Virus record (IMG/VR): IMGVR_UViG_3300035204_001874
Span: 66,120-130,119 of that record
DNA: 64,000 bases
Strand: one strand, 5' to 3'
Origin: a virus
The translations under genes were made by a program, and so were the position numbers. The notes beneath the pieces were generated by a model that made no database searches, was not told the origin of the DNA, and was given only the letters and a program-made list of their open reading frames with translations. Positions 1-64,000 of the stretch are shown here, piece by piece. Every line of letters begins with the position of its first letter. Within the stretch, counting starts at the first letter, position 1.

Positions 1-607
1 AAAGCCATACGAGACGATACACATTGGAGAAAGGTATCACGAAGAGCCCTTCTTGGTATTTTCTCCTAAATCTGTGCATTTTGTAGAAGGAAATGATAAA
101 CCGCTTGAATACAGAATGGATTACCATTTTAATGAAGAAAATCTTATCAAGCAATTGCAAATTTCTAAGTGTGGTATCGTAACGGATAAGCCTATTAATC
201 TCAAAATATTAGAAAGATATCGCCCCAATATAGCTCACTTAATTTACCAAATTGAGGAGCACGATAACCCTAAATTTATAAGTCACGCTCGTAAATTGGG
301 CATTAATGTCATGCTGGTCTCTCGGCTTTCAGACGAAAAAATAAGTGATAAAAAAATAAATTATTATGATGTGGCAAGAATCAACCACATAGAAGAACCA
401 GAGGAAGAGTTGGTGGCGAAGCTTGAAAAGTTAGATAATTTATTTTATAAATCAAATAAGGTTATAATGTCTGAGCGGCAGACCTTTTCAAGTTTTCCCA
501 AGTATCAAAAGGGTACGCCTTCCATGGGTAATTTTGAGGCTGTAGAGTGCTCTGAGAGATTTTTTGATGATTTAGACCACTTTCATATAGTTAAAATGCT
601 TGACTAG
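1..607 (+). CDS. Hypothetical phage protein, 5'-truncated
   Basis: The frame is open from base 2 (KPYETIHIGERY...) into the listed ORF 53..607, so the gene probably starts left of the window. No recognisable motif. Confidence 0.7.
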   Translation, partial: KPYETIHIGERYHEEPFLVFSPKSVHFVEGNDKPLEYRMDYHFNEENLIKQLQISKCGIVTDKPINLKILERYRPNIAHLIYQIEEHDNPKFISHARKLGINVMLVSRLSDEKISDKKINYYDVARINHIEEPEEELVAKLEKLDNLFYKSNKVIMSERQTFSSFPKYQKGTPSMGNFEAVECSERFFDDLDHFHIVKMLD

Positions 608-627
608 CTAAAAGGTCTTGCTATAAT
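600..627 (+). promoter_or_regulatory. Sigma70-type promoter with extended -10
   Basis: TTGACT (600-605), 16-nt spacer, TGc-TATAAT (TATAAT at 622-627). The next ATG is at 634. Confidence 0.7.
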
Positions 628-633
628 TTCTTC

Positions 634-1341
634 ATGGCGACCAAAAAAATAAAAAGCCAATTCATTAAAAGGGGTGCCGATGGATTGATTAGTGGGGCTG
701 ATTACGTCTTTAACGAAGACGGAGCAATCGATTGGAGAGCGATGGTCAAAGCTCAATATCTTGTCCCAGACAGAAACAAGACTCAAGAAACTGACGTAAC
801 CTTACTTCCAGACAGCCAACTTATCATTCTCCTCGGTGGCATTAAAGAGCTCGCCCAAATTAGGGGGTATACTTCTGTAAAGTATGCGGTAAAATGCCCC
901 AGTCCAGAATACGTCGTAGCTACTTGCTCTATCGATTGGGTTCCCAACTATGAAACAGAAGGGCATGTTATCACTTTTTCAGCGATAGGAGATGCTTCGC
1001 CTAACAACACCAAAAGTTTTGCAAAAAACTTCCTTGGCCCTATCGCTGAAAATCGAGCTTTTGTAAGGTGCGTCAGAAACTTTCTTAAAATTAATATCGT
1101 TTCCCAAGAAGAGCTTCCAGAAAACAAAGCAAACCAAACTTACCCTGAGCAGCATCAAGCGGCTGTTGGCCCTCATTCGCTTTTGGAATCAGCGATGAGA
1201 GAAAAAAAAGTGACCCTAGCAAACGTGAAAAAAAGACTAGAAGATGAAGACTACGACGGAGCTACGGACATTTCTACTATCTCAGACATACCCAAGGTAA
1301 AAGTCTTTGAGTTAATAGAAAGAATTAAGAAGGTTCCTTAA
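634..1341 (+). CDS. Probable single-strand annealing/recombination protein (Rad52/Sak-like)
   Basis: Beta-rich core (YVVATCSIDW...TFSAIGDAS) followed by IAENRAFVRCVRNFLKI, resembling the AExRA helix of phage annealing proteins, plus a charged C-terminal domain. Motif-based inference. Confidence 0.5.
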   Translation: MATKKIKSQFIKRGADGLISGADYVFNEDGAIDWRAMVKAQYLVPDRNKTQETDVTLLPDSQLIILLGGIKELAQIRGYTSVKYAVKCPSPEYVVATCSIDWVPNYETEGHVITFSAIGDASPNNTKSFAKNFLGPIAENRAFVRCVRNFLKINIVSQEELPENKANQTYPEQHQAAVGPHSLLESAMREKKVTLANVKKRLEDEDYDGATDISTISDIPKVKVFELIERIKKVP

Positions 1342-1535
1342 GGACGCCTTGATCTTGATTCTCTTTGTCTTCTGATTTCTTGTGCGCGTTTGGCAATTAT
1401 TTCCCGAGCTTCAACCATTTTTGGCCAATAGCTGGGGTCTTGCTCTGCCCTTTTTAAGATTTCCTCATCGCACCCACATTGGCAACGCGGGTCTTCACAC
1501 ATTTTGTGAACTAAGTCTTTATCTGGTAATTTCAT
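1338..1535 (-). CDS. Small hypothetical protein, last gene of the tail cluster
   Basis: 65-aa ORF 12 nt downstream of 1548..2831, converging on 634..1341. Contains C-x4-C-x-C-x-C. Confidence 0.5.
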   Translation of the reverse strand: MKLPDKDLVHKMCEDPRCQCGCDEEILKRAEQDPSYWPKMVEAREIIAKRAQEIRRQRESRSRRP

Positions 1536-1547
1536 TTTATTTAATTT

Positions 1548-2831
1548 TTATGGATTAAGGTTTTGTTGATCGGCTACAACCGAATAACTTGGCTGATATA
1601 AAATTGCACCAGCTTGTCTAGTTTTGGGTGTTGGAAATTGGTTTGGACTAGCTATGACTAGTGGCATACATTCGTCTAACGTAAGTCTTTGTTTGTTGTC
1701 TGTATTTGTATCTTCCATTACCACACAAGTCTTAAGGATGTTTTGACCTAAGAACCCCCCTTGTCGAGCCATTAGGTCTGGGTAAGCTACTCCATCTGGA
1801 TCGACACCATTCCCTTGGTATTTCTGAGTACCACTTCTCAAACGATCAACGGTGCTCGCGTTATCTGGATTACAAATTCCTAGAGCGTAATGATATAAAT
1901 AGTAATGCAAAATCATCCAGTAGTGATGTTCCCCAACGGCTGGATCATTCATCGTTCTACTAGGGTTTGGCGGAGTCCAAAATCCACCGAAGTTCCTACA
2001 CTCCATCTCATGAAAAATAATTTTTTTAGTGTGAGGGTTTATTATGCTACAGGTTCCAATTGCTTTGGGGGCCAAATAGCTGCTGTCAGCAGGATATAAA
2101 GGCTTTAACTGCTTCCAGAGATCATCAGCCGTATTTCTTTTTATTTCTTTTTGGGTCAGAGAGTTGTAAATTACTCCATCTACTACTTTCACGCTGCTCG
2201 GTGGGCCATAATCTGACCAAAAACCGTCAGAATATTTTGCTTCGTCTGTCGGAGCAATCGCAATTTTATCTTTATTTCCCTTGTGTCCAACTCCCCCATA
2301 TAATTTGTCAAATTCACCATAGGTATCATAACCAAAAGCTGAAACAAAAAAATCGGTCTCATGTGGGGTTTCGTGCTGAACGAGCTTACGGCAAGTAAGT
2401 ATTTCGCCAACGGTATATGGCCTATTTATTTTGGGGATAGTATTAATACTATAAAAGCCCGCTCTGCCAACGCTAATATTTCCAGAGTAGTCCTTTCTTC
2501 TTGTGCCTTGGTAATCGTTAGCTTTTGTATCTGGGGCTCCCTCACAACTAATCCATAAATGCTCCGGTCTTTTAACTAAATAAAAAACTTTTCCAAATTT
2601 ATCATTCGTAACTACCCTGTTAGCTGACTCTTTTTCACAAATAACAAACCTACTTAATATATCAAAGTGAGTGTCCTCCGTTGTTCCAGGGTCACCTGGG
2701 TTTGCAACAACCTTCAGGCTAAACGTCTGGTCTTTGTCTTTGCGATCATTTTCATTTTTGTTAGTTTTTTCTCTCTCCTTTAGGTTGAGCTTCTGAACTT
2801 TTGGATCGGTATTTTTAAAACTGCTTGACAT
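1548..2831 (-). CDS. Putative tail-tip/virion protein
   Basis: 427 aa, tightly packed with upstream tail genes. Carries a C...C..GGxW module. Confidence 0.55.
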   Translation of the reverse strand: MSSSFKNTDPKVQKLNLKEREKTNKNENDRKDKDQTFSLKVVANPGDPGTTEDTHFDILSRFVICEKESANRVVTNDKFGKVFYLVKRPEHLWISCEGAPDTKANDYQGTRRKDYSGNISVGRAGFYSINTIPKINRPYTVGEILTCRKLVQHETPHETDFFVSAFGYDTYGEFDKLYGGVGHKGNKDKIAIAPTDEAKYSDGFWSDYGPPSSVKVVDGVIYNSLTQKEIKRNTADDLWKQLKPLYPADSSYLAPKAIGTCSIINPHTKKIIFHEMECRNFGGFWTPPNPSRTMNDPAVGEHHYWMILHYYLYHYALGICNPDNASTVDRLRSGTQKYQGNGVDPDGVAYPDLMARQGGFLGQNILKTCVVMEDTNTDNKQRLTLDECMPLVIASPNQFPTPKTRQAGAILYQPSYSVVADQQNLNP

Positions 2832-2833
2832 TT

Positions 2834-4993
2834 TTAGCTCCCAAAATAATTTGTGTTGAAAAAGTTTTGCCCATCGAAGAGGGGCGTGGGCACATAGTAG
2901 CCCAAGCCAGTGTTTTGTGAAAAAATGTTCTGGCCTGTTATTAAATACGTTGAGGTAAAAGCGTTCTCCCCCTCTATATAAAGTTTACTAACCATTGGTT
3001 CATCTATGCTGGAGTTTTTAAAATGGACATCAATAAAAAACGATCTTTCACTATCGGGCAAGGTCATGCTTCCGCTGTATTTTTCCCCATCAATAAACAT
3101 GTTGTTTTCGCCAAATCTTAGGCCACCTCCACTAAGGTTTACACCTGTTGTTATGTCCCAGTGCTTATCAAATTCATAAAAATGACCGCTCTTGTTAAAC
3201 AAGAATTCTCCAGACGCATTATCTCCCGTTCCCGTTCCAAAAGAGTCATTTACGTGACGGATGAGCCTAACTTCTGGCTTGTAAATATCGGGATCATAAC
3301 CTGACCCTGGGTTGGTAATTAGTACACCACTGAATAAATAATCGTTTCCATCCTTTTCGAAAAAAGACAAGCCCGTTAAAGAGTCGGTTGTGTACTCCCC
3401 TAACGCTTGAGCCTCAAAGCCCTCAAAAACATAAGGAGACCTCCTTTTGCCAACATCATACCCAGTTCCTCCTATTAAAGTATTGTCCCACGTTGAATCG
3501 TTGCTGGAATCGTCGCCTGTTCCTGTCGCCATAAACATCAGTGGCATTTTTGTATAACCAGTTCCTTGGCTTGTAATTTCAACACCTGTTACCCTTCTCC
3601 AGTCAATAGTGTTGCTTCCGTCTGGAGTATTGTCGGTATGATTTTGTGGTAAATAGTTTTTTATATCTATTTGGAAAGCCTCAGTTAAAAAATATCCTGA
3701 CGCACCCGTTCCAAATTCGCCCGTATATCCTGAAAATAAAATTGGTATTTTTTCTGGTGAATCTTTAGTTAGTAGATTATTCGTATTAAAGGTCGCACCC
3801 GTGATTTTACTGTAATCTAAAAACCTTATAGTCGGTAACTCAGAATACCTTCCGCTTCCTGGGTACTTCCCTGAACATTGCCATATTGGCCTAACGAGAT
3901 CGTCCCAAGTCTCAAATGTCCAAGTTTGACCAGCACCTTCACAGGCCGCTTCAGTGGTGTGTCCTCCCGCATCACAACTTCCAGCGGCTTCGCAGGTCGC
4001 TTGAGTAGTGTATTGAGTATTAGAGCATTCTTGGCCAGTTATACAGTAATCGTGGCCACTAAAATACGTAAAAAACGAATCAACGTACACTCCCGTATAG
4101 TAAACTCCGCTTTCTGGAGAAACATTTTCCAAGGTAACCTTTAAAGGCTTCTCTTTAAAAACTCCCCTTTCATCGTAAGATTCATAAGACAAAGAGTAAC
4201 TCTCTTTTTGTTCTTCGTACTGTAGCCAATGAAATTTTGCAGCGTTTCCACTTCCAGAAAAATACGGAGCAATTATTGGGTCTACGTTTTTCCAACTATC
4301 AAAATTAGTTAGCGTACCTGCTGATCCAGAAAGCCTCTCTGAATCTACAGCTACCGTTATTGTCCCAATTGTTGTTCTTAGGTTAAGTATAGAATTCAGA
4401 GTATTACTTGAGAAACTCTCTGAGATGTCTTCAAGAGTGAAATCTAGTGCTGAATGCGCTGATACATCTCCCGTAACAAGCCCACTAAGACTTGGGGATG
4501 ATTGAGTTTTTGAAAAGTAGCTACCTAGAATTTTAAAATCAATTGCTGAGTTGTTTTCTATTTTCCCGCTAAGAAGTTTGCCAGCGACAAAGGAAGAGGC
4601 AAAACTTATTTTATAATCTATTTTGGGGCAACTTAAAACTACATTTGTTGTAAGAGAGCAATCCGTAGTCTTAGCGAAGAATTTTTCTATAGTAAAGGAA
4701 TTAGGCTGAGTAAGCCCATCCCCAATAGGAGAGTCATCTATAAAATATCTATAAACATTTCCTTTAATATCTCCAGAAATTCCGATGGAAGAGTTCGGCT
4801 CGTATGAATAAACGTAGTTTCCGTTTAGGTCCATCAATTTCCTTCCAGAAAAAAAGAAGCTTGACGTCTTTCCTTCTCCCGAAAACCCAATCTCCGCTGT
4901 ACCATTACCGTTAGACAAGGAGAGTCCGTCAAATACAAAACCTAATTGGCTTGTTTTCGGCGTTAAGGCGAAGTTTTCTCCCTGAAAAACCAT
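2834..4993 (-). CDS. Putative tail/baseplate structural protein
   Basis: Likely start is the ATG at 4993 (MVFQGENF), just after the upstream stop at 4995-4997. G/S/T-rich with repeated I-T-x-x-G-[ST]-G-Y beta motifs and a nested Cys module. Confidence 0.65.
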   Translation of the reverse strand: MVFQGENFALTPKTSQLGFVFDGLSLSNGNGTAEIGFSGEGKTSSFFFSGRKLMDLNGNYVYSYEPNSSIGISGDIKGNVYRYFIDDSPIGDGLTQPNSFTIEKFFAKTTDCSLTTNVVLSCPKIDYKISFASSFVAGKLLSGKIENNSAIDFKILGSYFSKTQSSPSLSGLVTGDVSAHSALDFTLEDISESFSSNTLNSILNLRTTIGTITVAVDSERLSGSAGTLTNFDSWKNVDPIIAPYFSGSGNAAKFHWLQYEEQKESYSLSYESYDERGVFKEKPLKVTLENVSPESGVYYTGVYVDSFFTYFSGHDYCITGQECSNTQYTTQATCEAAGSCDAGGHTTEAACEGAGQTWTFETWDDLVRPIWQCSGKYPGSGRYSELPTIRFLDYSKITGATFNTNNLLTKDSPEKIPILFSGYTGEFGTGASGYFLTEAFQIDIKNYLPQNHTDNTPDGSNTIDWRRVTGVEITSQGTGYTKMPLMFMATGTGDDSSNDSTWDNTLIGGTGYDVGKRRSPYVFEGFEAQALGEYTTDSLTGLSFFEKDGNDYLFSGVLITNPGSGYDPDIYKPEVRLIRHVNDSFGTGTGDNASGEFLFNKSGHFYEFDKHWDITTGVNLSGGGLRFGENNMFIDGEKYSGSMTLPDSERSFFIDVHFKNSSIDEPMVSKLYIEGENAFTSTYLITGQNIFSQNTGLGYYVPTPLFDGQNFFNTNYFGS

Positions 4994-4994
4994 A

Positions 4995-7900
4995 TTACAT
5001 AATCCTTGGCCCAATCTTGTTGAGAATAGACTCCATTTCTGGTGGTGCTGGAGGTCTGGTTGCAAATGATAAGTCTGAATTTAATCCGTCCGCCCCCAGA
5101 GAGACCGAATAGCTAGTCAAACCAAATCTTGGGTGAGCAAGCAGTTTAAATTTTGGAAATTCATTTACTGAACCAGCTAATTTCATGGTAATTTGCTTCG
5201 TTGGCTTAATCACGCTATAATCATCCAAGCCTCTTGCTCCAGCGATTGCGCCACGAGATACGTAATCATGATAGTCTTCAACGGTTTTTAGTTCTGATCC
5301 GTCAGCGTCAAATATTCTTGTAATAAATGCGTTATTGTGTGGATCAATCATGGATTCCATATCTGGGTCAACAGTATTATTGATAATCTTTATGCTGGAA
5401 GTTGGATTACCGTTTCTATTTAGGGATATGGGCTCTCCATAAATTTCTACTAACTCTGGCCTTCTTTCTTCAATTGAAATTTTAGCGTTCCAAATGCCGC
5501 TGTAACATTGAAAATTCCCAGGGTTGACTGGGCTACCTAAACCGCCTAAGAAAAGCGGGCTTTGAATAACGCCCATGCCAAATGCTATTGGTTGCGTCAT
5601 TGGTTCGGTACCGGGATACCAGCCGTATGGCGCGTACATTTTAAAATTATTTATTGGATAAACAAGATTGTAATCAAAGACCGCAGTTGGTAATCTGTCT
5701 AAGTCTTCCTCTAGGTCCGCTAGATAATAAAAACCCAAATCATCAGTAGGGGGATACTTAACATTTCGATTCGGATTTCTTACTAATCTTATGTTTAAAG
5801 CTCTTGAATTGACGTCTCCGGGATGAATAAATGGGCCAAACACAGGGTGAAGCACAGGGAATCCGCCAATAAGATTGCGATCAAACCCTTCTTTGTAGAC
5901 TCCCGTAGGGCTAATGGCGCAACTTCTTGTCGTATCTATTCCAAATGTGTGACCGTAAATGGTAGTGTTACCTTCTTGTTTTGCTATCGCGTCTTCACAA
6001 AATTCAAAATTAATATCATAATCACATCTATCGAAATATTCCTCTTTCGCTTTTCTAAACCCCTCTTGGACCTCCCACTTCATCCTTTCAAGTTTTGACA
6101 TTTTGTTTATAAACCCGTTAGTGCTACGTGGGTGAAAATATATGTTTTCGTGCTTTGTAACATCTGCCACAATCATTACATGCATTTTTTTGCATGTCCT
6201 TCTGAATTTGCTGTTGATGTCAACTCCAGCGATGGAAATTTCATCAATTAACCTTCCGTTTGCGTATAGGTCTTCAAAGTCTTCCTCTAAAGCGACCCAA
6301 GCTTCGCTAAGATCATCAAAAAATTTAGGTACAAAAGCGTCTAAGTCCCAACTTTGTGTTTTGTAAGGGTACATGTCCTCCATGTCTTCTCTAATATTTA
6401 GTGAGTTGTTGTATTTGGTACATGCGTTATCCATGAAGACTTCATTGAAGTGTATTTCAAAATCTTCTACGTTAGTTCCCCATGGGTTATCCAAATCAGC
6501 AAACAGTAAACCTGTTGGTAAAAAGTTACCCGACCTAATTAATACCCCATTAAAGGGGGCGTCAAACGTCTCTAGGCATGTCGTGCATTGAGCGTACGCT
6601 CCCGCAGAAGGAGAAAAAGAATGCTCTAATTTAGGTATAGTTAAACCTCGTAGTTGGTCAAATCCAGCTTCGCCATCTTTGAATCCGTAAAATTCTCTTG
6701 GAAAAAACGGATACCCAGGCAAGGTTCCCTGTATAGCTGCCCCGTGCTTATACATCGAATCCGCACACCTTTGTTCCCAAGAAACAACGTCTTCGTGTTC
6801 TTCGTTTGTATAGTAACCGATAAAAATCTTATAAAATCTTTGATCTAAATTAATGTCTTGGACATCGTTATCGCCTCCTGCTTGCATAAATTCCGTCATT
6901 ACGTCAGTCTTGATAACTGGGTCTACCACTTCGGAAATTGGCCAGAAACCAAGAGCCATACAGTTTGCTTCGAAGTCTTTGCTAATTTCAGCATTCCAAG
7001 GTCCACCTCCATGACCATCTACATTTCCGTCAGCGTCATAAATTATTCCCCTTCGTGAAGACATACAATTTTCTACAACTCTTTGGCCAACATATATGTC
7101 TCTAAGTGACCTATTGAATTTCGAAAGAGCGATAGAGTAATCTATGTCCCACAGTTGCCTTTGGGTATACCAAATCCTTTTTCTTGCTTCGTGCCAAATA
7201 GGTATAGCTGGTTCAGCCCACATTCTTGGACCCGTATCTTGGTGAACGTATGGCCTCAAAGCTGAAGTCCAAGGTATTATGTTTGCGAATCTTTGTTCCG
7301 TAAAAAGTTCCCCATACACCGTATGATAATTAGTCATTGAAGTATTTGGAACGGTGAAATCTAAGGGGTGCATTGGCAAATACGGAGTGTATCTCTGTAC
7401 GTCTTTGCTCTTTTCTCTTTTTTCGAACGGTTTCACGTTACTTGTTATAACTCGTTGAACGTGGGTATTTGCTAAGGAGCTTGACTCTTTATAAGATATA
7501 ATTACGGTTTTGCCGTCATCTGTTGCTGCGAATTCTGAACCTGCGACTGTAGTGGGGTCTGCTATATCTTGTATTTGGCTAAGGTCTGCCCCCTGCTCAA
7601 GATCAACGAAACTAATTCTTTCGGCTTCATTATCCCAATAAAAATCTAAAGAGAATGCTCCACACCACTGCTCTAATACTTCGCGTAACGTTCCGATGTA
7701 GGTTTGTCTAAATTTAGGGTTTTTATCAACGTTTCTTGAAATGCCATTAGAGCCGACGTCGGTAGTAGTGTTTATAGACAGCCCATGAAACTTTAAGCTA
7801 TAAAGAAGTTCAGTGAAGTTGTAGCTTATATTAGGTAAATCACTGCAAGCTTTGTCAGTAAACTCTTCCGTTCCCAACATTAGATATCCACCATCAATTG

Positions 7901-9092
7901 TAAAGCCTGTCGGGTGGCGTGATGCGGGTCCGCCAGCGTTAACTCTTTGTCTAAGATCACGCCAAAATTCTTTTGGAAATAAATTCCTCATATTTTCCCA
8001 TGTCCCTGCGGCATACCAAGTTCCGCCATCGTTTGCACAATCAATAGAATTCCCCGCGACAGCCCCTGAACAGTGATCTTTTTCGCAAAGGTCTTGGTCT
8101 CCGGTAATGCCGGAATCTGGATCACCGCCTCTGCAAAAGTGGTGATTTGAAGGCTCCCAACCTCCTATTAACCCCGCGTTAGCTAAACGTCTTAGCGGGT
8201 GCCAATGTGCGCCAAACGGTATCCCGTTTATTAGGGGATTAGGCATAGGGTAAAGCCCCAAACAATCAACCCAAGGGATAGCAGAGTTGTAGCAAGCTTT
8301 GTCTGTAACAATATCTGGATTTTTAGGGTCGTAATATCTTAAAGAAGATAAATCCGCGACACCTTTTTTGATTTCGTCTACGTTATCGCCGTACTTGACG
8401 GCGAATGACCCCAAGGCGAGTGATCTAACTACAATTCCTTTTTCTTTATTAAAAAAACTACTTAACTTAGAGCCCCACGGGCCTAAACCCTCCCCGCCTA
8501 ACAAATAACAATTTGGACAGTAAGCTTCCATCTCTACTCCTGTCATGCTAAGTTTTATTTCGTCAGAGTTTTTTAAGGGAAAAGTTGGAAGTCCGGCGGT
8601 TCTTCCTTTCGCTGGGCCTTGTCTCTTAATGAGTCCGATATAAATTTTATTTAAAACTAAAGAATAGTCTTTAAATGTCACAGCTAAAGTCTTTTGATTA
8701 GCCTCTATAGAAATTTCATAATCGTAAAGAAACATCCTTTTTAGCCCCAACCCATGCATATCAATCGTAAAGTAATAACCAGTTTTTTCTTCACCTAAGT
8801 AGTCTACTCCGCCGTTAGCGGTAAGACTTTTCTCTAAGATTTCAGGTTTTATATCGAAAGCTGCGCCAGACTTATTGTAAATTTCATCTGAGGAAGCCTC
8901 TAATACGATATTAAGGGTTAGCTCGGTAGGTTCTTTGCTGAATCCAAGCTTTAAAGAGCTATTAAATATCCACCCGCCAAAAGCGTATCCCTTTACCCAA
9001 TTAGCGTGCTTAAGCAACCCGCTTGCCTTTAGTGCGGGGCTTGGTGTAATTAATATGCCCTGTATGTTTTGGATGAAGTCAGCCATAATCAC
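4995..9092 (-). CDS. Large putative tail-tip/baseplate hub-like protein
   Basis: 1365 aa downstream of the TMP. GTLREVLEQWCGAFSLDFYWD resembles hub-type segments. Positional inference. Confidence 0.55.
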   Translation of the reverse strand: MIMADFIQNIQGILITPSPALKASGLLKHANWVKGYAFGGWIFNSSLKLGFSKEPTELTLNIVLEASSDEIYNKSGAAFDIKPEILEKSLTANGGVDYLGEEKTGYYFTIDMHGLGLKRMFLYDYEISIEANQKTLAVTFKDYSLVLNKIYIGLIKRQGPAKGRTAGLPTFPLKNSDEIKLSMTGVEMEAYCPNCYLLGGEGLGPWGSKLSSFFNKEKGIVVRSLALGSFAVKYGDNVDEIKKGVADLSSLRYYDPKNPDIVTDKACYNSAIPWVDCLGLYPMPNPLINGIPFGAHWHPLRRLANAGLIGGWEPSNHHFCRGGDPDSGITGDQDLCEKDHCSGAVAGNSIDCANDGGTWYAAGTWENMRNLFPKEFWRDLRQRVNAGGPASRHPTGFTIDGGYLMLGTEEFTDKACSDLPNISYNFTELLYSLKFHGLSINTTTDVGSNGISRNVDKNPKFRQTYIGTLREVLEQWCGAFSLDFYWDNEAERISFVDLEQGADLSQIQDIADPTTVAGSEFAATDDGKTVIISYKESSSLANTHVQRVITSNVKPFEKREKSKDVQRYTPYLPMHPLDFTVPNTSMTNYHTVYGELFTEQRFANIIPWTSALRPYVHQDTGPRMWAEPAIPIWHEARKRIWYTQRQLWDIDYSIALSKFNRSLRDIYVGQRVVENCMSSRRGIIYDADGNVDGHGGGPWNAEISKDFEANCMALGFWPISEVVDPVIKTDVMTEFMQAGGDNDVQDINLDQRFYKIFIGYYTNEEHEDVVSWEQRCADSMYKHGAAIQGTLPGYPFFPREFYGFKDGEAGFDQLRGLTIPKLEHSFSPSAGAYAQCTTCLETFDAPFNGVLIRSGNFLPTGLLFADLDNPWGTNVEDFEIHFNEVFMDNACTKYNNSLNIREDMEDMYPYKTQSWDLDAFVPKFFDDLSEAWVALEEDFEDLYANGRLIDEISIAGVDINSKFRRTCKKMHVMIVADVTKHENIYFHPRSTNGFINKMSKLERMKWEVQEGFRKAKEEYFDRCDYDINFEFCEDAIAKQEGNTTIYGHTFGIDTTRSCAISPTGVYKEGFDRNLIGGFPVLHPVFGPFIHPGDVNSRALNIRLVRNPNRNVKYPPTDDLGFYYLADLEEDLDRLPTAVFDYNLVYPINNFKMYAPYGWYPGTEPMTQPIAFGMGVIQSPLFLGGLGSPVNPGNFQCYSGIWNAKISIEERRPELVEIYGEPISLNRNGNPTSSIKIINNTVDPDMESMIDPHNNAFITRIFDADGSELKTVEDYHDYVSRGAIAGARGLDDYSVIKPTKQITMKLAGSVNEFPKFKLLAHPRFGLTSYSVSLGADGLNSDLSFATRPPAPPEMESILNKIGPRIM

Positions 9093-11506
9093 TCAATATT
9101 TAAAGAATTCGTATCATTATTATAAAATATAAGGGGCGTTTCTTCAAAAATACTGAAGGAATTAGTGAGGCTGCATTCAAGCCCCCTTCTATAATCGAGC
9201 TCTTTTTGTTGCCTAAGACCATTAAGCCAAACTAGCTCAGAAAATCCAGAAATTGGGTCTGATATACCATCAATTGGAGCCCAAGCTCCACCTGCGGTTA
9301 CGCAAGCAGATTCAGTTCCATATGTGTTGTTCCAAGTGTTGGTGGGCGTCCAAGTATTGGTGGGTGTCCAAGTTGCGTTAGCGTTTTCGCAATTTGATTT
9401 GTTGTTATAGTTAGTATTGCTACAGGAACCATCGTATTCTAGGCAGGTCGTTTTCGTGGAGTAATTAGTATTGCTACAGCTACCGTCAGTTTCGAAACAG
9501 GCTACCTCGGTTAAGTGTTGATTGTTACTACAGAAAGGGGCGATAGTGCAATTTTGGATAATCTCTTTAATTATCGAGGGTTTTTCTCCAGTATTTTGAG
9601 GCACGAAACACACTTCGGCGGTAAAAACGTCTTGCGGAACATTAAGGTTATTGACTATGCTGGTTGTCTGGTGACCCCATCCGGGTAGCCCTTCTCCGAA
9701 TAATACTAAAGCATCGCCAGTAAACTCTGTCCAAGTTTCGCTTGTCCAAGTCCCAGCGGGGGTTGCTCCTTCGCAAGTTGCTTTAGTGGTATATTGAGTA
9801 TCAGAGCAAGTTCCAGCATCTTCGCAATCTGTTTGGATGGAATATTGGCTATCGGAACAATAATCCCCCGTATGAATACCAGTTATATAACCGTGGTCCA
9901 CTCCGAATACCAACTTTTGTCCATTTATATATACATCCCTATCGTGAATTGAGGCAAATCCATTTTCTCCCGATATTCCAGTAATTGTGATGGTGTTGTT
10001 TCCTGTTTCTAAAAATTGGGGGCTATCAGGATACCACGTTTGACCAGCACCAACTGCCGCGTTGAATCTGTTTTCCTCCCAAAGGCCACTAAAATCAATG
10101 CATATTGATCTCGCATCAATTAAATCGTAAGTTATGTAAGAGTCTCCAGTTTGAAATCCGCTAAGGAAAAACTCTCCACCTGTTGGGTGAACAAAGTAAT
10201 CAAACTCATGAGAGGTGAGGCCCGTAGGGTACGATTTATCTCCAGAGGCTTGATTAAAAGCTCCATGATAATATAGTCTGACTTGATTCCCCTGTAGAGA
10301 TAGTCCTGAACCTGGTATCAGCCCTATGTCGGAACGTAAATCATCAAATGTATGTATTTCTATTTTTTCCCCGCTAATTAGCCCGTCTCGAAAGTTTAAA
10401 AAATATCTACTATATAGCTTTTGTTTTTCTTTATCGTAGTCTATACCACTTGTTATGATGTTGTATCCAGTCGTAAAACCTGAACCAGTTAGCAGAGCAA
10501 TTTTTGTCCCAATCTGTATTAGTCCTGTTACTCCAGATTGATATTCTAATGGGAAAGTTCCTACACCCGTAGAAGCGGGAGTTCCACCGACGAATACGCA
10601 ATTGCACCCACTGATACTTTCTTCTCCTTGGGAAAGCCCAGTTGCTTTTGTGAAGTAGCCAGTGGCAGTTACATAACCCGTTATCCCCGTGGTATAAATT
10701 GGAGTTTCGATTTTGCCTGTTACATAGGGTGTTGATTCAGTTACCGTTGTCGTTGTCGTGTTAATGCCTTCAGAAAACATGCAGTCACATTGATTTTTTA
10801 CATTCCCTCCACCAAAGTCTCCGCTTACCAAGGCTAGGTTACGTATGTGACCTTCGTATCCGGTATATTCCGTATTTTCATTACAGTTAAATCCACCGAT
10901 AAATAAAGCGTTTGAGTCATTAAGTTCGCTTTTGGGCAAGTTCAAAGAATGAATTGAAGCTGAGTGAAGATCGTTATAATAAATAGATACATTGTTTCTG
11001 CCTTGTGTTACTGCTACGACTGAATTTGCATTAACTTCATCAGACAAAGTTTGTATTTGGGCTTGTTGGTTACTGTTATTATATTGGATGTATAATCTAT
11101 TTGATTGATTGATGCCGACGTGAAAACCGGAAGGAGAATCTACAGTTTCCATGGTAGACATCAGAACTCTAGATACGTTATTTTCATCCCTGTAATTGCA
11201 GAAATCTGGGCTAATGTCCATAACCATTGACCAACCAGAAAACGGGAGAAGAAAACCAACTCTAACCACGTCTTCTCCAGCGAAATATCCTTCTCCAGTA
11301 ATGGGCCAATTAGTTTTTCCTACTGACAGTCCAAAAAGTTTATCAATATCGAGATTAGAGCCAACAAAATGATCAGCTACGCTGTATACTTGATTATAAA
11401 TGTAGTCATTCTCTCCGCTGTTAAACCCTAAAAACGACTTTACGTTTCCGGTCTCTTCGGAGACCAGTCTTAAGCAATCTAAATAATCTGAAAATTTAAC
11501 TGACAT
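9089..11506 (-). CDS. Tail protein with LamG/ConA-like N-terminal domain and Cys-rich modules
   Basis: Likely start is the ATG at 11506 (MSVKFS). WSMVMDI...FHVGINQSNRLYIQY...LFIGG...YEGHIRNLAL matches the LamG-type beta-sandwich pattern. Confidence 0.6.
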   Translation of the reverse strand: MSVKFSDYLDCLRLVSEETGNVKSFLGFNSGENDYIYNQVYSVADHFVGSNLDIDKLFGLSVGKTNWPITGEGYFAGEDVVRVGFLLPFSGWSMVMDISPDFCNYRDENNVSRVLMSTMETVDSPSGFHVGINQSNRLYIQYNNSNQQAQIQTLSDEVNANSVVAVTQGRNNVSIYYNDLHSASIHSLNLPKSELNDSNALFIGGFNCNENTEYTGYEGHIRNLALVSGDFGGGNVKNQCDCMFSEGINTTTTTVTESTPYVTGKIETPIYTTGITGYVTATGYFTKATGLSQGEESISGCNCVFVGGTPASTGVGTFPLEYQSGVTGLIQIGTKIALLTGSGFTTGYNIITSGIDYDKEKQKLYSRYFLNFRDGLISGEKIEIHTFDDLRSDIGLIPGSGLSLQGNQVRLYYHGAFNQASGDKSYPTGLTSHEFDYFVHPTGGEFFLSGFQTGDSYITYDLIDARSICIDFSGLWEENRFNAAVGAGQTWYPDSPQFLETGNNTITITGISGENGFASIHDRDVYINGQKLVFGVDHGYITGIHTGDYCSDSQYSIQTDCEDAGTCSDTQYTTKATCEGATPAGTWTSETWTEFTGDALVLFGEGLPGWGHQTTSIVNNLNVPQDVFTAEVCFVPQNTGEKPSIIKEIIQNCTIAPFCSNNQHLTEVACFETDGSCSNTNYSTKTTCLEYDGSCSNTNYNNKSNCENANATWTPTNTWTPTNTWNNTYGTESACVTAGGAWAPIDGISDPISGFSELVWLNGLRQQKELDYRRGLECSLTNSFSIFEETPLIFYNNDTNSLNIE

Positions 11507-11508
11507 AT

Positions 11509-14292
11509 TTACCATCCAAACTTATAACCTGGGTCTCTTAATTTAACTGACATATTTACATCAAAAATTTCAAAGGCTACTTCATCATATACTTCTTTTT
11601 GCCAATTTCTAACACCCTTGTTTTGGTCACTAGGGTCGTAAGTGAACTCTTTACTTCGAGACATTGTAAAGATAGATGTAAAATCACTATCTTCATCGGT
11701 GCGCCACGCATTCTTGTGGTCAGAAAAGAGTTGATATTCTACGGCTCTTAGCGTTTCATTTTGTAAATTATATAAAAGGGAATGTTCTCCCGCGTCATTG
11801 TCTGTCTGTTGGTGACTTGATCTAGCTGTTAATGTTCCATTAATGCTGATTTTGGCTTTAGCTTTAGTTTTGCAATTCAAATTTTGAAGCGCGAAAAGAC
11901 CTTCGACGTTAGCGGAGGGGATTATTTTGTAAGTGTCTATACTTTCGGTTACTTGAACGTTGTATTTTATAGGCGAAGCATTCCAATAAGTACGTGTACT
12001 GGCTGAGTGCCAATAACGAGTACCCTGCCAATCTTCGGTATCCTCTTGTTTGTGAGGGTAAGCCGAGCTTAATTGGTGATTTATGGGGTCTGGAGCCCAA
12101 GAGTGATGAACCCTGTCTTCGTCTGAAAAGGTTGCGGACAAAGAAAGAGTCCCTAAGCCTGTATTTTCGTTAACTTTTATTGATGTTATATAGAATCTAT
12201 TTGGATTAGCGAGAGAAGCTGCTCCTGCTTTATTATCCCAATCATAATCGTAGGTAGTCCAAACTCCTCCGGCGGCAGCGCATTCTCCAGCACTATGCAT
12301 TATGCCCTTTGGGATAGCTACAGAGCATTCCCCATGTCGCCCCCAAGCGTTAGGGTACAGATATTCTGCTTCTAATTCGCTTGTGAGTATTTCTTTGGTC
12401 AAATACGGTTCCCACATTCCCACTTCTTTTCCAACTGTATTTTTAAAATTTTGAAGAGCCGCTCTTTTTTCTGGCAAAGTTCCCCAAGTCTTAAATTCTC
12501 CATCAATGCTCCAAATTGATATGTCAGTTAAACCGTCCGTTGTGACGGAAACCTTGTTGTCAAAATATCCTGCAATCATATCTACGTCTTTAATTCCCGT
12601 GACATATGAGGCTTTATATGTAAGTGAAGTTGACGCGGGGTCATCTTCCAAAGTGAAAGATGTTCTAAAAATTAATGCTTCTGGAACGTTTAACGTATCT
12701 GAAATATACCGTTGGTCAGACTGAGAAACCTCTAAGTCATCCAACATGGTTTGCCTAACATGGTCTAATTCGAAATTTCTTTGCGCCTCATCCTCGTACC
12801 CGTTGCTCCCTTGGTATCTAAGTTCATATTTTATGGAGTTGTAATCGTTTGTGATGGATTCGTTAAGGTCTAACTTATGAGTCGTGACTACTGGCACCTT
12901 TGTCACGTTTAACCTTGGTCTACCGAACGCTTTATTTTCATATTTGTAATTTTTTGTAACAGAAAAAGTTCCAGCTAATCTATCTGAAGCTTCTGAGCTA
13001 TTAATTAGGACTGCGCTATTCGCGCTTTTAATGAATTCTGGATACGTTGGGGGCGAGCTAGTTATGGCGTGAATACGTTGTACAAAATTTACAGCGTTAT
13101 CATACGCATTGGTGTCTATAGTTTTAATTCCCTTTGCTGACGTTTTACGAACGAGAGAAACTGTTCCATCGTCGTTTTCAGTAAACGTACTTGAATCTGA
13201 AGGCTCGATGACGTTGTAGCCCCCCGCCCTCGAATCTAAAATGTCATAAGCCTTTAGTTTTACAGAATACTTAATAAGTCCATTTTCTGACCATTTATCT
13301 TCAGGGAAATCGATGCTTTCGATCATTACTGATGGATATGTTAAATAGTCCGCCCCATTATCTACGACTTTAAATTCCTGAAAATTGACCTTAAAAATAT
13401 CAACAAAAGCTTGCCAATTCTCTGTTTTGACGTGCGCTCCACCAGCCTTTGCATCGGCCACTAGTTCTGACCTCATGGTATCTAATACTGCATTCATGTG
13501 ATCTATTTGTTCCGTTGTAAACTCATCTGAGCACCAGGAATAGTTCATGTAGTTGTTAATGGGCACAAGGTTCACCCCGTCGTCAGACAACGGAGGATTA
13601 GCGCAATCGTCCCACGTACTCGTATGAGGAGGTGTGTCTGCAAACTGGTCTGGTTGAAATGTATGAAATAGCCCCAGATAATGACCTATTTCGTGAACAA
13701 GAGTTGCAGGGTCAATATTTGCTCCTCGTGTCTGATAAATGTGAGATGAATTTAATATTACGCCATCAAAGGGATCAGGATTGGGGCCATTTGAATTTGC
13801 GTCTGGGAAAAAACCCATAGATGCACCACCATGAGCAGGAACAAACCACATATTAAAAAGTTTTGCCTGATTAGTTCCGGGAAGAATTGAATGAACTGTT
13901 CGTTCTACACCTGCATAATCTATCCCATTCGCTACTGTCACACTTGAATAGTCGTTCTGATCCCAAGCTAATTCAAATTTAACATTGTTGGCTATAAGTT
14001 CAGTATTTGCTGCGTCAAGTAAAGCTTGCAAAAAAGCTTTCGAAACATCCGATCCGCCTGGATTGCTGAGTGAGTGCGCTTCACCGTTATTCAAAAGATT
14101 CCAATGTACATTTATTGTTCTTGTATCAGCTACTTGTTGTATGGTCTTGCTATCGTATTCAGTAAGTGTCCCGTTTAAAGTGATAGACTCGTTCATCCCC
14201 CATCTGTCTCCATAGTCTATAGGGGTTTCACTTCTGGAAACGAAAGGTGTTCCAGGAAGCTCTATTCCATTATAATAAACATGCGTAGACAT
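11509..14292 (-). CDS. Tail protein containing a metzincin (M43/pappalysin-like) peptidase domain
   Basis: HEIGHYLGLFHTF (13657-13695) is HExxHxxGxxH, followed by the Met-turn NYMNYS and FTTEQI. Confidence 0.8.
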   Translation of the reverse strand: MSTHVYYNGIELPGTPFVSRSETPIDYGDRWGMNESITLNGTLTEYDSKTIQQVADTRTINVHWNLLNNGEAHSLSNPGGSDVSKAFLQALLDAANTELIANNVKFELAWDQNDYSSVTVANGIDYAGVERTVHSILPGTNQAKLFNMWFVPAHGGASMGFFPDANSNGPNPDPFDGVILNSSHIYQTRGANIDPATLVHEIGHYLGLFHTFQPDQFADTPPHTSTWDDCANPPLSDDGVNLVPINNYMNYSWCSDEFTTEQIDHMNAVLDTMRSELVADAKAGGAHVKTENWQAFVDIFKVNFQEFKVVDNGADYLTYPSVMIESIDFPEDKWSENGLIKYSVKLKAYDILDSRAGGYNVIEPSDSSTFTENDDGTVSLVRKTSAKGIKTIDTNAYDNAVNFVQRIHAITSSPPTYPEFIKSANSAVLINSSEASDRLAGTFSVTKNYKYENKAFGRPRLNVTKVPVVTTHKLDLNESITNDYNSIKYELRYQGSNGYEDEAQRNFELDHVRQTMLDDLEVSQSDQRYISDTLNVPEALIFRTSFTLEDDPASTSLTYKASYVTGIKDVDMIAGYFDNKVSVTTDGLTDISIWSIDGEFKTWGTLPEKRAALQNFKNTVGKEVGMWEPYLTKEILTSELEAEYLYPNAWGRHGECSVAIPKGIMHSAGECAAAGGVWTTYDYDWDNKAGAASLANPNRFYITSIKVNENTGLGTLSLSATFSDEDRVHHSWAPDPINHQLSSAYPHKQEDTEDWQGTRYWHSASTRTYWNASPIKYNVQVTESIDTYKIIPSANVEGLFALQNLNCKTKAKAKISINGTLTARSSHQQTDNDAGEHSLLYNLQNETLRAVEYQLFSDHKNAWRTDEDSDFTSIFTMSRSKEFTYDPSDQNKGVRNWQKEVYDEVAFEIFDVNMSVKLRDPGYKFGW

Positions 14293-14294
14293 TT

Positions 14295-16718
14295 TTACTC
14301 TCTATAGCTTAGATTTCTCGTGAATCTGGGTGATTGCTGTTTGTATCCATAGGTCATTTCTGCGGTTAAAGTAACATTATTAGTTGAGTCAAATACGTAT
14401 GATAAATTAGATAGGTGCCCAACGAACCTATGGCCCGCTGCTAACCTTGTATGAGTAAATACACTCAATAGTTGGCGTTTTGCTTCTCTCGCTAGAGCTT
14501 TTAGTTCGTCGATTGGAACATATGGTCCGCCTTCTTCTTCTATTTTATTAAAACTATGCTGCAATACATTCCATCTTTTCCTTGGTATTATAGCTGAAAG
14601 GGCTACGACTCTCTTCCCTAATTCAGTACTGTAACCGAAAGATAGTGCGCTGCTTTTTTCTGGGTTCCCCTGTGGTCCAGTTTCTCTGTCTACGATAACG
14701 TGTTCGGTGAATACGTTTTTAGGCCAAGTATCTGTTATTTTTGATTCAACTTTTTTGAAACAATCTATACACCCCGGTAAGCTTTTTACGTAGACCGGAT
14801 CATTCGTCCACTTTTTCTTTAGAGAGAACTCTTTGCCGTGAGTTGATGCTGATATCGTTTTAGATAATTCAGTCCACGTTTGGTTTGTGCTCCAAGTGGC
14901 TTGATCAGGGTGTATAAAAGTTACTGATCCTTCGCCACGATATCTGAAATACGAAGTAAAAATTTCTGAGTGAACTCTAGCTATACCGTCGTGATCTCCA
15001 TCTGCGGCAAACCCCCAAATATTCTCTTCAAATGGGAAGTAGATCGGCCAAGTAACAGCGGGAGCGTGACCAACCGCAGACATACCAGGAACAAGCTCAT
15101 CATAATATATTAATTCATCTATTATGCTTAGGTTATATTTGGAGTCTAGCCTTTGATCAATGTTCAACTTTTTGGGGTCAAAAAGTTTAAAAGTTAAATT
15201 GTAATCTATAGTAGAGACGTTTCTTTCGTCCACATCTAAGGTTATCGTATTTTCGACTGTATAAAATCCTCCCCAATCATTAATAAGCTTAGGCGCATTT
15301 GTAAATGCGGTGGTTATCGTTGCGGAATTGTTTGCCTCATCAATAGCAACAGTTGAGCTTATTGGTAGACGGTTTTCTGTATCAATTGCAGGATCAAGAA
15401 AATTGAGATATTGAGGAGTAAGTAATCCCGCTCCCGCCGCAGGTAAAGCAAAACCAGCAGCTTTCGAAGCGTAAAATTGTAATGTATTTTCGCATCTGTT
15501 AACGGCTTCGTTTCTTTCGTTTTGTATCCAGTCAGCAATTGAGTCATCATGACAAGCATAGTGACTATGCATTTCTAAATTTTCAGTTATTGTAACTATT
15601 CCGTTTTCGGCATAATCGATACTGTGTTTTATTTTTGTAGAGTAAGTCTTAGCGAGGTCTATATCTGTTAATATTTTTTGCTTCCTAGTAAAATTAAATT
15701 TATTAGTAAGCCAATCATGAGACTCCGAAAAACGACTATTACCCATCGGGACCATCCCTATGTCGGGCTGCGGTGCGTTAAAAAGTTTAAATTGATCTAC
15801 GAATACGATTTGTCCGAGGGCTGCGTAGTCCATTGAGTCAAAAAGTAGATCGGCAATGTTAGCAGCTACCCACTGAGGTAATATCGGAGTAAGTCCGGCC
15901 TGTCTAGTTTTTTTGTGATCACGAGAATCAGCTACGAATTCTCTCATGGTGCTGTCATTTATATCAACCGTACGAGCTTCTACATCCACGGTATGAGTTA
16001 GAGTTTTAATATGATTCTCATCTTCATCTATGGTTACACTTTCAGTTAACGAATTAATCCATTTTGCGTATGTCTGAAAAATTTCTTCGAGTTTGGCGTA
16101 ATTGGTTGGCCACGCGCCCGCTGTGGCTGGATCAAGCTCGGTGTGTTGTCCGTTTTTCCAAGTTCCCCCTGCTGTCGTGCAAGCTCCAGCGTTGCCTTGT
16201 GGCGCGGGAGTCCAAAGGTTCGGGGTCCAAGTTCCAGCAGCAGCTTCACAGTCAATCACATTGTCGAATGGGCCAAGCCCCACACCCAAGTTGCCACATT
16301 GACTCGTGTCTGTCTCGCAGCCGTCTTGATCATCGTTAAAGGCCGCGTTGAAACAAGTTCCATCGGGTGCGTCAAGGCAGTATCCTTCCCATAACACGTC
16401 GTCAGGTATACGCTTCCTAACTTCTACGGTAACCTTATATTTACCTACGCGAATCAATTCTTCTTTTGGGTCGGGAGAGTTGGGAAGTTCAATTGATTTT
16501 ACTTCTATGTCTGCTTTGTCTACAGCTAATTTTGCTGCTATTTGATTTTTAACAAAGAGACTAAGGGTTTCGTTGCCGGGCACAGCATTCTCCAAATCAG
16601 TAATGTAAGTTTCATAAGTGATAGTCTCCACATTCCTGTAGTTAAAGGCTTCCCCAAAGTATTCCCTTTTTAAAGAATACCCCAATAACCCATCAAGTAC
16701 TTCATTACCTATTGCCAT
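14295..16718 (-). CDS. Putative tail-tip protein immediately downstream of the TMP
   Basis: 807 aa, beta-rich, with a nested Cys module. Positional inference. Confidence 0.55.
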   Translation of the reverse strand: MAIGNEVLDGLLGYSLKREYFGEAFNYRNVETITYETYITDLENAVPGNETLSLFVKNQIAAKLAVDKADIEVKSIELPNSPDPKEELIRVGKYKVTVEVRKRIPDDVLWEGYCLDAPDGTCFNAAFNDDQDGCETDTSQCGNLGVGLGPFDNVIDCEAAAGTWTPNLWTPAPQGNAGACTTAGGTWKNGQHTELDPATAGAWPTNYAKLEEIFQTYAKWINSLTESVTIDEDENHIKTLTHTVDVEARTVDINDSTMREFVADSRDHKKTRQAGLTPILPQWVAANIADLLFDSMDYAALGQIVFVDQFKLFNAPQPDIGMVPMGNSRFSESHDWLTNKFNFTRKQKILTDIDLAKTYSTKIKHSIDYAENGIVTITENLEMHSHYACHDDSIADWIQNERNEAVNRCENTLQFYASKAAGFALPAAGAGLLTPQYLNFLDPAIDTENRLPISSTVAIDEANNSATITTAFTNAPKLINDWGGFYTVENTITLDVDERNVSTIDYNLTFKLFDPKKLNIDQRLDSKYNLSIIDELIYYDELVPGMSAVGHAPAVTWPIYFPFEENIWGFAADGDHDGIARVHSEIFTSYFRYRGEGSVTFIHPDQATWSTNQTWTELSKTISASTHGKEFSLKKKWTNDPVYVKSLPGCIDCFKKVESKITDTWPKNVFTEHVIVDRETGPQGNPEKSSALSFGYSTELGKRVVALSAIIPRKRWNVLQHSFNKIEEEGGPYVPIDELKALAREAKRQLLSVFTHTRLAAGHRFVGHLSNLSYVFDSTNNVTLTAEMTYGYKQQSPRFTRNLSYRE

Positions 16719-16739
16719 TTACCTTGTCCCTTTTATTAA

Positions 16740-19700
16740 TTACACCGCTCCTATATTATCTCCCCCATTACCGATTCCAGCTTCATTTACTGTTTTATTT
16801 ACTAAGTCCCTAAGTTTACTGTATTCTCCCGCTACTTGCGCCAAAACTTGGTCGGAAGCTTTACGCGCCTCTGTTTGGCTCACGCTTCCGTCAGATTGAA
16901 CTTTCAAATGTATTTCTCCCTTATTGATGAGGTCTAACGTTCCTGTGATTTCGGTCGTATCGCCGCCTTGTTTGTTAGCTGTTCCTTTTTCCTTTTCTTT
17001 ATCATCTAAGGCTTTATTGATCTTCTTAAGTACGGCAAGCAAGCTTTCGTTATCCTTGCTCTTGTCACCTTCGGTAGCGGCTTGTTTTTCCTTGGTAACA
17101 GCTTGTTCCCCTGCTTCATTAAGTTCTGTGACCGTGTTTGATTCGGGTCCGGCGAAAGGAGCCTTGGTATTCTTGATCGAGTCCGGCCAATTCATAACGT
17201 TGACTGAGGAACTTTGCCCCATCGTTATTCTTGATGCGGGATTAGGCTCGACTCCTGTTTCGGGGGTACTTCCCCAATCTTTATCTTTGGTTACAGGTGG
17301 GAAACGGCCGGGCAGTGCGTCTGTTTCGTCTGTTTCTACGGATGCGGTTTCTGTCGGTGCAGGTGTTGTGGTGGGGGGTGCAAAGGGGGTGGGTGGTACG
17401 TTCGGCCAATTCTTGATCGAGTCCGGCCAATTGGTGATTTCCACTTTCAATATTCCTTCTGTGGGCAAGCCTTTGGCATCAAGTACGGGTGGCCTTCCTC
17501 CTACGGGCAAGCCTGTGTTAGGATCAACTGTACGTGTAGATGGTTTTCTCCCGTCACCCCCGTCACCCATTTTTCTTCCCATTTGTTTGTCTATTCGCTT
17601 GAATCCTTTGCGGGTCTGATCGTCTGGCTTGTAATCTTCATCAGTCCCTACTTTTTTCCAAGTCTTGCCGCCATCAGTAGTTGTTGCTACTACTTTGCCA
17701 TTTATTGTTTTCTCACCTTTGCCAGTTTCTTTGTTAATGGATGAGACTAAACTGCTTCCGTCTTTACCATGTCCTCTCGCTTCCGTTCTTAACTCACCAG
17801 CATCTCCGCCTTTGGTTCCCGCTGCTGCACCCGCTTGACCTGCGGCACCTGCTCCTCCCATCGGGAAGGCTTGATTACTTCCTCCAGCCCCGCCGATTCC
17901 AGCATCATAACCTCCGCCAACATCGTAACCACCCATGCCTCTTCTACGAATTAATCGTCCACTTCCGGCCCTGAGAGATATCCCCTTACCGGGTTTGAAT
18001 TGTACTTTACCCGGCCAGTTGGTAACGAATACTGGCTGTACATCTTTTGCCATACCCATTCCCATTCCTCCGGCCACCTTCGCCATCAATCCAACCATTT
18101 GCGCTGGATTCATTCCTTCTTTTTCTTTTTTATCCATTTCGGCTTTTTGCTCTGGAGTTACGGCTCTCATTCTGCCGTCTGGACCCATTGCAAATTCTGT
18201 ATGCGCTGAACCTAACGCTTTTTGCGATTCTTTAAATTCCTTAGCTTCTTCTTCAGTATAGAATTGATTTTTAGCAACATTCATTCCGACGAATTCTGAT
18301 TTCATTTCTGCGCGTACTTGGCCCATAGCTTGTTGTCCGGTAGCTTCATCTATTTGCCCCCCCGCCATTTGCATTCTTATTTGCTGCTCTCTAGCCTTAA
18401 GCTCTTTGAATTTTTCTGCTCTTTGTTGAATTTTGATTTTGAGACCCTCGGTTGTCTTTAGAGCCTCTGTTCTTTCCTCTTGGCTAAGGACTTTTTCTGG
18501 AGCTACGTCTTGGAAGCCTTCTCTTATGGTGATGCCTTCGCCTCTCTCAGCTTTGCCCTTATCTTCTTCCAGTTGTCGTATATGAGCTTGACGACGTCTT
18601 TCGGTTTCAGTATCACCTTCACCCTTTACCCCTACGTCTTCGAAATCGTCTACATCTTTTCGGTATACCCTTGTTCCGTCTTCTCTGTATACCCCAACGG
18701 GTGCCCTTCCTCTTTTGCCTTCTTTTTCACCTATTGACTCATAATATCCTAATTGGGCTATGGCTTGCTGGTCTCCTTCGTCAGCCAGTTCCCGTAGTTG
18801 TTTCATGGATGAATACGCTTTGTCTTCTCCAACAATTTGAGACCTATAAGTCTCTTTACGTTCTTGAATTAATCGATTGTCTGCTCCAAATTGTTTTATA
18901 GCTTCTTCATCCATGTCGAAGCCGGATTTTTCAGCGTCTTTTTGCAATTTTGTCATTCTATTATTCCAGCTTTGCATTGCTGACTTCTTCTCATCCTCAT
19001 CTTCAATAGCCATGATATCGCCCCATTCAACTTGCATACCAAACGCTTTTGACCGCAAACTTTCCTTCTCATTTTCGGACGCGGACTTGAGTTCATTAAT
19101 CTCTTCGTCTATGCTGGCTATATACTCGCTCCTTACTGCCTCCTCTTCGCCTTCTCTTCCCAATTGACCAGCAAGCTGTTCCGCGCTCATGACTTCTTTT
19201 ACTCCACGATCACCCAAAGAGAGGGCTGCTCCCATTTCTCTTTCTTGTGCCGTGTAGCCTTGTTGGCCTATTTTTCCGGTCCTAGCTTGAGTGTCTTTTA
19301 TTCGTTTTTCAAGGTTTTGCTTCTGGACCTTCTCCTTATCTGTGAGTGTTTCTGTTTCTTCTTTGGTTTTTAGTTGCTGAAGTTCTTCCCTGTCTTTTGT
19401 AAACTGATCTCTTTGTTCTGTAGTTAGGCCAGTGGCACCAAGGAGTCTTCTTTCTTCTATTAGTTTTTTCTTTTTTTCTTTTTTCTCTGCCTCGAAATCC
19501 TCTTTTGATTGGCCTTCTTTTATCTTGCTCTCATCAACAGCTTTGATTGCAGTTTCAATTCTTTGTGCTTCGGTAAATCTTTCTTTTCTTCTTCCTATTA
19601 TTTTTTCTCTTTCTTCTTCTCTATCTGCGCTTGTCATGAACTCGGTTTTAGCGAGCGTCTCGTTACGCAGAACCATTCGTTGTCTTTCTGCTTGCTGTTG

Positions 19701-22700
19701 CTGGGGCGAGGTTCGATTTCCCTGACCGAATGCTCCTCCAGCGGGTGGAGCTCCTCCCATTTGGCGCATTTGATATTGAACTTGCTGCCTTTGGGCTGGA
19801 GACATATTATCCCATGCTTGATTTATGCGTGCCATAGCTTGCCTGTTCATGCCGCCACCCACTCCGCCAGTCATGCCAGCTATCATGCCTCTCGGAGTGC
19901 CAGCTACGCCCATTTCGCTTATGTTAACGACGTGTACTGGCATCGCTTTCCCAATAGGGTTCAAATTTACTTTTCCACCAGGTTCCAGCTTTACTGTTTT
20001 AGCTTGAATTCCACCTTCCTCAGTTTTGGGGCCAACTTTCCCTGTCCGAATGTCGGCCATTTTTTCTTTCGAAGTCTTTTCAGTCTTGGTGTTCTTTGCT
20101 TTTTCTTTTGCTGCATCAATCCGTAGTTCAAACTCTTCTTTTGCGAGTTTTTCAGCTTTGGTTACTTCCGTTATGGCTGTCATGCCTTTTTTACCCGCCA
20201 TGGCGATATTAACCTTTAAGATGTCTCTCAAGAGACTAGCAATGATTCGATCTCCTGTACTCAGACCACCTTTGGATATCATTGCTGAATACATCCCCAT
20301 TTTTTCCTGTGCGCCTCTGGCAGCGAAAGCTTTTTGTTTGGTGTGCTCAGTTGTTACTCCGGCTATCCCACCAACAACGGCCCCTATTAAGGTTCCCCAC
20401 CCTGGCAGAAGCATAGTTCCAATACCAGCACCTACTGCTGCTCCTGTTAAACCTGCTGTGCCCATGCTCCTCTTTGTGTCTGTCGATCCGGTAAATATTG
20501 CGCTCATGGCTCTACCGAATCCACCTTGTACGGGGCCAAGCTCTTGTCTTCTCTGCGAGAGATTTCGCATTCGTTCCATGTGCCCTTCAGATCCCTGGAA
20601 TCCGATAACTCCGAGAACTCCCGCCCCCACAGCGGCTTTCGTATAGCTTTTTGAAGCCTCGAATCCCGCCTTGAGTCCTTGCATACCGCGAGCTCCGTCC
20701 TTTAAGGCTTTTGTGCCGAGAAAGCCAGCCCTACCTACTGTACCGTATGCGGCCCCCGCCCCACCAGTAAGTGCGCTAAATCCTATGTTGATAGCGTCTA
20801 CCACGCCAAAATCTTGGTGTTCCAATCCCTTAAAAAGTTCGTCGCTATCAAGTAAGTCTTTAATATTTTCTTTTTGTTTTTCGTCCTTACCTTTGGTAAA
20901 GCCCATCATTTCCATTTGCTGTTTAACATTGAAACCTCCACCTCCAGCAAGAGGGACAGGTAAGCCTGTCTCGGGGTCAACTTTTGGAGGCGACATTGGC
21001 GGCGTTAACCCACCACTAAATTTTGCTTGTAGAGGCCCACTAGCATCAATTCCTTCAAGTCCTGCCACATTGGCACCATTTATAATCACGTTAGCGTTGC
21101 TAGTCATGATGTTTGCCGCAGCTACATCCAATGAAGCATCACCCACTGATATATCTCCAGTTGTTGCGGCGGCTGTATCACCCGCTGCAACTCCTTCGGG
21201 TGCCCCGTCAGCTTCAGCGGGAGTTACTTTTTGGGGAGTTACTTTTTGGGTACTTGCATCATGTAATTTCTTTCCGCCCCAGATAAGGCCACCGACTGCC
21301 GCGACTATCAAACCAATTTTTGTTTTAGACAATCCCTTAGCTGTAGCTTCAGCAGCCTCTCCACCCAACTTTCCACCCGTCTTTTCCAAAGCCTCCTTAG
21401 CTGTAGCTTCAGCAGCCTCTCCACCCAACTTTCCACCCGTCTTTTCCAAAGCCTTTTCGCCTGTTTCTCTACCTAGAGCTTTATTCACTCCTTCAGCTAC
21501 AGATGCTGACACGCCTTTTGCTAAGGTTTCATTCACCTTAGCCATGTTGCGTTTAAGTATTGCGTTCAGCAGTAATCCGCCGCCTACAAGGCCGCCACCG
21601 AACATGCCAGCCGCTTGCCAATTGACACCACTGCTATCCGGCATCTCCATTTGTTGATCTTCCAGACCTATATTCCTACCTTCAGATAGTTCGTAACCTG
21701 ATTGTAAAGCTATGGTATTTTCATTATGATCTTTTTTTCTTATTAGGGATTGCTGTCTTAAATCCAATTGTCCGGCTGCTTGCCCTCTTTGAAATCTAAG
21801 GTCTTTGCGTTGTCCTCTCAGCGTCTCAGCATCAGCGTGTCTTCCTTCAGCGTTAGCTTGCTCAATTTTAGCTGTGAGTTCAGATATTTCTCGGGTTAGC
21901 TCTGGAACTTTAACCGTTACCTTGGTTGCGTCCGTTCGGCTTTTTGCAACTTCTACCGCTCTCGATTCTCCAAACCTGCCTGTTCTAAGCGCGGACTCAA
22001 TTGATTTGAATTCATCCGGCGTAAGGCTTACGTTCTTTCTGTCCATTTTATCAACCATGTTGGCCATCATCGTATCAAGTGATGCAGCATCACCAGTTTC
22101 AATGGCGGCTAAGGCGGCAGCTTTTTTAGCGGCAGCGTCGGCTGCGCGATCAGCGGGATCAGCAATTGTGTCGTCCACAAACGTTCCTTTTTGTTCAGCC
22201 ATGATAACCAACTCAGCGGCAGCCGTTCTTTTTTGTTCGAGTTGTTGCAGGGCTTCAGATTCTCCTTTTTGATCTCTGATAGCTTGATTTAATACGTCGA
22301 GACGAGACAAAAGTTGGGTTGTTTGATTTCGGATTTCGGTACTGAAGTTATCGTTTAATGGATCGAACTCGTTCTCCATGTCTTGACCGATTACATTTAT
22401 ACCTTGTTGCAACCTTCTATTAATTGCCGATAAGAACTTCATTGATTGCTCAATGTTGTTTGGCATATTCTCAAGTTTCAGCTTGGCTTCCATTTGGTGG
22501 GTTGCAACTGTCTTGGCTCGGCCCCTTAATCCTTGCATTTCGCTAATCATGCCTTGTATAGCGACTTTTCCTTCCACGGTTCTCTCTCTGCCCTTTTTTC
22601 TTTGAAGGCTGGCTATATTTCTTTCAGCGAATCGTTCTATTCTTAGTTGGTTACCTTTGATTGCAAAATCTTGCATTTTCTTTCCTGCTGCGCCCATGCC

Positions 22701-25700
22701 TCCACCCACGGCATCTTGAACAGCCTTAGCTAAATCTCCCGCTGCCCTACCTTTTCTTATTGGGTCACTAGTTACGGTAAATCTTGTGGCCGCTCTTTGG
22801 ATGGTTCTTGTCTGTTCGCGCTCTTTCTTTCTGTCTGAGAAAGCGTCTGCGCCACCAGCAGCTTGTATAGCTCTATTAATTTCTAGTTGCTTTTTCTGTT
22901 CTATTAATTGCTTTAGGTGAATTTGGGTTTGTTTCGCGGTTTCCAAGCTCATCTTGCTAATTTGTTGAAGCATAGCCTCTTCAAGCTTGATTGATTCAGT
23001 GGCACCACCCGTTTCTTGGAACATTTGCAAAGCCATTGCTTCTGGTCCACCCTCTTTCAATACCCCAGCAATTTTATCAAAATTAAGGTCTCCAGATTGG
23101 CGGAGATTGGTAATTTCTCTTATCATCTCAGCATCACCTGAGGCTTGAGCATCTGCCATCGCTTCGTCTAGTGCCGCGTTAGCAAAAGCGTCACTCATAG
23201 CCTTATTCATCTCTCTTGGACCCCAACCTTCGGCTGCTGCTTGTTTTTGGATTCGTCCAGTGGTATCCATTGCAATTTTTTTGGCTTTCATTACAGCTTC
23301 ATTAGCAACAACGCCTCCCCTTGTCCCAGTCCTTGTGGATTCTGCTGCGCCTAACAAGCCTTGCGTTATGAAGTTGGCGAATTGCCCTTGAGCCTCCGCT
23401 CTTGCGCCAGCCATATCTACACCAGCCTTTTCCAAAATTTCATTCATCTTGGCTGAACCCTCGGCGGCCTGTATGGTGCCTTCGCCAGTCGTTAACGCTG
23501 CGGTTTGGACCTCGGCCCTGAAGGCTTCCCTTCCAACGTCTCCCATTAATCTGCCACTCATTACGGTTCGGGCTTCCCCAGGCACGTTGGTTACTTGGCC
23601 ACCAGCACCCATTATTGGTTGACCTTGCCTTGGACCACCCGGTATCGGTCCACCAAGAATGGGTTGGAAAACACCACGCGCTGTTCGGCCAGCCACACCT
23701 GTGCCCATCGCTGCTGCGTGCATACCTCCCGCAATTCGAGGGGTTTCTCTTCCAATTGTTATTCCTTGGCCGCCCGCGATGCCAAATGCGGCAGCTTTAT
23801 CGATGCCTCTTTGCTGCGCGAAAATCTTCCTTTCTACGCGGGCTTTCTGCAATTCACCTAGGCTTCCCACCATGTCTTGTATGGCTGAGTTTGCTGCTTG
23901 GGTAGCAGTTTTGAGCCGCTGCATTACATCAAGATTTTTTTCTCTAGAATGCGTTAATACGTCCATTAGCTCCTTATCTCTTTTCCTCTTGTCGGACGCT
24001 TCCTTAAGTTTCATCATGAAGACCTTCATGTCTTCTCCGCCCTTCTTAAGTTGCTCTGCAAACTCTTTGGTCATTACGCCTTGTCTTTGTAACGCAGATA
24101 CCGCAGCTTCTGCCCCAGAAGCTGTCGATAAGGTGGCCATGTTCAAGCCATCAAACTCACTGGTCATTTTATCTAGCTGTTCAGGCTCCAAGTTAGTGGT
24201 GAAGTCTCTAACTGCGGTTCTAAAGTTCTCCTTCGTTTCTAATTCTTGAGCGTCTGTTTGATATCCGACAACCATACGTTTTGAGAACAATCCACTACCT
24301 CCTTCTGAGATTCCTCCGCCCCCGAAGAGAGACATTCCCCACCTGCCTTTAAGAGCTTTGAGATTAGCTTCAGCCATAGACATGGTTGATTCTGTTACGT
24401 TTTGTTTCCTTGATATTGTGTCTTGAGCTTGAGCAATCAGTTGTTGTCTCTGCTGTGGGTCAGCGGTAGCCGCCAATTCAGACTTAATCTCTCGTCCTTC
24501 TTCGGTGTCAGGTATAGCGTTTAAAGTATCCATTAACTTCTTGTTTAAAGCGTCAATGGTTCTAGTGGTAACAGTCGGGTCTCCGTAAGCGTCAGTAAGT
24601 TGGCCAAGTGTCTGAGAATATTCTGTTAAAGCAGAGGAAAGTTCTTGGAATTTTGCTTTATTTATTTCGGCTATCTTCCGCATATCCACAACCCCCATGA
24701 AACCGTCTATAGCGGCAGCACCAACAGAACCGATGCCGATCATTGCTGCGGCTGCCATGCCAGCGGGACCAGGCATCGCAGCCATTGCTTGCATAGCCAT
24801 AGTTGCGCCAGTGGTGACCCCCTCTAAAGCTTGTCTGGCATTGCTCTGTTCCTCTCCAAAAGCTAACCCAATTCCACCTTGCGCGAATCCTCCAAATTTC
24901 GCTGACGCTTGATACATCCGTCCAGATCGATCCTTCTCTGCCTGTAATTCCTTTTTCTCTTCGATTGCTGATTCAATTCTTGCTTTTTCACCCTCTTTAA
25001 CTTGATCGAAAGACTGCCCTTTTTCCATTCCAGCTTTGTATCTGTCTCGCGTTTCCTCTATTTGTTCTAGTTGTTCTTGGGCCGCTTGCGCTCCCTCTAT
25101 ATTGCCGATCCCTTCTTGTTCTTCGACTTGTTTCTTTTGGTCTGAGACTGCCTTCTCTAAAGATTCAATTGCGTTTTGTAGTTTTCTTTCGCCTTTTTCT
25201 CCATCTATTTCTTTAGTTTTAGCTTCTAGAGAAGCGTCAGTAAGGGCTTTGCTTGCTTTTGAGTTTTCCGCAAGTTCAGAGGTTAACTCTGCCACTTGTG
25301 CTTGTAGGTCTTCGAACGACATTCCTTCTGCTGTCTCTGCATCGCCACCCGTCGCCTCTAGTTTTCCGCTTATCTCTTCTTTTTTGGCTTCGAGAGTTTC
25401 AGTTAGATTGCCCTTTCCTGAATCCTTCATAAAGGTTGCGGCTTCTTCTTGTTTTTTCGCAAATTCCTCTTCTGAAAGTTCACCCCTTTCTCCTGAAATG
25501 ACGACCTCTATTATCTTCTTCTCTTTTTCTAACTCTGCTGCTTTTGAGACTCTGGTTGCCATTTCGCTCTTGGCGGCTTGAAGGCTTTCTCTTGTTTCTT
25601 CGGTCTTTGACTTCGCTTGAATTTGCTTTGCAAGAAATGATTTTTTCTCGTCCTTGTCTTTGGCTCGCTTTTCAGCTTCTGATCTGGATATTTTTGGGCC

Positions 25701-28700
25701 AGCTTCAATAGTTTTAACTTTTTCTTTAGCGGCTTCTTCTTTCTTGGTATCGCCCGCTTCTTCTGCATCTGACTGTTCTTTTTTGGCGGCTGCAAGACTA
25801 GCTTCGTCAGCTACTGTCTCTGCTTGTAATTTATCTGCTAGTGCCGTCTCAAAAGCTTTAGTATCCATTACTTGTTGCCCTTGCTTAGATGCAGCTATTT
25901 CATCTATATTTTTTAATTCCCCTTCATCAAAAGTTCCTGACTTAATTATATTTTCGCTAAACTCCTTAGCGGCTTTAGTCATTATGTTTTTGTTTTTATC
26001 TTCAGATTCAGCCAAGAACTTCATTCCTTGGGAAGCGAGAGCGATATCTTTGTCTAGACTGTCAAACTTGTCCTTTGTCATGTCCATGCTCTGCATGAGC
26101 CCGAGGACAATGGAAAATTGCGCTTGCATTTCCATAAGGTTGCCACTAGCGAAATTCGGAACATCTTTGCCAGACTTAGAGCCGATACCTCCAGTAAAAT
26201 TAGGAGTATAACCTTGAGCCATTCCCTGCTTCCAAAACGAAGAACTTGAGGGGGTCATGCTTGCGCCATGCACACTCTTTATGCCTCCCAAAGCTGACGT
26301 TGGAGAAGAGTGAAAACCTTCATCTATAGTGTTGGTAACAAAAGCCCCGAAGTTAGGAACGCTTCCTTTTGCCATCGTGTGCAATTGAATCTTGCTTGAT
26401 GGATTAGGAACCCCTCTTGACGCTAGAGCGGAAGTTTCTCTTTTTATTGCTGCTGATGCACCAGGGATGTCTCTGGAAGCGGACAAGGCTTGACCAGAAG
26501 AAAAGGTCTTTGCAAAGTTCGGAATGAAACCTCTCGCTGCTGCGTCCTTTGAGGGAACAGTTAAATCTGGACCGTCTGACTCGGGGAGTACCTCTGGTAA
26601 ATCTTTCGCTTCAGAACCTCCCAGCGTTTCCGCCATCGTTTCTGCGCCTTTCTCCATCTTAAATCTATGCCCTTGATCTTTCCCTTCAGTCTTGGCTCTC
26701 TCAATACCTTCCTCATACTTATCTTCCCCCGAAATAAGGCTGCTTTGTCCCGATATTCTTTCAAAACCTATTTTGCGCCAACGTTCAGCTATTTCGTATG
26801 CAATACCGGAATCAATTTTACGTTTTACTCCTTCGACGCTTACGGTCTCAAATGGAGCTTTCATTCCTATTTCACCCGTCACTTCTTGAGCTTTTTTGAG
26901 AGCTTCATCCACCGATTCAAAACCAGCCTCATCTAGGGCTGCTTCTGTTGTTGTGCGTAGGTTTGCAACGTTTGTCACTATTTTATCAAAGTTTTCAATT
27001 CCCGCTTTTACCATTTTATTTGCGGGAGCTCCGCTAACTTCGAGATGACTTTCGTATAATTCGGGCCATTCACTAAAGCCAGCCCTTGCTTTTTGCCTTG
27101 TGCTCTCAGCTTGACCCATAAGCTTGATGTTTGCTGACTGTACTGCGCTATCCCTAAAGTGTTCGTCAACAACTGAATCTTTTATTTTTTCATTTTCGAA
27201 GAGCTTTGTGTTATGGAAAAGTCCTTCTGGTTTTCTCGCTTCTTCTGTTGACTCTTCGATTGATATGTCGCCATAAGTCTCCCGAAGAAGGAGCTCTGTA
27301 ACTTCTTTTCTCTTTTCGGTGTCTGTTTTTTCTGATTGTAATCGTTGAAGAAAACGAAGTCTTGCTCGATCAGTATCCTTCACTTTATCCGCGAATACCA
27401 AACCGTCTGCTGGAATGGAGGGGGCTGATACAGGAATTAATTTTGACGTAATGACCATACCCTCCGTTTTGGGAGGTTCGTCTATTGGTAATCCTGCTGA
27501 TGTTGGTTCTTCATCCTTCTCTAGTGGGCCAACTCCTGTATCAGCCCCCTCCTTTATGGAGCCATCTGTGTATTGTAATTTTAAATTAAAGCCCTCAAAA
27601 ACAGTATCTCTTGGACCGTCTTCTTTCCAAGCCGCACCGCCTTTTGCTAGTCTATCGGCGTTATCTAGGATTGTCAGTGGGTTATCTTCATCAGCTTCAT
27701 TATACTGAAATTGAAATGCAAATTTGTTTTCTTCCTCATCTTGGTAGGTCATTGCGGCTTTAATACCGAGTTTTTCGGGAAACGATCCAGAGTAAGATAC
27801 AAACTTATCCTCTTTTAAATTTCCAACCGGAGCATCTGGGTCTAGCGGTGGAACTATTGACTCTGGTGGTGGCACTGTTTCGCCAACTTCTTCGGCAACT
27901 TTTTCGGTAACTTCTTCTGCCTTTTCTTCTTCGCGCTTACCCCTAACGATGTCGAATAATTGTTTAGGTAGGTCACTTGAGTTACCGATCATATGGGATG
28001 CGGTTTCCCCAGCGGGGAAATACAGTGCTCTATCGAGTACACCAAGTTTGTCACCCCGATCGACAAGCACATGCTGCCAACGTTCATTCTTGTACACCCC
28101 AGCCTCTTCACCCTTGAGCCAACGCATTTGCTCGGTATAGCCGAACTTAGCCGCAGTTTCATCATTTATTGGCATCCAGTTTTCTCTCAGGAGCCCTGAG
28201 GCTGGAATTTCTGTAGGTATGACGGGTGGTTGCGGTCCCTCGTCTGCGGGTGGTTTTGTTTTGGGTCGATCCCTTAATACCGCTGGTGTTTCTTCATCTT
28301 TCAAGTATTTGCGTGATGCGGCATCGTCGTAATCCCAATAGCTAGGATTATTTAGTGCTTTGCCCTCCTTGGCGGCGTCTGGCCATCTAGTGCCCATTAG
28401 AGCCTTATCAAGCAAACTAACTGGACCATCCTCTTTCCACCTGTCTATCCTGCTTCCCCTGTCGGATTTTACCGGTTTCTTTACCGTATCTTTTATTTCT
28501 GTAGCCCCAGCGTCTCCCCTCACTTGATAAAATGCGTGGCTGTGAAGTTCAGGCTCGATAAGGGGAGACGCTGGGTTTTCTAGGTTGGAACCAGTGCCCT
28601 CAACTAATCCTACGCGCCAAAATCTATTAGCTTCGTCTTGGAACGTTTGGATTTGAGATATGCCACCAATTGGTTTCGGTAACTTGTACCATTTTGATTT

Positions 28701-31700
28701 TCCTTGAATTTTTCCAAATGGTGCTGGCGTGAGGTCAGCGGGTGGTACGCCAGCTTTGTCCATTGATCTGTCCTTAGTCGTCGGTGCGGGTGGCACCGCA
28801 TCAGGATCAACAACGTCAGCAGCAATCTTTTCTACTTTCTCTCTTGTCGCGGGAGGAACTTCAATTGGCAATGTTTGCGGCGTTGTTTCAAGCGGGACAA
28901 AATTTTTATCAGCTTCTTGTACTCTTTCGACGAATTTTATCGCATCGGTGGGGGGAAATGATTCCCCGCCAGCAAAACCACCACCAGGAGTTTCAAAGGC
29001 TTCTCTCACCGAAGGTCTATTTACTAATTTGGTACGCTGGTTGCTTACAACGCCTAAGGCGGCTAATTGATCTAGGTTTTCAACTTCACTAAAGTCATCT
29101 TGCATTATCTGGTCTTGCATATTTTTAAAAGTCTCAGACCAGTTTTCATTCTCAGTTTCAAATTTTACGTCGTTATATTCTATTCCATATCTATCAGCTA
29201 AAAACTTTAACGCTTGATCGTTCCATTGCTCTTCGGTTAATTCTAGCTTGCCTTGGTCCTGCTTTTGAGCCTCAAGCATTCCAGCATCCCTGAAGGTAAA
29301 AATATTTTCTAAATTGCTTCCTGGGTCTGGCAGTCGATCTCTCGATCCGTCTGAGTGCCAGCTTTCGTCAATGTGTTTATTTTGGAAATCGATATTTTCA
29401 CCAAGAATTGCTTCATCAAAATTTCCTTCATCAAGTATTTCATCACCCGCCTTCGTAATGCCGTCTCCGCCTAAAGTAACGTCGTGCCTCCATAACGTAT
29501 CTCTTCCATCTCTATATTGAGTCCACGCTACGATTCCAGCGTTATCGTGAAACGGATCACCCTGTTGAAGGTTTTGGACTTCTGGAGTTAAATCTCCGAT
29601 TGGCCCTTTTTCACTTATCTGTTTCAGGTCAACTTCTTTCTGGTGTTTGGCGATGTCTGTTACTTTTACGTCTTCTCCTTTGGGTACTGCGCCTGGTGGG
29701 TATTCAGGTGGCGGTAGGAGTACATTCTCTGCTTGTTCGGCCTGTTCTGTCGTCGTGACAATATCCGCAGCGGCTTGGATTGCCTCCTCCGTTTTCTCAG
29801 TGGTTCCCATTGGAGGCTGTACTACTGTTGGCTGACTTACTCCTGAGTAGATTTCGGGATATTTGTTTACGATTGCGAGATACTCCTGAGGAGTCATCAT
29901 TTCAGTCCCGTCCGCAAGCACCTCTTCGTACTCTTCTATGACTTTTTGCCTTTGCGTATGCGCCCATGACAATTCAAGTAACTGTTTAGCTGCGTCGCTA
30001 TCCTCTCTCATCCAGTTTGGGTTAACCTGTTTAAACAATTCAAAATCAGGCGCACCCGAACTAACAATGTTTTTATTTTCTCGATCAATTTGTTCTTGAA
30101 CACTGATCGTACGTTCGTCCTCTAGAGCTTTAGCTTCTTCAGTCGCGAAGTTGGGAATACCCCCCTTGAATTTTACAAACTCAGGAATGTGTCCTTGGAA
30201 TTTTACAAACTCAGGAATATGGCCATCAAATTTAAGACTAGCGGACATCCGCTGCTCCAGCGTTTGCCATGCCTTGTTTCCTACTGGCGTGCCTCGGGGT
30301 GGCATAATCGCAAAATCTGAATCAGGCACAAATCCAGCATTTTTAAATTGTTGTTTTGTAATGATCTCTTCTTTTGTGTTGTAGGCAAAGTCTTGAATTG
30401 TTCCGCCTAAGCTACCCCTGCCAAATCGGACATCTTCATTTGTAATATTTTGGCCATATAATTGAGAGGCCATCTTTGCCTCTGGATGGAGGAAGTTTGG
30501 AATGAAACCGTCAGCTTTTGTTTCTTCGACAAACGGAGAAAGGAACTGAATATGGGTTTGGAGTTGTTCTCGGACACTTGTGAGTGCCTTTACTCGCGTA
30601 TCTAGATTGGACTCTTCTATGAGCACCTGAAGCTTTTTTCTTGTCTCGCCAAACACCGCTGTGCTTCGCATGTCTATTTTATTACTGGCAGTAATACCTT
30701 CCTCACTCATAGGAGGATGTACTGGGGTTTCTGAATCAAAGTTCGGAACGAAACCAGCAGCTTTGTCTTCGCCTTTGAAAAGGTCTTGAACCGCTTTGAT
30801 TTTTTCGTCAAGCCATTCAGCAACGGCTTTATCTTCTTCTGTGGTTTTTTCAAATGGGCCTTCTTTCCCTTCGGTTGATCCCAAATCAAAGCCTAAAATT
30901 CTAAAGTTTGGAACGTCTTTGCTTGTATCGTACCCTTTTTTCCAGTTGAAGTTCGGAACGTGACCGTCAGCCTTAAACTTTTCTTTTACGTACTCCCCAA
31001 CTGCCCCCACTCCAGAGCCCGCGAGTTTCGTTAACTCCTCAAAGTCGTCTTTGCTATACTCCAATCCAGCGGCGACAGGGAGAGCGAACATCATCGCGGC
31101 CCCCTTCACGCCTTCCCCAAGAAGCTCCAGAGTCGGGCTTTCCTTTACGTCAAAGAACTTTTCAATTCCAGTTGGTTCCTGCTTCCTTCTTCTGAAGTTC
31201 GGAACGAAACCAGTAGCTTTGTCTTCGCCTCCGAGGAGTTCGTTAATCCATTTAGCGACGCCTTCTTCGCCTTCTGTAGATTCGTTGCTTTTATCCCACC
31301 AGTCTTGAATTACGTCTGGATCGGTAGACGACCCCAAATCAAGGCCGAGAATACTAAAGTTTGGAACGTCTTTGCTTGTGTCGTATCCTTTTTCCCAGTT
31401 GAAGTTCGGAACGTGACCTTTGCTATACAACATGTCCTGTGGTAGAGGCGTTGTCTCTGCTACCGTTTCGAATTTTTTGTTTCGTTTGCTTTCGGCGTGA
31501 GCTTCTTCAGCTTCTCCCCAACCTCTAAGCAGGTCTTGTTTGTCTAATGCTTCAATTTTTTGTCGTTTACCTTCGGCGTCAAGGTCTTTAGCTTCGAGCC
31601 AGTCTAGAGTTAAATTGTGTTGCTCGATTTCTTCACTTCTTTCGCGTCTCTTCGTTTCCTTTTCTTCTTCTGCCGCTTTCCTTTTTCGTCTTCCTTCTAA

Positions 31701-34700
31701 GTATTTTCCCGGAGCCTCAATAACAGAACCTATTCCTAGAGCTATCTTTTCTCCCGTTTCTCCGATTTTTCTGTGAGCGGCAGGAAATAAACCCTCTTTA
31801 AGTGCGTGATATTCGTCATGTTCGGATTGTTCACCTTTTGGACCAGTGTCTCTCGACAAGCCTCTCTCTTTCTTTATATCCTCTAGTGCTTTTTTGCGAT
31901 TTTCGTAGAGGTTCGTGCCATACAATATCTCTCCAGCCGATTCGAAGATACCAAAGTTCGGAACGTGACCTTTGCTATACAACATGTCCTGTGGTAGAGG
32001 CGTTGTCTCTGCTACCGTTTCGAATTTTTTGTTTCGTTTGCTTTCGGCGTGAGCTTCTTCAGCTTCTCCCCAACCTCTAAGCAGGTCTTGTTTGTCTAAT
32101 GCTTCAATTTTTTGTCGTTTACCTTCGGCGTCAAGGTCTTTAGCTTCGAGCCAGTCTAGAGTTAAATTGTGTTGCTCGATTTCTTCACTTCTTTCGCGTC
32201 TCTTCGTTTCCTTTTCTTCTTCTGCCGCTTTCCTTTTTCGTCTTCCTTCTAAGTATTTTCCCGGAGCCTCAATAACAGAACCTATTCCTAGAGCTATCTT
32301 TTCTCCCGTTTCTCCGATTTTTCTGTGAGCGGCAGGAAATAAACCCTCTTTAAGTGCGTGATATTCGTCATGTTCGGATTGTTCACCTTTTGGACCAGTG
32401 TCTCTCGACAAGCCTCTCTCTTTCTTTATATCCTCTAGTGTTTTTTTGCGATTTTTGTAGAGGTTCGTGCCATACAACATCTCTCCAGCCGATTTGAAGA
32501 TGCTAAAGTTCGGAACGAAGCCTGAAGCTGCTCCTATTCCTAATTTTTTGTTTACCTCTTCGTAAAGGGGTGTTCCCACCTGATAACCAGCGGAATAGAG
32601 GGCGGCGTGTAAGTATCTACCGTCAATTAAAGGCTTGCCTGTATTTCTGCCAAGATAGCCTTCGCTTGCGGCTTTAGATAAATCAAGGTTCATTGCCTCT
32701 GCGATTTCCATCTTTCTATCCCTGTGAGCACCCTCGCTAATTTCGTACTCGTCTCCGTATGCAAAATTTGGAATGAAACCAGTAGCCGCTGAAGCGTAAT
32801 GCCTTTTAATGTTTTCCTTGTTTATTTCGCGTAAGTGTCCATGTGCAGCTTTAACCTGTTCGGGAGTACTATCTGGGTCTTCCATTAGTTGCTCCAATAC
32901 AATTATTCTTTTTCGTCTAAGCATTTGGGCTGTGTCTTCATCTCTGTGCTCTTCGAAAGGGTTAAATGTCTGCACAAAGCTTGGAATAAAGCCCCCGCTT
33001 TCAAATGGAAGTTCTAATTGTTCTTTCTTTAGCTTTTTGTTTTCTGTGATGCCAAATTCTTCTTGTAACCCTTCCAACGCTTCTTCCGAAATTGGTTCTA
33101 TTTCTCTTTCTTCAGGAAGCTCACCCCTAAGTGCCTCAAGAATACTGTCAATTGCTTTATTAACCTTTTCGCTGAGTGAAAGCTGGCTTGTTTGTGGCTG
33201 GCTAAAACTTGGGATGAAGCCTTTGGCTTGATTTTCTGGATTTTGCTCGCTTGCCCCCCACGCCTTGCTCCATTTATCTTGATTAGGATGTTGTTGTTGA
33301 AGAGACTTAGCGACCTTCATTGCCTCGTCCGAAAGCAGACCTTTGTTTTTGTGCTTCTCTATGTCTTCATCCGACATCTGACCGATCTCTTTCAAAGTCA
33401 GCCCAAATTCGTTAATAGACTTCGCTTGTAAGGCGGGCAAACTAACATCACCAGGAATGACAGGTAGGGGGTCTTCTAAAAATGTATTTACAAATTCAAC
33501 TTTGTCGGTCTCACCGACTACTTCGGGTTTCATATCTCTTCTTGCTATTGCTACCCGTAAATCTTCCTCTGCCATGGAAACCGCAACCTCTTCTAGCTTG
33601 GGTGTATCTTGAGATTGAACGAGGTCAGCTTCCTCATCGATCACTCTTTGTTCCAGTGCTTTTTTAGCTTGATCCAATTGCTGTTCGGCCATCTCCACGT
33701 TGATATTGTCTGCATCGCGAGAATCGGGAGCTATATGCGTAATCCCAGCGTCCAATAACTTTTCAAGGTAAACTTGATTGAGTTCGTGTTCGGGATTTTC
33801 CCAGTCAAATTTTTTGAGAGCAAAGTTCGGAACAAAACCTTCTGAAAGAGGAAGTTGACTAAGGGCGTCAAGGAATTCGGCTATTTTTTCTGGGTACATT
33901 GAGGTAAGACCAGCCGCTGCAACGCCAATACCACCCGGTCCGTATGTCAAGACGTCCTTGGCTAATTTACCAGTGCTTGGGTCTTCTTCCTTAAGGATTT
34001 CTTCTAGGGGAGTTTTGCCTTTTGAAGGCGAAGGATCGCCAAAGTTCGGAACGAAGCCTTCTGAAAGGGGAAGTTGACTAAGGGCGTCAAGGAATTCGGC
34101 TATTTTTTCTGGGTACATTGAGGTAAGACCAGCCGCTGCAACGCCAATACCACCCGGTCCGTATGTCAAGACGTCCTTGGCTAATTTACCAGTGCTTGGG
34201 TCTTCTTCCTCAAGGATTTCCTCTAGGGGAGTTTTGTTAGAATCATCAAAATTCGGAACGAAGCCTTCCGAAAAAGGAATGTCCGCAATTCCTTGAACAA
34301 CTCTAGCTATTTCTTCTGAGTATTGTGAGGTAAGACCAGCCGCCGTAGCACCAAGGGCTCCTGGTCCGTGTGTCGTGACGCCTTCAGCTATTTTTTCGAG
34401 GGGGTCTCTACCCTCTGTTGCGCCTTTTGCGTCATGAGTGTAGAACTGCGGATTATCTATGTTCAGCCCGCCCTCAACAACGCTACCTCTTAAGGCTGCT
34501 CTAAGGAGATTTTTGCCTCCCGCTTTCGATTTCCAACGTTTTGTCCGGTCTCCTCTTTCGGTCCGTAACATCTTTCGTTTACGTGAGCCTTTTTGTTTGA
34601 ACTCTTTCCCTTCTCGGGGCTCCTGATAGAACACGTTGTTAGAAAGAATTGCGTCACCAGTGAGATTAGGAACCACCTCCGCACGCCAAGATTGATTAGC

Positions 34701-37700
34701 CTGATCCATAAACGTTGACGTTTGAGATACCTCAGTGTGTCCCACTGGAGGAACTACGTCATACTTCGGACCTTCTCCTTGAATTCGCCCTGCTGGAACT
34801 CCCGACTGATACTGAACCTCTTCTTCGAAACTTGGGACGAAGCCTGTGTAATCACCTAAATCTTCAGGATCAATATTAGACTCTTCCAGTTCTTCAAATG
34901 TAGGTAATATGCTGCTACCGTCAGGGTTGACGCCTTTGCCGTAGTATCCTGCTTCTGCGTCCAACACCTCGTTTAGGGATTCTTCCGCTGATACGATTTC
35001 TTTTATTTTGTCTAAGGGAGTAAGCCCGACATTACTCATTGTTTCATTGAGAGATTTCTGTTTTTTGACCCCTGTTTGTCTGTCAATTTCTTTTGCTTGC
35101 TTCACGGTAAGGTCAAAGTTCGGGATAAGACCCATTGATCCAAATCGCTTTGCCTTTTCGTCATCTATAAGAGAAATGTGTCCCGAAAAATCATTAAGTA
35201 ATTTGGCTTGCTCTTCGTCATCGTTCCATAGCTTTGCAAATTCTGCGGCGCACTTTTCAAAGGCTTCAAAATAATCTTCATCACTAACTATTTGGTGCAT
35301 TGAATTACTGATTTGACCTACATCAGAAGAGAGCTTCGGCTTATCTTTAAATTCTTCGTTTAGTTTTTGAATTATCCAAGCGGGCTGGATGGAGTTTCGA
35401 GCGTTGCTGATTTCTGTCTTTAGTGTTTGTGGGCCACCAAAATTCGGAATACCCTTATCTGTTGCGTAGCCTTCTTCCCAATTGAAGTTTGGAATATGCC
35501 CATCAGGAAAACCAACAAGCGAACCAGCCGATTCGGCAAGAGACTTAATGAGATGAACTAACCCAGCCATATCTGGGTCGGCTTCCATTGCTCCCATTAT
35601 TAAAGCGTTACCACCCATCCACCAAGCTAAAATACGATTGACTTTGCTCCTGACTTTTGGATCAGTAAAATAAGGCGCGTCATCGTCTCGAACCTTCTTT
35701 GCCGTCTCTTTCATTTCTCCCAACTGTTCGGGAGAAATTTTTTCTTCCTCAAAGCTTGGGACAAATCCCCCCGCTGTAACTTCTCCTCCTAATGATCTTT
35801 CTAACGTAGCTAAATGCGACATCTCTTTCGGGCGAGGTGCGGCGTTCCTAAACATTGCCATCGGAGAAGGCTCATTGCCTAAAGAGAAGCCGCTCGCACC
35901 CTGAGTAAGTTTCATCTTACCGCCATCAGTATCTTCCCATCTTTTTTGGTCAGCTTGAACTTGATCCAAATCAGTGATGTCAACGCTACCAGCGTACGTC
36001 TCCATCTCTGAAGAGATACCTCTTAATTTACCAGTGCTACTTAATACTTCTCGAAGATATTTTTCTTTTTGTTCTTCCCAGCCTTTTTTAAGTTCGTCAT
36101 ACTCTTTTTCTCCCGCCCCCAATCGGTTCGGGTCTGGCATATCTATAGCTCCAATTAACGTATTGTGTGCGCCACCTAATACATCCATGGAAACCGTAGG
36201 CATATTTAAGGTGGGATGTTCTGGAGCACCAAGATGTGGAAATTCTTCCTGTATTCCTAACATTCTTCCATAGAACTCATCTAAATCTTCTGGAATAGTC
36301 GGGTATTTATTAATGCGATCTAAACCGCCTTCGTGCACGGGCCTAACGGCGCGGCTCTTTAATGTCTCTTTCCTGTCTCCAAGGTTTTTGAGTCTGAAAT
36401 CAAAATCATCCGCTAAATCTTCATATATTTCTCCCCCCCTGTCGTCTCTTGTCCAATATTCAGTACTTAAATCAGATAAAGGATTTAGTTGGCCATACTT
36501 TGCTAAGAAATATTTATTTAATATTTCTTTATATTCATTGTTGAAATCGTAGCCTATTAAGTATCCATTTTTTGCTCTTCTTACGTCCTCAACTACTCCT
36601 TTTAGTGGCCCCGTTTCTAAGTTTTCAAAGTATGGCCAAGGTGCTTTATATGCTGAATCGTCAGGTGAAGGAGTCCTAGTTCTAAGAGGGTTAAGCATAT
36701 CTTTCCATCTATCATCCTCGAAATTTGGGACAAAACCTCTCGCAAGACCTGTCTCTTTATACCCTTCTGCTTTCGCAACCTTATAGGCGTATTTTTTAAG
36801 AAATTTTTGTAGATTGTATGTCTTGCCAGTTCTTAAGGATTCTATTTTTGAATCAGGGCTAAATTGATTGAAGGCTATTGGGTTGCCAGTAATCTCATCC
36901 GCTTCTTCGTCATACACTCCGGTAGCTCCGTATGAATGTATTTCACTACCATGAGCAGCCGTTGTCGCTGGACCAGAACCGTCTTCATCTTTCGCAACGA
37001 GCGCGGGGTTTTGAAACCCCGTTAGTTCTTCATAATGCTGCGATATAGCATCATCAATGATGGTGGCTCCCGCATATTGCCCATCAATTATGTAGCCTCT
37101 ATCGTCTTCAAATTCTTTTATGTAACTGTCGGGTCTTCCAAAGGGAGCCCCACCTTCAGCGTACTCCTCAAGCATTTGCCTATCATCATCGTCTTCATCA
37201 CCGGGGGTTCCACCATGCTGTGCAAACATTCTTGAACCACCAATTGTTGATGGTCCGCTTTCTCCACTTTGACTGGTAACTTCTCCCGTATTTAAATATT
37301 CCAAGTATTCCCTGACTGAGCTTCTAAATGCGGTTCTCCCGCTCCCCCTATGAAATGGGGTGGTTCCCGCTTTCTCCAAAAATTTCGCCTTATTTGACCA
37401 ATCTTTTCGCTCAAATATTTCTCCCTTTGGGAATTCGTGGGCAAAATTAGGAATAAACCCTTTATTTAGATTGTTAAGTCCCTTTGTGCCTAGCTTTTCC
37501 ATTCCCTTTTGATTTACTACGCCTTCTCCACCTTTAAGTACGGCAAGCTGCTCTTTATTGAAGTTGGGAACGAGGCCACCAGAATGATATTTTGGAATAT
37601 CCGTGAACGGAAACTCAGTTTGAGTCTGAGGTTTTACGCTATCTAAAATTTTCTGTTGTTCTTCCTCGGGTAACTCAAGAAGGTCTCCAAGACCCATCCC

Positions 37701-40700
37701 GTGCACCTTTCTAAAGTCAGAAAGGGTTTTGCCGAAATACCTCTTTTCATCTTCACTTAAAGGCCCAAAGTCTTTGTTGTCTGGGTCATCTCCGAAGTTT
37801 GGAATAGAACCTTCTGCCACATTAATATAGTCCTGCTCATTTTCTAATACTTCAGTAACCTCAAAGCTGCCGCCGCCTTTGCCAAAGTCCACAGTAAATG
37901 GTTGATTTTCGTCTTTATGAATAGACCTATAAGTTCCTTTGGCGGCGGCACTAACGGACCTGTCGCTTGTGACATTTTTATACCCCTCTTCGAATGCGCG
38001 ACTAAAAATTCGCGAATAGTGTTGTTTGCCGAAACCAAGCAGTCTAGCCCATGTTGGAGATTCATCGGTGCTTTCAATTCTTATGGATTTGTCACTCGTC
38101 GCCAAACCGTAAGTCGTAGTAAAAAGCTCTTCGTCAAAATTTCCTAACGGGGGCAAGGAAGATTTAAACTTCACTGGGAGATGAAAAGACCTACCTTTTG
38201 GGAGATCGTCTTCAAATATTAGTTGATGAGGGCGAACTTCTTCAGTTTTAAAATCGGGAAATTGGAAAGGAGAGTTATCGTTATAATACGTCTTAATCCA
38301 TTCAAAAGCACTCTCATAAGAGTCAAATGGTTTGTGAGCTTCTTGTTTATGCATTCCTTCAAGAACGTCCAAATCAAAAACTTCGCCTTCAGTAAAGTGG
38401 CCAACCAAAGCAGAAAGTTTATCATCGGTAAAATCTGCGATATGTTCTCTTAGTTTCGCTCGTTGATTGATTACGATATTAGGCAAGCTCGCTACGGTTA
38501 ATTGTTGCAGTCTTTTTCTTATTTGCTCACTAGTCCCTTTCTCCTCTTCGTTTTCGAGTATTTCCCCCATTGCTGAGTTAGCGTTGAAAAAATGCATCTC
38601 GCCATCTCTTAAGTTTGCTAAACTTTGCCGAGCAAATTCTAAATTTTCAATAGTATCTATGGGCTCTGAAGATACAATATTGGGGCTTGCAACATAGCCG
38701 ATCCAACCGTAGTCTATGTTTTCTATTTCTTTATCGCGATCTTCTTCCTTCAAGTGGGGGTTTTGTTTTTGAAAAGCAGAATGAGCCAAAGACTTAATGG
38801 CTTCTTGTTCTCCAAACTGCCGAGCGGTATCGAACGTAGCTTTAAGACCTTCTGCTCCACGGAGCGATGATATTCTCCCTGTAGTCTCGTTTTCGCCATG
38901 TTCAAAAATAAGATCGGTTTGCTTTAGGGCTTCATCGCTACCATAGCCGTGGAATTGTTGCGTACGGTTGATTAACGCTGATTGTTCCGTAAAGTTTGGC
39001 TTCTTGGCCTGTAGAATTTTGTCACTTTTATGGGGCATAATCCACGTTCCACCAGTTTCATAATCAAAAACCGCTCGTATTGGGCCTTTGTAGTCGCCTG
39101 ATATTTCACCTAAGACACCCTCGCTAATTGGACCTGACCAACTTGACAGTTCTACTTGTGCATTGAGGGATTTCCATATTGACTCTTTATTTGCTTCGTC
39201 TGATTCTTCAGAGTATCCAGCCTCTCTAAGTTTAGCTTGTATGCCCACGTCTGGACTGTAAAATATTTCATCGAAGAAAAGACTCATCCCTTCCATGGCA
39301 CCCACTTCATCATTATCCCACCCCTTCCACGTTTCAGAATGAATTTCTCCAATTTGAGAAAAGTCACGATCAACGTACTTAAAACCTAAACGCTTCATAG
39401 TTTCTGGCTTACCAGGATTTGTAGGTACTGTAAAAATACTGTTCCCATGGGCGTCCGGGGGGGGAAGGGGGTTCGGGAGAACCCCACGAAATTTACGATA
39501 ACGAGGGTACTCTGCTTCTTCGAAATCCTCGTGAAGCATTTCGCCCCAGTCTTTCTTTACTCTGTCCCGCTTTGCAAGACCGAGGGAAAATTTTTCTTTA
39601 CCTTGCTCTTTGCGCTCTTCGTCCGTTAGGCTTAACCATTCTTTGTACCTCTTCTCCTCTTCGCTACCCATATCTGTTCCGGTAGCCTCTTTTATTTTAA
39701 ACTTTGCTTCGGAAACCCTATCTTCGTTCATAGCTTCCGTGTAAGAGCCGTCTTCGTTTTGTTTTCCTTCCATGCTGCGTTTGCCCATTGCCCTAAAGAA
39801 GTCTCCAGGGACATAGCCCTCTTTATCAGTTCTCGACTCTACGAAATTCGGGGTAAATCCTTTTGCGAAACCCTCTTCTTTAACCTCTAATGTACCCTCA
39901 TCTAAACCTTCCCAAAAACGATAAAGAAATGTTTCAGTGTCAAAGCCTTCTCTTTCTGTTGCTAACTTCTCCGCTTCTTTTCTTACTTTTTCTTGCACGC
40001 TTGCTTTTGTCGTTTCTTTCGTTCTCATTCCGTAAGTTTTTACGTCTGCTCCCGTAATCCTTATCGCTCTCGCTAATTCCTTACCTTGCACAAAAGCCCA
40101 TTCCATAAGTGGGTTAGCTTCTATTACTGCTCCCTCTTCTGATACGTGACCAGAGATATCCTGATAGCGTCCTCCGCCCATTGTATCGAATGGAATTTTT
40201 TCGCCACCTTCTGGTACCTGTAGAAAGATGTCGCTTATTGCCTGTTCTACACGCAAACCTCTTTCTGGACCCATGGGTTTTGATTCTATTGGGGTCGCTG
40301 CTCTTCGGGCTGCTGCTGCGGCTTTGTGGCTATCTATTGTTTCTTCGCCTTGACCACTAAGAATTACATTTAAAATAAAATCATCGACATGTTCTCGCGC
40401 CTTTTGATCCGCTTCTATAATCCTCTTGTCTATTTCTTGAGCGAAGGTGGAATCTTCGGGTATCACGCCGCTCCTCCTTGCGGCATCAATTAATTCTTGC
40501 CTGATACCAAAATGAACATACTCTCTATTTCTTGCTACCGTACGCTCAAGCCCTGTCGTGGGATCAACTGTTCCCCCTTGTTCCTCGACGTCTTCCTTAG
40601 TGGAAAGGCTTACCAGGGCAATATCGCTTAAAGCTTGAGCGGCTAGATTTGCTTTTTTTTCAGGCTCTACGTAAGATTCAATCCTCGTAAATGTCTTGTC

Positions 40701-43700
40701 GTAAACCTTTCCAAATGGCCCTTTTTTCAAAAGGTCAACAATTGGAAGATGCATATTAAAGCCGCTGGTTGACCCATCATCTGGAAGGTCTTCGTCTTTA
40801 ATTGTGCGATTAATAATTTGTTGTCGTAAGCTGTCATCTTGCACTAGGCTTTTTTCCATCATAAGCATAGCGTTATGGACTCGTTCAAATTTTAATCTAT
40901 AATTAGGGTGGTTTTTAAATGTAGGATCAATGCTAGTTTCTCCAGCAAGAAGTAATTTAGCAGCGTCCCTTTCTTCTTGGCTAGAATCTGGTCTGTATAA
41001 AGTTTCTTCTAACGTAACCAACGCTTCCTTATCATTGGCGATAGCTGAAGTCTCTCTTTGTTTTGATTGTATTTCTTCGGCAACTTTAGGTTGTCCGTCT
41101 TGGTCAGTGCTTGACCAATCCCAAACTGAGGGGTGTCTATCCCAATCAGCGAAAGCGTCTAATATATTAAGTCGAGACTTGTTGAGCTCTTGCCAGTACC
41201 AATCTGCATTCTCTTTTACGTCCTCAATTTGTGATTTATCTAAATCGCTTTTTTCTAATCTGAAAAGCTCAGAATAAGTTTTTGCTGGTCCTCGTCCGCT
41301 AACTTCATTGAACACGCCGTTTATGATTCCCCAAGTTGGAGCTCCCGTAATCGAACCACCACGTTTTTGATATTTTGACCAGCTTATGTCTGGATGATCT
41401 TTGCTATTAAGGTCGCCTTCGAACGCTTTTATCCCAAAGGGAATCTCTCTGAAATCTTTAGTTGCTAACCCAGAGGTCTCTCTTGATTCTGCTTGCGTCG
41501 GAGCTAACCATTGAGCTTTTATTCCAAAGTCAGCTTTCGACATAACCCCACCGAAAGGTTGGTTTGTCACGAAGTTTGGAACGAAACCTCTGTTTAGTTC
41601 TTCGAGCCCTTTCGAGCCTAACGCTTTCATACCCGCTTGGTTTACCACACCTTCTCCCCCGAGGAGCATGGCTGGTTGTTCTTCATTAAAGTTGGGAACT
41701 ACGCCTCCAGAGTGGAATTTAGGAATGAAGCCTTCATTTGTTATTTTGTATTCTTCTGGCTCTTCTTTTTTCTTGTCAAGACCCAAAAGTTGAAGAGCTT
41801 TTTTTATTCCTTTTGCACCTACCGACTTAGTGCTGCCCCACAGCTTTCCAACAGCTTCTCTTTTTGCGGTCTCTGCATCGTTCCACGCTCTATGGCTCCG
41901 TTGTGTCCCACTTCCTTCCCATCGATTCTCAGAATCGACAAAATTAGGAACAAAACCAAAACTCTTGGAGGTGTAGGCGGCTTGAAAATCTTTAGCTTTC
42001 ACTCTTACGGATTCGTCCGTTAGCTTCATTGTTGATTCAGATAAGCCCATTAAGTAAATCAAAAAATCATCATCCAAAGCTCCCATGATACCCCCAGTTA
42101 CAGAAGCTAGTTCTTCCACTTTGTCGGGAGACGTAAGGGTTGAGGCGAGCAGCATTTCAACTTCTCTTGCGTGCCCTTCTGATTCAGTTTTGCTCCTTTG
42201 GTGAGCGATTTCGTGAGTGATGGTCGAAATAATACTCTGATAAAGCCTTTTTCTAATTAGTGGAAGACGTTCATCCTCCTCAAGACCTTCCAAGTCAGGT
42301 TCACCGCGTGTTTGATTCCTAAGACTTGTTTTCGTTGACTGCATTATTGATATAGGGTCAAGTAATACTTCGGTTCCTAGCTTTAAGTCTAAATCTTCTT
42401 TGGAAGCTGCCGCGTACTCCTTACTTGCCATTAGGCGGTCCTTATCTGAACCTACATTTACCCCCTGCCAGGCGGCACCTAAAGTAAGACCTCGGAATTT
42501 GACGCCCCTATAAGCTTGATCAAGCTCTTCAGTGGCAGATTTTGCGACAAAGTCAAAAGTCTTTTGCATGGCTCCTGCAAGCTTTATCATTCCTGGGTGT
42601 TCGGAAGCCCCCTTTAGTAAGGCTTCTCCTTCTTCTGTTTCCGACAGAAGGTTTACGTCTTTGACAACTAGACTTTTTTGCCCTTCAACGATTTCTCCCA
42701 TCCTTGTTTGGGGTATGCCTAATGAGGCTTCTGGCGTGCCTCTTGTTTTTTCTTCTTGTATCGTTTTTAAATCCGACGCTATGTCTTTCATTCGTTCTGC
42801 GGCAGCTTCGCCAAATGCTCCTTTTAGTCTTCGTCTATCTTTATCCCAAGGGTAATCTTCCGTTCCCACCGCAGCACGACTTGAAACGCTAAACATTAAG
42901 TCTTTCGGTACGTAATCCATTGCCATTTGCAAGGAAGAATAACGTTGCCCTTCTGAAAGAATTGGGATATCTGCTTTACCCCAACCTGTTTTGATTGGGG
43001 GAACAGAGTCATCAAAGAGAATATGTAGCTTGCCCGTAGCCGTTTTGGGAGGTTTCGGCAACTCTATCGTTTCGTGAATTTTAGCGTTGGCTGGTTCGGC
43101 AATTATAGGTTCGTTCCAATGACTTTCTAGATGTTTTTTTGATAAAACTTCTGGATTTTGTGTTCGAAATGTTAAAGCTGCCCCAATGAAATCAGAATCT
43201 TCAGTCATTAACAGTGGTATTTCTGCTATTCTATGGCTTCTAGCGCGAGCCATGTTCTTTATTGTTTGCTCTGCTTCTTCGACACCGGAAACTGACATCG
43301 CTTCTTTAGTTGGGTCCACTATCATAGTTGTCCCAACTAATCTTTTTTCGTATTCCTTATCTTCTTCTTCGAACAAGTCCTGCATGGCAGTTGTGGATTC
43401 GAGCTCTTCTCCTTCTTTAAATCGATACCCTGGCCGATACCCAATATCTAAAGGGTTTTTATAGGCGTGTGATGGCGTTCCCTCTACGGTTTTGAATTCG
43501 TGTTTGTCGATAAGCTCTCTAATGGGGCGCGTAAGATAATCGTGTCTTGTTATATCTTCGTTCTCTTCATCAATGAAATCATCTAAATCAACAGCAATGT
43601 GTGTTGCGCTTTTATCCTCGTCGCCCCAGCTTGGACCGCGTTTAAATCTTTTTCCTCCAACTTCACTAGTGCCAACAAACACCGAAGCTTCGTCATCAGA

Positions 43701-46700
43701 ATCCGAAGAGAACTCACCTTCAAGAAATTTTTTTAGTTTAGCATAAAGACCCGGCTTCTCTTTTTTTTCTTCTTCTGTCGCTGACCTTATGGCTTCTTCG
43801 CTTTGCTCGGTTTCGACTATTTTTCTTGTTTTTCGCGCTCCTTCTATCGTTAACTCACGAGTATTATTATATTCCAAACCTGATTCTTCATCGAATAATT
43901 TGTGCCCAAAAAAAGCATTAGCATTCTTTGCTGCAAGACTGTACCCTTTTTTCCTTCTTTCTTTGAGGCTCTCTTCTAACTTTTCGATCTCTTCTAATAA
44001 TTCGGGTCTTTCTTGCGGCAACCAAGAGCCACCTTCGGTTAGCTCTTCAAAATCTTTTACCGTCCCAATTGTTTTCCATTGCATCCTCAAATCCTTACTC
44101 ATTGGAGAAGTCGCTAGTTCTCCTTGAGGTTGGTCGAAAAGGTCTTCTGGTGGTGGAGTAAACGGCTTTGTAACAAACTCTTTCCAACCCTTCGCGTTAC
44201 CAATCATCTTGGTTCTTATCCTATTACCTTTAACATTAGCAACGGTATCCAAAAAGAATTCTTTTCCAGCTAAAAAGATAGAAGATTTCCCCATCCCCAA
44301 ACCAGCTAAAGCACCCTCATCCCTTTCTATGTCTTCCATCCCTGTTTGGGCCATAGGCAAGAAAGTTTCAAATACTGCTCTAGGAGTCATGCCCTCGCCA
44401 AGGTCAGATATAGTAAATGCGCCATCATGGTACAATGGCTGATTATAATGAACTCCACTTCGGTCTTCTGTTTGTCCGTGGGCTACTGCGTTTTGGAGCA
44501 TTTCTCTTAACGCGATCCCTTTGTAGGCGGACATATCCGATAAAGCTATTGCAAGAAGTCGGTCTATGTTAACCGCCCTCGTTAACCCTTGAGCTATTCC
44601 CACGGGTACACTTTGAGGGTCAGTTTTTGCCCACTCTTTAATATCGCTTGCTGTTTCTGACTCTTTTCCCTTAAGTTCTTCATTAAGTTTAGTTATGTCT
44701 TCAATTGACGGTAACCCACTTGAGTCTGAGAAATTTGGAACGTACCCCTTATTTAATTGGTTAAGTCCTTTCGGGCCTAACGCTTTCATGCCTTTTAGAT
44801 TTACGACTCCCTCACCTCCAAGAAGCATAGCTGGCTGTTCTTTGCCGAAACTTGGAACAATTCCTCCTGTGTGAAATTTTGGAGCAGAACTTTCAAAAAA
44901 ATCGAAGGATGATCTTTCGTCCCTTTTTGTCTCTTCCTGTTTTTCTTCTGGGGCGAGATCAGTTTTTTCTTTTGATTCAAGCTGCTGGTCTGCTTTTTCT
45001 ATGTGCCGTTGGGCATATGTGGCAATTTTTTTATCTTGTGCGGAAGGAGCTCGCGGGGCCAAAGCGGCCTCGTGAAGTATGCTCATTTTTCGTTTGTTTT
45101 CTTGTGGGTCTTCTTCTGGGTCAGAATCAATTAGTACTCTTCCGCTTGTAGCGTGAAGTATTAAGTGAGGTTCTTCTTTTGCGAATTCTCCAGCCGCATC
45201 ATAATGAGCGCGTTCGTGTTTTCTTATGTCTTCTTCTGTGGCTTCCGCTCGTTTTTCGTATGGGCTTCGTGGACCTTTTCGCATTGAACGACGGAGCATT
45301 TTATCTCCCGTTGGGCCATAAAAAATATCTCGGAAATTAGGGACAAGACCCTCCGAGAGGCTTACTAGACCCTCCTTGTCTGGATCATGACTCCCTTCTC
45401 TTTTTGCTTTGGCTCTTTCTGCTATACCCTGCAATACTTTAGCGGCTTTTGGTGACGCTACCGGAATATTTCCTGTTGGTATCGTGGACATGTAGGTTTC
45501 ATAGTCTAATACGTGCCTACCCACCCTACTTAATTCTGGATAATTTCTAGCGATAATTTCGGTTTCGCTTTCTAGCTCTTCAAGTAAAGGTGTTAGTTTG
45601 CCTTGCTCTACCTGCACTTCGCTTTCTAATCTTTGCTGTTCTTCGGGCGGCCTTTTCGCTTTTTTCGCTTCCCTTAGATTGTCTTTGGCGACTTTTATAC
45701 CGCTTCTTTGCGAGCCTACATTTTCAACAAGTTCAGAGTATGACTTAAGTGATTCTCGCAGGTTTGGATTTGATACAATTAGATTTTTTAAATTTGATAC
45801 GTCTTCTGCTGACGAAATTAAAATGTTATCAGTTAGTTTCCCAAGCTCTTTAGAGAGTGGGTTAGGATGATGCGCGAAAGTAGCTTTGCTTGGATCAAGA
45901 TTTGGGAAAGCGGTACCCTCCCTATTTGAAACTAACCCTAAGTTAGTTGCTCCAGCCATTTGTATTTGCTGCATATAAAACTGCATTGCTGCAAGTAGGT
46001 ATTCTTTTTCCGCTCCCACAGAGGTATTATATAAATCCGCAAAATCTTGACCTCCATGTCTATATACGTTTTCTTCTAAAATTCCTTGGTCTGTTTTACC
46101 CAATCTCCTTACAAAGCTTATGTTATCTTCGATTTTTTTATTGTCGTAATCCTTAATGGCGGTTTCCAAAGGGTTAATTCCAAGTTCGCTGACGGCAGTA
46201 AGAAACTCGTGCCTTGTTTCGTATTTTATAGGGTCTTGCGCTTGAGACTGATTTAATTCTCCTGTTATTTTGTCAACGTTTTGGAATTCGCGAGGCATAT
46301 ACTGCTTCATAACATAGTCTGTTATCTCTACTGTCTCTATGGGGTGATCGTTTCCATAAAGCTCTATATACCTTTGCGCTTCTTCTTTTGTTCCTTGGTG
46401 TGGTTGGCCTTCGCCTTTTATTGGTAAGCTGCGTCCGTGCCAAGGTTGATATGCGGGGTCATTGGCAGCGTTATATCTTACTTCATAGATGGGAATAGCG
46501 TTTCCTTTTTCATCTAATTCGCGGTAAGCTATTTGGCCTCTGCCTATTCCTACAAATTGTTTATCAAATTTAAGTTTTGGTTCGCCAGATTCTTCCATTC
46601 CAAAACTGGATTTAACCGTTATCCAATCGCCTTTTGCGGAATTGAAACCAGATATCCCCTTAACGAATTCAACCACCATGTCTTCATTGATTCTTTCGGA

Positions 46701-49700
46701 TATCCCCGTTTGTAGCGTTTCGTCAGACTTAACGTCTAAAATTTCATATTCTCTTTTACTAAAGCTTTCGCCTTCCTCGTTTTGATGTGATGATATTTTT
46801 TCCAAGTAGGAAAGAGAGCCTACACTCTTACCAAGGTTTTCCGGCCCTAAACCAGCTTTAGACGCTTTAGCCCTAGTTCCTAAAACGCTAACGTCTACCC
46901 GCTTGGGGTCTTCTAACGTACCCGTTCCCGATATATCAACTTTTGTTCTTCCTTGAGCTTTAGCCGCAGCAGACTGTAGTGAACCAGCGGCACCTACAAA
47001 AAACTCTTCAGCAAAAGCTTTTTCATCTTTTAATCTATCTTTGAATTCTCTCTTAATTTCTTCTGCAAAGTTTGGTATGCCACCTTGATTTGCCATTCCT
47101 TTTATATTGAAATTAAAATCGGGATACCCCTGTTCAATGTTGAAGTTGGGAACAAACCCTTCAGCCCCGAGTAGAGCTTTGTCCATCAACCCTCTTTTGA
47201 ATGCTTTTTTTAATTTTTTAGCTTTGACATTAAAATCTATAATTCCAAGATTTGGATAAACCTGATTTTCTTCGTCAAATTCTGGTTCATAGGCTATAGC
47301 TTCGTCCGCTTCATCTTCTTTCCCCTTCTTTATGTATTTTAACACCATTGAACCTTCGCTCGTCTCTATTGCTCTTACCGGCTCTCCCAGTTCGGTATCG
47401 TAATAAATTGAATTATGTTTTAGGGGTCTTTCGGTCCCTGGGTGAGCCATTGACTCAACTAGTGCTTCTCTAGCTTCAGCCTCTTCTTCTGTTTCGTCTT
47501 CACTCTCCTTTAGGTCTTTGGAAGAGAAAGTTTTATCATCAGTCGTTTTGAGATGTATACTTGCAAAACTGGGAACGAATCCTTCCGCAAAACCTTCCGT
47601 TTCTCTGTGGCCAAGAAATTCAGAAACTTGATCCGTTTTCTTTTTCATGTCCAAGGTGAAAATGTCAGCCATATTTGGCTCATATTCCCCTTCGTATCCA
47701 CGAACTACAAATGTTCCATCTTCTTTTCGTATTGCTGTGACAACTTCACCCTTACTTACGTCGTAATAAAGTGCTCCTGGACGAAGCTCCGTTGGCTGTT
47801 GTCCAGCCTCGCGTGCCAAAGCTTCTGTTTTTTCTTTGTGAAAATGTTTAGCGGGGAAAGGTTTGTCTGACTCATCTTTCGGTTTAATACGAGCCCACCT
47901 TTTTGTCTTCCTTCTTTCTTTTTCGTCTTCGAAGTTGGGGATAAATCCACCTGCGGAGTTGTTAATTTTACTAATGAATGTTCCTATGTTTTGTCCTGGT
48001 CCCGAAGTTATTTTATCAGTGTGGACTACTCGCCCCGAAGAGTAACCTGCCAATGCCGCTCCCCTTTGCTCTACAGACGCTATTCCAGAGGATACGCTAA
48101 AATTGGGTACGTGACCTCCAGCGGCGACTTTACTAAAGGAAAATCCTTGAGCTTGAGCTTTTCCCGTATCAAGCGCGGCCATTTGAGGAGGATTTAATAT
48201 GCCAGTTTTCCCTCCTTTATGAATAAAAGTTTCCGCAGTGTTTACAATGGCAAAGTTGGGAACGTGCCCCTTAGAAAAGGTATTGGGAGCTTCAGAAAAA
48301 TTAGGGGCGAAGCCCATGCCAGAACTAGGAATGAAACCTGAGGCGAAAGGCATAACTCCAGCCATTGTGGCGTCATCTTCATTTTTTTTTACAGTAACTC
48401 CACCCGCAGCTAATTTGACCGCTATACGTCCAGCTATTTTTTCTTGCTCACGATAGAGTGCGTTTTCGTCTCTAATTCTGGTTAAAATCCTGTCGTGGGC
48501 TGTTTGGATAGAAACAGAGCCATTCAATATGTCCCTTAATAACTCTGGATTTTCTGCTAATTGACCAGTGATAGCCTCTTGTATGTCTTTGAAATCTGAC
48601 GCTGATTGATTTTGGCTAGAAAGCTGAGACAAGGCACCTGAAGCAAATTGTACTAAGTTTCTGACTAGCCCTACGCCTAAAGCGATCATCCCTTGCAAGG
48701 CGGGTCCAGCAAGTACAGCCCCAAGTCCCGAAGTAATTGCAGACCCGAAACGTTCCCCAAGCAGGGTGCCTTCTTTTTCACCTTTTTCACTATCTGGAGT
48801 TGTTACGTCAGCTATGCCACCTAAAGTCCCACTTACTACGTCAAGTCCGCCTTTAAGAACGGGAGCGATAACTATATTGCCTATTCCTGCTGCCGCCCGA
48901 CTAGCTTCATTTAACGTTCCGATTAATTTGCCTTGCAGAGTATTATTCAGTTCTTCCATTCTTCTTTTAGCGTTCCCAGAAGAATTCCCCGCCGTTTCAA
49001 GAGCCCTGTCAAACAAGCTTAACCCACTACCCAAATCACTCAAGGTCGCCTTTAAAATGTTGATTTGGTAAACGCTACCAATTTGCTCAGTGATGTAGGA
49101 TTTTTGAGCAGCAGTTAAATTGTCAAATACCTTTGCTAAATTTTTCATTACCTCCATCAAAGGTAGAGCCTTGCCTTGAGCATCTTTTGTCTTTACGCCT
49201 AGTTGTTCGAGAGCTTCAAGTGTTTTAGGTCTTTGAAGTCTCGTGAAAATAGTCTTAAATGCGTTACCAATTTTAGCTCCACCTCTAGCTGTAATTTGTT
49301 GAGCAGCAGTAACAACAGCGATTGTTTCGTTGAGCGAAACGTTAGCTGATTCGGCTGAACTAGCCACGCGCCTAATAGCTTCGGCTAAGTCTTTGGAGCT
49401 TACGGCAAACGCCGCATCAACAGCAGCCATTCTATCTACAACATCTGTAGTAGTTAACGCTTCACTTCTGAAAGAGTTGATTGCTGCCGTTAAAGCTACT
49501 ACTGAAGCGGTCAAGTCAAGCCCCGACAGCTTCGTTAAGACCATTGCATCACTAGTTCTTCGAAGCGTTTCTCCCGCGCTTAGACCTTGTCTTGAGAACT
49601 CCGCCGCTGCTTCTGCTGCTACGCCAAAAGCGGTATTTGCCGCAGCCGAAGCTTCGAACAGTTTATTAGAAAATTTAGCTAGACCTTGAGAGTTTAAGCC

Positions 49701-50000
49701 AAGAAGAACGTTGATCTCTGTAAGGGCGTGTTCAACATTTATAGTTTCTTCAACCAGCTTCCTGAATGCGCTTTGGACACCAAAGATCATTCCCGCAGAA
49801 GCACCGAACGCTATAACGCGAGCGTTGGATGCTTCGAGGGATTTAGCGAATTCAGAGGATTTACCAGTTATCCTACCGAGCGGTTGCTCAAAGTTCCTCG
49901 TGTTAAGTTTCCCAATGTCCCTTCTTTGGTTAACCGCACGGTTAATAACCTGCTCTAGTGGTCTAGCATCGCCACCTACTTGTAAAAGAATATCAGCCAT
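16740..50000 (-). CDS. Giant tail tape measure protein / multi-cassette polyprotein (11,086 aa)
   Basis: Uninterrupted 33.3-kb ORF after the tail tube and chaperone-position genes. Residues ~80-350 show TP901-type TMP motifs (EFSRQGL, VSSKDLAEAIRR, GAKIGNAFKTIFTRL, LEQLGV). The C-terminal part has Gly-zipper hydrophobic segments. Confidence 0.9.
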   Translation of the reverse strand: MADILLQVGGDARPLEQVINRAVNQRRDIGKLNTRNFEQPLGRITGKSSEFAKSLEASNARVIAFGASAGMIFGVQSAFRKLVEETINVEHALTEINVLLGLNSQGLAKFSNKLFEASAAANTAFGVAAEAAAEFSRQGLSAGETLRRTSDAMVLTKLSGLDLTASVVALTAAINSFRSEALTTTDVVDRMAAVDAAFAVSSKDLAEAIRRVASSAESANVSLNETIAVVTAAQQITARGGAKIGNAFKTIFTRLQRPKTLEALEQLGVKTKDAQGKALPLMEVMKNLAKVFDNLTAAQKSYITEQIGSVYQINILKATLSDLGSGLSLFDRALETAGNSSGNAKRRMEELNNTLQGKLIGTLNEASRAAAGIGNIVIAPVLKGGLDVVSGTLGGIADVTTPDSEKGEKEGTLLGERFGSAITSGLGAVLAGPALQGMIALGVGLVRNLVQFASGALSQLSSQNQSASDFKDIQEAITGQLAENPELLRDILNGSVSIQTAHDRILTRIRDENALYREQEKIAGRIAVKLAAGGVTVKKNEDDATMAGVMPFASGFIPSSGMGFAPNFSEAPNTFSKGHVPNFAIVNTAETFIHKGGKTGILNPPQMAALDTGKAQAQGFSFSKVAAGGHVPNFSVSSGIASVEQRGAALAGYSSGRVVHTDKITSGPGQNIGTFISKINNSAGGFIPNFEDEKERRKTKRWARIKPKDESDKPFPAKHFHKEKTEALAREAGQQPTELRPGALYYDVSKGEVVTAIRKEDGTFVVRGYEGEYEPNMADIFTLDMKKKTDQVSEFLGHRETEGFAEGFVPSFASIHLKTTDDKTFSSKDLKESEDETEEEAEAREALVESMAHPGTERPLKHNSIYYDTELGEPVRAIETSEGSMVLKYIKKGKEDEADEAIAYEPEFDEENQVYPNLGIIDFNVKAKKLKKAFKRGLMDKALLGAEGFVPNFNIEQGYPDFNFNIKGMANQGGIPNFAEEIKREFKDRLKDEKAFAEEFFVGAAGSLQSAAAKAQGRTKVDISGTGTLEDPKRVDVSVLGTRAKASKAGLGPENLGKSVGSLSYLEKISSHQNEEGESFSKREYEILDVKSDETLQTGISERINEDMVVEFVKGISGFNSAKGDWITVKSSFGMEESGEPKLKFDKQFVGIGRGQIAYRELDEKGNAIPIYEVRYNAANDPAYQPWHGRSLPIKGEGQPHQGTKEEAQRYIELYGNDHPIETVEITDYVMKQYMPREFQNVDKITGELNQSQAQDPIKYETRHEFLTAVSELGINPLETAIKDYDNKKIEDNISFVRRLGKTDQGILEENVYRHGGQDFADLYNTSVGAEKEYLLAAMQFYMQQIQMAGATNLGLVSNREGTAFPNLDPSKATFAHHPNPLSKELGKLTDNILISSAEDVSNLKNLIVSNPNLRESLKSYSELVENVGSQRSGIKVAKDNLREAKKAKRPPEEQQRLESEVQVEQGKLTPLLEELESETEIIARNYPELSRVGRHVLDYETYMSTIPTGNIPVASPKAAKVLQGIAERAKAKREGSHDPDKEGLVSLSEGLVPNFRDIFYGPTGDKMLRRSMRKGPRSPYEKRAEATEEDIRKHERAHYDAAGEFAKEEPHLILHATSGRVLIDSDPEEDPQENKRKMSILHEAALAPRAPSAQDKKIATYAQRHIEKADQQLESKEKTDLAPEEKQEETKRDERSSFDFFESSAPKFHTGGIVPSFGKEQPAMLLGGEGVVNLKGMKALGPKGLNQLNKGYVPNFSDSSGLPSIEDITKLNEELKGKESETASDIKEWAKTDPQSVPVGIAQGLTRAVNIDRLLAIALSDMSAYKGIALREMLQNAVAHGQTEDRSGVHYNQPLYHDGAFTISDLGEGMTPRAVFETFLPMAQTGMEDIERDEGALAGLGMGKSSIFLAGKEFFLDTVANVKGNRIRTKMIGNAKGWKEFVTKPFTPPPEDLFDQPQGELATSPMSKDLRMQWKTIGTVKDFEELTEGGSWLPQERPELLEEIEKLEESLKERRKKGYSLAAKNANAFFGHKLFDEESGLEYNNTRELTIEGARKTRKIVETEQSEEAIRSATEEEKKEKPGLYAKLKKFLEGEFSSDSDDEASVFVGTSEVGGKRFKRGPSWGDEDKSATHIAVDLDDFIDEENEDITRHDYLTRPIRELIDKHEFKTVEGTPSHAYKNPLDIGYRPGYRFKEGEELESTTAMQDLFEEEDKEYEKRLVGTTMIVDPTKEAMSVSGVEEAEQTIKNMARARSHRIAEIPLLMTEDSDFIGAALTFRTQNPEVLSKKHLESHWNEPIIAEPANAKIHETIELPKPPKTATGKLHILFDDSVPPIKTGWGKADIPILSEGQRYSSLQMAMDYVPKDLMFSVSSRAAVGTEDYPWDKDRRRLKGAFGEAAAERMKDIASDLKTIQEEKTRGTPEASLGIPQTRMGEIVEGQKSLVVKDVNLLSETEEGEALLKGASEHPGMIKLAGAMQKTFDFVAKSATEELDQAYRGVKFRGLTLGAAWQGVNVGSDKDRLMASKEYAAASKEDLDLKLGTEVLLDPISIMQSTKTSLRNQTRGEPDLEGLEEDERLPLIRKRLYQSIISTITHEIAHQRSKTESEGHAREVEMLLASTLTSPDKVEELASVTGGIMGALDDDFLIYLMGLSESTMKLTDESVRVKAKDFQAAYTSKSFGFVPNFVDSENRWEGSGTQRSHRAWNDAETAKREAVGKLWGSTKSVGAKGIKKALQLLGLDKKKEEPEEYKITNEGFIPKFHSGGVVPNFNEEQPAMLLGGEGVVNQAGMKALGSKGLEELNRGFVPNFVTNQPFGGVMSKADFGIKAQWLAPTQAESRETSGLATKDFREIPFGIKAFEGDLNSKDHPDISWSKYQKRGGSITGAPTWGIINGVFNEVSGRGPAKTYSELFRLEKSDLDKSQIEDVKENADWYWQELNKSRLNILDAFADWDRHPSVWDWSSTDQDGQPKVAEEIQSKQRETSAIANDKEALVTLEETLYRPDSSQEERDAAKLLLAGETSIDPTFKNHPNYRLKFERVHNAMLMMEKSLVQDDSLRQQIINRTIKDEDLPDDGSTSGFNMHLPIVDLLKKGPFGKVYDKTFTRIESYVEPEKKANLAAQALSDIALVSLSTKEDVEEQGGTVDPTTGLERTVARNREYVHFGIRQELIDAARRSGVIPEDSTFAQEIDKRIIEADQKAREHVDDFILNVILSGQGEETIDSHKAAAAARRAATPIESKPMGPERGLRVEQAISDIFLQVPEGGEKIPFDTMGGGRYQDISGHVSEEGAVIEANPLMEWAFVQGKELARAIRITGADVKTYGMRTKETTKASVQEKVRKEAEKLATEREGFDTETFLYRFWEGLDEGTLEVKEEGFAKGFTPNFVESRTDKEGYVPGDFFRAMGKRSMEGKQNEDGSYTEAMNEDRVSEAKFKIKEATGTDMGSEEEKRYKEWLSLTDEERKEQGKEKFSLGLAKRDRVKKDWGEMLHEDFEEAEYPRYRKFRGVLPNPLPPPDAHGNSIFTVPTNPGKPETMKRLGFKYVDRDFSQIGEIHSETWKGWDNDEVGAMEGMSLFFDEIFYSPDVGIQAKLREAGYSEESDEANKESIWKSLNAQVELSSWSGPISEGVLGEISGDYKGPIRAVFDYETGGTWIMPHKSDKILQAKKPNFTEQSALINRTQQFHGYGSDEALKQTDLIFEHGENETTGRISSLRGAEGLKATFDTARQFGEQEAIKSLAHSAFQKQNPHLKEEDRDKEIENIDYGWIGYVASPNIVSSEPIDTIENLEFARQSLANLRDGEMHFFNANSAMGEILENEEEKGTSEQIRKRLQQLTVASLPNIVINQRAKLREHIADFTDDKLSALVGHFTEGEVFDLDVLEGMHKQEAHKPFDSYESAFEWIKTYYNDNSPFQFPDFKTEEVRPHQLIFEDDLPKGRSFHLPVKFKSSLPPLGNFDEELFTTTYGLATSDKSIRIESTDESPTWARLLGFGKQHYSRIFSRAFEEGYKNVTSDRSVSAAAKGTYRSIHKDENQPFTVDFGKGGGSFEVTEVLENEQDYINVAEGSIPNFGDDPDNKDFGPLSEDEKRYFGKTLSDFRKVHGMGLGDLLELPEEEQQKILDSVKPQTQTEFPFTDIPKYHSGGLVPNFNKEQLAVLKGGEGVVNQKGMEKLGTKGLNNLNKGFIPNFAHEFPKGEIFERKDWSNKAKFLEKAGTTPFHRGSGRTAFRSSVREYLEYLNTGEVTSQSGESGPSTIGGSRMFAQHGGTPGDEDDDDRQMLEEYAEGGAPFGRPDSYIKEFEDDRGYIIDGQYAGATIIDDAISQHYEELTGFQNPALVAKDEDGSGPATTAAHGSEIHSYGATGVYDEEADEITGNPIAFNQFSPDSKIESLRTGKTYNLQKFLKKYAYKVAKAEGYKETGLARGFVPNFEDDRWKDMLNPLRTRTPSPDDSAYKAPWPYFENLETGPLKGVVEDVRRAKNGYLIGYDFNNEYKEILNKYFLAKYGQLNPLSDLSTEYWTRDDRGGEIYEDLADDFDFRLKNLGDRKETLKSRAVRPVHEGGLDRINKYPTIPEDLDEFYGRMLGIQEEFPHLGAPEHPTLNMPTVSMDVLGGAHNTLIGAIDMPDPNRLGAGEKEYDELKKGWEEQKEKYLREVLSSTGKLRGISSEMETYAGSVDITDLDQVQADQKRWEDTDGGKMKLTQGASGFSLGNEPSPMAMFRNAAPRPKEMSHLATLERSLGGEVTAGGFVPSFEEEKISPEQLGEMKETAKKVRDDDAPYFTDPKVRSKVNRILAWWMGGNALIMGAMEADPDMAGLVHLIKSLAESAGSLVGFPDGHIPNFNWEEGYATDKGIPNFGGPQTLKTEISNARNSIQPAWIIQKLNEEFKDKPKLSSDVGQISNSMHQIVSDEDYFEAFEKCAAEFAKLWNDDEEQAKLLNDFSGHISLIDDEKAKRFGSMGLIPNFDLTVKQAKEIDRQTGVKKQKSLNETMSNVGLTPLDKIKEIVSAEESLNEVLDAEAGYYGKGVNPDGSSILPTFEELEESNIDPEDLGDYTGFVPSFEEEVQYQSGVPAGRIQGEGPKYDVVPPVGHTEVSQTSTFMDQANQSWRAEVVPNLTGDAILSNNVFYQEPREGKEFKQKGSRKRKMLRTERGDRTKRWKSKAGGKNLLRAALRGSVVEGGLNIDNPQFYTHDAKGATEGRDPLEKIAEGVTTHGPGALGATAAGLTSQYSEEIARVVQGIADIPFSEGFVPNFDDSNKTPLEEILEEEDPSTGKLAKDVLTYGPGGIGVAAAGLTSMYPEKIAEFLDALSQLPLSEGFVPNFGDPSPSKGKTPLEEILKEEDPSTGKLAKDVLTYGPGGIGVAAAGLTSMYPEKIAEFLDALSQLPLSEGFVPNFALKKFDWENPEHELNQVYLEKLLDAGITHIAPDSRDADNINVEMAEQQLDQAKKALEQRVIDEEADLVQSQDTPKLEEVAVSMAEEDLRVAIARRDMKPEVVGETDKVEFVNTFLEDPLPVIPGDVSLPALQAKSINEFGLTLKEIGQMSDEDIEKHKNKGLLSDEAMKVAKSLQQQHPNQDKWSKAWGASEQNPENQAKGFIPSFSQPQTSQLSLSEKVNKAIDSILEALRGELPEEREIEPISEEALEGLQEEFGITENKKLKKEQLELPFESGGFIPSFVQTFNPFEEHRDEDTAQMLRRKRIIVLEQLMEDPDSTPEQVKAAHGHLREINKENIKRHYASAATGFIPNFAYGDEYEISEGAHRDRKMEIAEAMNLDLSKAASEGYLGRNTGKPLIDGRYLHAALYSAGYQVGTPLYEEVNKKLGIGAASGFVPNFSIFKSAGEMLYGTNLYKNRKKTLEDIKKERGLSRDTGPKGEQSEHDEYHALKEGLFPAAHRKIGETGEKIALGIGSVIEAPGKYLEGRRKRKAAEEEKETKRRERSEEIEQHNLTLDWLEAKDLDAEGKRQKIEALDKQDLLRGWGEAEEAHAESKRNKKFETVAETTPLPQDMLYSKGHVPNFGIFESAGEILYGTNLYENRKKALEDIKKERGLSRDTGPKGEQSEHDEYHALKEGLFPAAHRKIGETGEKIALGIGSVIEAPGKYLEGRRKRKAAEEEKETKRRERSEEIEQHNLTLDWLEAKDLDAEGKRQKIEALDKQDLLRGWGEAEEAHAESKRNKKFETVAETTPLPQDMLYSKGHVPNFNWEKGYDTSKDVPNFSILGLDLGSSTDPDVIQDWWDKSNESTEGEEGVAKWINELLGGEDKATGFVPNFRRRKQEPTGIEKFFDVKESPTLELLGEGVKGAAMMFALPVAAGLEYSKDDFEELTKLAGSGVGAVGEYVKEKFKADGHVPNFNWKKGYDTSKDVPNFRILGFDLGSTEGKEGPFEKTTEEDKAVAEWLDEKIKAVQDLFKGEDKAAGFVPNFDSETPVHPPMSEEGITASNKIDMRSTAVFGETRKKLQVLIEESNLDTRVKALTSVREQLQTHIQFLSPFVEETKADGFIPNFLHPEAKMASQLYGQNITNEDVRFGRGSLGGTIQDFAYNTKEEIITKQQFKNAGFVPDSDFAIMPPRGTPVGNKAWQTLEQRMSASLKFDGHIPEFVKFQGHIPEFVKFKGGIPNFATEEAKALEDERTISVQEQIDRENKNIVSSGAPDFELFKQVNPNWMREDSDAAKQLLELSWAHTQRQKVIEEYEEVLADGTEMMTPQEYLAIVNKYPEIYSGVSQPTVVQPPMGTTEKTEEAIQAAADIVTTTEQAEQAENVLLPPPEYPPGAVPKGEDVKVTDIAKHQKEVDLKQISEKGPIGDLTPEVQNLQQGDPFHDNAGIVAWTQYRDGRDTLWRHDVTLGGDGITKAGDEILDEGNFDEAILGENIDFQNKHIDESWHSDGSRDRLPDPGSNLENIFTFRDAGMLEAQKQDQGKLELTEEQWNDQALKFLADRYGIEYNDVKFETENENWSETFKNMQDQIMQDDFSEVENLDQLAALGVVSNQRTKLVNRPSVREAFETPGGGFAGGESFPPTDAIKFVERVQEADKNFVPLETTPQTLPIEVPPATREKVEKIAADVVDPDAVPPAPTTKDRSMDKAGVPPADLTPAPFGKIQGKSKWYKLPKPIGGISQIQTFQDEANRFWRVGLVEGTGSNLENPASPLIEPELHSHAFYQVRGDAGATEIKDTVKKPVKSDRGSRIDRWKEDGPVSLLDKALMGTRWPDAAKEGKALNNPSYWDYDDAASRKYLKDEETPAVLRDRPKTKPPADEGPQPPVIPTEIPASGLLRENWMPINDETAAKFGYTEQMRWLKGEEAGVYKNERWQHVLVDRGDKLGVLDRALYFPAGETASHMIGNSSDLPKQLFDIVRGKREEEKAEEVTEKVAEEVGETVPPPESIVPPLDPDAPVGNLKEDKFVSYSGSFPEKLGIKAAMTYQDEEENKFAFQFQYNEADEDNPLTILDNADRLAKGGAAWKEDGPRDTVFEGFNLKLQYTDGSIKEGADTGVGPLEKDEEPTSAGLPIDEPPKTEGMVITSKLIPVSAPSIPADGLVFADKVKDTDRARLRFLQRLQSEKTDTEKRKEVTELLLRETYGDISIEESTEEARKPEGLFHNTKLFENEKIKDSVVDEHFRDSAVQSANIKLMGQAESTRQKARAGFSEWPELYESHLEVSGAPANKMVKAGIENFDKIVTNVANLRTTTEAALDEAGFESVDEALKKAQEVTGEIGMKAPFETVSVEGVKRKIDSGIAYEIAERWRKIGFERISGQSSLISGEDKYEEGIERAKTEGKDQGHRFKMEKGAETMAETLGGSEAKDLPEVLPESDGPDLTVPSKDAAARGFIPNFAKTFSSGQALSASRDIPGASAAIKRETSALASRGVPNPSSKIQLHTMAKGSVPNFGAFVTNTIDEGFHSSPTSALGGIKSVHGASMTPSSSSFWKQGMAQGYTPNFTGGIGSKSGKDVPNFASGNLMEMQAQFSIVLGLMQSMDMTKDKFDSLDKDIALASQGMKFLAESEDKNKNIMTKAAKEFSENIIKSGTFDEGELKNIDEIAASKQGQQVMDTKAFETALADKLQAETVADEASLAAAKKEQSDAEEAGDTKKEEAAKEKVKTIEAGPKISRSEAEKRAKDKDEKKSFLAKQIQAKSKTEETRESLQAAKSEMATRVSKAAELEKEKKIIEVVISGERGELSEEEFAKKQEEAATFMKDSGKGNLTETLEAKKEEISGKLEATGGDAETAEGMSFEDLQAQVAELTSELAENSKASKALTDASLEAKTKEIDGEKGERKLQNAIESLEKAVSDQKKQVEEQEGIGNIEGAQAAQEQLEQIEETRDRYKAGMEKGQSFDQVKEGEKARIESAIEEKKELQAEKDRSGRMYQASAKFGGFAQGGIGLAFGEEQSNARQALEGVTTGATMAMQAMAAMPGPAGMAAAAMIGIGSVGAAAIDGFMGVVDMRKIAEINKAKFQELSSALTEYSQTLGQLTDAYGDPTVTTRTIDALNKKLMDTLNAIPDTEEGREIKSELAATADPQQRQQLIAQAQDTISRKQNVTESTMSMAEANLKALKGRWGMSLFGGGGISEGGSGLFSKRMVVGYQTDAQELETKENFRTAVRDFTTNLEPEQLDKMTSEFDGLNMATLSTASGAEAAVSALQRQGVMTKEFAEQLKKGGEDMKVFMMKLKEASDKRKRDKELMDVLTHSREKNLDVMQRLKTATQAANSAIQDMVGSLGELQKARVERKIFAQQRGIDKAAAFGIAGGQGITIGRETPRIAGGMHAAAMGTGVAGRTARGVFQPILGGPIPGGPRQGQPIMGAGGQVTNVPGEARTVMSGRLMGDVGREAFRAEVQTAALTTGEGTIQAAEGSAKMNEILEKAGVDMAGARAEAQGQFANFITQGLLGAAESTRTGTRGGVVANEAVMKAKKIAMDTTGRIQKQAAAEGWGPREMNKAMSDAFANAALDEAMADAQASGDAEMIREITNLRQSGDLNFDKIAGVLKEGGPEAMALQMFQETGGATESIKLEEAMLQQISKMSLETAKQTQIHLKQLIEQKKQLEINRAIQAAGGADAFSDRKKEREQTRTIQRAATRFTVTSDPIRKGRAAGDLAKAVQDAVGGGMGAAGKKMQDFAIKGNQLRIERFAERNIASLQRKKGRERTVEGKVAIQGMISEMQGLRGRAKTVATHQMEAKLKLENMPNNIEQSMKFLSAINRRLQQGINVIGQDMENEFDPLNDNFSTEIRNQTTQLLSRLDVLNQAIRDQKGESEALQQLEQKRTAAAELVIMAEQKGTFVDDTIADPADRAADAAAKKAAALAAIETGDAASLDTMMANMVDKMDRKNVSLTPDEFKSIESALRTGRFGESRAVEVAKSRTDATKVTVKVPELTREISELTAKIEQANAEGRHADAETLRGQRKDLRFQRGQAAGQLDLRQQSLIRKKDHNENTIALQSGYELSEGRNIGLEDQQMEMPDSSGVNWQAAGMFGGGLVGGGLLLNAILKRNMAKVNETLAKGVSASVAEGVNKALGRETGEKALEKTGGKLGGEAAEATAKEALEKTGGKLGGEAAEATAKGLSKTKIGLIVAAVGGLIWGGKKLHDASTQKVTPQKVTPAEADGAPEGVAAGDTAAATTGDISVGDASLDVAAANIMTSNANVIINGANVAGLEGIDASGPLQAKFSGGLTPPMSPPKVDPETGLPVPLAGGGGFNVKQQMEMMGFTKGKDEKQKENIKDLLDSDELFKGLEHQDFGVVDAINIGFSALTGGAGAAYGTVGRAGFLGTKALKDGARGMQGLKAGFEASKSYTKAAVGAGVLGVIGFQGSEGHMERMRNLSQRRQELGPVQGGFGRAMSAIFTGSTDTKRSMGTAGLTGAAVGAGIGTMLLPGWGTLIGAVVGGIAGVTTEHTKQKAFAARGAQEKMGMYSAMISKGGLSTGDRIIASLLRDILKVNIAMAGKKGMTAITEVTKAEKLAKEEFELRIDAAKEKAKNTKTEKTSKEKMADIRTGKVGPKTEEGGIQAKTVKLEPGGKVNLNPIGKAMPVHVVNISEMGVAGTPRGMIAGMTGGVGGGMNRQAMARINQAWDNMSPAQRQQVQYQMRQMGGAPPAGGAFGQGNRTSPQQQQAERQRMVLRNETLAKTEFMTSADREEEREKIIGRRKERFTEAQRIETAIKAVDESKIKEGQSKEDFEAEKKEKKKKLIEERRLLGATGLTTEQRDQFTKDREELQQLKTKEETETLTDKEKVQKQNLEKRIKDTQARTGKIGQQGYTAQEREMGAALSLGDRGVKEVMSAEQLAGQLGREGEEEAVRSEYIASIDEEINELKSASENEKESLRSKAFGMQVEWGDIMAIEDEDEKKSAMQSWNNRMTKLQKDAEKSGFDMDEEAIKQFGADNRLIQERKETYRSQIVGEDKAYSSMKQLRELADEGDQQAIAQLGYYESIGEKEGKRGRAPVGVYREDGTRVYRKDVDDFEDVGVKGEGDTETERRRQAHIRQLEEDKGKAERGEGITIREGFQDVAPEKVLSQEERTEALKTTEGLKIKIQQRAEKFKELKAREQQIRMQMAGGQIDEATGQQAMGQVRAEMKSEFVGMNVAKNQFYTEEEAKEFKESQKALGSAHTEFAMGPDGRMRAVTPEQKAEMDKKEKEGMNPAQMVGLMAKVAGGMGMGMAKDVQPVFVTNWPGKVQFKPGKGISLRAGSGRLIRRRGMGGYDVGGGYDAGIGGAGGSNQAFPMGGAGAAGQAGAAAGTKGGDAGELRTEARGHGKDGSSLVSSINKETGKGEKTINGKVVATTTDGGKTWKKVGTDEDYKPDDQTRKGFKRIDKQMGRKMGDGGDGRKPSTRTVDPNTGLPVGGRPPVLDAKGLPTEGILKVEITNWPDSIKNWPNVPPTPFAPPTTTPAPTETASVETDETDALPGRFPPVTKDKDWGSTPETGVEPNPASRITMGQSSSVNVMNWPDSIKNTKAPFAGPESNTVTELNEAGEQAVTKEKQAATEGDKSKDNESLLAVLKKINKALDDKEKEKGTANKQGGDTTEITGTLDLINKGEIHLKVQSDGSVSQTEARKASDQVLAQVAGEYSKLRDLVNKTVNEAGIGNGGDNIGAV
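21335..21454. repeat. 60-bp tandem duplication (ALEKTGGKLGGEAAEATAK x2) in the TMP
   Basis: Two essentially identical 60-nt units read directly from the sequence. Confidence 0.9.
31402..32505. repeat. 552-bp near-identical tandem duplication bounded by the VPNF motif
   Basis: AAGTTCGGAACG occurs at 31402, 31954 and 32506. The two 184-aa units differ at only a few residues. Confidence 0.95.
33823..34260. repeat. Tandem duplication of a ~70-aa cassette (units of 219 and 207 bp)
   Basis: KTPLEEIL.EEDPSTGKLAKDVLTYGPGG...LSEGFVPNF occurs twice. Motif junctions are at 33823, 34042 and 34249. Confidence 0.93.
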
Positions 50001-50014
50001 ATACCTTGCTTTTA

Positions 50015-50021
50015 ATTACAC
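50015..50021 (-). promoter_or_regulatory. GTGTAAT putative late-promoter motif upstream of the TMP
   Basis: The same motif occurs at 16739, 52336, 55991, 56367 and 62016, and as GTGTAAC at 56801 and 60931. Each copy is upstream of a minus-strand start. Confidence 0.6.
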
Positions 50022-50059
50022 AAGAACTGGCTGATTATTTTGTTATTTCTCTAGGAAAA

Positions 50060-51013
50060 CTAATTAAAAACTGCCCTTGTTGTTGAGCCCCTTTTATCCT
50101 CTGTGGTCTGTGAAGAAGCTCCTTGTGTGCCACCTCCAGGCATCATAACAAGTGAATATTCCGTATCGTACCAGTCAAGAAGGGCTTGGGCAGAGAGCCC
50201 CATTGATATCTTGGGTGGGTCTCCATTTTTCGTTTCTCTTAGGACGAAGGTGTTCCTCATTGCTTTTGAAAAAAGAGTTAATTGATAGGTTGTAAATTCG
50301 GTAATAGGCTTCCCAAAAAAGAACATTCCTTGATCCTTACAGTAACTTGCTCCATTCAAGACAAAAGGAAGGCACGAAAGTTTTCTCAAGTTTCTTTCCG
50401 TAAAGCACATTAACGCCTCATTATATACACCTATGTAACGAGTTAAGTCTTTTTCATCTAGCTCCTCAAACTCTTCCTTTGTCCAAAATTTCTCCTTACA
50501 TTCGTGGTCTTTGTAAAAAGCGTAATAAACATAATAATTATTTGTAATTTTTAATGCTCTACTTTCTGCCGTGGGGCCAAGTAGCCCCTCTTTATTGTCT
50601 AATATTTGCTGTAGTTGAATTTGCCAATCAAGAATAGCGTTTTGAAGTGTGGTTTTTTGACTTGGGACAAAAGCTTTAGCTAATTCTTTTTGGTTAACTG
50701 AAATATTAGTCTCTAGGGCTTCTACGTTGTCCTCGTCTAATTTGGTCCATTCGCCATCGGCTCTTATTATCTTTAGTCTTTCTTTTTCTGTGGGAACACC
50801 TTTTTTTTTGATTTTGTCTGTTATTGATTGTCTTAACCTAACGATGCTAATATTATCTAAATCATCAAAATGTTTGATGTATATTTTTTCTGGCTCGTAA
50901 AAAGAGAAACCCCGCAAAATATCTCCATAGATAATTCGCAGGGAGTCATATTGTTCTAATATGGGCGTTTCTTTATCTAAAGCTAACGCTTCCGATTCCG
51001 TAAGATATTTCAC
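50060..51013 (-). CDS. Putative tail assembly chaperone-position protein
   Basis: 317-aa helical protein with a GTG start, directly upstream of the TMP. Confidence 0.5.
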   Translation of the reverse strand: MKYLTESEALALDKETPILEQYDSLRIIYGDILRGFSFYEPEKIYIKHFDDLDNISIVRLRQSITDKIKKKGVPTEKERLKIIRADGEWTKLDEDNVEALETNISVNQKELAKAFVPSQKTTLQNAILDWQIQLQQILDNKEGLLGPTAESRALKITNNYYVYYAFYKDHECKEKFWTKEEFEELDEKDLTRYIGVYNEALMCFTERNLRKLSCLPFVLNGASYCKDQGMFFFGKPITEFTTYQLTLFSKAMRNTFVLRETKNGDPPKISMGLSAQALLDWYDTEYSLVMMPGGGTQGASSQTTEDKRGSTTRAVFN

Positions 51014-51028
51014 CCTTCATTAGGGGTT

Positions 51029-51922
51029 TTAAGGCTGAGTTTCTGCTTCGACCTCCGCCTCCGCTTCTACCTCCGCTTCAGGTTCCGCCTCCGCTTCAGG
51101 TTCCGCTTTCGCTTCAGGTTCCGCTTTCGCTTCAGCCTCATCTTCGTCTTTATCTTCAAGTACTACGTAGTCGCTACTCTGATTATATAAAGACTCAACA
51201 GTTTTAAAGTCGTCCTTTTCAACGTTTTTGCTTACGTACCAATAACTAACATAATACGCCAACTTTTTTAAAAATTCTGCTGAAAATTCATCGCCCTTTT
51301 CCTCCATTTTGTCATAAAGATCAAGTCTTTCGTCCGTGGAATCCCCAGCGAATACAGGCGTAAACTTTCCATTTGATTTTTTTTGCTCGTGAGCTAAAGC
51401 CAGAACCCACCAAAGGATGGTTTTATTTCTAGCTTTTACTTCTGCCGTTTGATCGTAAATGTACTGATGGGTATTTTCGATTTCAGAAATTTCGCTTCTG
51501 GATTCGTTAATTTGAGTAAGGATTTCTATTTTTCTTTTGTTGATTTTTTCTTCCTCTTCACCTTCCGCGTCTTTTGCCATGGCAAAATATTCGCCTTGAA
51601 GCTCTGTAACGTCATTCCTTAGCTCTCTTAATCTTTTCTTTTCGTATTCGGTGTATACGCCGCCATCGTTTTCGTAACGTTTGGCTACTTGAGCGGTAGT
51701 AAGTAATCCCGCTCGAATTCCTTCAGAAAGCTTAACCGCATAATAAAGCTCGCCTTCTTCGAATTGTTTTCTGGTCGGTTTCTGAAGCTTGAAAGTGACA
51801 GCTTCTTTCTTATTGAGTGTTCTGGTAATGTCAACCTCGTTTCCGTTGTCGTCCTTACCCTTCTCGGTTTTTTTAACCTCTAGAGGTTTATCAACTGTAA
51901 AGTCGCATAGCCATTTTTTCAT
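51029..51922 (-). CDS. Putative tail assembly chaperone with acidic (EAEAKAEP)n tail
   Basis: 297-aa coiled-coil-rich protein between the tube gene and the TMP. 18-bp repeats at ~51050-51140. Confidence 0.5.
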   Translation of the reverse strand: MKKWLCDFTVDKPLEVKKTEKGKDDNGNEVDITRTLNKKEAVTFKLQKPTRKQFEEGELYYAVKLSEGIRAGLLTTAQVAKRYENDGGVYTEYEKKRLRELRNDVTELQGEYFAMAKDAEGEEEEKINKRKIEILTQINESRSEISEIENTHQYIYDQTAEVKARNKTILWWVLALAHEQKKSNGKFTPVFAGDSTDERLDLYDKMEEKGDEFSAEFLKKLAYYVSYWYVSKNVEKDDFKTVESLYNQSSDYVVLEDKDEDEAEAKAEPEAKAEPEAEAEPEAEVEAEAEVEAETQP

Positions 51923-51924
51923 GT

Positions 51925-52311
51925 TTAGTCCTTGTTACTTGTTTTTTTGGTGATCGTCAATCCGCCGTAATCTCTTCTAAGTATTTTCTTAGAACTTAGC
52001 AAATTCTCTAATTTTTCTTCATTTACCTTTAGGTTAAAAATGTCCATAAAACAAACGATTTCCCTAATGCATTCATTTCCGTGGTCTAAAATTTTCTTTC
52101 TAAAGTATTCGGATTTGTCTGGGGTAAAATAATTAATATTTTGAGCAAATTCTTTTGAGGTTTTTTCTTCGACCTTATCAAGCATCACGTCATGCTCGCT
52201 TTTGATTTCGTCGTTGATTTCAAGAAAAGATTTGAAGACGCGAGTTACGTGTTTTCGAACGAAGTAATCCACTACTTCAGACGCTTGATCGCTATCCTTA
52301 TTCCGGTCCAT
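51925..52311 (-). CDS. Hypothetical protein (tail assembly region)
   Basis: 128-aa ORF with an AAGGA RBS and an upstream GTGTAAT motif. Confidence 0.65.
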   Translation of the reverse strand: MDRNKDSDQASEVVDYFVRKHVTRVFKSFLEINDEIKSEHDVMLDKVEEKTSKEFAQNINYFTPDKSEYFRKKILDHGNECIREIVCFMDIFNLKVNEEKLENLLSSKKILRRDYGGLTITKKTSNKD

Positions 52312-52360
52312 AACTAATCCTTTTACCTAATGGTAATTACACCGTTTTATAGAGAAATAG

Positions 52361-52390
52361 AAAAAAAATCCCACAAAAAATGTGGGATTT
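52361..52390 (-). terminator. Rho-independent terminator after the tail tube gene
   Basis: Hairpin AAATCCCACA-N5-TGTGGGATTT running into a T-run on the minus strand. Confidence 0.7.
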
Positions 52391-52450
52391 TGAGAGTTTA
52401 TCCTTAAACCTTTGCTAACAACCTTTAACCAATGGATAAAATTTTTAATC

Positions 52451-52473
52451 TGCCCCCCCTCAAGGAGGGGGCA
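52451..52473 (-). terminator. GC-rich hairpin just downstream of the tail tube stop (terminator or mRNA stabiliser)
   Basis: CCCCCTC-AAG-GAGGGGG stem with no immediate U-tract. Confidence 0.45.
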
Positions 52474-52489
52474 GGGTTTATTGTTTAGA

Positions 52490-53473
52490 TTATGCGATGT
52501 CAGGAACCTGGGTCTCGAACTTAGCGTCCGTTCCTTCTACAGCGATATTGTATGTCGCGCCGATATCACCAACTGCTTGGTTTACGCTTCTCGAAGAGAG
52601 AGCGGAACCAATTAGGGTTACGTCGAGCACACCAACATCGAATCCGTTTAAAACGTTCGCGGTAGCGTCAACCTTGGCATCCTTAGAAAGCTCAGTAAGA
52701 GCTTGACCTTCGACAGTCAGCGAAGACTTGAACGGAGGCTTGGAGAACGTTACATTGTCACTATTAACTTCAGAGGTCTTACCTTCGATTTTACCACCCA
52801 ATCTGCTCAACGTCTCAGTTGGCATGTCGAGTGAGAACTTCAGGGAGGATACCGTATCCTTTTCGTGAGCGTCACTAGTCATCGTGATGTCTTCCGAAGT
52901 CAACGGAACCGCTGTGTCGATGTAGTCCGCCTTAGCGTTGTCATCACTAGCGGTAATGCCAGTATTGTCAACTGACATGTTGTTGATCTGACCTACGCCG
53001 TCAAAAGACAAGTCAAGCATCGGGAAGTTACCCTTGCTTACGTCAATTCCGATATTCGAGCAAGCTCCTTCGAACTCAAAACCACCCGATTCGGTGCTAT
53101 TGTAGTGAAGGTTTACATTTACTGGTTTACCAGCGATAGCGTCGAGACGAATGTCTCGCAACATTTCTTCCATCACGGCGTCATTTACGCCGAGAAAGCC
53201 CGCCGATGGATTACCAATGGTAAAGCCACCTCCAGGTTTACTTGAATCTAGAATGTAAGCTTTAACCGAACATTTGCAAGATGCTACGTCTTTTTGCAGT
53301 CTGCCCGCACCACCCAGTTTACCAAGGACCAGAACGTCCTCTTGAGGGATGGTCTCGTCAGCGGTTGCGCTTTGACTAGGTAGAATGTAAGATACTTGGG
53401 CGGGGTTTCCGCCTTTCGCTTTAATTATCACAGTTTGCTGTGCGTATAGTACTCTGTTAATTGATACAGCCAT
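52490..53473 (-). CDS. Putative major tail tube protein
   Basis: 327-aa acidic beta-rich protein with a strong RBS and downstream hairpins, located between the head-tail genes and the chaperones/TMP. Confidence 0.7.
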   Translation of the reverse strand: MAVSINRVLYAQQTVIIKAKGGNPAQVSYILPSQSATADETIPQEDVLVLGKLGGAGRLQKDVASCKCSVKAYILDSSKPGGGFTIGNPSAGFLGVNDAVMEEMLRDIRLDAIAGKPVNVNLHYNSTESGGFEFEGACSNIGIDVSKGNFPMLDLSFDGVGQINNMSVDNTGITASDDNAKADYIDTAVPLTSEDITMTSDAHEKDTVSSLKFSLDMPTETLSRLGGKIEGKTSEVNSDNVTFSKPPFKSSLTVEGQALTELSKDAKVDATANVLNGFDVGVLDVTLIGSALSSRSVNQAVGDIGATYNIAVEGTDAKFETQVPDIA

Positions 53474-53584
53474 AATTTTTTCCTTATGTTAATTGTTTCT
53501 AATTGGTTGTTGTTGTTATTTAAGTTTTATTCGAAAACTTCTGCTAATATATACAGTTGTTTTGGGAAATTGTGAAAAGATTTT

Positions 53585-54445
53585 TTAAGAATGAGACCTA
53601 AGGGTAGAAAGGTCGAAATCGACAAAGGCAGAGAAGACATTTGGGTTCAAATTCTCAAATTCCCTCCATAACGAAGTCATTTTAGAAACCCTAACATCCG
53701 TTACCAGTGGCCCATTTCCTGTGGCAAGTGCTGTATAATTGTAATTTCCTATATCCAGAGTAGATATCCCAGTATATGACCCCATAGCGTCAAAAGGCAA
53801 ATCCTCAATGATTGAAACCGTTTTCATTCTTAAATCTTTAAGTATTCCGCATGTAGCGTCCAATTTGAAAGACGAGTCTGCCAAGACGACCAATCTAGCC
53901 CTTGTTATCGTATTATCTAAACCACCGAAAGCAAAAGGCTCGTTAACTCCGCCCATATTCTTAAGGAAAATGGCCGGATACGTTTGAGTATCGGGAGCTA
54001 AACCGGACAATTGCTGCGGGAATTTTGGGTTAACTTGAGGTTTTGTTTCAAAAAGCAACTTTTGCTCTGGGTCATTAGTAAGATAAACGTTAAAATCTTT
54101 CACGGCATAGTTTCCGCTAACTAGGCTAGACCCTTGATTCGTAGTAAAATAAACTTGCCCATTATAGTGGTTGATCCCATGTAGGTCGTTATCAGAGCGG
54201 CCTGGTTCTAGTTGATTTGAGGGGGGATCAACATAAACATATTTCATTACCCTTGCATTGGTGATGCTGTCGTCAGACACGAACTGTTTAAAGGGGGCGG
54301 CGTAGGTATAATAACCATTGTAAAGGTTATCTACTGGGTAAAATACACCACTATGATTAGTGTAAGCTTCGCCCTTTAAGAGCATATAGTGGTCTACAAG
54401 CAACATGAGGCTGCTCATCACATTGTTTTCGTAATGAGCTTTCAT
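53585..54445 (-). CDS. Putative tail completion/terminator protein
   Basis: Directly precedes the tube gene. The YPAIFLK segment resembles tail terminator proteins. Confidence 0.5.
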   Translation of the reverse strand: MKAHYENNVMSSLMLLVDHYMLLKGEAYTNHSGVFYPVDNLYNGYYTYAAPFKQFVSDDSITNARVMKYVYVDPPSNQLEPGRSDNDLHGINHYNGQVYFTTNQGSSLVSGNYAVKDFNVYLTNDPEQKLLFETKPQVNPKFPQQLSGLAPDTQTYPAIFLKNMGGVNEPFAFGGLDNTITRARLVVLADSSFKLDATCGILKDLRMKTVSIIEDLPFDAMGSYTGISTLDIGNYNYTALATGNGPLVTDVRVSKMTSLWREFENLNPNVFSAFVDFDLSTLRSHS

Positions 54446-55042
54446 CTATCGCCTAGCCCTTTCTGCTTTTTTTATTATTGTTGGCAAGTAGCGTGTTGGG
54501 GTAAATGACGGAGCAAGCCCTACCTTGTTTTTGGATTGTCTGCCTTTTCCTGATCGAGTGTTTGCAAAATTGCCATGCATGTAATAACTGAATCCAGAAA
54601 TCCCCATTTCTATTCCTCTTACCCAGCTATTTCCTGATTCCCAAGGCATTGGACTTAAAGCTTCTATTTCTTTTATGTCGTACCATTTTACAACAAACGA
54701 AACGAACATTTGCGTTCCTCTACTCGATTTTTTAGTCATCCTTCCGTAAAATTTGAAGTTTTTCAGGTAATCGTGAATAGTATCAAGCGGATTTTCGCCA
54801 GAATAAAACCCAATATAAGAATACAAGTTACCATATCCTCCCAAGGTCATCGAAACGTTCGATGAGTTAGCTCCCCCTAGTATTTCCCTAGTTACTGGGC
54901 TTTGTTGAAATTCACTAATGACTCCATTTTTCTTTTTTTCGAATTGAGCTCTAACATACTCTTCCGCCTTCTTTCGAAAGGCTTGAGTTTCCATAACTTT
55001 TTTTCCTATGGAATTCATGTTAATTATCGCTCGATTTGCCAT
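54446..55042 (-). CDS. Putative neck/tail-completion protein (basic)
   Basis: 198-aa basic protein in the head-tail joining position. Confidence 0.45.
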   Translation of the reverse strand: MANRAIINMNSIGKKVMETQAFRKKAEEYVRAQFEKKKNGVISEFQQSPVTREILGGANSSNVSMTLGGYGNLYSYIGFYSGENPLDTIHDYLKNFKFYGRMTKKSSRGTQMFVSFVVKWYDIKEIEALSPMPWESGNSWVRGIEMGISGFSYYMHGNFANTRSGKGRQSKNKVGLAPSFTPTRYLPTIIKKAERARR

Positions 55043-55482
55043 TAGTCTGTAGCCTTTACTAGGAATATATAATATTCGCTATCTAAGAATCTCTGTACTT
55101 TATCCGCACTTGCTAATTCAAAAGTCTTATCATCAAAGGTTATCTTTTCTGTTTTGCCGTTCTTAATAAAATCTCTAGCTTCCTCTTTAACTTTTATCGT
55201 TGCGTGCCCGAAGGGAAGATTGGAGGTGAATTGGTCAACGTCTTTGTATTCTGCATCATTTGAATACCTTATGACAGCAGGGTGTATCCCGGTAACGGGA
55301 ACGTATTCGTAATTTGCTGCCTGAGAGTACTCCCCATAACCAAATACTCCATCGAGGTTTATTTCTTGAATAATCTTCTTGGGTTCTTTATATACAATTA
55401 TCTCTCTCTTAAAAGTGTCAAAAATATCATTGAACATACCCGTTAGAGCGTTCTTCTCTGTCTGTGATATTAGACTCGCCAT
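55042..55482 (-). CDS. Putative head-closure protein
   Basis: 146-aa beta-rich protein (KITFDDKTFEL). Assigned by synteny. Confidence 0.45.
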   Translation of the reverse strand: MASLISQTEKNALTGMFNDIFDTFKREIIVYKEPKKIIQEINLDGVFGYGEYSQAANYEYVPVTGIHPAVIRYSNDAEYKDVDQFTSNLPFGHATIKVKEEARDFIKNGKTEKITFDDKTFELASADKVQRFLDSEYYIFLVKATD

Positions 55483-55484
55483 AC

Positions 55485-55982
55485 TTAAATATCAGTTACT
55501 CTTGTGGTGTCAGGAGAAGAATATTCCCCAGCAATAGTATCGTCTCCCGCGACTTGACGAGGTTGCGCCCCCTTTAGCCTATAAGCGGTGACTAAATTTT
55601 TCATTACATCTATTTCTTGTTTTCTCAGGGTTCCTAGATTCTTGTTAACTTCGTTTTTGTTTACTTTTTTCACTTTAGACCCTTGGTCTTCGACCTCTAA
55701 AATTGTATCCGTTGACAGAATTACTATATTTTTTTTGATTTGTAGATCGTAATAATGAATGGAATACATTTTCTTCAGTATCGCTACGGCTTCAGCGGTA
55801 ATCTCCGCGTCACAATCGTCAACCAACTCAAAGGAGGTACTGTTGATTGCGTAAGTGGTAAAAAGTAGGTTGTTCAACTCTCCGATATTGGTTCTTACCC
55901 AAAAAGCAATAGCCGACACGCTTAAATCGGTTGGTAACCCCAACTCCCTGTAAATTTCATCTGCTACATCAACGACTTTCAT
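55485..55982 (-). CDS. Putative head-tail adaptor
   Basis: 165-aa helical protein downstream of the capsid genes. Assigned by synteny. Confidence 0.45.
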   Translation of the reverse strand: MKVVDVADEIYRELGLPTDLSVSAIAFWVRTNIGELNNLLFTTYAINSTSFELVDDCDAEITAEAVAILKKMYSIHYYDLQIKKNIVILSTDTILEVEDQGSKVKKVNKNEVNKNLGTLRKQEIDVMKNLVTAYRLKGAQPRQVAGDDTIAGEYSSPDTTRVTDI

Positions 55983-56002
55983 ATTTTTTTATTACACTTG
56001 TT

Positions 56003-56359
56003 TTAGTTTGTTACTTCTGGAGAAACATTAAAATACCCCTTTACTACTTTAGAAACCGAATTTACATCAGAAAGCAGATATTTTTCTATATCGTATACCA
56101 TTTGTCCAACAGCTAAACCTGTTGTTAGGTTCGCTGCAATGTTTACGTTCACATTTCCATCGGTAGATGGATTTGCGATAGTGGGACTTAAAGAAAGAAT
56201 GCTCGAAGTGTCGCTGTAACGATGTTTTACGACGCCCCGTACCCCATATCCCGTTAAATCTATAGCTGAACCATTGCTGTCAGTCAAAGAGAACGTTTTG
56301 CTGAAGCTGGAGCCTTGATATACGGTGAAATTATATTCCTGAATATTGCTACTAGCCAT
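56003..56359 (-). CDS. Small Ig-like virion protein (BppU-N-like pattern)
   Basis: YQGSSF...IDLTGY...VYDIE...VKGYFNVSPEVT, a pattern widespread in phage structural proteins. Confidence 0.6.
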   Translation of the reverse strand: MASSNIQEYNFTVYQGSSFSKTFSLTDSNGSAIDLTGYGVRGVVKHRYSDTSSILSLSPTIANPSTDGNVNVNIAANLTTGLAVGQMVYDIEKYLLSDVNSVSKVVKGYFNVSPEVTN

Positions 56360-56392
56360 GCATATTATTACACTAACTAGCAGGTTTTTAAA

Positions 56393-56761
56393 CTATTTTC
56401 CCTCGCCTAAAATATCTTTAACTTCTTTGTCCACCTTTATATTTTTGGGAGCATGAGAGGGTCTTCTATAAATGCTGACATGTTTTTTGAACTCTTTAAT
56501 CAATCTTGTCTTCATTAGCTCCACATTATCAGTTGGAATAAGGCCAACCTTCGTTGCGTGAGCTTGCATATCGACTTTAGCCATTCCGTTTAACTGCTCG
56601 ATATAAGAGCTCTCTGAAAGAGTGCTGTATTTACCAAGGCCGTCATCTCCCCAAATTTGCTCTAACGTACTAGGTTCAAACGTATCTACCTTACCATGAG
56701 TTTGATCCATGTTTGAGAGCTTTTTTTTGGTTTTCGCTGTAGTTTTCTTTTTAGCTGCCAT
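56393..56761 (-). CDS. Hypothetical basic protein downstream of the major capsid gene
   Basis: 122 aa with an MAAKKK N-terminus and an upstream GTGTAAC motif. Confidence 0.65.
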   Translation of the reverse strand: MAAKKKTTAKTKKKLSNMDQTHGKVDTFEPSTLEQIWGDDGLGKYSTLSESSYIEQLNGMAKVDMQAHATKVGLIPTDNVELMKTRLIKEFKKHVSIYRRPSHAPKNIKVDKEVKDILGEGK

Positions 56762-56835
56762 AATTTTTTCCCAATCTATTATAAGTTTAATCTAGCCTTC
56801 GTTACACTAAAAGTCAAAAAAAAAGAAATAAAAAA

Positions 56836-56865
56836 CAAAAAAAATCCCCACCAAACGGTGGGGAT
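56836..56865 (-). terminator. Rho-independent terminator after the major capsid gene
   Basis: ATCCCCACC-GTTT-GGTGGGGAT followed by a T-run on the minus strand. Confidence 0.85.
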
Positions 56866-56882
56866 CGTGAATTTTAGTCGAT

Positions 56883-58031
56883 TTAAACAACGATACCAGC
56901 GGCAGCGCGAGAATCGATACAAATACGTCCCTCTTCGAGGAATCCGTAAAAGCCGACCTTCTCTACGCGAGAACCGTAAGCATTGAACTGCTCATCAGGT
57001 AGAGCGGAGAAGGTGCCTCCACTTTCGTGCTCTCTAGCTACCGGACGAATGAATGCTCCGCGACTATTGTCGAGACCAACAAGGATTTCGTTATTGATGT
57101 CTGCGTGAGTAGACCAAACGGTTCCAGCGGTTGCTCCGTTAAGTGCGTTTCCGTGGCCCGGAGTATTTGCGTCAGCATAACTGTTAAACAGCGTGTTATA
57201 CTTCTGCCCGTGACCGAGCTCGATCATTTCGTTGATGTTTACACCGAAAATGTTCTGCATACCAGCAGCGCGATAAACCTCTTCGCGAACATTGTCGGGA
57301 AGAGCCTGAGTCGTGGTACTGTCAGTGTACATTGGGTTCCATGCGAACGAGCGAATCAAACCTTTGACTTCGGGGCTAACATACAGGTCAGTTAGACCAG
57401 TGCTGTAAACCGAAACGGGAGTATGACCTGAATAGGATTCGTTAATCCTTTTTAGGCGGGTCATGAGCGTGCTCATGTCTTCCAGTTCGAATTTGCCTTT
57501 TGTAGCCGAGCCAACGATATGCTCCAAAGTTCCGCCGTGTCTAGTTGCGGTGGAACCCTCGGCCAATGCGCGAAGAATGACAGCCCAAGCGTTGCGCTCT
57601 TGCTTAATCAATACTTCATTGGCCATTCTTTCGATAGCCTTGCTAACGACGTCAAGTCTGCTCCTGCGAGCATATCTCTTCAGCCAACTAACGGCAGCAT
57701 CCAAACGGTACGTGGCGATTTTCATCTCAGCTACGCCCTCAACTTGTGAGGTCGGCAAGCCACCAGCTAAGTGCTGTGACCATACAGTAATGTAGCCTTC
57801 GTTTTCGTTATAATACAGGTCGAGCGGATAGCTGGGGCTATCGTCCTCGTCAAATTCCGCATCAGTATAAATAGCTGAAGCGGTTCCGGCAGTCATAAGA
57901 ACTTGCTGGATTACAGGGCCAAGAAAAGCGGCAAAAGCTTCAGAGGCTTCTCTGGCTGCCGTAGCATTCTTAGAACCCATAGCTTTGATCAACTCGATCT
58001 GCTCTGGTGTGTTCTTTAATGTTAATTTCAT
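56883..58031 (-). CDS. Major capsid protein (probably HK97 fold)
   Basis: 382 aa, in protease-decoration-capsid order, with a strong RBS and terminator. Contains a long backbone-like helix (LDVVSKAIERMANEVLIKQE), LYVSPE and IFGVNI. Confidence 0.8.
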   Translation of the reverse strand: MKLTLKNTPEQIELIKAMGSKNATAAREASEAFAAFLGPVIQQVLMTAGTASAIYTDAEFDEDDSPSYPLDLYYNENEGYITVWSQHLAGGLPTSQVEGVAEMKIATYRLDAAVSWLKRYARRSRLDVVSKAIERMANEVLIKQERNAWAVILRALAEGSTATRHGGTLEHIVGSATKGKFELEDMSTLMTRLKRINESYSGHTPVSVYSTGLTDLYVSPEVKGLIRSFAWNPMYTDSTTTQALPDNVREEVYRAAGMQNIFGVNINEMIELGHGQKYNTLFNSYADANTPGHGNALNGATAGTVWSTHADINNEILVGLDNSRGAFIRPVAREHESGGTFSALPDEQFNAYGSRVEKVGFYGFLEEGRICIDSRAAAGIVV

Positions 58032-58056
58032 AGTAATTATTTCCTTATTTTAGTGA

Positions 58057-58674
58057 TTAGATGTCGAGCATGACCAAGACGGTGCTAGTTGTAGCGTCCC
58101 AATCTCCCAAAGCTTTGCCGATAACATAGTCGTTAGCGTCACCCGCAACGCTTATAAGACCGCCAGCCGTAGCAGTAAGTCTCTCGCCAGCGGTTGCGTC
58201 GTCTAAGTCGGACGCTTCAGAGCCTGTGGCACCCAAAAGGAATATTCCTCTTGTTACAATTGGAACAGCCTGACCAGGAACAACGACCTGCATTTCGTCC
58301 GCCTTACGGGGATTATACCTGAGGTCTTCGCCGTTCTCATCAAGAGTTCTTACGTCATGCAACAGCATACCCAAGGGTTGAGGGACCGTAAGGCCGTCAT
58401 CCGTTGTACCCGCAAATGCAACTACCTCTGCAAGCAGATTGTAGCGCAAAGACAAAGTATTGCCGTAGCCGTTGTTGTTTACAGCCGCGTTAGGCTGAGT
58501 TGCAGTGAGGTCATGAATATCTTCGCCAGCCTTCCAGCCACCGCTGGTAAGACCTACGATAGTTCCCGCTGACGCTTGAACACCACTGGTAACAGTAGCG
58601 TCAACGTCGTAAGTGAACATATTGATTACATCATGCTCATCGTATTGTCTAAATGGTTTTAGTGTAATAGCCAT
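58057..58674 (-). CDS. Putative capsid decoration/cement protein
   Basis: 205-aa A/G/T-rich protein between the protease and capsid genes, with PLGMLL...VPIVTRG...VIGKAL motifs. Confidence 0.65.
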   Translation of the reverse strand: MAITLKPFRQYDEHDVINMFTYDVDATVTSGVQASAGTIVGLTSGGWKAGEDIHDLTATQPNAAVNNNGYGNTLSLRYNLLAEVVAFAGTTDDGLTVPQPLGMLLHDVRTLDENGEDLRYNPRKADEMQVVVPGQAVPIVTRGIFLLGATGSEASDLDDATAGERLTATAGGLISVAGDANDYVIGKALGDWDATTSTVLVMLDI

Positions 58675-58700
58675 AATATTTTCCTATATATAGTTGTTAA

Positions 58701-60338
58701 TTAGTATTTGATATCAAATTGATCCAAATTAAATGCTGTCTGATACTTTTCAGCCAACGTGGGTTCAGATGCATCAGTGGTATTTGGAATCTCTTCCTTC
58801 TCCACTTCCGCATTCTCGATTGCTTCTTCCACTACCACTTCAGCTTCTGTAGAAGCTTTAGTTTCCTCTGCCCTTTCTTCAGTTTCCTGAGTAGGCTTAG
58901 TGGATTCTTCTTTGGTTTCTTTGGCAGACTCCTCAGAAGCAGAAATTTTGCTTTGCTCTTCAATGAAACTTTTTGAATGCCTCTTTAGAAGAATCTCAGA
59001 GGTTTTTTGCCATTTCACGTAAGTTTCGTCTTCGTCCTCAACGGGCATAGCTTTTAGCTGTTCGGCAACAACCTTACGGGTGTCGTCATCCAACTCGTAT
59101 TCCTCATCAAGAGACGCCATACGCTCGTTAAATCTGGCTTCAGCCAATTGAGCGGCTTGTGCGGCCTTCATCTCCTCCACTTCGCTTTTGATGCCCTCAA
59201 GCTCTTTCTTAAGGTTCTCATTCTCAGTGGAGAGTGTGTCTGCGGTTGTTTTTGACTCTTTGATAGTGGCCTCAAGCTTGCCTTGCTCTTTCTCATATTC
59301 TTCGCATTGCTTCTTGAGTTCGCTTTCAATAAAGTCAGAGACTACTGAAGCTTCCATGGTCTTCAGTGACTCGTCCGTTATGTCTTTCAAGCTTGTAATT
59401 TTCATGATAGTTTTGTTAACAATATTGTTTTGGTTTTCCTGATTTATTACATTTAATTCATTATTATGTGAACTTTTATTTTTTTCAATTAAATAATTAG
59501 TTTTTTCTTTATTTTTAATTTTAACGCACTTCCCATCCTTCTCTTCATAGCCGGAGTTACAATCAGGTGGGTAGCCAGCTTTTTCATCAGCTAGGACTTT
59601 ATCTTCTTTTTTTGTAGCTACACCTTTGACATCCGCAGCCGGATTTTCAGTGAGCCCGATTCCCAAGGGAACCACTTCTCCAGTGACAAGCCGATAAACG
59701 CTATCGTAGTCTATCTTGCCCGTTCCACCGAAAGACTTTAAATTTTCCTTGAGTTCTTCTATTTTTGCTTCGTCAGCGATAACTTCTCCATCTTCCATAT
59801 TTTTTCCTTCTCCGCTAACTTTGACGATTTTATAGTCAGAAAAGCCTAATTCCCAACTCGCGGAGACACTCAGGTAGCTTTCTGAGCTAGGATCACTAGA
59901 ATCTTCGATATGTTCAGCGAGGTCTTGGTTAACAATTTTCCAGAAAACGCCCCCTAACGTGATGTTAAATGGAGAATTTAGGTCTTTTACCTCTTCTTCT
60001 TTAAGGGGTTTGTCTGTACCAAACTCACTAAACCCAGCAGTTAAGATAACTCCAACGACGCTATCTCTTTTGTGTTCAATATTTATGGGTTTATTGATGA
60101 AATTCTTATAAACAGCAATTGCCGTCTCTGTATTTAAAATATCTCCATTTTTATTAGCTCGATTCACCACGCAAGCATTAAAGGCTATCGGAAGAAGATC
60201 GATATCGCTATCGTCCACATCTGGTATGAAACTCCCAACTCTCTCTAAGGAAGCTAAAGCTAAATATCTGTCCCGCTCTTCTGAAACCAAAGGTTTGAGC
60301 GAGGAACTGAAAGTCGTCGTAAAATTAAAGTTTTCCAT
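58701..60338 (-). CDS. Prohead protease fused to an acidic coiled-coil scaffold
   Basis: NKNGD, PINIEH, SASWE and GIGLTENPA motifs are typical of phage maturation proteases. The C-terminal half is an E/K-rich coiled coil. Confidence 0.75.
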   Translation of the reverse strand: MENFNFTTTFSSSLKPLVSEERDRYLALASLERVGSFIPDVDDSDIDLLPIAFNACVVNRANKNGDILNTETAIAVYKNFINKPINIEHKRDSVVGVILTAGFSEFGTDKPLKEEEVKDLNSPFNITLGGVFWKIVNQDLAEHIEDSSDPSSESYLSVSASWELGFSDYKIVKVSGEGKNMEDGEVIADEAKIEELKENLKSFGGTGKIDYDSVYRLVTGEVVPLGIGLTENPAADVKGVATKKEDKVLADEKAGYPPDCNSGYEEKDGKCVKIKNKEKTNYLIEKNKSSHNNELNVINQENQNNIVNKTIMKITSLKDITDESLKTMEASVVSDFIESELKKQCEEYEKEQGKLEATIKESKTTADTLSTENENLKKELEGIKSEVEEMKAAQAAQLAEARFNERMASLDEEYELDDDTRKVVAEQLKAMPVEDEDETYVKWQKTSEILLKRHSKSFIEEQSKISASEESAKETKEESTKPTQETEERAEETKASTEAEVVVEEAIENAEVEKEEIPNTTDASEPTLAEKYQTAFNLDQFDIKY

Positions 60339-60342
60339 TTTT

Positions 60343-60840
60343 TTATGAGTAATTGAAGTCTAAACCTTCTGAAGAGTCTCGCTCTGCGAAATAAATCTCT
60401 TCTGCGGCTTTAAATTCGTAATCAAGATTACGGTTTACTATATCCTCTTGAGCTTTAGAAAAGTCGTTTTCACTCGGAACCCAATCTTCGGTAATGTCCA
60501 AAAAAGTATTTATTCTTTTTGAAACCGACCTTTCAAAAACCAAAGAGGACATCCTTTTCTTAACGTTAGACTTATGTTCAAAGCTTTTGACGTCGATATC
60601 TCCACACTTCATACGAAGGTACATGTTAACGCGAGCTAAACACCATTTGTTGATGCCAATCTCTCCCAGAGCTTCCTGAGGGAAAGTTTGTATAGCGTGT
60701 TTGTAAACCTTTATAACCTGAGAAGTGCTAACCTTGTTTCGAGGGCAGCTTTTATTATGCTCTTCTACCTTGCCGCTCAACGTCTCAGCCAATCTGGCGG
60801 AAAATTGAATGATATTATCCTCTTTTTTGTTCTCGCTCAT
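60343..60840 (-). CDS. Hypothetical protein upstream of the prohead protease
   Basis: 165 aa, contains WCLARVNMYL. Confidence 0.65.
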   Translation of the reverse strand: MSENKKEDNIIQFSARLAETLSGKVEEHNKSCPRNKVSTSQVIKVYKHAIQTFPQEALGEIGINKWCLARVNMYLRMKCGDIDVKSFEHKSNVKKRMSSLVFERSVSKRINTFLDITEDWVPSENDFSKAQEDIVNRNLDYEFKAAEEIYFAERDSSEGLDFNYS

Positions 60841-60909
60841 TTTTTCCTTCTATTTTTGCTTTAATAATAAGTTTTTCTAAATTTTTTATTGTTTTTTTGC
60901 CTTTTTTTC

Positions 60910-60938
60910 TTGACCACCTTTTAGAATCACGTTACACT
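60910..60938 (+). promoter_or_regulatory. Sigma70-like promoter for 60958..61521
   Basis: TTGACC (60910-60915), 17-nt spacer, TACACT (60933-60938), then an AAGGA RBS before the ATG at 60958. Confidence 0.55.
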
Positions 60939-60957
60939 CTTTTCAGAAAGGATAACC

Positions 60958-61521
60958 ATGAATAAATCAACCTTATGCCTGATTTTTATTACACATATTT
61001 TCAATAATGTTTATGCAGAATCTTTCTCTTTTAGAGATAAGACTACGGTAGACGGAAAAATTTATTGGGATAGAGGGATGTACCCAAATATTAAGGGGGT
61101 AATATTGGAGGTTGATAAGAAGCTTTATTTTCATCATTATCCATATGTTAAAGGCTTATCTTGCGCTCCCCCGACAAGTCTCCCTTATTATGCTGGCTCA
61201 AATCCTCTTCTCCCACTAGGCCCAATAACAGGTTATAGTATTGCCCCGAGATGTGCTCCTTCTAGGATTTCGTTTTACAATTTCGAAACTCGAACCCTAA
61301 ACAAAATTAAGAAAAAGATAACTTATTCCAATGTACCCACTTTAGATAAGCTAGAGGCGATTAGGGCTATTGATCACGCGATTAATTATACTAGACCTGA
61401 TTACATGGAGCCTTCTTTTGAAAAAACCCGTCGATGGGAAAGGCATGTAAAAATTTACGGCAACTGGTTTTTTAAAAAGGAAATGGCTATTTGGGGGAAA
61501 GACCTAGTTCGTCCTCGTTAG
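60958..61521 (+). CDS. Hypothetical protein with possible signal peptide, opposite strand to the cluster
   Basis: 187 aa. The N-terminus MNKSTLCLIFITHIFNNVYA resembles a signal peptide. Confidence 0.6.
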   Translation: MNKSTLCLIFITHIFNNVYAESFSFRDKTTVDGKIYWDRGMYPNIKGVILEVDKKLYFHHYPYVKGLSCAPPTSLPYYAGSNPLLPLGPITGYSIAPRCAPSRISFYNFETRTLNKIKKKITYSNVPTLDKLEAIRAIDHAINYTRPDYMEPSFEKTRRWERHVKIYGNWFFKKEMAIWGKDLVRPR

Positions 61522-62010
61522 AATATAAATCTTATCAACAGAAGTATTTAGACGAGAACCAAAGTAATCGGAAGGTGAATCAGACTGAGTTGGATAAAAA
61601 AACCAATGATAGTTAATCTTGCCCTTTGTGTGCACTAAAATTATAGCTGTTGTATTTTCGTCTTTTTTTAGCTCCATAAATTCTCCCAAAAGAACAGGGC
61701 GGACATTAATACCGTGCTTATTGAGTTCGCTTTTTATCTCTTTTGGGAAAGTGATTTCTTTAAGGTCAGCGTGAAAAATAGATAAAGCATCCCTAAGGAG
61801 GCTGTAAGCCTTGTGATCTTCTAAGATTTCCCTGCTAATTTTGTACCTTGAAGATTCTATACTGTGCCAACGAAAAGCGTAAAAAATAGCATTTGGACCG
61901 CAACTAGTATAGTGAGGTTTGGAATTCTGAAAAACGCCGCAGCCCGCAGTTAACAAAAAAGTCAACATCATTACCATAAGTAACTTCGAGCTCGTTGTGC
62001 GTATCATCAA
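61504..62010 (-). CDS. Putative lipoprotein with C39-like cysteine peptidase motif
   Basis: Lipobox-like LTAGC, SCGPNAI (candidate catalytic Cys) and YHW (candidate His). Confidence 0.6.
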   Translation of the reverse strand: MMIRTTSSKLLMVMMLTFLLTAGCGVFQNSKPHYTSCGPNAIFYAFRWHSIESSRYKISREILEDHKAYSLLRDALSIFHADLKEITFPKEIKSELNKHGINVRPVLLGEFMELKKDENTTAIILVHTKGKINYHWFFYPTQSDSPSDYFGSRLNTSVDKIYILTRTN

Positions 62011-62022
62011 TCTTCATTACAC

Positions 62023-62913
62023 TTATTTTCCTGCACTAATTAATTCTTGCGGGTTTTTCATTAGTAATTGATCTTCTCGGCGTTGCTGTTTAGTTTCTTC
62101 GAGCAATTCATTTAACTGTTTTTCAGTTAGCCATTCAGAGAAATGTTCATAAATTGGCTCTAAGTCTAAGTTTAATTCTGTGTGGCCTATGAAATAGTTT
62201 TTAATTTTATTAAATAAAGTCAACGGATAGCTAACTCCACTTGGCCTCCCAAATCTGTGAACCCACCTTAGGAAAGGTAGACATAAAGTAACGTGTCCTG
62301 CTTGTCTAAATTTTTCTTGTATGTATCCTTCTTCTCCGCCAAAGCCATAGAACTCTTCGTTGAATCCAACCCACGCATTTTTTCTACACGAGAGAACGCC
62401 GCATCCTGTCATTTCTATTTCGAAAGGCTCCGCGTTTTTGTCTAACCCTTTTTTGTCGGTGGCCCATGTTCCGTACATCTGGCCTCTCCACACGGGGTCA
62501 AAATGAGTAGAAATAGTCTTCATATCATCATAAAGAAGTGGCCCTTGAAGTAGATTTTTCGTATCGGGATTTATTTCATAATAATCTATTAACTTTTTAA
62601 TAGCTCCCGCCTCAAAAAAAACGTGACTGTCCATGCAAAGTACATAAGGAGTCTTCGCCTCTCTAAACACTCGATTCTTGGAGTTCGCTGGTCCAGTCTG
62701 TTTTGAAAAAGGAATATATTTTATAGCGGGGCTTGCGTTTGAAAAATGCTTAAGAGCATCTCCATGTTTTGATTCTGGGTTGTTATCAATAATTAAAAAT
62801 TCAATATGATCTACAACCTCTGGATGATACATCCTTATAGCTTGAATCGAAAAGTATACGCCATCGTAATCGTCATAGGTTGGCATTCCTATTGTTAGTT
62901 TTTTGTCGGACAT
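62023..62913 (-). CDS. Glycosyltransferase family 2
   Basis: LTIGMPTY, EFLIIDN, SKN, VLCMDSH and FYGFGGEE are GT-A fold motifs. Confidence 0.85.
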   Translation of the reverse strand: MSDKKLTIGMPTYDDYDGVYFSIQAIRMYHPEVVDHIEFLIIDNNPESKHGDALKHFSNASPAIKYIPFSKQTGPANSKNRVFREAKTPYVLCMDSHVFFEAGAIKKLIDYYEINPDTKNLLQGPLLYDDMKTISTHFDPVWRGQMYGTWATDKKGLDKNAEPFEIEMTGCGVLSCRKNAWVGFNEEFYGFGGEEGYIQEKFRQAGHVTLCLPFLRWVHRFGRPSGVSYPLTLFNKIKNYFIGHTELNLDLEPIYEHFSEWLTEKQLNELLEETKQQRREDQLLMKNPQELISAGK

Positions 62914-62919
62914 TTCAGT

Positions 62920-63591
<672 letters not shown>

Positions 63592-63602
63592 TTTAAATTA
63601 CC

Positions 63603-64000
63603 CTACGTCTTGAAGTGAACATCTCCATTATTTCCACCGCTAGGAGGACCACCTGATACTGTTACGGTAATGCTTGTCCCGTCTGAGCCATCATTACCCG
63701 CCGCTCCTTGCGCTCCTTGCGCTCCTTGCGCTCCTTGCGCTCCTTGCGCTCCCTGCACTCCTTGCGCTCCCGTTAAACCCGTAGCTCCCGTTTGTCCTGC
63801 CGCACCTGCCGCACCCGCTGCTCCATCTTGACCATCTTGACCATCTTGACCATCTGAGCCATCATTACCCGCTGCTCCTTGCGCTCCTTGCGCTCCTTGC
63901 GCTCCTTGCGCTCCCTGCACTCCTTGCGCTCCCGTTAAACCCGTAGCTCCCGTTTGTCCTGCCGCACCTGCCGCACCCGCTGCTCCATCTTGACCATCTT
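63603..64000 (-). CDS. Collagen-like (Gly-X-Y) fibre protein, 5' part outside the window
   Basis: GAQ/GQD/GAA triplets with 9-bp repeats and a 162-171-bp higher-order repeat. The C-terminus is PPSGGNNGDVHFKT. Confidence 0.88.
   Translation of the reverse strand, partial: DGQDGAAGAAGAAGQTGATGLTGAQGVQGAQGAQGAQGAQGAAGNDGSDGQDGQDGQDGAAGAAGAAGQTGATGLTGAQGVQGAQGAQGAQGAQGAQGAAGNDGSDGTSITVTVSGGPPSGGNNGDVHFKT

Follow-up and report, generated by a model that had tools for sequence, protein, structure and literature searches.

The giant protein encoded on the minus strand of the window, the stretch of 64,000 nucleotides of viral DNA that was analysed, is a tape measure protein (TMP) of the PF10145 or TP901-1 type from an uncultured marine siphovirus. 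It points to a widespread, as yet undescribed family of TMPs that double as carriers of exchangeable modules. In this phage, the basic cargo slot of the family has grown into about 39 motif-bounded segments, which are mostly unrelated and fold independently. We give somewhat better than even odds (a probability of roughly 0.55) to the reading that these modules are packaged with the TMP and ejected before the DNA, the motif most likely being a cut site.

Architecture of the gene and its neighbourhood

The open reading frame has an ATG start and a single terminal stop, in a window without any N, and the earlier description of one intact ORF of 11,086 residues with an N-terminal TMP domain holds (Table 1). 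Seventeen of the 18 PHROG families that match the protein are annotated as tape measure protein, their best stretches starting at residues 15 to 185, and the N-terminus is 37-65% identical to the N-termini of nine giant relatives. A TM-like segment lies at residue 428, inside the N-terminal domain. The gene order is that of a tail module, with the TMP gene placed after two genes in the position of tail assembly chaperones and before distal tail genes.

Table 1. Position of the giant TMP gene, its parts and adjacent tail genes in the window
Feature	Position	Strand	Basis or distribution
Giant TMP gene, 11,086 codons and stop	16740..50000	-	ORF list, translation
Motif-free ruler and C-terminal domain, residues 7936-11086	16743..26195	-	Composition, motif scan
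Pre-ruler adaptor module with 3 motif copies, residues 7824-7935	26196..26531	-	Common to relatives P0002, P0004, P0006, P0008
Cargo array, residues 563-7935, ~39 motif-bounded segments	26196..48314	-	Motif positions
Tandem duplication of a 184-aa cassette, residues 5827-6194, copies 95-100% identical	31419..32522	-	Self-comparison
Three diverged copies of a ~70-aa cassette, residues 5246-5393	33822..34265	-	Self-comparison
GHKL (Bergerat-fold) ATPase, then HEIAH...E..H zincin-like domain, cassette residues 1758-2681	41958..44729	-	Sequence and fold
N-terminal TMP domain, residues 1-562	48315..50000	-	Pfam, PHROG
PF10145 domain, residues 125-306	49083-49628	-	102 bits, cut-off 33.2
317-aa gene in tail-assembly-chaperone position	50060..51013	-	Relatives in 69/80 loci
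297-aa gene in tail-assembly-chaperone position	51029..51922	-	Relatives in 75/80 loci
286-aa conserved tail gene, candidate major tail protein by position only	53585..54445	-	Relatives in 70/80 loci, <=48% identity

The genes upstream of the TMP (286, 198, 146, 165, 297 and 317 aa) are conserved in 60 to 75 of 80 related loci, and functions can be proposed for them by position only. Searched as a profile against PDB sequences, the 317-aa protein gave no match and the 297-aa protein no meaningful one; the 286-aa protein has no match in Pfam or PHROG. In the window, the 297-aa and 317-aa genes share one frame, with a stop and 15 nt between them. Readthrough from one into the other was considered and set aside, the frame being the same in three of five relatives (L002, L011, L025) and different in L006 and L048.

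At the other end of the protein, the helical C-terminal part rich in Gly zippers, for which the earlier note gave about 3,100 residues, measures 3,151 aa. It is free of the motif, high in Ala and Gly and low in Pro, and holds 9 of the 17 GxxxGxxxG matches of the whole protein as well as two TM-like hydrophobic segments (residues 8413 and 9864). Pieces of this ruler are 29-60% identical to the ruler of the relative P0001. The middle, or cargo, part comprises 7,370 aa and is net acidic in every 250-aa window, as had been noted from the sequence. Its segments range from 9 to about 1,330 aa, slightly wider than the first estimate of about 10 to 1,200. They are indeed mostly unrelated to each other, since a chunked self-search finds only a few internal repeat families.

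A peptide motif at the module junctions

The segments are delimited by copies of G[FHYL][IV]P[NS]F. The earlier count of about 45 copies is right for the degenerate core P[NS]F (44 copies), but not for the full pattern, which occurs 30 times; a looser form, G..P[NSDT][FYWL], is found 39 times, and the core [IV]P[NS]F 40 times against 0.18 expected from composition. All copies lie within residues 563-7947. Across the family, the consensus is [AK][SA]xG[FY][IV]PNF[A], with the information limited to positions -3 to +6 (474 unique contexts). Gly and Pro are conserved in 100% and Asn and Phe in 92% of the copies, and the residue after Phe is A, S or G in 69% of the contexts. In 3.0 million six-frame residues from 80 loci, the strict motif occurs 321 times inside TMP ORFs and not once outside them. 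As none of the other ORFs of the window contains it either, it is not a general prohead-protease site.

Structure models place the motif between folding units, in accordance with its supposed role as a module delimiter. In an AF2 model of the basic slot, pLDDT is about 80 in each of the three modules and falls below 50 at residues 1-30, 107-113 and 374-382, stretches that cover or overlap motifs 1 to 3 (residues 26-31, 108-113 and 378-383). Motif 4 (451-456) falls within a block averaging pLDDT 53, directly ahead of a low stretch at 457-481. Both AF2 models made, of this slot and of one cassette of the giant protein, are of middling confidence overall (mean pLDDT 68.9 and 66.3). Furthermore, each Pfam, Walker-A or GHKL feature that could be located falls within one inter-motif segment. 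Alignments point the same way: 57% of 13,061 HSPs end C-terminally within 10 aa of a motif, a rough pointer from a redundant set without a shuffle control of its own. On these models, the motif is a short linear peptide signal in linkers predicted to be disordered.

Alternatively, the motif could be chiefly a joint for recombination, or a scar left by inserted cassettes, and have no role of its own in the protein. Duplications and strain-level deletions do begin and end at motif copies, and across residues 5246-6416 the motif DNA is homogenised as GTT CCG AAC TTY. Copies elsewhere, however, use all synonymous codons (all four for Gly and for Pro, both for Asn and for Phe) while the peptide is kept, which argues for selection at the peptide level. 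Moreover, 18 nt is short for homologous recombination, and the peptide is conserved among phages with N-domains merely 37-52% identical. A joint of this kind is therefore very improbable as the main role of the motif.

A peptide signal calls for a reader, and the motif is probably read by one trans-acting factor. In locus L019, all five copies end in PNL or PSL where other phages have PNF, a shared variation that argues for one reader. Neither the window nor the 10-kb flanks yielded a conserved protease that accompanies the motif. HExxH is present in 8 of 73 complete family members (leaving out L072, for which the wrong ORF had been picked), the giant TMP having two (residues 1595 and 2596), and the motif is retained in members without any HExxH. 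The M43-peptidase tail protein encoded at 11509-14292 was considered as well; it is unlikely to be a universal reader because relatives are seen in 8 of 80 loci, though many loci stop short of the gene.

Exchangeable cassettes

The giant TMP has relatives in abundance. IMG/VR holds at least 398 of them, from marine and other samples, and nine metagenomic TMPs of 5,603-7,702 aa each combine PF10145 with 7 to 20 motif copies. A basic member of the family consists of the N-terminal TMP domain, a motif, an 82-aa adaptor, a motif, a cassette of about 270 aa, a motif, a 73-aa adaptor, a motif and the ruler; this exact four-motif layout is found in 38 loci. In accordance with what the cassette idea would lead one to expect, the flanks are kept among related TMPs while the cassettes vary. 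Five relatives carry cargo on both sides of the ruler. In locus L017, the TMP seems split right after motif 4, probably by a sequencing frameshift, because the ruler goes on in another frame past a poly-A run.

Cassettes are also exchanged between close strains. In a strain 95-99% identical to the phage of the window, cassettes are replaced at motif copies. Among six joints in strain X9, four lie at both ends no more than 10 aa from a motif, where 13.5% would be expected for each end, and two of these four amount to the replacement of one cassette by a different sequence. All 13 net length differences among the indels and joints listed for X3 and X9 are multiples of three. Contig depth roughly doubles at the duplication of the 184-aa cassette, and X3 and X9 lack copies. 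Thus, the giant TMP is a real gene with exchangeable cassettes.

That the contig is instead chimeric or inflated by repeats is hardly credible. Short-read contigs do end at both tandem duplications (31402-32411 and 33879-34340), and X1 and X2 are possibly duplicate entries of the source sample; together with X9, these runs point to seawater samples that contain the phage. Nevertheless, a single contig of the X1/X2 run covers 34340-48000 and the doubling of depth is confined to the duplications, while X3 and X9, which are independent strains, cover the region piecewise and show no differences other than in-frame ones. Fragments 99-100% identical to the giant TMP occur in Tara Oceans assemblies, and nine other assemblies yield the relatives of 5.6-7.7 kaa. 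None of the sequencing runs listed is an RNA dataset containing the phage.

At least one cargo module is, by sequence and fold, an enzyme. The cassette with the GHKL and zincin-like domains (Table 1) matches HATPase_c_3 in Pfam weakly, below the cut-off, but HATPase_c families are found in six of seven scanned among its 19 relatives, and all 15 sequences compared keep the catalytic E, N, DxGxG and GxxK unchanged. When its AF2 model was compared by Foldseek, all matches listed were N-domains of the Hsp90 family (best E 1.7e-3). P0015, a free-standing homologue of 513 aa, has the same two-part layout. A catalytic domain and a TMP thus share one polypeptide. Relatives carry further enzyme-type Pfam domains (PF01743, PF13671 and PF14284).

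The statement that some segments have enzyme motifs is consequently borne out for one cassette, with its GHKL and HExxH signatures, but not for most of the other cargo. Against Pfam, PHROG, NCBIfam and PDB sequences, the cargo zone and ruler gave only the HATPase_c_3 match and a weak SprA-related match, likewise below the cut-off. For residues 2806-4142, all matches in the ESM Atlas were below 0.8, and a homology search with residues 2811-4141 returned just three fragments, all of the same sequence. Since neither fold nor function can be recognised for most cassettes, the term effectors leans on a handful of domains. A PD-(D/E)xK nuclease had been suspected in the basic cassette of about 270 aa from the pattern FE...DF...ADxK; Foldseek, with no match at E <= 0.001, and VIA-align, with a best Z of 4.0, lent the idea no support.

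Proposed carriage of the cargo and relation to known systems

The entire protein, cargo included, is nearly devoid of cysteine: there is one Cys in 11,086 residues, six in the 61,234 of the nine giant relatives and 24 in the 194,595 of the whole family, against 102 in 9,165 (1.1%) for 23 neighbouring ORFs of the window. Four Cys residues of the free-standing P0015 align with A, S, V and S in the cassette. That cargo and TMP share this lack fits with cargo that travels with the TMP. Near-absence of Cys may even serve as a sequence signature for proteins stored unfolded and ejected by phages. In the TMP of Thermus phage P23-45, a simple count gives no Cys in 5,002 aa, RNA polymerase part included. 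This TMP, gp96, is fused to a working virion RNA polymerase, which is proposed to be injected and to act as infection begins (Chaban et al. 2024, PMC10770324).

On this basis, the cargo would remain part of the TMP, and the virion would store it in unfolded form; the simplest place for it is the lumen of the tail, as in P23-45. It would leave the tail before the DNA, and the modules would then be cut apart, most likely at the motif and possibly after its Phe, which is usually followed by a small residue. Modules released in this way could work as free early effectors. The earlier proposal of a TMP that serves as cargo vehicle is supported by the motif boundaries, the kept flanks with varied cassettes, the swaps between strains and the shared lack of Cys. 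One of its arguments, that enzyme domains do not fit into the lumen and that the protein can therefore not act fully as a ruler, is not supported in view of P23-45, whose enzyme-bearing TMP is still said to define tail length (PMC10770324). Since enzymes can sit in the tail lumen, the protein could stay uncut, in a tail of about 1.6 um. P23-45 carries its enzyme without the motif, so enzyme carriage as such does not depend on it.

Cleavage could also come earlier. If a late-expressed polyprotein were cut at the motifs before tail assembly, the cargo would act, unpackaged, in the producing cell. Only the N-domain, adaptors and ruler would then enter a tail of about 470-560 nm, which would solve the problem of space and also accommodate the relatives in which cargo flanks the ruler on either side, an arrangement that is awkward for models in which only part of the protein is in the tube. 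The motif at every junction and the small residue after Phe would suit such processing. Yet it leaves unexplained why acquired enzyme domains lost their Cys, gives no reason for fusing cargo to a low-copy structural protein, and needs a protease for which the search above was negative. This makes it an improbable account.

Another possibility, unlikely but with more in its favour, dispenses with cleavage altogether. The whole protein would lie unfolded in a long tail, proportional to its length (about 1.6 um at 0.15 nm per residue), and each motif would dock a peptidyl-prolyl isomerase or chaperone of the host, for example periplasmic SurA, shielding its module and aiding refolding on emergence. 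The 7-residue peptide WEYIPNV binds the P1 domain of SurA with a Kd of 1-14 uM (PMC7195389). It shares the core [FY][IV]PN, followed by a hydrophobic residue, with the motif, in which Pro is invariant and which occurs once per module; the link between an enzyme-bearing TMP and tail length in P23-45 agrees with this as well. Relatives were found in 21 MAG bins, of which 20 are labelled as diderm taxa, eight being Flavobacteriales or members, although binning of phage contigs is unreliable. On the other hand, the motif lacks the aromatic residue with which the SurA consensus (aromatic-polar-aromatic-nonpolar-Pro) begins, and it is far less degenerate than chaperone motifs usually are. Cargo that uses ATP (GHKL, P-loop kinases) has to reach the cytoplasm, and tails longer than about 1 um are not described in the literature surveyed (PMC10034513). 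A complex prediction of E. coli SurA (residues 21-428) with residues 1735-1775 of the giant TMP, run without controls, gave no verdict (score 0.00) and speaks neither for nor against docking.

A bolder reading, less likely than not, is a cassette array at the protein level, with one universal linker peptide at every module and free gain, loss and swapping of effector modules by strains. The string would be stored unfolded in a tail of more than 1 um and injected before the DNA, and a single reader, protease or host chaperone, would release or refold the modules. In a siphovirus, this would amount to a programmable device for injecting multiple effectors. Provided that the cargo is ejected, the family would offer a natural catalogue of first-minute phage effectors, mostly of unknown fold, a defined peptide signal from which experiments could trace its reader, and a direct test of the capacity of tails for non-ruler protein and of the setting of tail length.

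A literature search, with supplementary files outside its scope, found no paper that describes motif-delimited TMP cargo or the motif strings in a phage context, and the DNA of the window has no match among phage records. Certain aspects are nonetheless reminiscent of known systems. With PF10145 (TP901-1-type) TMPs, the giant TMP shares the PF10145 domain, the position after two genes in chaperone position and hydrophobic segments, whereas identity to those of cultured phages is about 25%, and the matches cover no more than 56% of an N-terminal query of 800 aa. In viral polyproteins, units that fold independently are joined by linkers with short conserved peptides that a protease recognises. 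Here, too, a short conserved motif stands where folding units meet, but in a structural protein of a dsDNA phage, for which we infer cleavage.

The polyvalent proteins of phages and conjugative elements are likewise large and multidomain, and combine unrelated effector domains predicted to enter the host with the DNA, processing being proposed (Iyer et al. 2017, PMC5512222). The giant TMP has many unrelated modules, one of them identified. The main text of that paper mentions no tape measure proteins; no explicit junction motif, such as this family has, was noticed in it, and it proposes embedded zincin-like peptidases for processing, whereas HExxH is scarce in the TMP family (8/73).

A close parallel is P23-45 gp96, also a large TMP with a globular enzyme, in its case in the head-proximal part (PMC10770324), and with Cys fully absent. 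No sequence kinship beyond general TMP character was noticed. While gp96 carries one enzyme and no G[FY][IV]PNF, and its report describes neither a modular array nor cassette turnover, the giant TMP has both, with up to about 39 motif-bounded modules, and at 11,086 aa it is more than twice as long as a protein that is itself called giant in the literature.

The giant tape measure gene and its strains

The 11,086-aa tape measure protein (TMP) of this uncultured marine phage is a real and unusual feature. Its reading frame holds zero internal stops on translation, PF10145 (Phage-related minor tail protein) is matched at residues 125-306 with 102 bits (cut-off 33.2), and 17 of the 18 PHROG families matched are annotated as tape measure protein, with best stretches that all start within residues 15-185. 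The last 3,151 residues, referred to here as the ruler, are motif-free, Ala/Gly-rich and Pro-poor, with two TM-like segments and 9 of the protein's 17 GxxxGxxxG matches. Between these parts lies the cargo zone (residues 563-7935), which is net acidic throughout and has few internal repeat families. The architecture described in the earlier note, that is, a single TMP frame with an N-terminal TMP domain, a motif array with acidic segments and a Gly-zipper C-terminus of ~3,100 aa, therefore stands. Its figure of ~45 motif copies is approached by P[NS]F alone (44 matches), but not by G[FHYL][IV]P[NS]F itself, which gives 30.

Coordinates of the giant TMP gene and its neighbours in the window
Feature	Position	Strand	Basis or remark
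Giant TMP ORF, 11,086 aa	16740..50000	minus	ATG start
927-aa tail-region protein with Peptidase_M43 (residues 171-271)	11509-14292	minus	E 4e-12
Two chaperone-position genes, 297 and 317 aa	50060-51922	minus	position
545-aa protein upstream of 382-aa candidate capsid gene	58701-60338	minus	weak coiled-coil-type matches only
Family-2 glycosyltransferase (296 aa) and Calx-beta domain protein (223 aa)	62023-63591	minus	adjoin head genes

The gene is real, and its sequence is present in public seawater and marine metagenomes (20 runs of 11 studies among the matches listed), four of which, X1, X2, X3 and X9, were used for strain comparison. X1 and X2 have identical contig sets and may represent the source sample, perhaps filed in duplicate. 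Over 28220-31431 and 34340-48000 their contigs show zero differences from the window; they break only at two tandem duplications, where the depth is ~2x. The strains in X3 and X9, from other studies, are 95-99% identical to the window, and their net length differences (15, 21, 36, 516, 441, 1149, 633, 504, 168, 48, 9, 9 and 3 nt) are multiples of three in 13 of 13 cases among the indels and joints listed, the pattern expected of a coding frame under selection. Tara Oceans station 37 assemblies also contain fragments 99-100% identical to the giant sequence. In X9 there are six joints relative to the window. At four of them, each end lies no more than 10 aa from a motif copy, whereas 13.5% of positions would do so by chance. 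Two of these four joints replace one cassette by other sequence: between the motifs at 4957 and 5053, 743 nt take the place of 239 nt, and between those at 4745 and 4851, 486 nt take the place of 318 nt.

Among the neighbouring genes, the glycosyltransferase is 58% identical to a relative in one related IMG/VR locus (L025), and the 545-aa protein, conserved in 13 loci, may be a scaffold. The two chaperone-position genes share a frame, with a stop and 15 nt between them, an arrangement in which their relatives vary; the usual tail assembly chaperones are much smaller.

A slot common to the TMP family

A search restricted to proteins of 5,499-17,499 aa (1,519 candidates) yielded nine giant relatives of 5,603-7,702 aa, with 7-20 motif copies each; PF10145 is present in all eight that have Pfam matches on record. 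In five of them (P0002, P0005, P0006, P0007 and P0009) motif-bounded cargo lies on either side of a central motif-free stretch of ~1,100-1,600 aa. The conserved flanks and variable cassettes for which the earlier note had proposed to look are found: the N-terminal TMP domain is aligned in 9/9 and ruler pieces are matched, and beyond these the giant shares only a few small modules and residues 1018-1500 (the latter with P0001).

In IMG/VR, the N-terminal domain has at least 398 relatives, the best 80 of which were analysed as family loci. Their 64 complete TMP frames are mostly 1,700-2,900 aa long and carry the motif four times, near residues 540, 622, 890 and 965, with an exact layout in 38: N-domain, motif 1, an 82-aa module (modA), motif 2, a cassette of ~270 aa, motif 3, a 73-aa module (modC), motif 4 and ruler. 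Among 79 family frames, profiles match modA in 74, the cassette in 56 and modC in 70. One locus (L077) has modC only, with a single motif ahead of the ruler, and in the giants additional copies of modA and modC also flank cargo beyond the ruler. In the giant, therefore, a slot common to the whole family has undergone extreme expansion. In another locus (L017:12950-13100) a poly-A run 32 aa past motif 4 puts the TMP out of frame and the ruler resumes in a different frame, probably a sequencing error. No close cultured phage was found, the best phage records reaching ~25% identity across no more than 56% of an 800-aa query, and no phage record matches the window at the DNA level.

The motif copies of the giant all fall within residues 563-7947; a looser pattern finds 39, and the core [IV]P[NS]F occurs 40 times against 0.18 expected from composition. 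Over 474 unique contexts the logo reads [AK][SA]xG[FY][IV]PNF[A], with invariant Gly and Pro, Asn and Phe at 92% each, and nearly no information beyond positions -3 to +6. Strict copies number 321 inside TMP frames and 0 outside, in 3.0 million six-frame residues from the 80 loci. The motif is absent from the other window ORFs, and of the window's loose matches, the three that lie outside the frame of the TMP resemble no true copy. Since all four Gly, all four Pro, both Asn and both Phe codons are used at the giant's 39 copies, selection acts on the peptide. Homogenised codons (GTT CCG AAC TTY) are confined to residues 5246-6416, which fits recent duplications in that region.

In an AlphaFold2 model of the basic slot (40-sequence alignment, mean pLDDT 68.9), the three modules each reach ~80, and pLDDT falls below 50 at residues 1-30, 107-113, 374-382 and 457-481. 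The first three of these stretches cover or overlap motifs 1-3 (26-31, 108-113, 378-383), and motif 4 (451-456), in a block that averages pLDDT 53, immediately precedes the last. The model thus places the motif in linkers, as a linear signal outside any fold.

Cargo modules and cysteine depletion

Most cargo is orphan in Pfam, PHROG and homology searches. Where domains are recognized, they respect the motif: P-loop cassettes of ~180 aa in P0001, P0002 and P0006 each form exactly one inter-motif segment, with the Walker A ~40 aa past the motif, and AAA_33 in L025 (residues 1482-1615) and PcfJ in L061 (1923-2026) each lie within one segment. PF01743 (nucleotidyltransferase), PF13671 (kinase-like P-loop), PF23802 and PF14284 also occur in relatives. 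A mini-module of ~40 aa between two motif copies is found three times in the giant (1684-1758, 2756-2857, 4111-4187) and once in P0002; it may resemble a Gly-Glu-hydrophobic motif seen near the C-termini of many TMPs. Giant residues 6455-6645 match the N-domain end plus modA of P0004, and as this homology spans a motif, the motif is a boundary mark and not a barrier.

Residues 1758-2681 are a GHKL ATPase with a zincin-like HEIAH...E..H domain. Among 1.84 billion representative proteins it has 19 relatives; 6 of 7 scanned match HATPase_c families and 5 of 5 weakly match RIIA-type PHROGs. The catalytic Glu and Asn and the DxGxG and GxxK boxes are invariant in 15 of 15 sequences. Foldseek with the AF2 model (mean pLDDT 66.3) returned Hsp90-family N-domains only, among the matches listed, with a best E of 1.7e-3 that narrowly misses the 0.001 mark. 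The cassette directly follows a motif in the giant, P0012 and P0028, and the free-standing P0015 (513 aa) has the same two-domain layout.

Cysteine is depleted: 1 in 11,086 residues in the giant, 6 in 61,234 in the nine relatives and 24 in 194,595 in the IMG/VR family frames, against 102 in 9,165 (1.1%) in 23 neighbouring window ORFs. Four Cys of P0015 align with A, S, V and S in the TMP-embedded copy. The TMP of Thermus phage P23-45 (gp96), which has been studied by experiment, has 0 in 5,002 aa, polymerase part included, and eleven other proteins from the structural-gene region of that phage have 10 in 5,208. Such depletion would mark a protein stored unfolded that passes an oxidising compartment, and speaks for a common fate of cargo and TMP. 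Among the other large GHKL relatives, most of those without the motif are Cys-free too (P0013-P0026, 500-2,500 aa: 12/14 without Cys, 0/14 with the motif), and so may be ejected proteins of other phages.

Proposed delivery, the probable reader of the motif and known systems

The earlier note had argued against a ruler role that folded enzyme domains do not fit a tube lumen. This main argument falls, since the P23-45 TMP carries a working enzyme and is still said, in passages of PMC10770324, to define tail length; the same passages present TMPs as probably metastable within the tube and propose that the fused enzyme acts at the entry pore. Two virion pictures are retained: either the protein stays uncut and the tail measures ~1.66 µm (11,086 x 0.15 nm), or the cargo is removed, which would leave a tail of ~0.47-0.56 µm. 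We favour that the cargo would be packaged together with the TMP and then ejected.

That the motif is rich in information, has a small residue after its Phe and occurs once per junction suggests a reader acting in trans, most likely a protease. No protease was found to track it: HExxH occurs in 8 of 73 family members, and relatives of the 927-aa M43 protein in only 8 of the 80 loci. A serious alternative is that a prolyl isomerase or chaperone of the host would dock at the motif. Its core, [FY][IV]PN, resembles the SurA P1-binding peptide WEYIPNV, as given in a passage of PMC7195389, and MAG bins with relatives, although unreliable for phage contigs, are mostly labelled diderm, often Flavobacteriales. 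Reading in trans, probably by a protease, is still favoured, and one common reader would fit the concerted change in L019:11630-14095, where all five copies are PNL or PSL, with Leu in place of the Phe of other phages.

The closest known case is P23-45 gp96, with its fused virion RNA polymerase. The closest concept is that of the polyvalent proteins (PMC5512222), although tape measure proteins are nowhere mentioned in the main text of that paper. Literature searches with motif strings gave one unrelated match, and those on TMP cargo or polyprotein concepts gave nothing describing motif-delimited TMP cargo. New are the explicit junction peptide, the modular slot common to hundreds of phages, the exchange of cassettes at strain level and the size of the protein.

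Follow-up and report, generated by a model that had tools for sequence, protein, structure and literature searches.

Tape measure proteins leave the phage tail ahead of the DNA, and those of mycobacteriophages and T5-type phages carry cell-wall hydrolase motifs. According to the available parts of PMC5512222, zincin-like peptidases are the commonest domain among the proteins injected with phage DNA, and auto-processing of polyvalent proteins by such peptidases has been proposed; the main text of that paper contains neither "GHKL" nor "HSP90" nor "tape measure". In T4 rIIA-type phage proteins, the GHKL domain is N-terminal and the C-terminus is variable, as stated in the available part of PMC7824862. 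A literature search found no published description of a cassette that combines GHKL and zincin-like domains. Here, such a cassette was characterized in a viral sequence of 64,000 nucleotides (IMGVR_UViG_3300035204_001874:66120-130119, hereafter the window). The cassette is a single conserved unit composed of a Bergerat (GHKL) domain, a transducer-like domain and a small HExxHx5[E/H] zincin-like domain, and it forms one module, fenced by G-x-[IV]-P-N-F joints, in the variable central region of a giant tape measure protein (Table 1).

Table 1. Positions in the window of the giant ORF, the cassette and their parts (adding 1757 to a module number gives the ORF residue).
Feature	Residues	Coordinates	Strand	Basis
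Giant tape measure ORF, cassette-bearing	11,086 aa	16740..50000	-	single ORF, no internal stop
PhageMin_Tail (tape measure) domain	aa 125-306	49083..49628	-	Pfam
Upstream joint GYVPNF	aa 1752-1757	44730..44747	-	motif; fences the cassette upstream
Cassette	aa 1758-2681 (924 aa)	41958..44729	-	family-profile HMM envelope aa 1760-2680; whole-unit homology with P0003 and L003-type proteins
GHKL domain, first part, motifs I, II, III	module ~50-232	44034..44582	-	profile, Foldseek, VIA
LREMLQNA (motif I)	aa 1831-1838	44487-44510	-	translation
ISDLGEGM (motif II)	aa 1864-1871	44388-44411	-	translation
GLGMGKS (motif III)	aa 1900-1906	44283-44303	-	translation
Charged low-confidence insert (~230 aa) inside GHKL domain	module ~233-463	43341..44033	-	AF2 pLDDT, alignment
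GHKL domain, last strand and helix, motif IV VGTT	module 464-500	43230..43340	-	AF2 model, alignment
VGTT (motif IV)	aa 2222-2225	43326-43337	-	translation
Transducer-like second domain	module ~550-663	42741..43082	-	VIA, invariant columns
Zincin-like domain	module ~685-875	42105..42677	-	whole-module model, VIA
TITHEIAH	aa 2593-2600	42201-42224	-	translation
HEIAH-x5-E-x-E-G-H metal-binding motif	aa 2596-2610	42171..42215	-	alignment
EGH	aa 2608-2610		-	translation; follows HEIAH
Downstream joint GFVPNF	aa 2682-2687	41940..41957	-	motif

The giant ORF, which sits within a run of large same-strand ORFs, has a genuine tape measure domain at its N-terminus. The PhageMin_Tail domain was detected with an E-value of 2.7e-29 (102.9 bits against a Pfam cut-off of 33.2), and 17 of the 18 PHROG families matching the ORF are annotated as tape measure, all of the matches lying inside aa 15-831 and most within aa 15-490. 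Matches to aa 1-560 were found by tblastn in 198 cultured-phage records, and of the 15 matches listed, 13 fall in genes annotated as tape measure and two in genes annotated as hypothetical protein. A PHROG search of 10 neighbours of the ORF gave no match at E<=0.001, and a Pfam scan of six neighbours gave a single match, Peptidase_M43, encoded by the gene next but one. With its tape measure domain, predicted GHKL ATPase, zincin-like domain and a second HExxH segment, the giant ORF has the multi-enzyme composition of polyvalent proteins; no LPD (named polyvalent-protein) domain was found in it by Pfam at E<=0.01.

As the first-pass annotation had described, all five motifs are present in the translation of this one ORF. 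Two HExxH motifs occur in the ORF versus 0.22 expected by composition, so a lone HExxH would be weak evidence, and the case against chance rests on conservation. In the 20-sequence alignment A2, the putative catalytic Glu and Mg-binding Asn of motif I (E1833 and N1837; E76 and N80 in module numbers) and D1866, G1868, G1870, G1902, K1905 and G2223 of motifs II, III and IV (D109, G111, G113, G145, K148 and G466) are invariant in 20/20, as are Q79 in the GHKL part and P608, Y626, P627, R632, H839, E840 and H843 in the later parts. Judged from this conservation across relatives, the motifs are not chance. The two halves also form one cassette, as had been proposed, being found together with the same spacing in each of the 15 relatives with full coverage of the module.

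Several lines of evidence support the Bergerat-fold assignment. Among the 20 relatives, HATPase_c matches 19 and HATPase_c_3 matches 17, some with scores above the Pfam cut-offs (e.g., 57.7 bits for P0013 and 40.9 bits for P0011). The window copy itself misses both cut-offs (25 bits for HATPase_c_3 and 26.4 bits for HATPase_c), with scores of 19.7 bits (E-value 9.3e-4) and 16.6 bits, respectively. When the family profile was compared with PDB sequences, HtpG was matched at 2e-13, and all 60 matches listed belong to the Hsp90 family. The same is true of all 13 Foldseek matches of the cassette model at E<=1e-3 (E-values from 1.4e-4 to 1e-3, prob up to 1.00). The GHKL fold anticipated by the first-pass annotation is therefore predicted by Foldseek, VIA and family profile alike, all of which match Hsp90/GHKL proteins. 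The AF2 pLDDT is 66-89 across module ~105-225, dipping at the 130-143 loop, and structural matches by VIA that contain the GHKL domain only extend from model residue 68 to 476-509. Thus, with motifs I-IV and the fold both found by sequence and modelling, the cassette is a member of the Bergerat fold and a predicted ATPase. In motif I, the window copy has NAVAHG versus NAxDA in relatives, the Asp after NA being replaced in the window, P0003 and L003-type copies, and the window copy also lacks the SGK of its relatives.

The distant VGTT, read in the first-pass annotation as part of the same motif set, is motif IV, set apart by the insert of about 230 residues; in the AF2 model, this region forms a strand (466-473) and a helix (480-498). 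The insert has pLDDT values of 25-47 for the most part, rising to about 71 in one short helical stretch. The window row alone fills these alignment columns, the relatives being without the insert, and P0002, an independent metagenome fragment, covers module 333-503 at 98% identity. Beyond the ATP-binding domain, a second domain of transducer type follows in the model, as in GHL clamp ATPases. Two-domain ATPase modules align by VIA along model residues 40-663, and the comparison with two-domain GHKL modules (Topo II, MutL, Topo VI-B, GRP94, SMCHD1 and MORC2/3) gave Z 9-12.9 over 250-287 residues, including Topo II (Z 12.9, 268 aligned), the MutL NTD (Z 12.3, 271 aligned), GRP94 N+M (Z 11.9) and MORC3 (Z 9.4). 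An invariant Y626-P627...R632 loop, with R632 as a candidate phosphate sensor, precedes a long helix in this transducer-like domain.

The C-terminal HExxH domain probably has a zincin fold, nearest to Wss1/WLM and YbeY in the models. H2596, E2597 and H2600 are invariant in 20/20 sequences of A2 and 22/22 of a second set, and Glu or His is found six positions past the second His in 19/20. By VIA, which grades Z values under 8, including all zincin matches, as middling, the whole-module model aligned with AQ_1354/YbeY 1oz9 (Z 7.8, rmsd 3.1, 117 of 141 aligned), Wss1 5xbn (Z 7.5, 114 of 128), S. pombe Wss1 5ln5 (Z 6.9, 102 of 113), E. coli YbeY (Z 6.9), S. aureus YbeY (Z 6.6) and BepA (Z 6.4). 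The placement of HExxH in a zincin helix by the first-pass annotation stood in part: the H-E-H triad is conserved and the whole-module model matches Wss1 and YbeY at Z 6.9-7.8, but the model of the isolated domain folded poorly, with residues 1-79 unfolded, no zincin in its VIA list (best Z 5.4) and no Foldseek match at E<=0.001 (best E 0.21). No peptidase family matched the window copy in Pfam at E<=1; among the 20 relatives, WLM matches two weakly (best E 0.0066) and a YgjP-like family one (E 0.24), and no cassette member reaches the curated Pfam cut-off of any peptidase family.

The distribution of the cassette was examined in phages and prokaryotes. It occurs in two other tape measure lineages with the same joints around it, P0003 and L003-type proteins being tape measure proteins homologous to it as a unit; the tape measure proteins compared are alike only in the N-terminal domain and the cassette, whose halves are 26-44% identical in surroundings that are not conserved. 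It is also present in phage proteins of about 2,300 aa, whose gene neighbours yielded no annotation in the search. Free-standing homologues, which the first-pass annotation had proposed to look for, were found as genes of 491-596 aa on contigs of up to 52 kb; one copy adjoins DNA methylase genes rather than tail genes, and the free-standing forms are sister to a tape-measure-borne copy in the tree. Searching viral contigs for the zincin motif gave 11 loci, every one of which matches the cassette profile; 10 have nearly the whole cassette, and L004 has the C-terminal part alone, the rest being cut by the locus end. The pattern matches were real in 0/9 cases in 185,579 reference prokaryote genomes versus 11/11 in viral contigs, and by this search the cassette is phage-restricted. 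In addition, one relative (P0017) contains the polyvalent-protein domain LPD38 (E 6e-18), and P0005 and L008 show a weak GNAT match after the cassette.

Tape measure proteins exit before the DNA and a GHKL ATPase depends on ATP, so the cassette most likely enters the host cytoplasm; its tape measure context and polyvalent-type relatives suggest that it is probably delivered in this way. We consider the chances about even that it is a delivered, cytoplasm-acting, ATP-gated protease for host take-over or anti-defence, both activities being predicted. It would travel into the host together with the tape measure protein and work in the cytoplasm, where the GHKL-transducer module, like those of Hsp90, MutL and MORC, may close or dimerise on ATP binding, and closure could bring the zinc protease attached to it into position, or activate it, against host proteins or phage co-cargo. 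The folded cassette, at approximately 100 kDa, is too big for the tail-tube lumen and would therefore travel unfolded or be stored elsewhere. The free-standing copy among DNA-modification genes implies that the enzyme can be made in the cell, and thus that delivery is not required for function. A more specific and unlikely version is a clamp-protease run by ATP that would come in together with the tape measure, in front of the entering genome. Its GHKL-transducer module would close on DNA or a DNA-bound host protein in the manner of MutL and MORC, and the Wss1-like zincin would then degrade that protein. If true, the cassette would be a phage equivalent of Wss1/SPRTN, which are DNA-dependent proteases, and of ArdC, an anti-restriction protein of plasmids, and it might serve to strip phage DNA of restriction or other defence proteins.

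Other roles were also considered. The nearest solved sequence relatives, HtpG, TRAP1, GRP94 and Hsp90, might suggest a chaperone-type helper, in which an Hsp90-like ATPase would refold the tape measure or cargo after passage through the tail, or aid tail assembly, while the zinc domain trims; cargo sent through a narrow tube would indeed have to refold. Such a function has a low probability, as no Hsp90 middle or C-terminal region (Pfam HSP90, E<=1) was found in the window or the 20 relatives, the zinc domain accompanies the ATPase in every case, the cassette is missing from most related tape measure proteins, and a free-standing copy lies among DNA methylase genes.

The first-pass annotation had also raised the possibility that the cassette processes the polyprotein, i.e., that the zincin cuts the tape measure protein at the G-x-V-P-N-F joints with the ATPase assisting. 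The giant ORF contains 37 copies of the joint motif G-x-[IVL]-P-[NSKR]-F, against 0.07 predicted by composition (mean 0.055, maximum 2, in 200 shuffles); the upstream joint forms the final six residues of a unit of about 55 aa that is present three times, and L003-type proteins and P0003 have a joint at the matching place after the cassette. Flanking of the cassette by joints in three tape measure lineages, the window's included, would fit such processing, as would the auto-processing proposed for zincin-like domains of polyvalent proteins (PMC5512222, available part). However, at least one joint is present in 62 of 67 related complete tape measure ORFs and the cassette in only eight, so that 54 of the 62 joint-bearing ORFs lack it, and no joint occurs in 17 of the 20 cassette proteins. 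The distribution of the joints is independent of that of the cassette, and the second HExxH segment of the giant ORF and the nearby M43 domain mean that other candidate proteases exist. Joint cutting by the cassette is accordingly disfavoured and regarded as rather improbable.

A role on nucleic acids, with a MutL-like GHKL-transducer clamp joined to a metal-dependent hydrolase, here a YbeY-like nuclease, is given only a slim chance. It would accord with AQ_1354, a YbeY homologue, scoring highest (Z 7.8) among the structures matched by the C-terminal domain, with MutL NTD and Topo II among the best matches of the N-terminal half, and with the DNA methylase neighbours of the free-standing copy. 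On the other hand, the Glu of HExxH is invariant, as in peptidases, whereas to our knowledge YbeY has no Glu at this place; Wss1 is tied with YbeY within a Z difference of 1, and the sole Pfam hints for the domain are WLM (2/20) and the YgjP-like peptidase (1/20). Finally, chance or relic motifs in a mere spacer of a very long ruler, as the sub-cut-off Pfam score of the window copy and the predicted disorder of about 40% of the module might suggest, are close to refuted, given that all catalytic residues are invariant in relatives of 20-30% identity, that the family profile matches HtpG at 2e-13, and that other tape measure proteins keep both halves at 26-44% identity but not the flanks.

Compared with known systems, the nearest solved relatives of the cassette by sequence profile and Foldseek are the Hsp90 family (HtpG, TRAP1, GRP94 and Hsp82), with which it shares the Y...(K/R)E..QNA helix, D.G.GM and a two-domain N+M-like arrangement; it differs in the HExxH domain that comes next, in having no recognised dimerising C-domain, and, in the window copy, in the charged insert. 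It was not filed as an Hsp90 proper, there being no Hsp90 middle/C-terminal Pfam match. MutL, MORC and type II topoisomerases likewise have GHKL plus transducer (MLH1 Z 11.2, SMCHD1 Z 10.9), with a sequence likeness below that of Hsp90, and MutL too has a metal-dependent hydrolase domain at its end; MutL_C, Toprim, CW and S5-family domains had no Pfam match in the window or the 20 relatives.

In the whole-module model, as in Wss1/WLM and related minimal zincins, the HExxH of the cassette ends a helix after a three-stranded sheet, and a putative further ligand (E/H) follows six residues on. The order of elements in this model is the same as in the zincin-like MPTase domains described in the available part of PMC5512222, with short helices added. 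RIIA proteins account for many of the BFVD matches at prob >= 0.9, and one relative (L014) has one PHROG RIIA match (2.6e-5); however, just ~175-190 GHKL columns align with rIIA, which is not in a tape measure protein and for which an HExxH domain is not reported in the available part of PMC7824862. The tape measure proteins of mycobacteriophages and T5-type phages resemble the window ORF in carrying an enzyme inside the ruler protein that is presumed active at infection. Unlike the cassette, those enzymes have cell-wall targets and no need of ATP, and the predicted ATPase in the cassette points to the cytoplasm as its site of action.

An intact-looking GHKL-transducer module, hard-wired to an intact-looking HExxH domain, is carried inside the giant tape measure ORF, where the two, conserved together as a unit, are inserted as a fenced module. 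The N-terminus of the ORF is a true tape measure domain: PhageMin_Tail was matched at aa 125-306 (Pfam, E 2.7e-29; 102.9 bits, cut-off 33.2), 17 of the 18 PHROG families matching the ORF, mostly over aa 15-490, are annotated as tape measure, and aa 1-560 matched 198 cultured-phage records by tblastn at ~25% identity (among the matches listed, 15 of the 198, 13 genes are annotated as tape measure and two as hypothetical protein). The remainder of the ORF is almost without database match in Pfam and PHROGs, and ten of its neighbours in the window gave no match in PHROGs. The joint motif, G-x-[IVL]-P-[NSKR]-F, occurs 37 times between aa 578 and 7879 and nowhere beyond, against 0.07 copies expected by composition and a maximum of two after 200 shuffles of the ORF.

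Positions of the cassette and surrounding features (window nucleotides unless marked otherwise; module residue + 1757 = ORF aa) and fold matches of its modelled parts
Feature	Position	Strand	Details
Giant ORF holding the cassette	16740-50000	minus	single ORF, 11,086 aa
Cassette	41958-44729	minus	924 aa; flanking joints GYVPNF (aa 1752-1757) and GFVPNF (aa 2682-2687)
~55-aa unit, first copy	44730-44888		aa 1705-1757
~55-aa unit, second copy	41571-41729		aa 2758-2810
~55-aa unit, third copy	37443-37601		aa 4134-4186
HERAH segment	44955-45242		aa 1587-1682; HERAH at aa 1595
GNAT-like segment	37860-38140		aa ~3953-4047
C-terminal part of giant ORF	16743-23000		Gly-zipper match at aa 9848-9883
Peptidase_M43 gene	11512-14292	minus	927 aa
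Solo cassette locus	L110:10001-13878		512-aa gene, then 105-aa ORF, then 593-aa gene
Fold match, Topo II	module 40-663		Z 12.9, rmsd 5.0, 268 residues aligned
Fold match, MutL N-terminal domain	module 40-663		Z 12.3
Fold match, T6 topoisomerase II	module 40-663		Z 12.2
Fold match, Topo VI-B	module 40-663		Z 12.0
Fold match, GRP94 N+M	module 40-663		Z 11.9
Fold match, MLH1	module 40-663		Z 11.2
Fold match, SMCHD1	module 40-663		Z 10.9
Fold match, MORC3	module 40-663		Z 9.4
Fold match, MORC2	module 40-663		Z 9.1
Fold match, YbeY homologue AQ_1354	module 685-875		Z 7.8, rmsd 3.1, 117/141 aligned
Fold match, S. cerevisiae Wss1	module 685-875		Z 7.5, 114/128 aligned
Fold match, S. pombe Wss1	module 685-875		Z 6.9, 102/113 aligned
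Fold match, E. coli YbeY	module 685-875		Z 6.9
Fold match, BepA	module 685-875		Z 6.4

Several other features of the giant ORF and its surroundings were observed. A ~55-aa unit, reading P-K-F/Y-H-x-G-G-x-V-P-N/S-F ... E-Q-P/L-A-M/V-L ... G-G-E-G-V-V-N ... G-M-K/E-A/K-L-G-x-K-G-L ... G-F/Y-V/I-P-N-F, is present in three copies, placed immediately before the cassette, ~70 aa past it and past the next large module. The module adjoining the cassette upstream contains a second HExxH (HERAH) in a segment with a weak Pfam SprA-related match (E 1.3e-4; 21.9 bits, cut-off 27.3); this segment is a further candidate protease inside the ORF. Downstream, the second gene after the tape measure encodes a Peptidase_M43 domain (E 4.1e-12; 46.7 bits, cut-off 23). 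A Pfam scan of aa 3001-6000 gave no match for the GNAT-like segment at E<=0.01, and a weak Gly-zipper match (PF13441, E 0.0052, below cut-off) lies in the C-terminal part of the ORF.

All five motifs named in the first-pass annotation (LREMLQNA, ISDLGEGM, GLGMGKS, a distant VGTT and TITHEIAH...EGH) were found in the giant ORF where it had placed them, and the GHKL fold that it had read from the first four is now predicted by several approaches. The window copy scores 19.7 bits against HATPase_c_3, below the Pfam cut-off of 25, and its relatives match HATPase_c (19/20) and HATPase_c_3 (17/20), several of them above cut-off. When the family profile was compared with PDB sequences, HtpG was matched at 2e-13, and all 60 of the matches listed belong to the Hsp90 family. 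An AlphaFold2 model of the whole module, based on 20 input sequences, reached a mean pLDDT of 58.8, with values of 56-90, mostly >=70, over module residues 105-225 and 550-900 and short low loops near 130-143 and 660-685. Foldseek searches with this model returned 13 matches at E<=1e-3, all from the Hsp90 family, and a separate fold search aligned residues 40-663 to two-domain ATPase modules (Z 9.1-12.9), pointing to a predicted transducer-type second domain (module ~550-663) besides the ATP-binding domain. The distant VGTT corresponds to motif IV, the GHKL-only fold matches spanning model residues 68 to 476-509 and including its strand; in the window copy only, a charged insert of ~230 aa, modelled with low confidence, lies between motifs I-III and motif IV. 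Among predicted viral structures, the best match was an unnamed large protein (E 3.3e-7, 1,026 columns); next came RIIA proteins and one 'HSP90 family' protein of a phage, which align over the ATP-binding domain only. In predicted activity, the cassette is GHL ATPase-like.

For the C-terminal half, the zincin claim of the same annotation holds in part. The HExxH is invariant, and residues 685-875 of the whole-module model match YbeY, Wss1 and BepA at Z 6.4-7.8, a range (Z <8) in which matches of this fold search can stem from an arrangement that is common. Modelled by itself, module 665-924 came out poorly, with its first 79 residues unfolded, and yielded no zincin match in two fold searches (best Z 5.4, best Foldseek E 0.21); the zincin fold of this domain is therefore regarded as probable rather than proven. 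Weak Pfam matches to WLM in 2/20 relatives (best E 0.0066) and to a YgjP-like peptidase in 1/20 were found, and 19/20 have Glu or His at the sixth residue past the second His, giving HExxHx5[E/H], the ligand spacing also present in Wss1. These two independent sequence hints favour a Wss1-like zincin. No curated peptidase model of Pfam was reached, and the C-terminal 380 aa fell into unnamed clusters only in the protein atlas, where a DUF3684 row (0.81) serves only as a lead. The predicted activity of the cassette is probably minimal-zincin-like.

The distribution of the cassette was examined at large scale. Only 19 proteins were matched at E<=1e-3 by an exhaustive phmmer search of the module against 1.84 billion cluster representatives, and two of these (P0001 and P0002) are fragments 98-99% identical to the window's own protein from other assemblies, so the sequence is not an assembly accident. 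P0018, a repeat protein, matches module residues 15-44 only, and P0015 contains the GHKL part only; the remaining relatives have both halves in 15/15 cases, the HExxH lying ~430-490 residues past the ATPase motifs. These four exceptions were left out of the 20-sequence alignment A2 and of the tree, which also omits L008, a locus whose match to the window equals that of protein P0005, and represents locus L006 (genome G002) by the full ORF G2. A2 has 17 invariant columns. Among these are two residues of motif I (the catalytic Glu and the Asn that binds Mg), DxGxG, G..K in motif III and Gly in motif IV, as well as a Y-P...R loop and H-E-H.

By using a back-translated DNA pattern of the zincin motif, 11 IMG/VR contigs were identified, all matched by the cassette profile; ten contain a near-whole cassette, and in L004, which the end of the locus truncates, the C-terminal part only is visible. 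The same pattern in 185,579 prokaryote species (one genome each) gave nine matches, none of them a cassette. Profile searches with alignment A1 added a few more free-standing relatives (6 rows). In tblastn, the module matched none of 50,697 phage records; viral-contig scans with single queries (module, P0003, window N-terminus, P0023, P0013) and a genome-contig scan with P0023 were also empty. Compared by phmmer with PDB sequences, the module alone gave chance rows (best stathmin, E 0.23). All source names among the family members seen are "hypothetical protein" or blank; the family is unnamed.

A PhageMin_Tail N-terminus and the cassette occur together in P0003 (4,397 aa), P0019 (3,698 aa) and the L003-type proteins (3,562-3,625 aa). 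BLASTP aligned the giant ORF with these tape measures in two regions only, namely the N-terminal domain (aa 12-637, 37-40% identity) and the cassette (aa 1802-1978 and 2221-2703, 26-44% identity). A joint stands just upstream of the N box, by 81 residues in the window and 36 in the L003-type and P0003, and another follows the HExxH by 77-86 residues in all three. Because joints flank the cassette alike in these proteins, the fences are conserved, and the original description of one cassette was right, its halves also being paired throughout the two-part relatives. In a FastTree analysis of 22 cassettes (540 profile columns; unrooted, local supports), the window grouped with P0003 and the L003-type (support 1.00), and P0019 grouped with free-standing ~510-aa proteins (support 0.999). 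On this grouping, tape measures contain at least two cassette lineages, one of them nearest to the solo genes.

The free-standing homologues for which a search had been proposed do exist, as genes of 491-596 aa recurring on contigs up to 52 kb. On L110, a contig with such a solo copy, the 593-aa gene carries DUF3560 (E 2.2e-37) and a weak methyltransferase match; upstream on the other strand lie N6/N4 DNA methylase, DUF5131 and DUF1376 genes, and tail genes do not adjoin. Two near-complete viral genomes (53 and 47 kb) encode cassette proteins of 2,322 and 2,353 aa, which have no detectable tape measure domain and whose neighbours are unannotated save a family A DNA polymerase on the opposite strand. 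In genome G001, Pfam matches among the neighbours were limited to DNA polymerase A and, weakly, DUF5907, and the sole PHROG match among ten genes was RIIA, on the cassette protein itself. Other cassette proteins carry the polyvalent-protein domain LPD38 (P0017, 2,442 aa, E 6e-18), a KTSC domain (P0014) or a weak GNAT match ~140 residues past the HExxH (P0005 and L008).

Tape measure proteins are the first to leave the tail at infection, GHKL-transducer modules act by ATP-driven closure or dimerisation, and ATP is cytoplasmic. Zincin-like peptidases have been described as the commonest domain among proteins injected with phage or plasmid DNA, and have been proposed to self-process or to attack host proteins (PMC5512222). 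Taken together, these points favour a delivered ATP-gated protease: the cassette would enter the host with the tape measure and act in the cytoplasm, a reading of this putative protease to which we give roughly an even chance. Since the folded cassette is too big for the tail tube, it would travel unfolded or be stored elsewhere.

A chaperone-type helper, in keeping with the Hsp90-family matches, is unlikely. The proposal that the zincin cleaves GFVPNF-type joints was set aside as a leading reading on co-occurrence counts and is rather improbable. When IMG/VR was searched with a profile of four N-terminal domains, 159 loci with related tape measures were retrieved; the 80 that were kept (L021-L100) comprise 67 complete ORFs (1,705-3,802 aa) and 13 that run off the locus. 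At least one joint is present in 62 of the 67 and at least two in 59, and the cassette is found in only eight, all L003-type; 54 of the 62 joint-bearing proteins thus have no cassette, and joints are missing from 17 of the 20 cassette proteins aligned in A2. The joint motif is independent of the cassette, and these counts argue against a zincin acting on joints, not against self-release at other sites. A MutL/YbeY-like nucleic-acid enzyme, as the fold matches of the two halves might suggest, is very unlikely, and a relic is scarcely credible.

L021-L100 themselves form a large clade of uncultured-phage tape measures with N-terminal domains 34-49% identical to that of the window; most have a joint near aa 540-650 and several more in the next ~1,500 aa, and no member comes close to the 11,086 aa and 37 joints of the giant ORF. 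Neither joint nor cassette occurs in the tape measures of two cultured Bacillus phages, Staley and vB_BcoS-136.

If the delivered-protease reading is true, the tape measure of long-tailed phages carries ready-made cytoplasmic enzymes, beyond its ruler and wall-piercing role, and the cassette is a new kind of ATP-gated protease. It provides a handle on two open questions, namely what giant tape measure proteins use their variable middles for and by what means phages disarm the host within the earliest seconds of an infection, and its free-standing form of ~510 aa is compact enough for expression and assay. For research on GHKL machines, the hard-wiring of an Hsp90-like ATPase to a zincin is relevant too. 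The new elements are the transducer domain, the HExxHx5[E/H] motif with its Wss1 link, the conserved fences, the joint-versus-cassette counts, the two-lineage tree, the methylase neighbourhood of the solo copy and the insert in the window copy.

Literature searches (titles, abstract starts) found no description of a GHKL-zincin fusion; in PMC7824862, a tape measure protein and GHKL are co-mentioned, unrelated to each other. GHKL, HSP90 and tape measure are absent from the main text of PMC5512222, and its off-site architecture tables might list such a fusion. Compared with Hsp90 proper, the cassette has no match to the Hsp90 middle or C-terminal families (Pfam) and is thus not an Hsp90 in the strict sense. 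It fits the idea of the polyvalent-protein class (PMC5512222).
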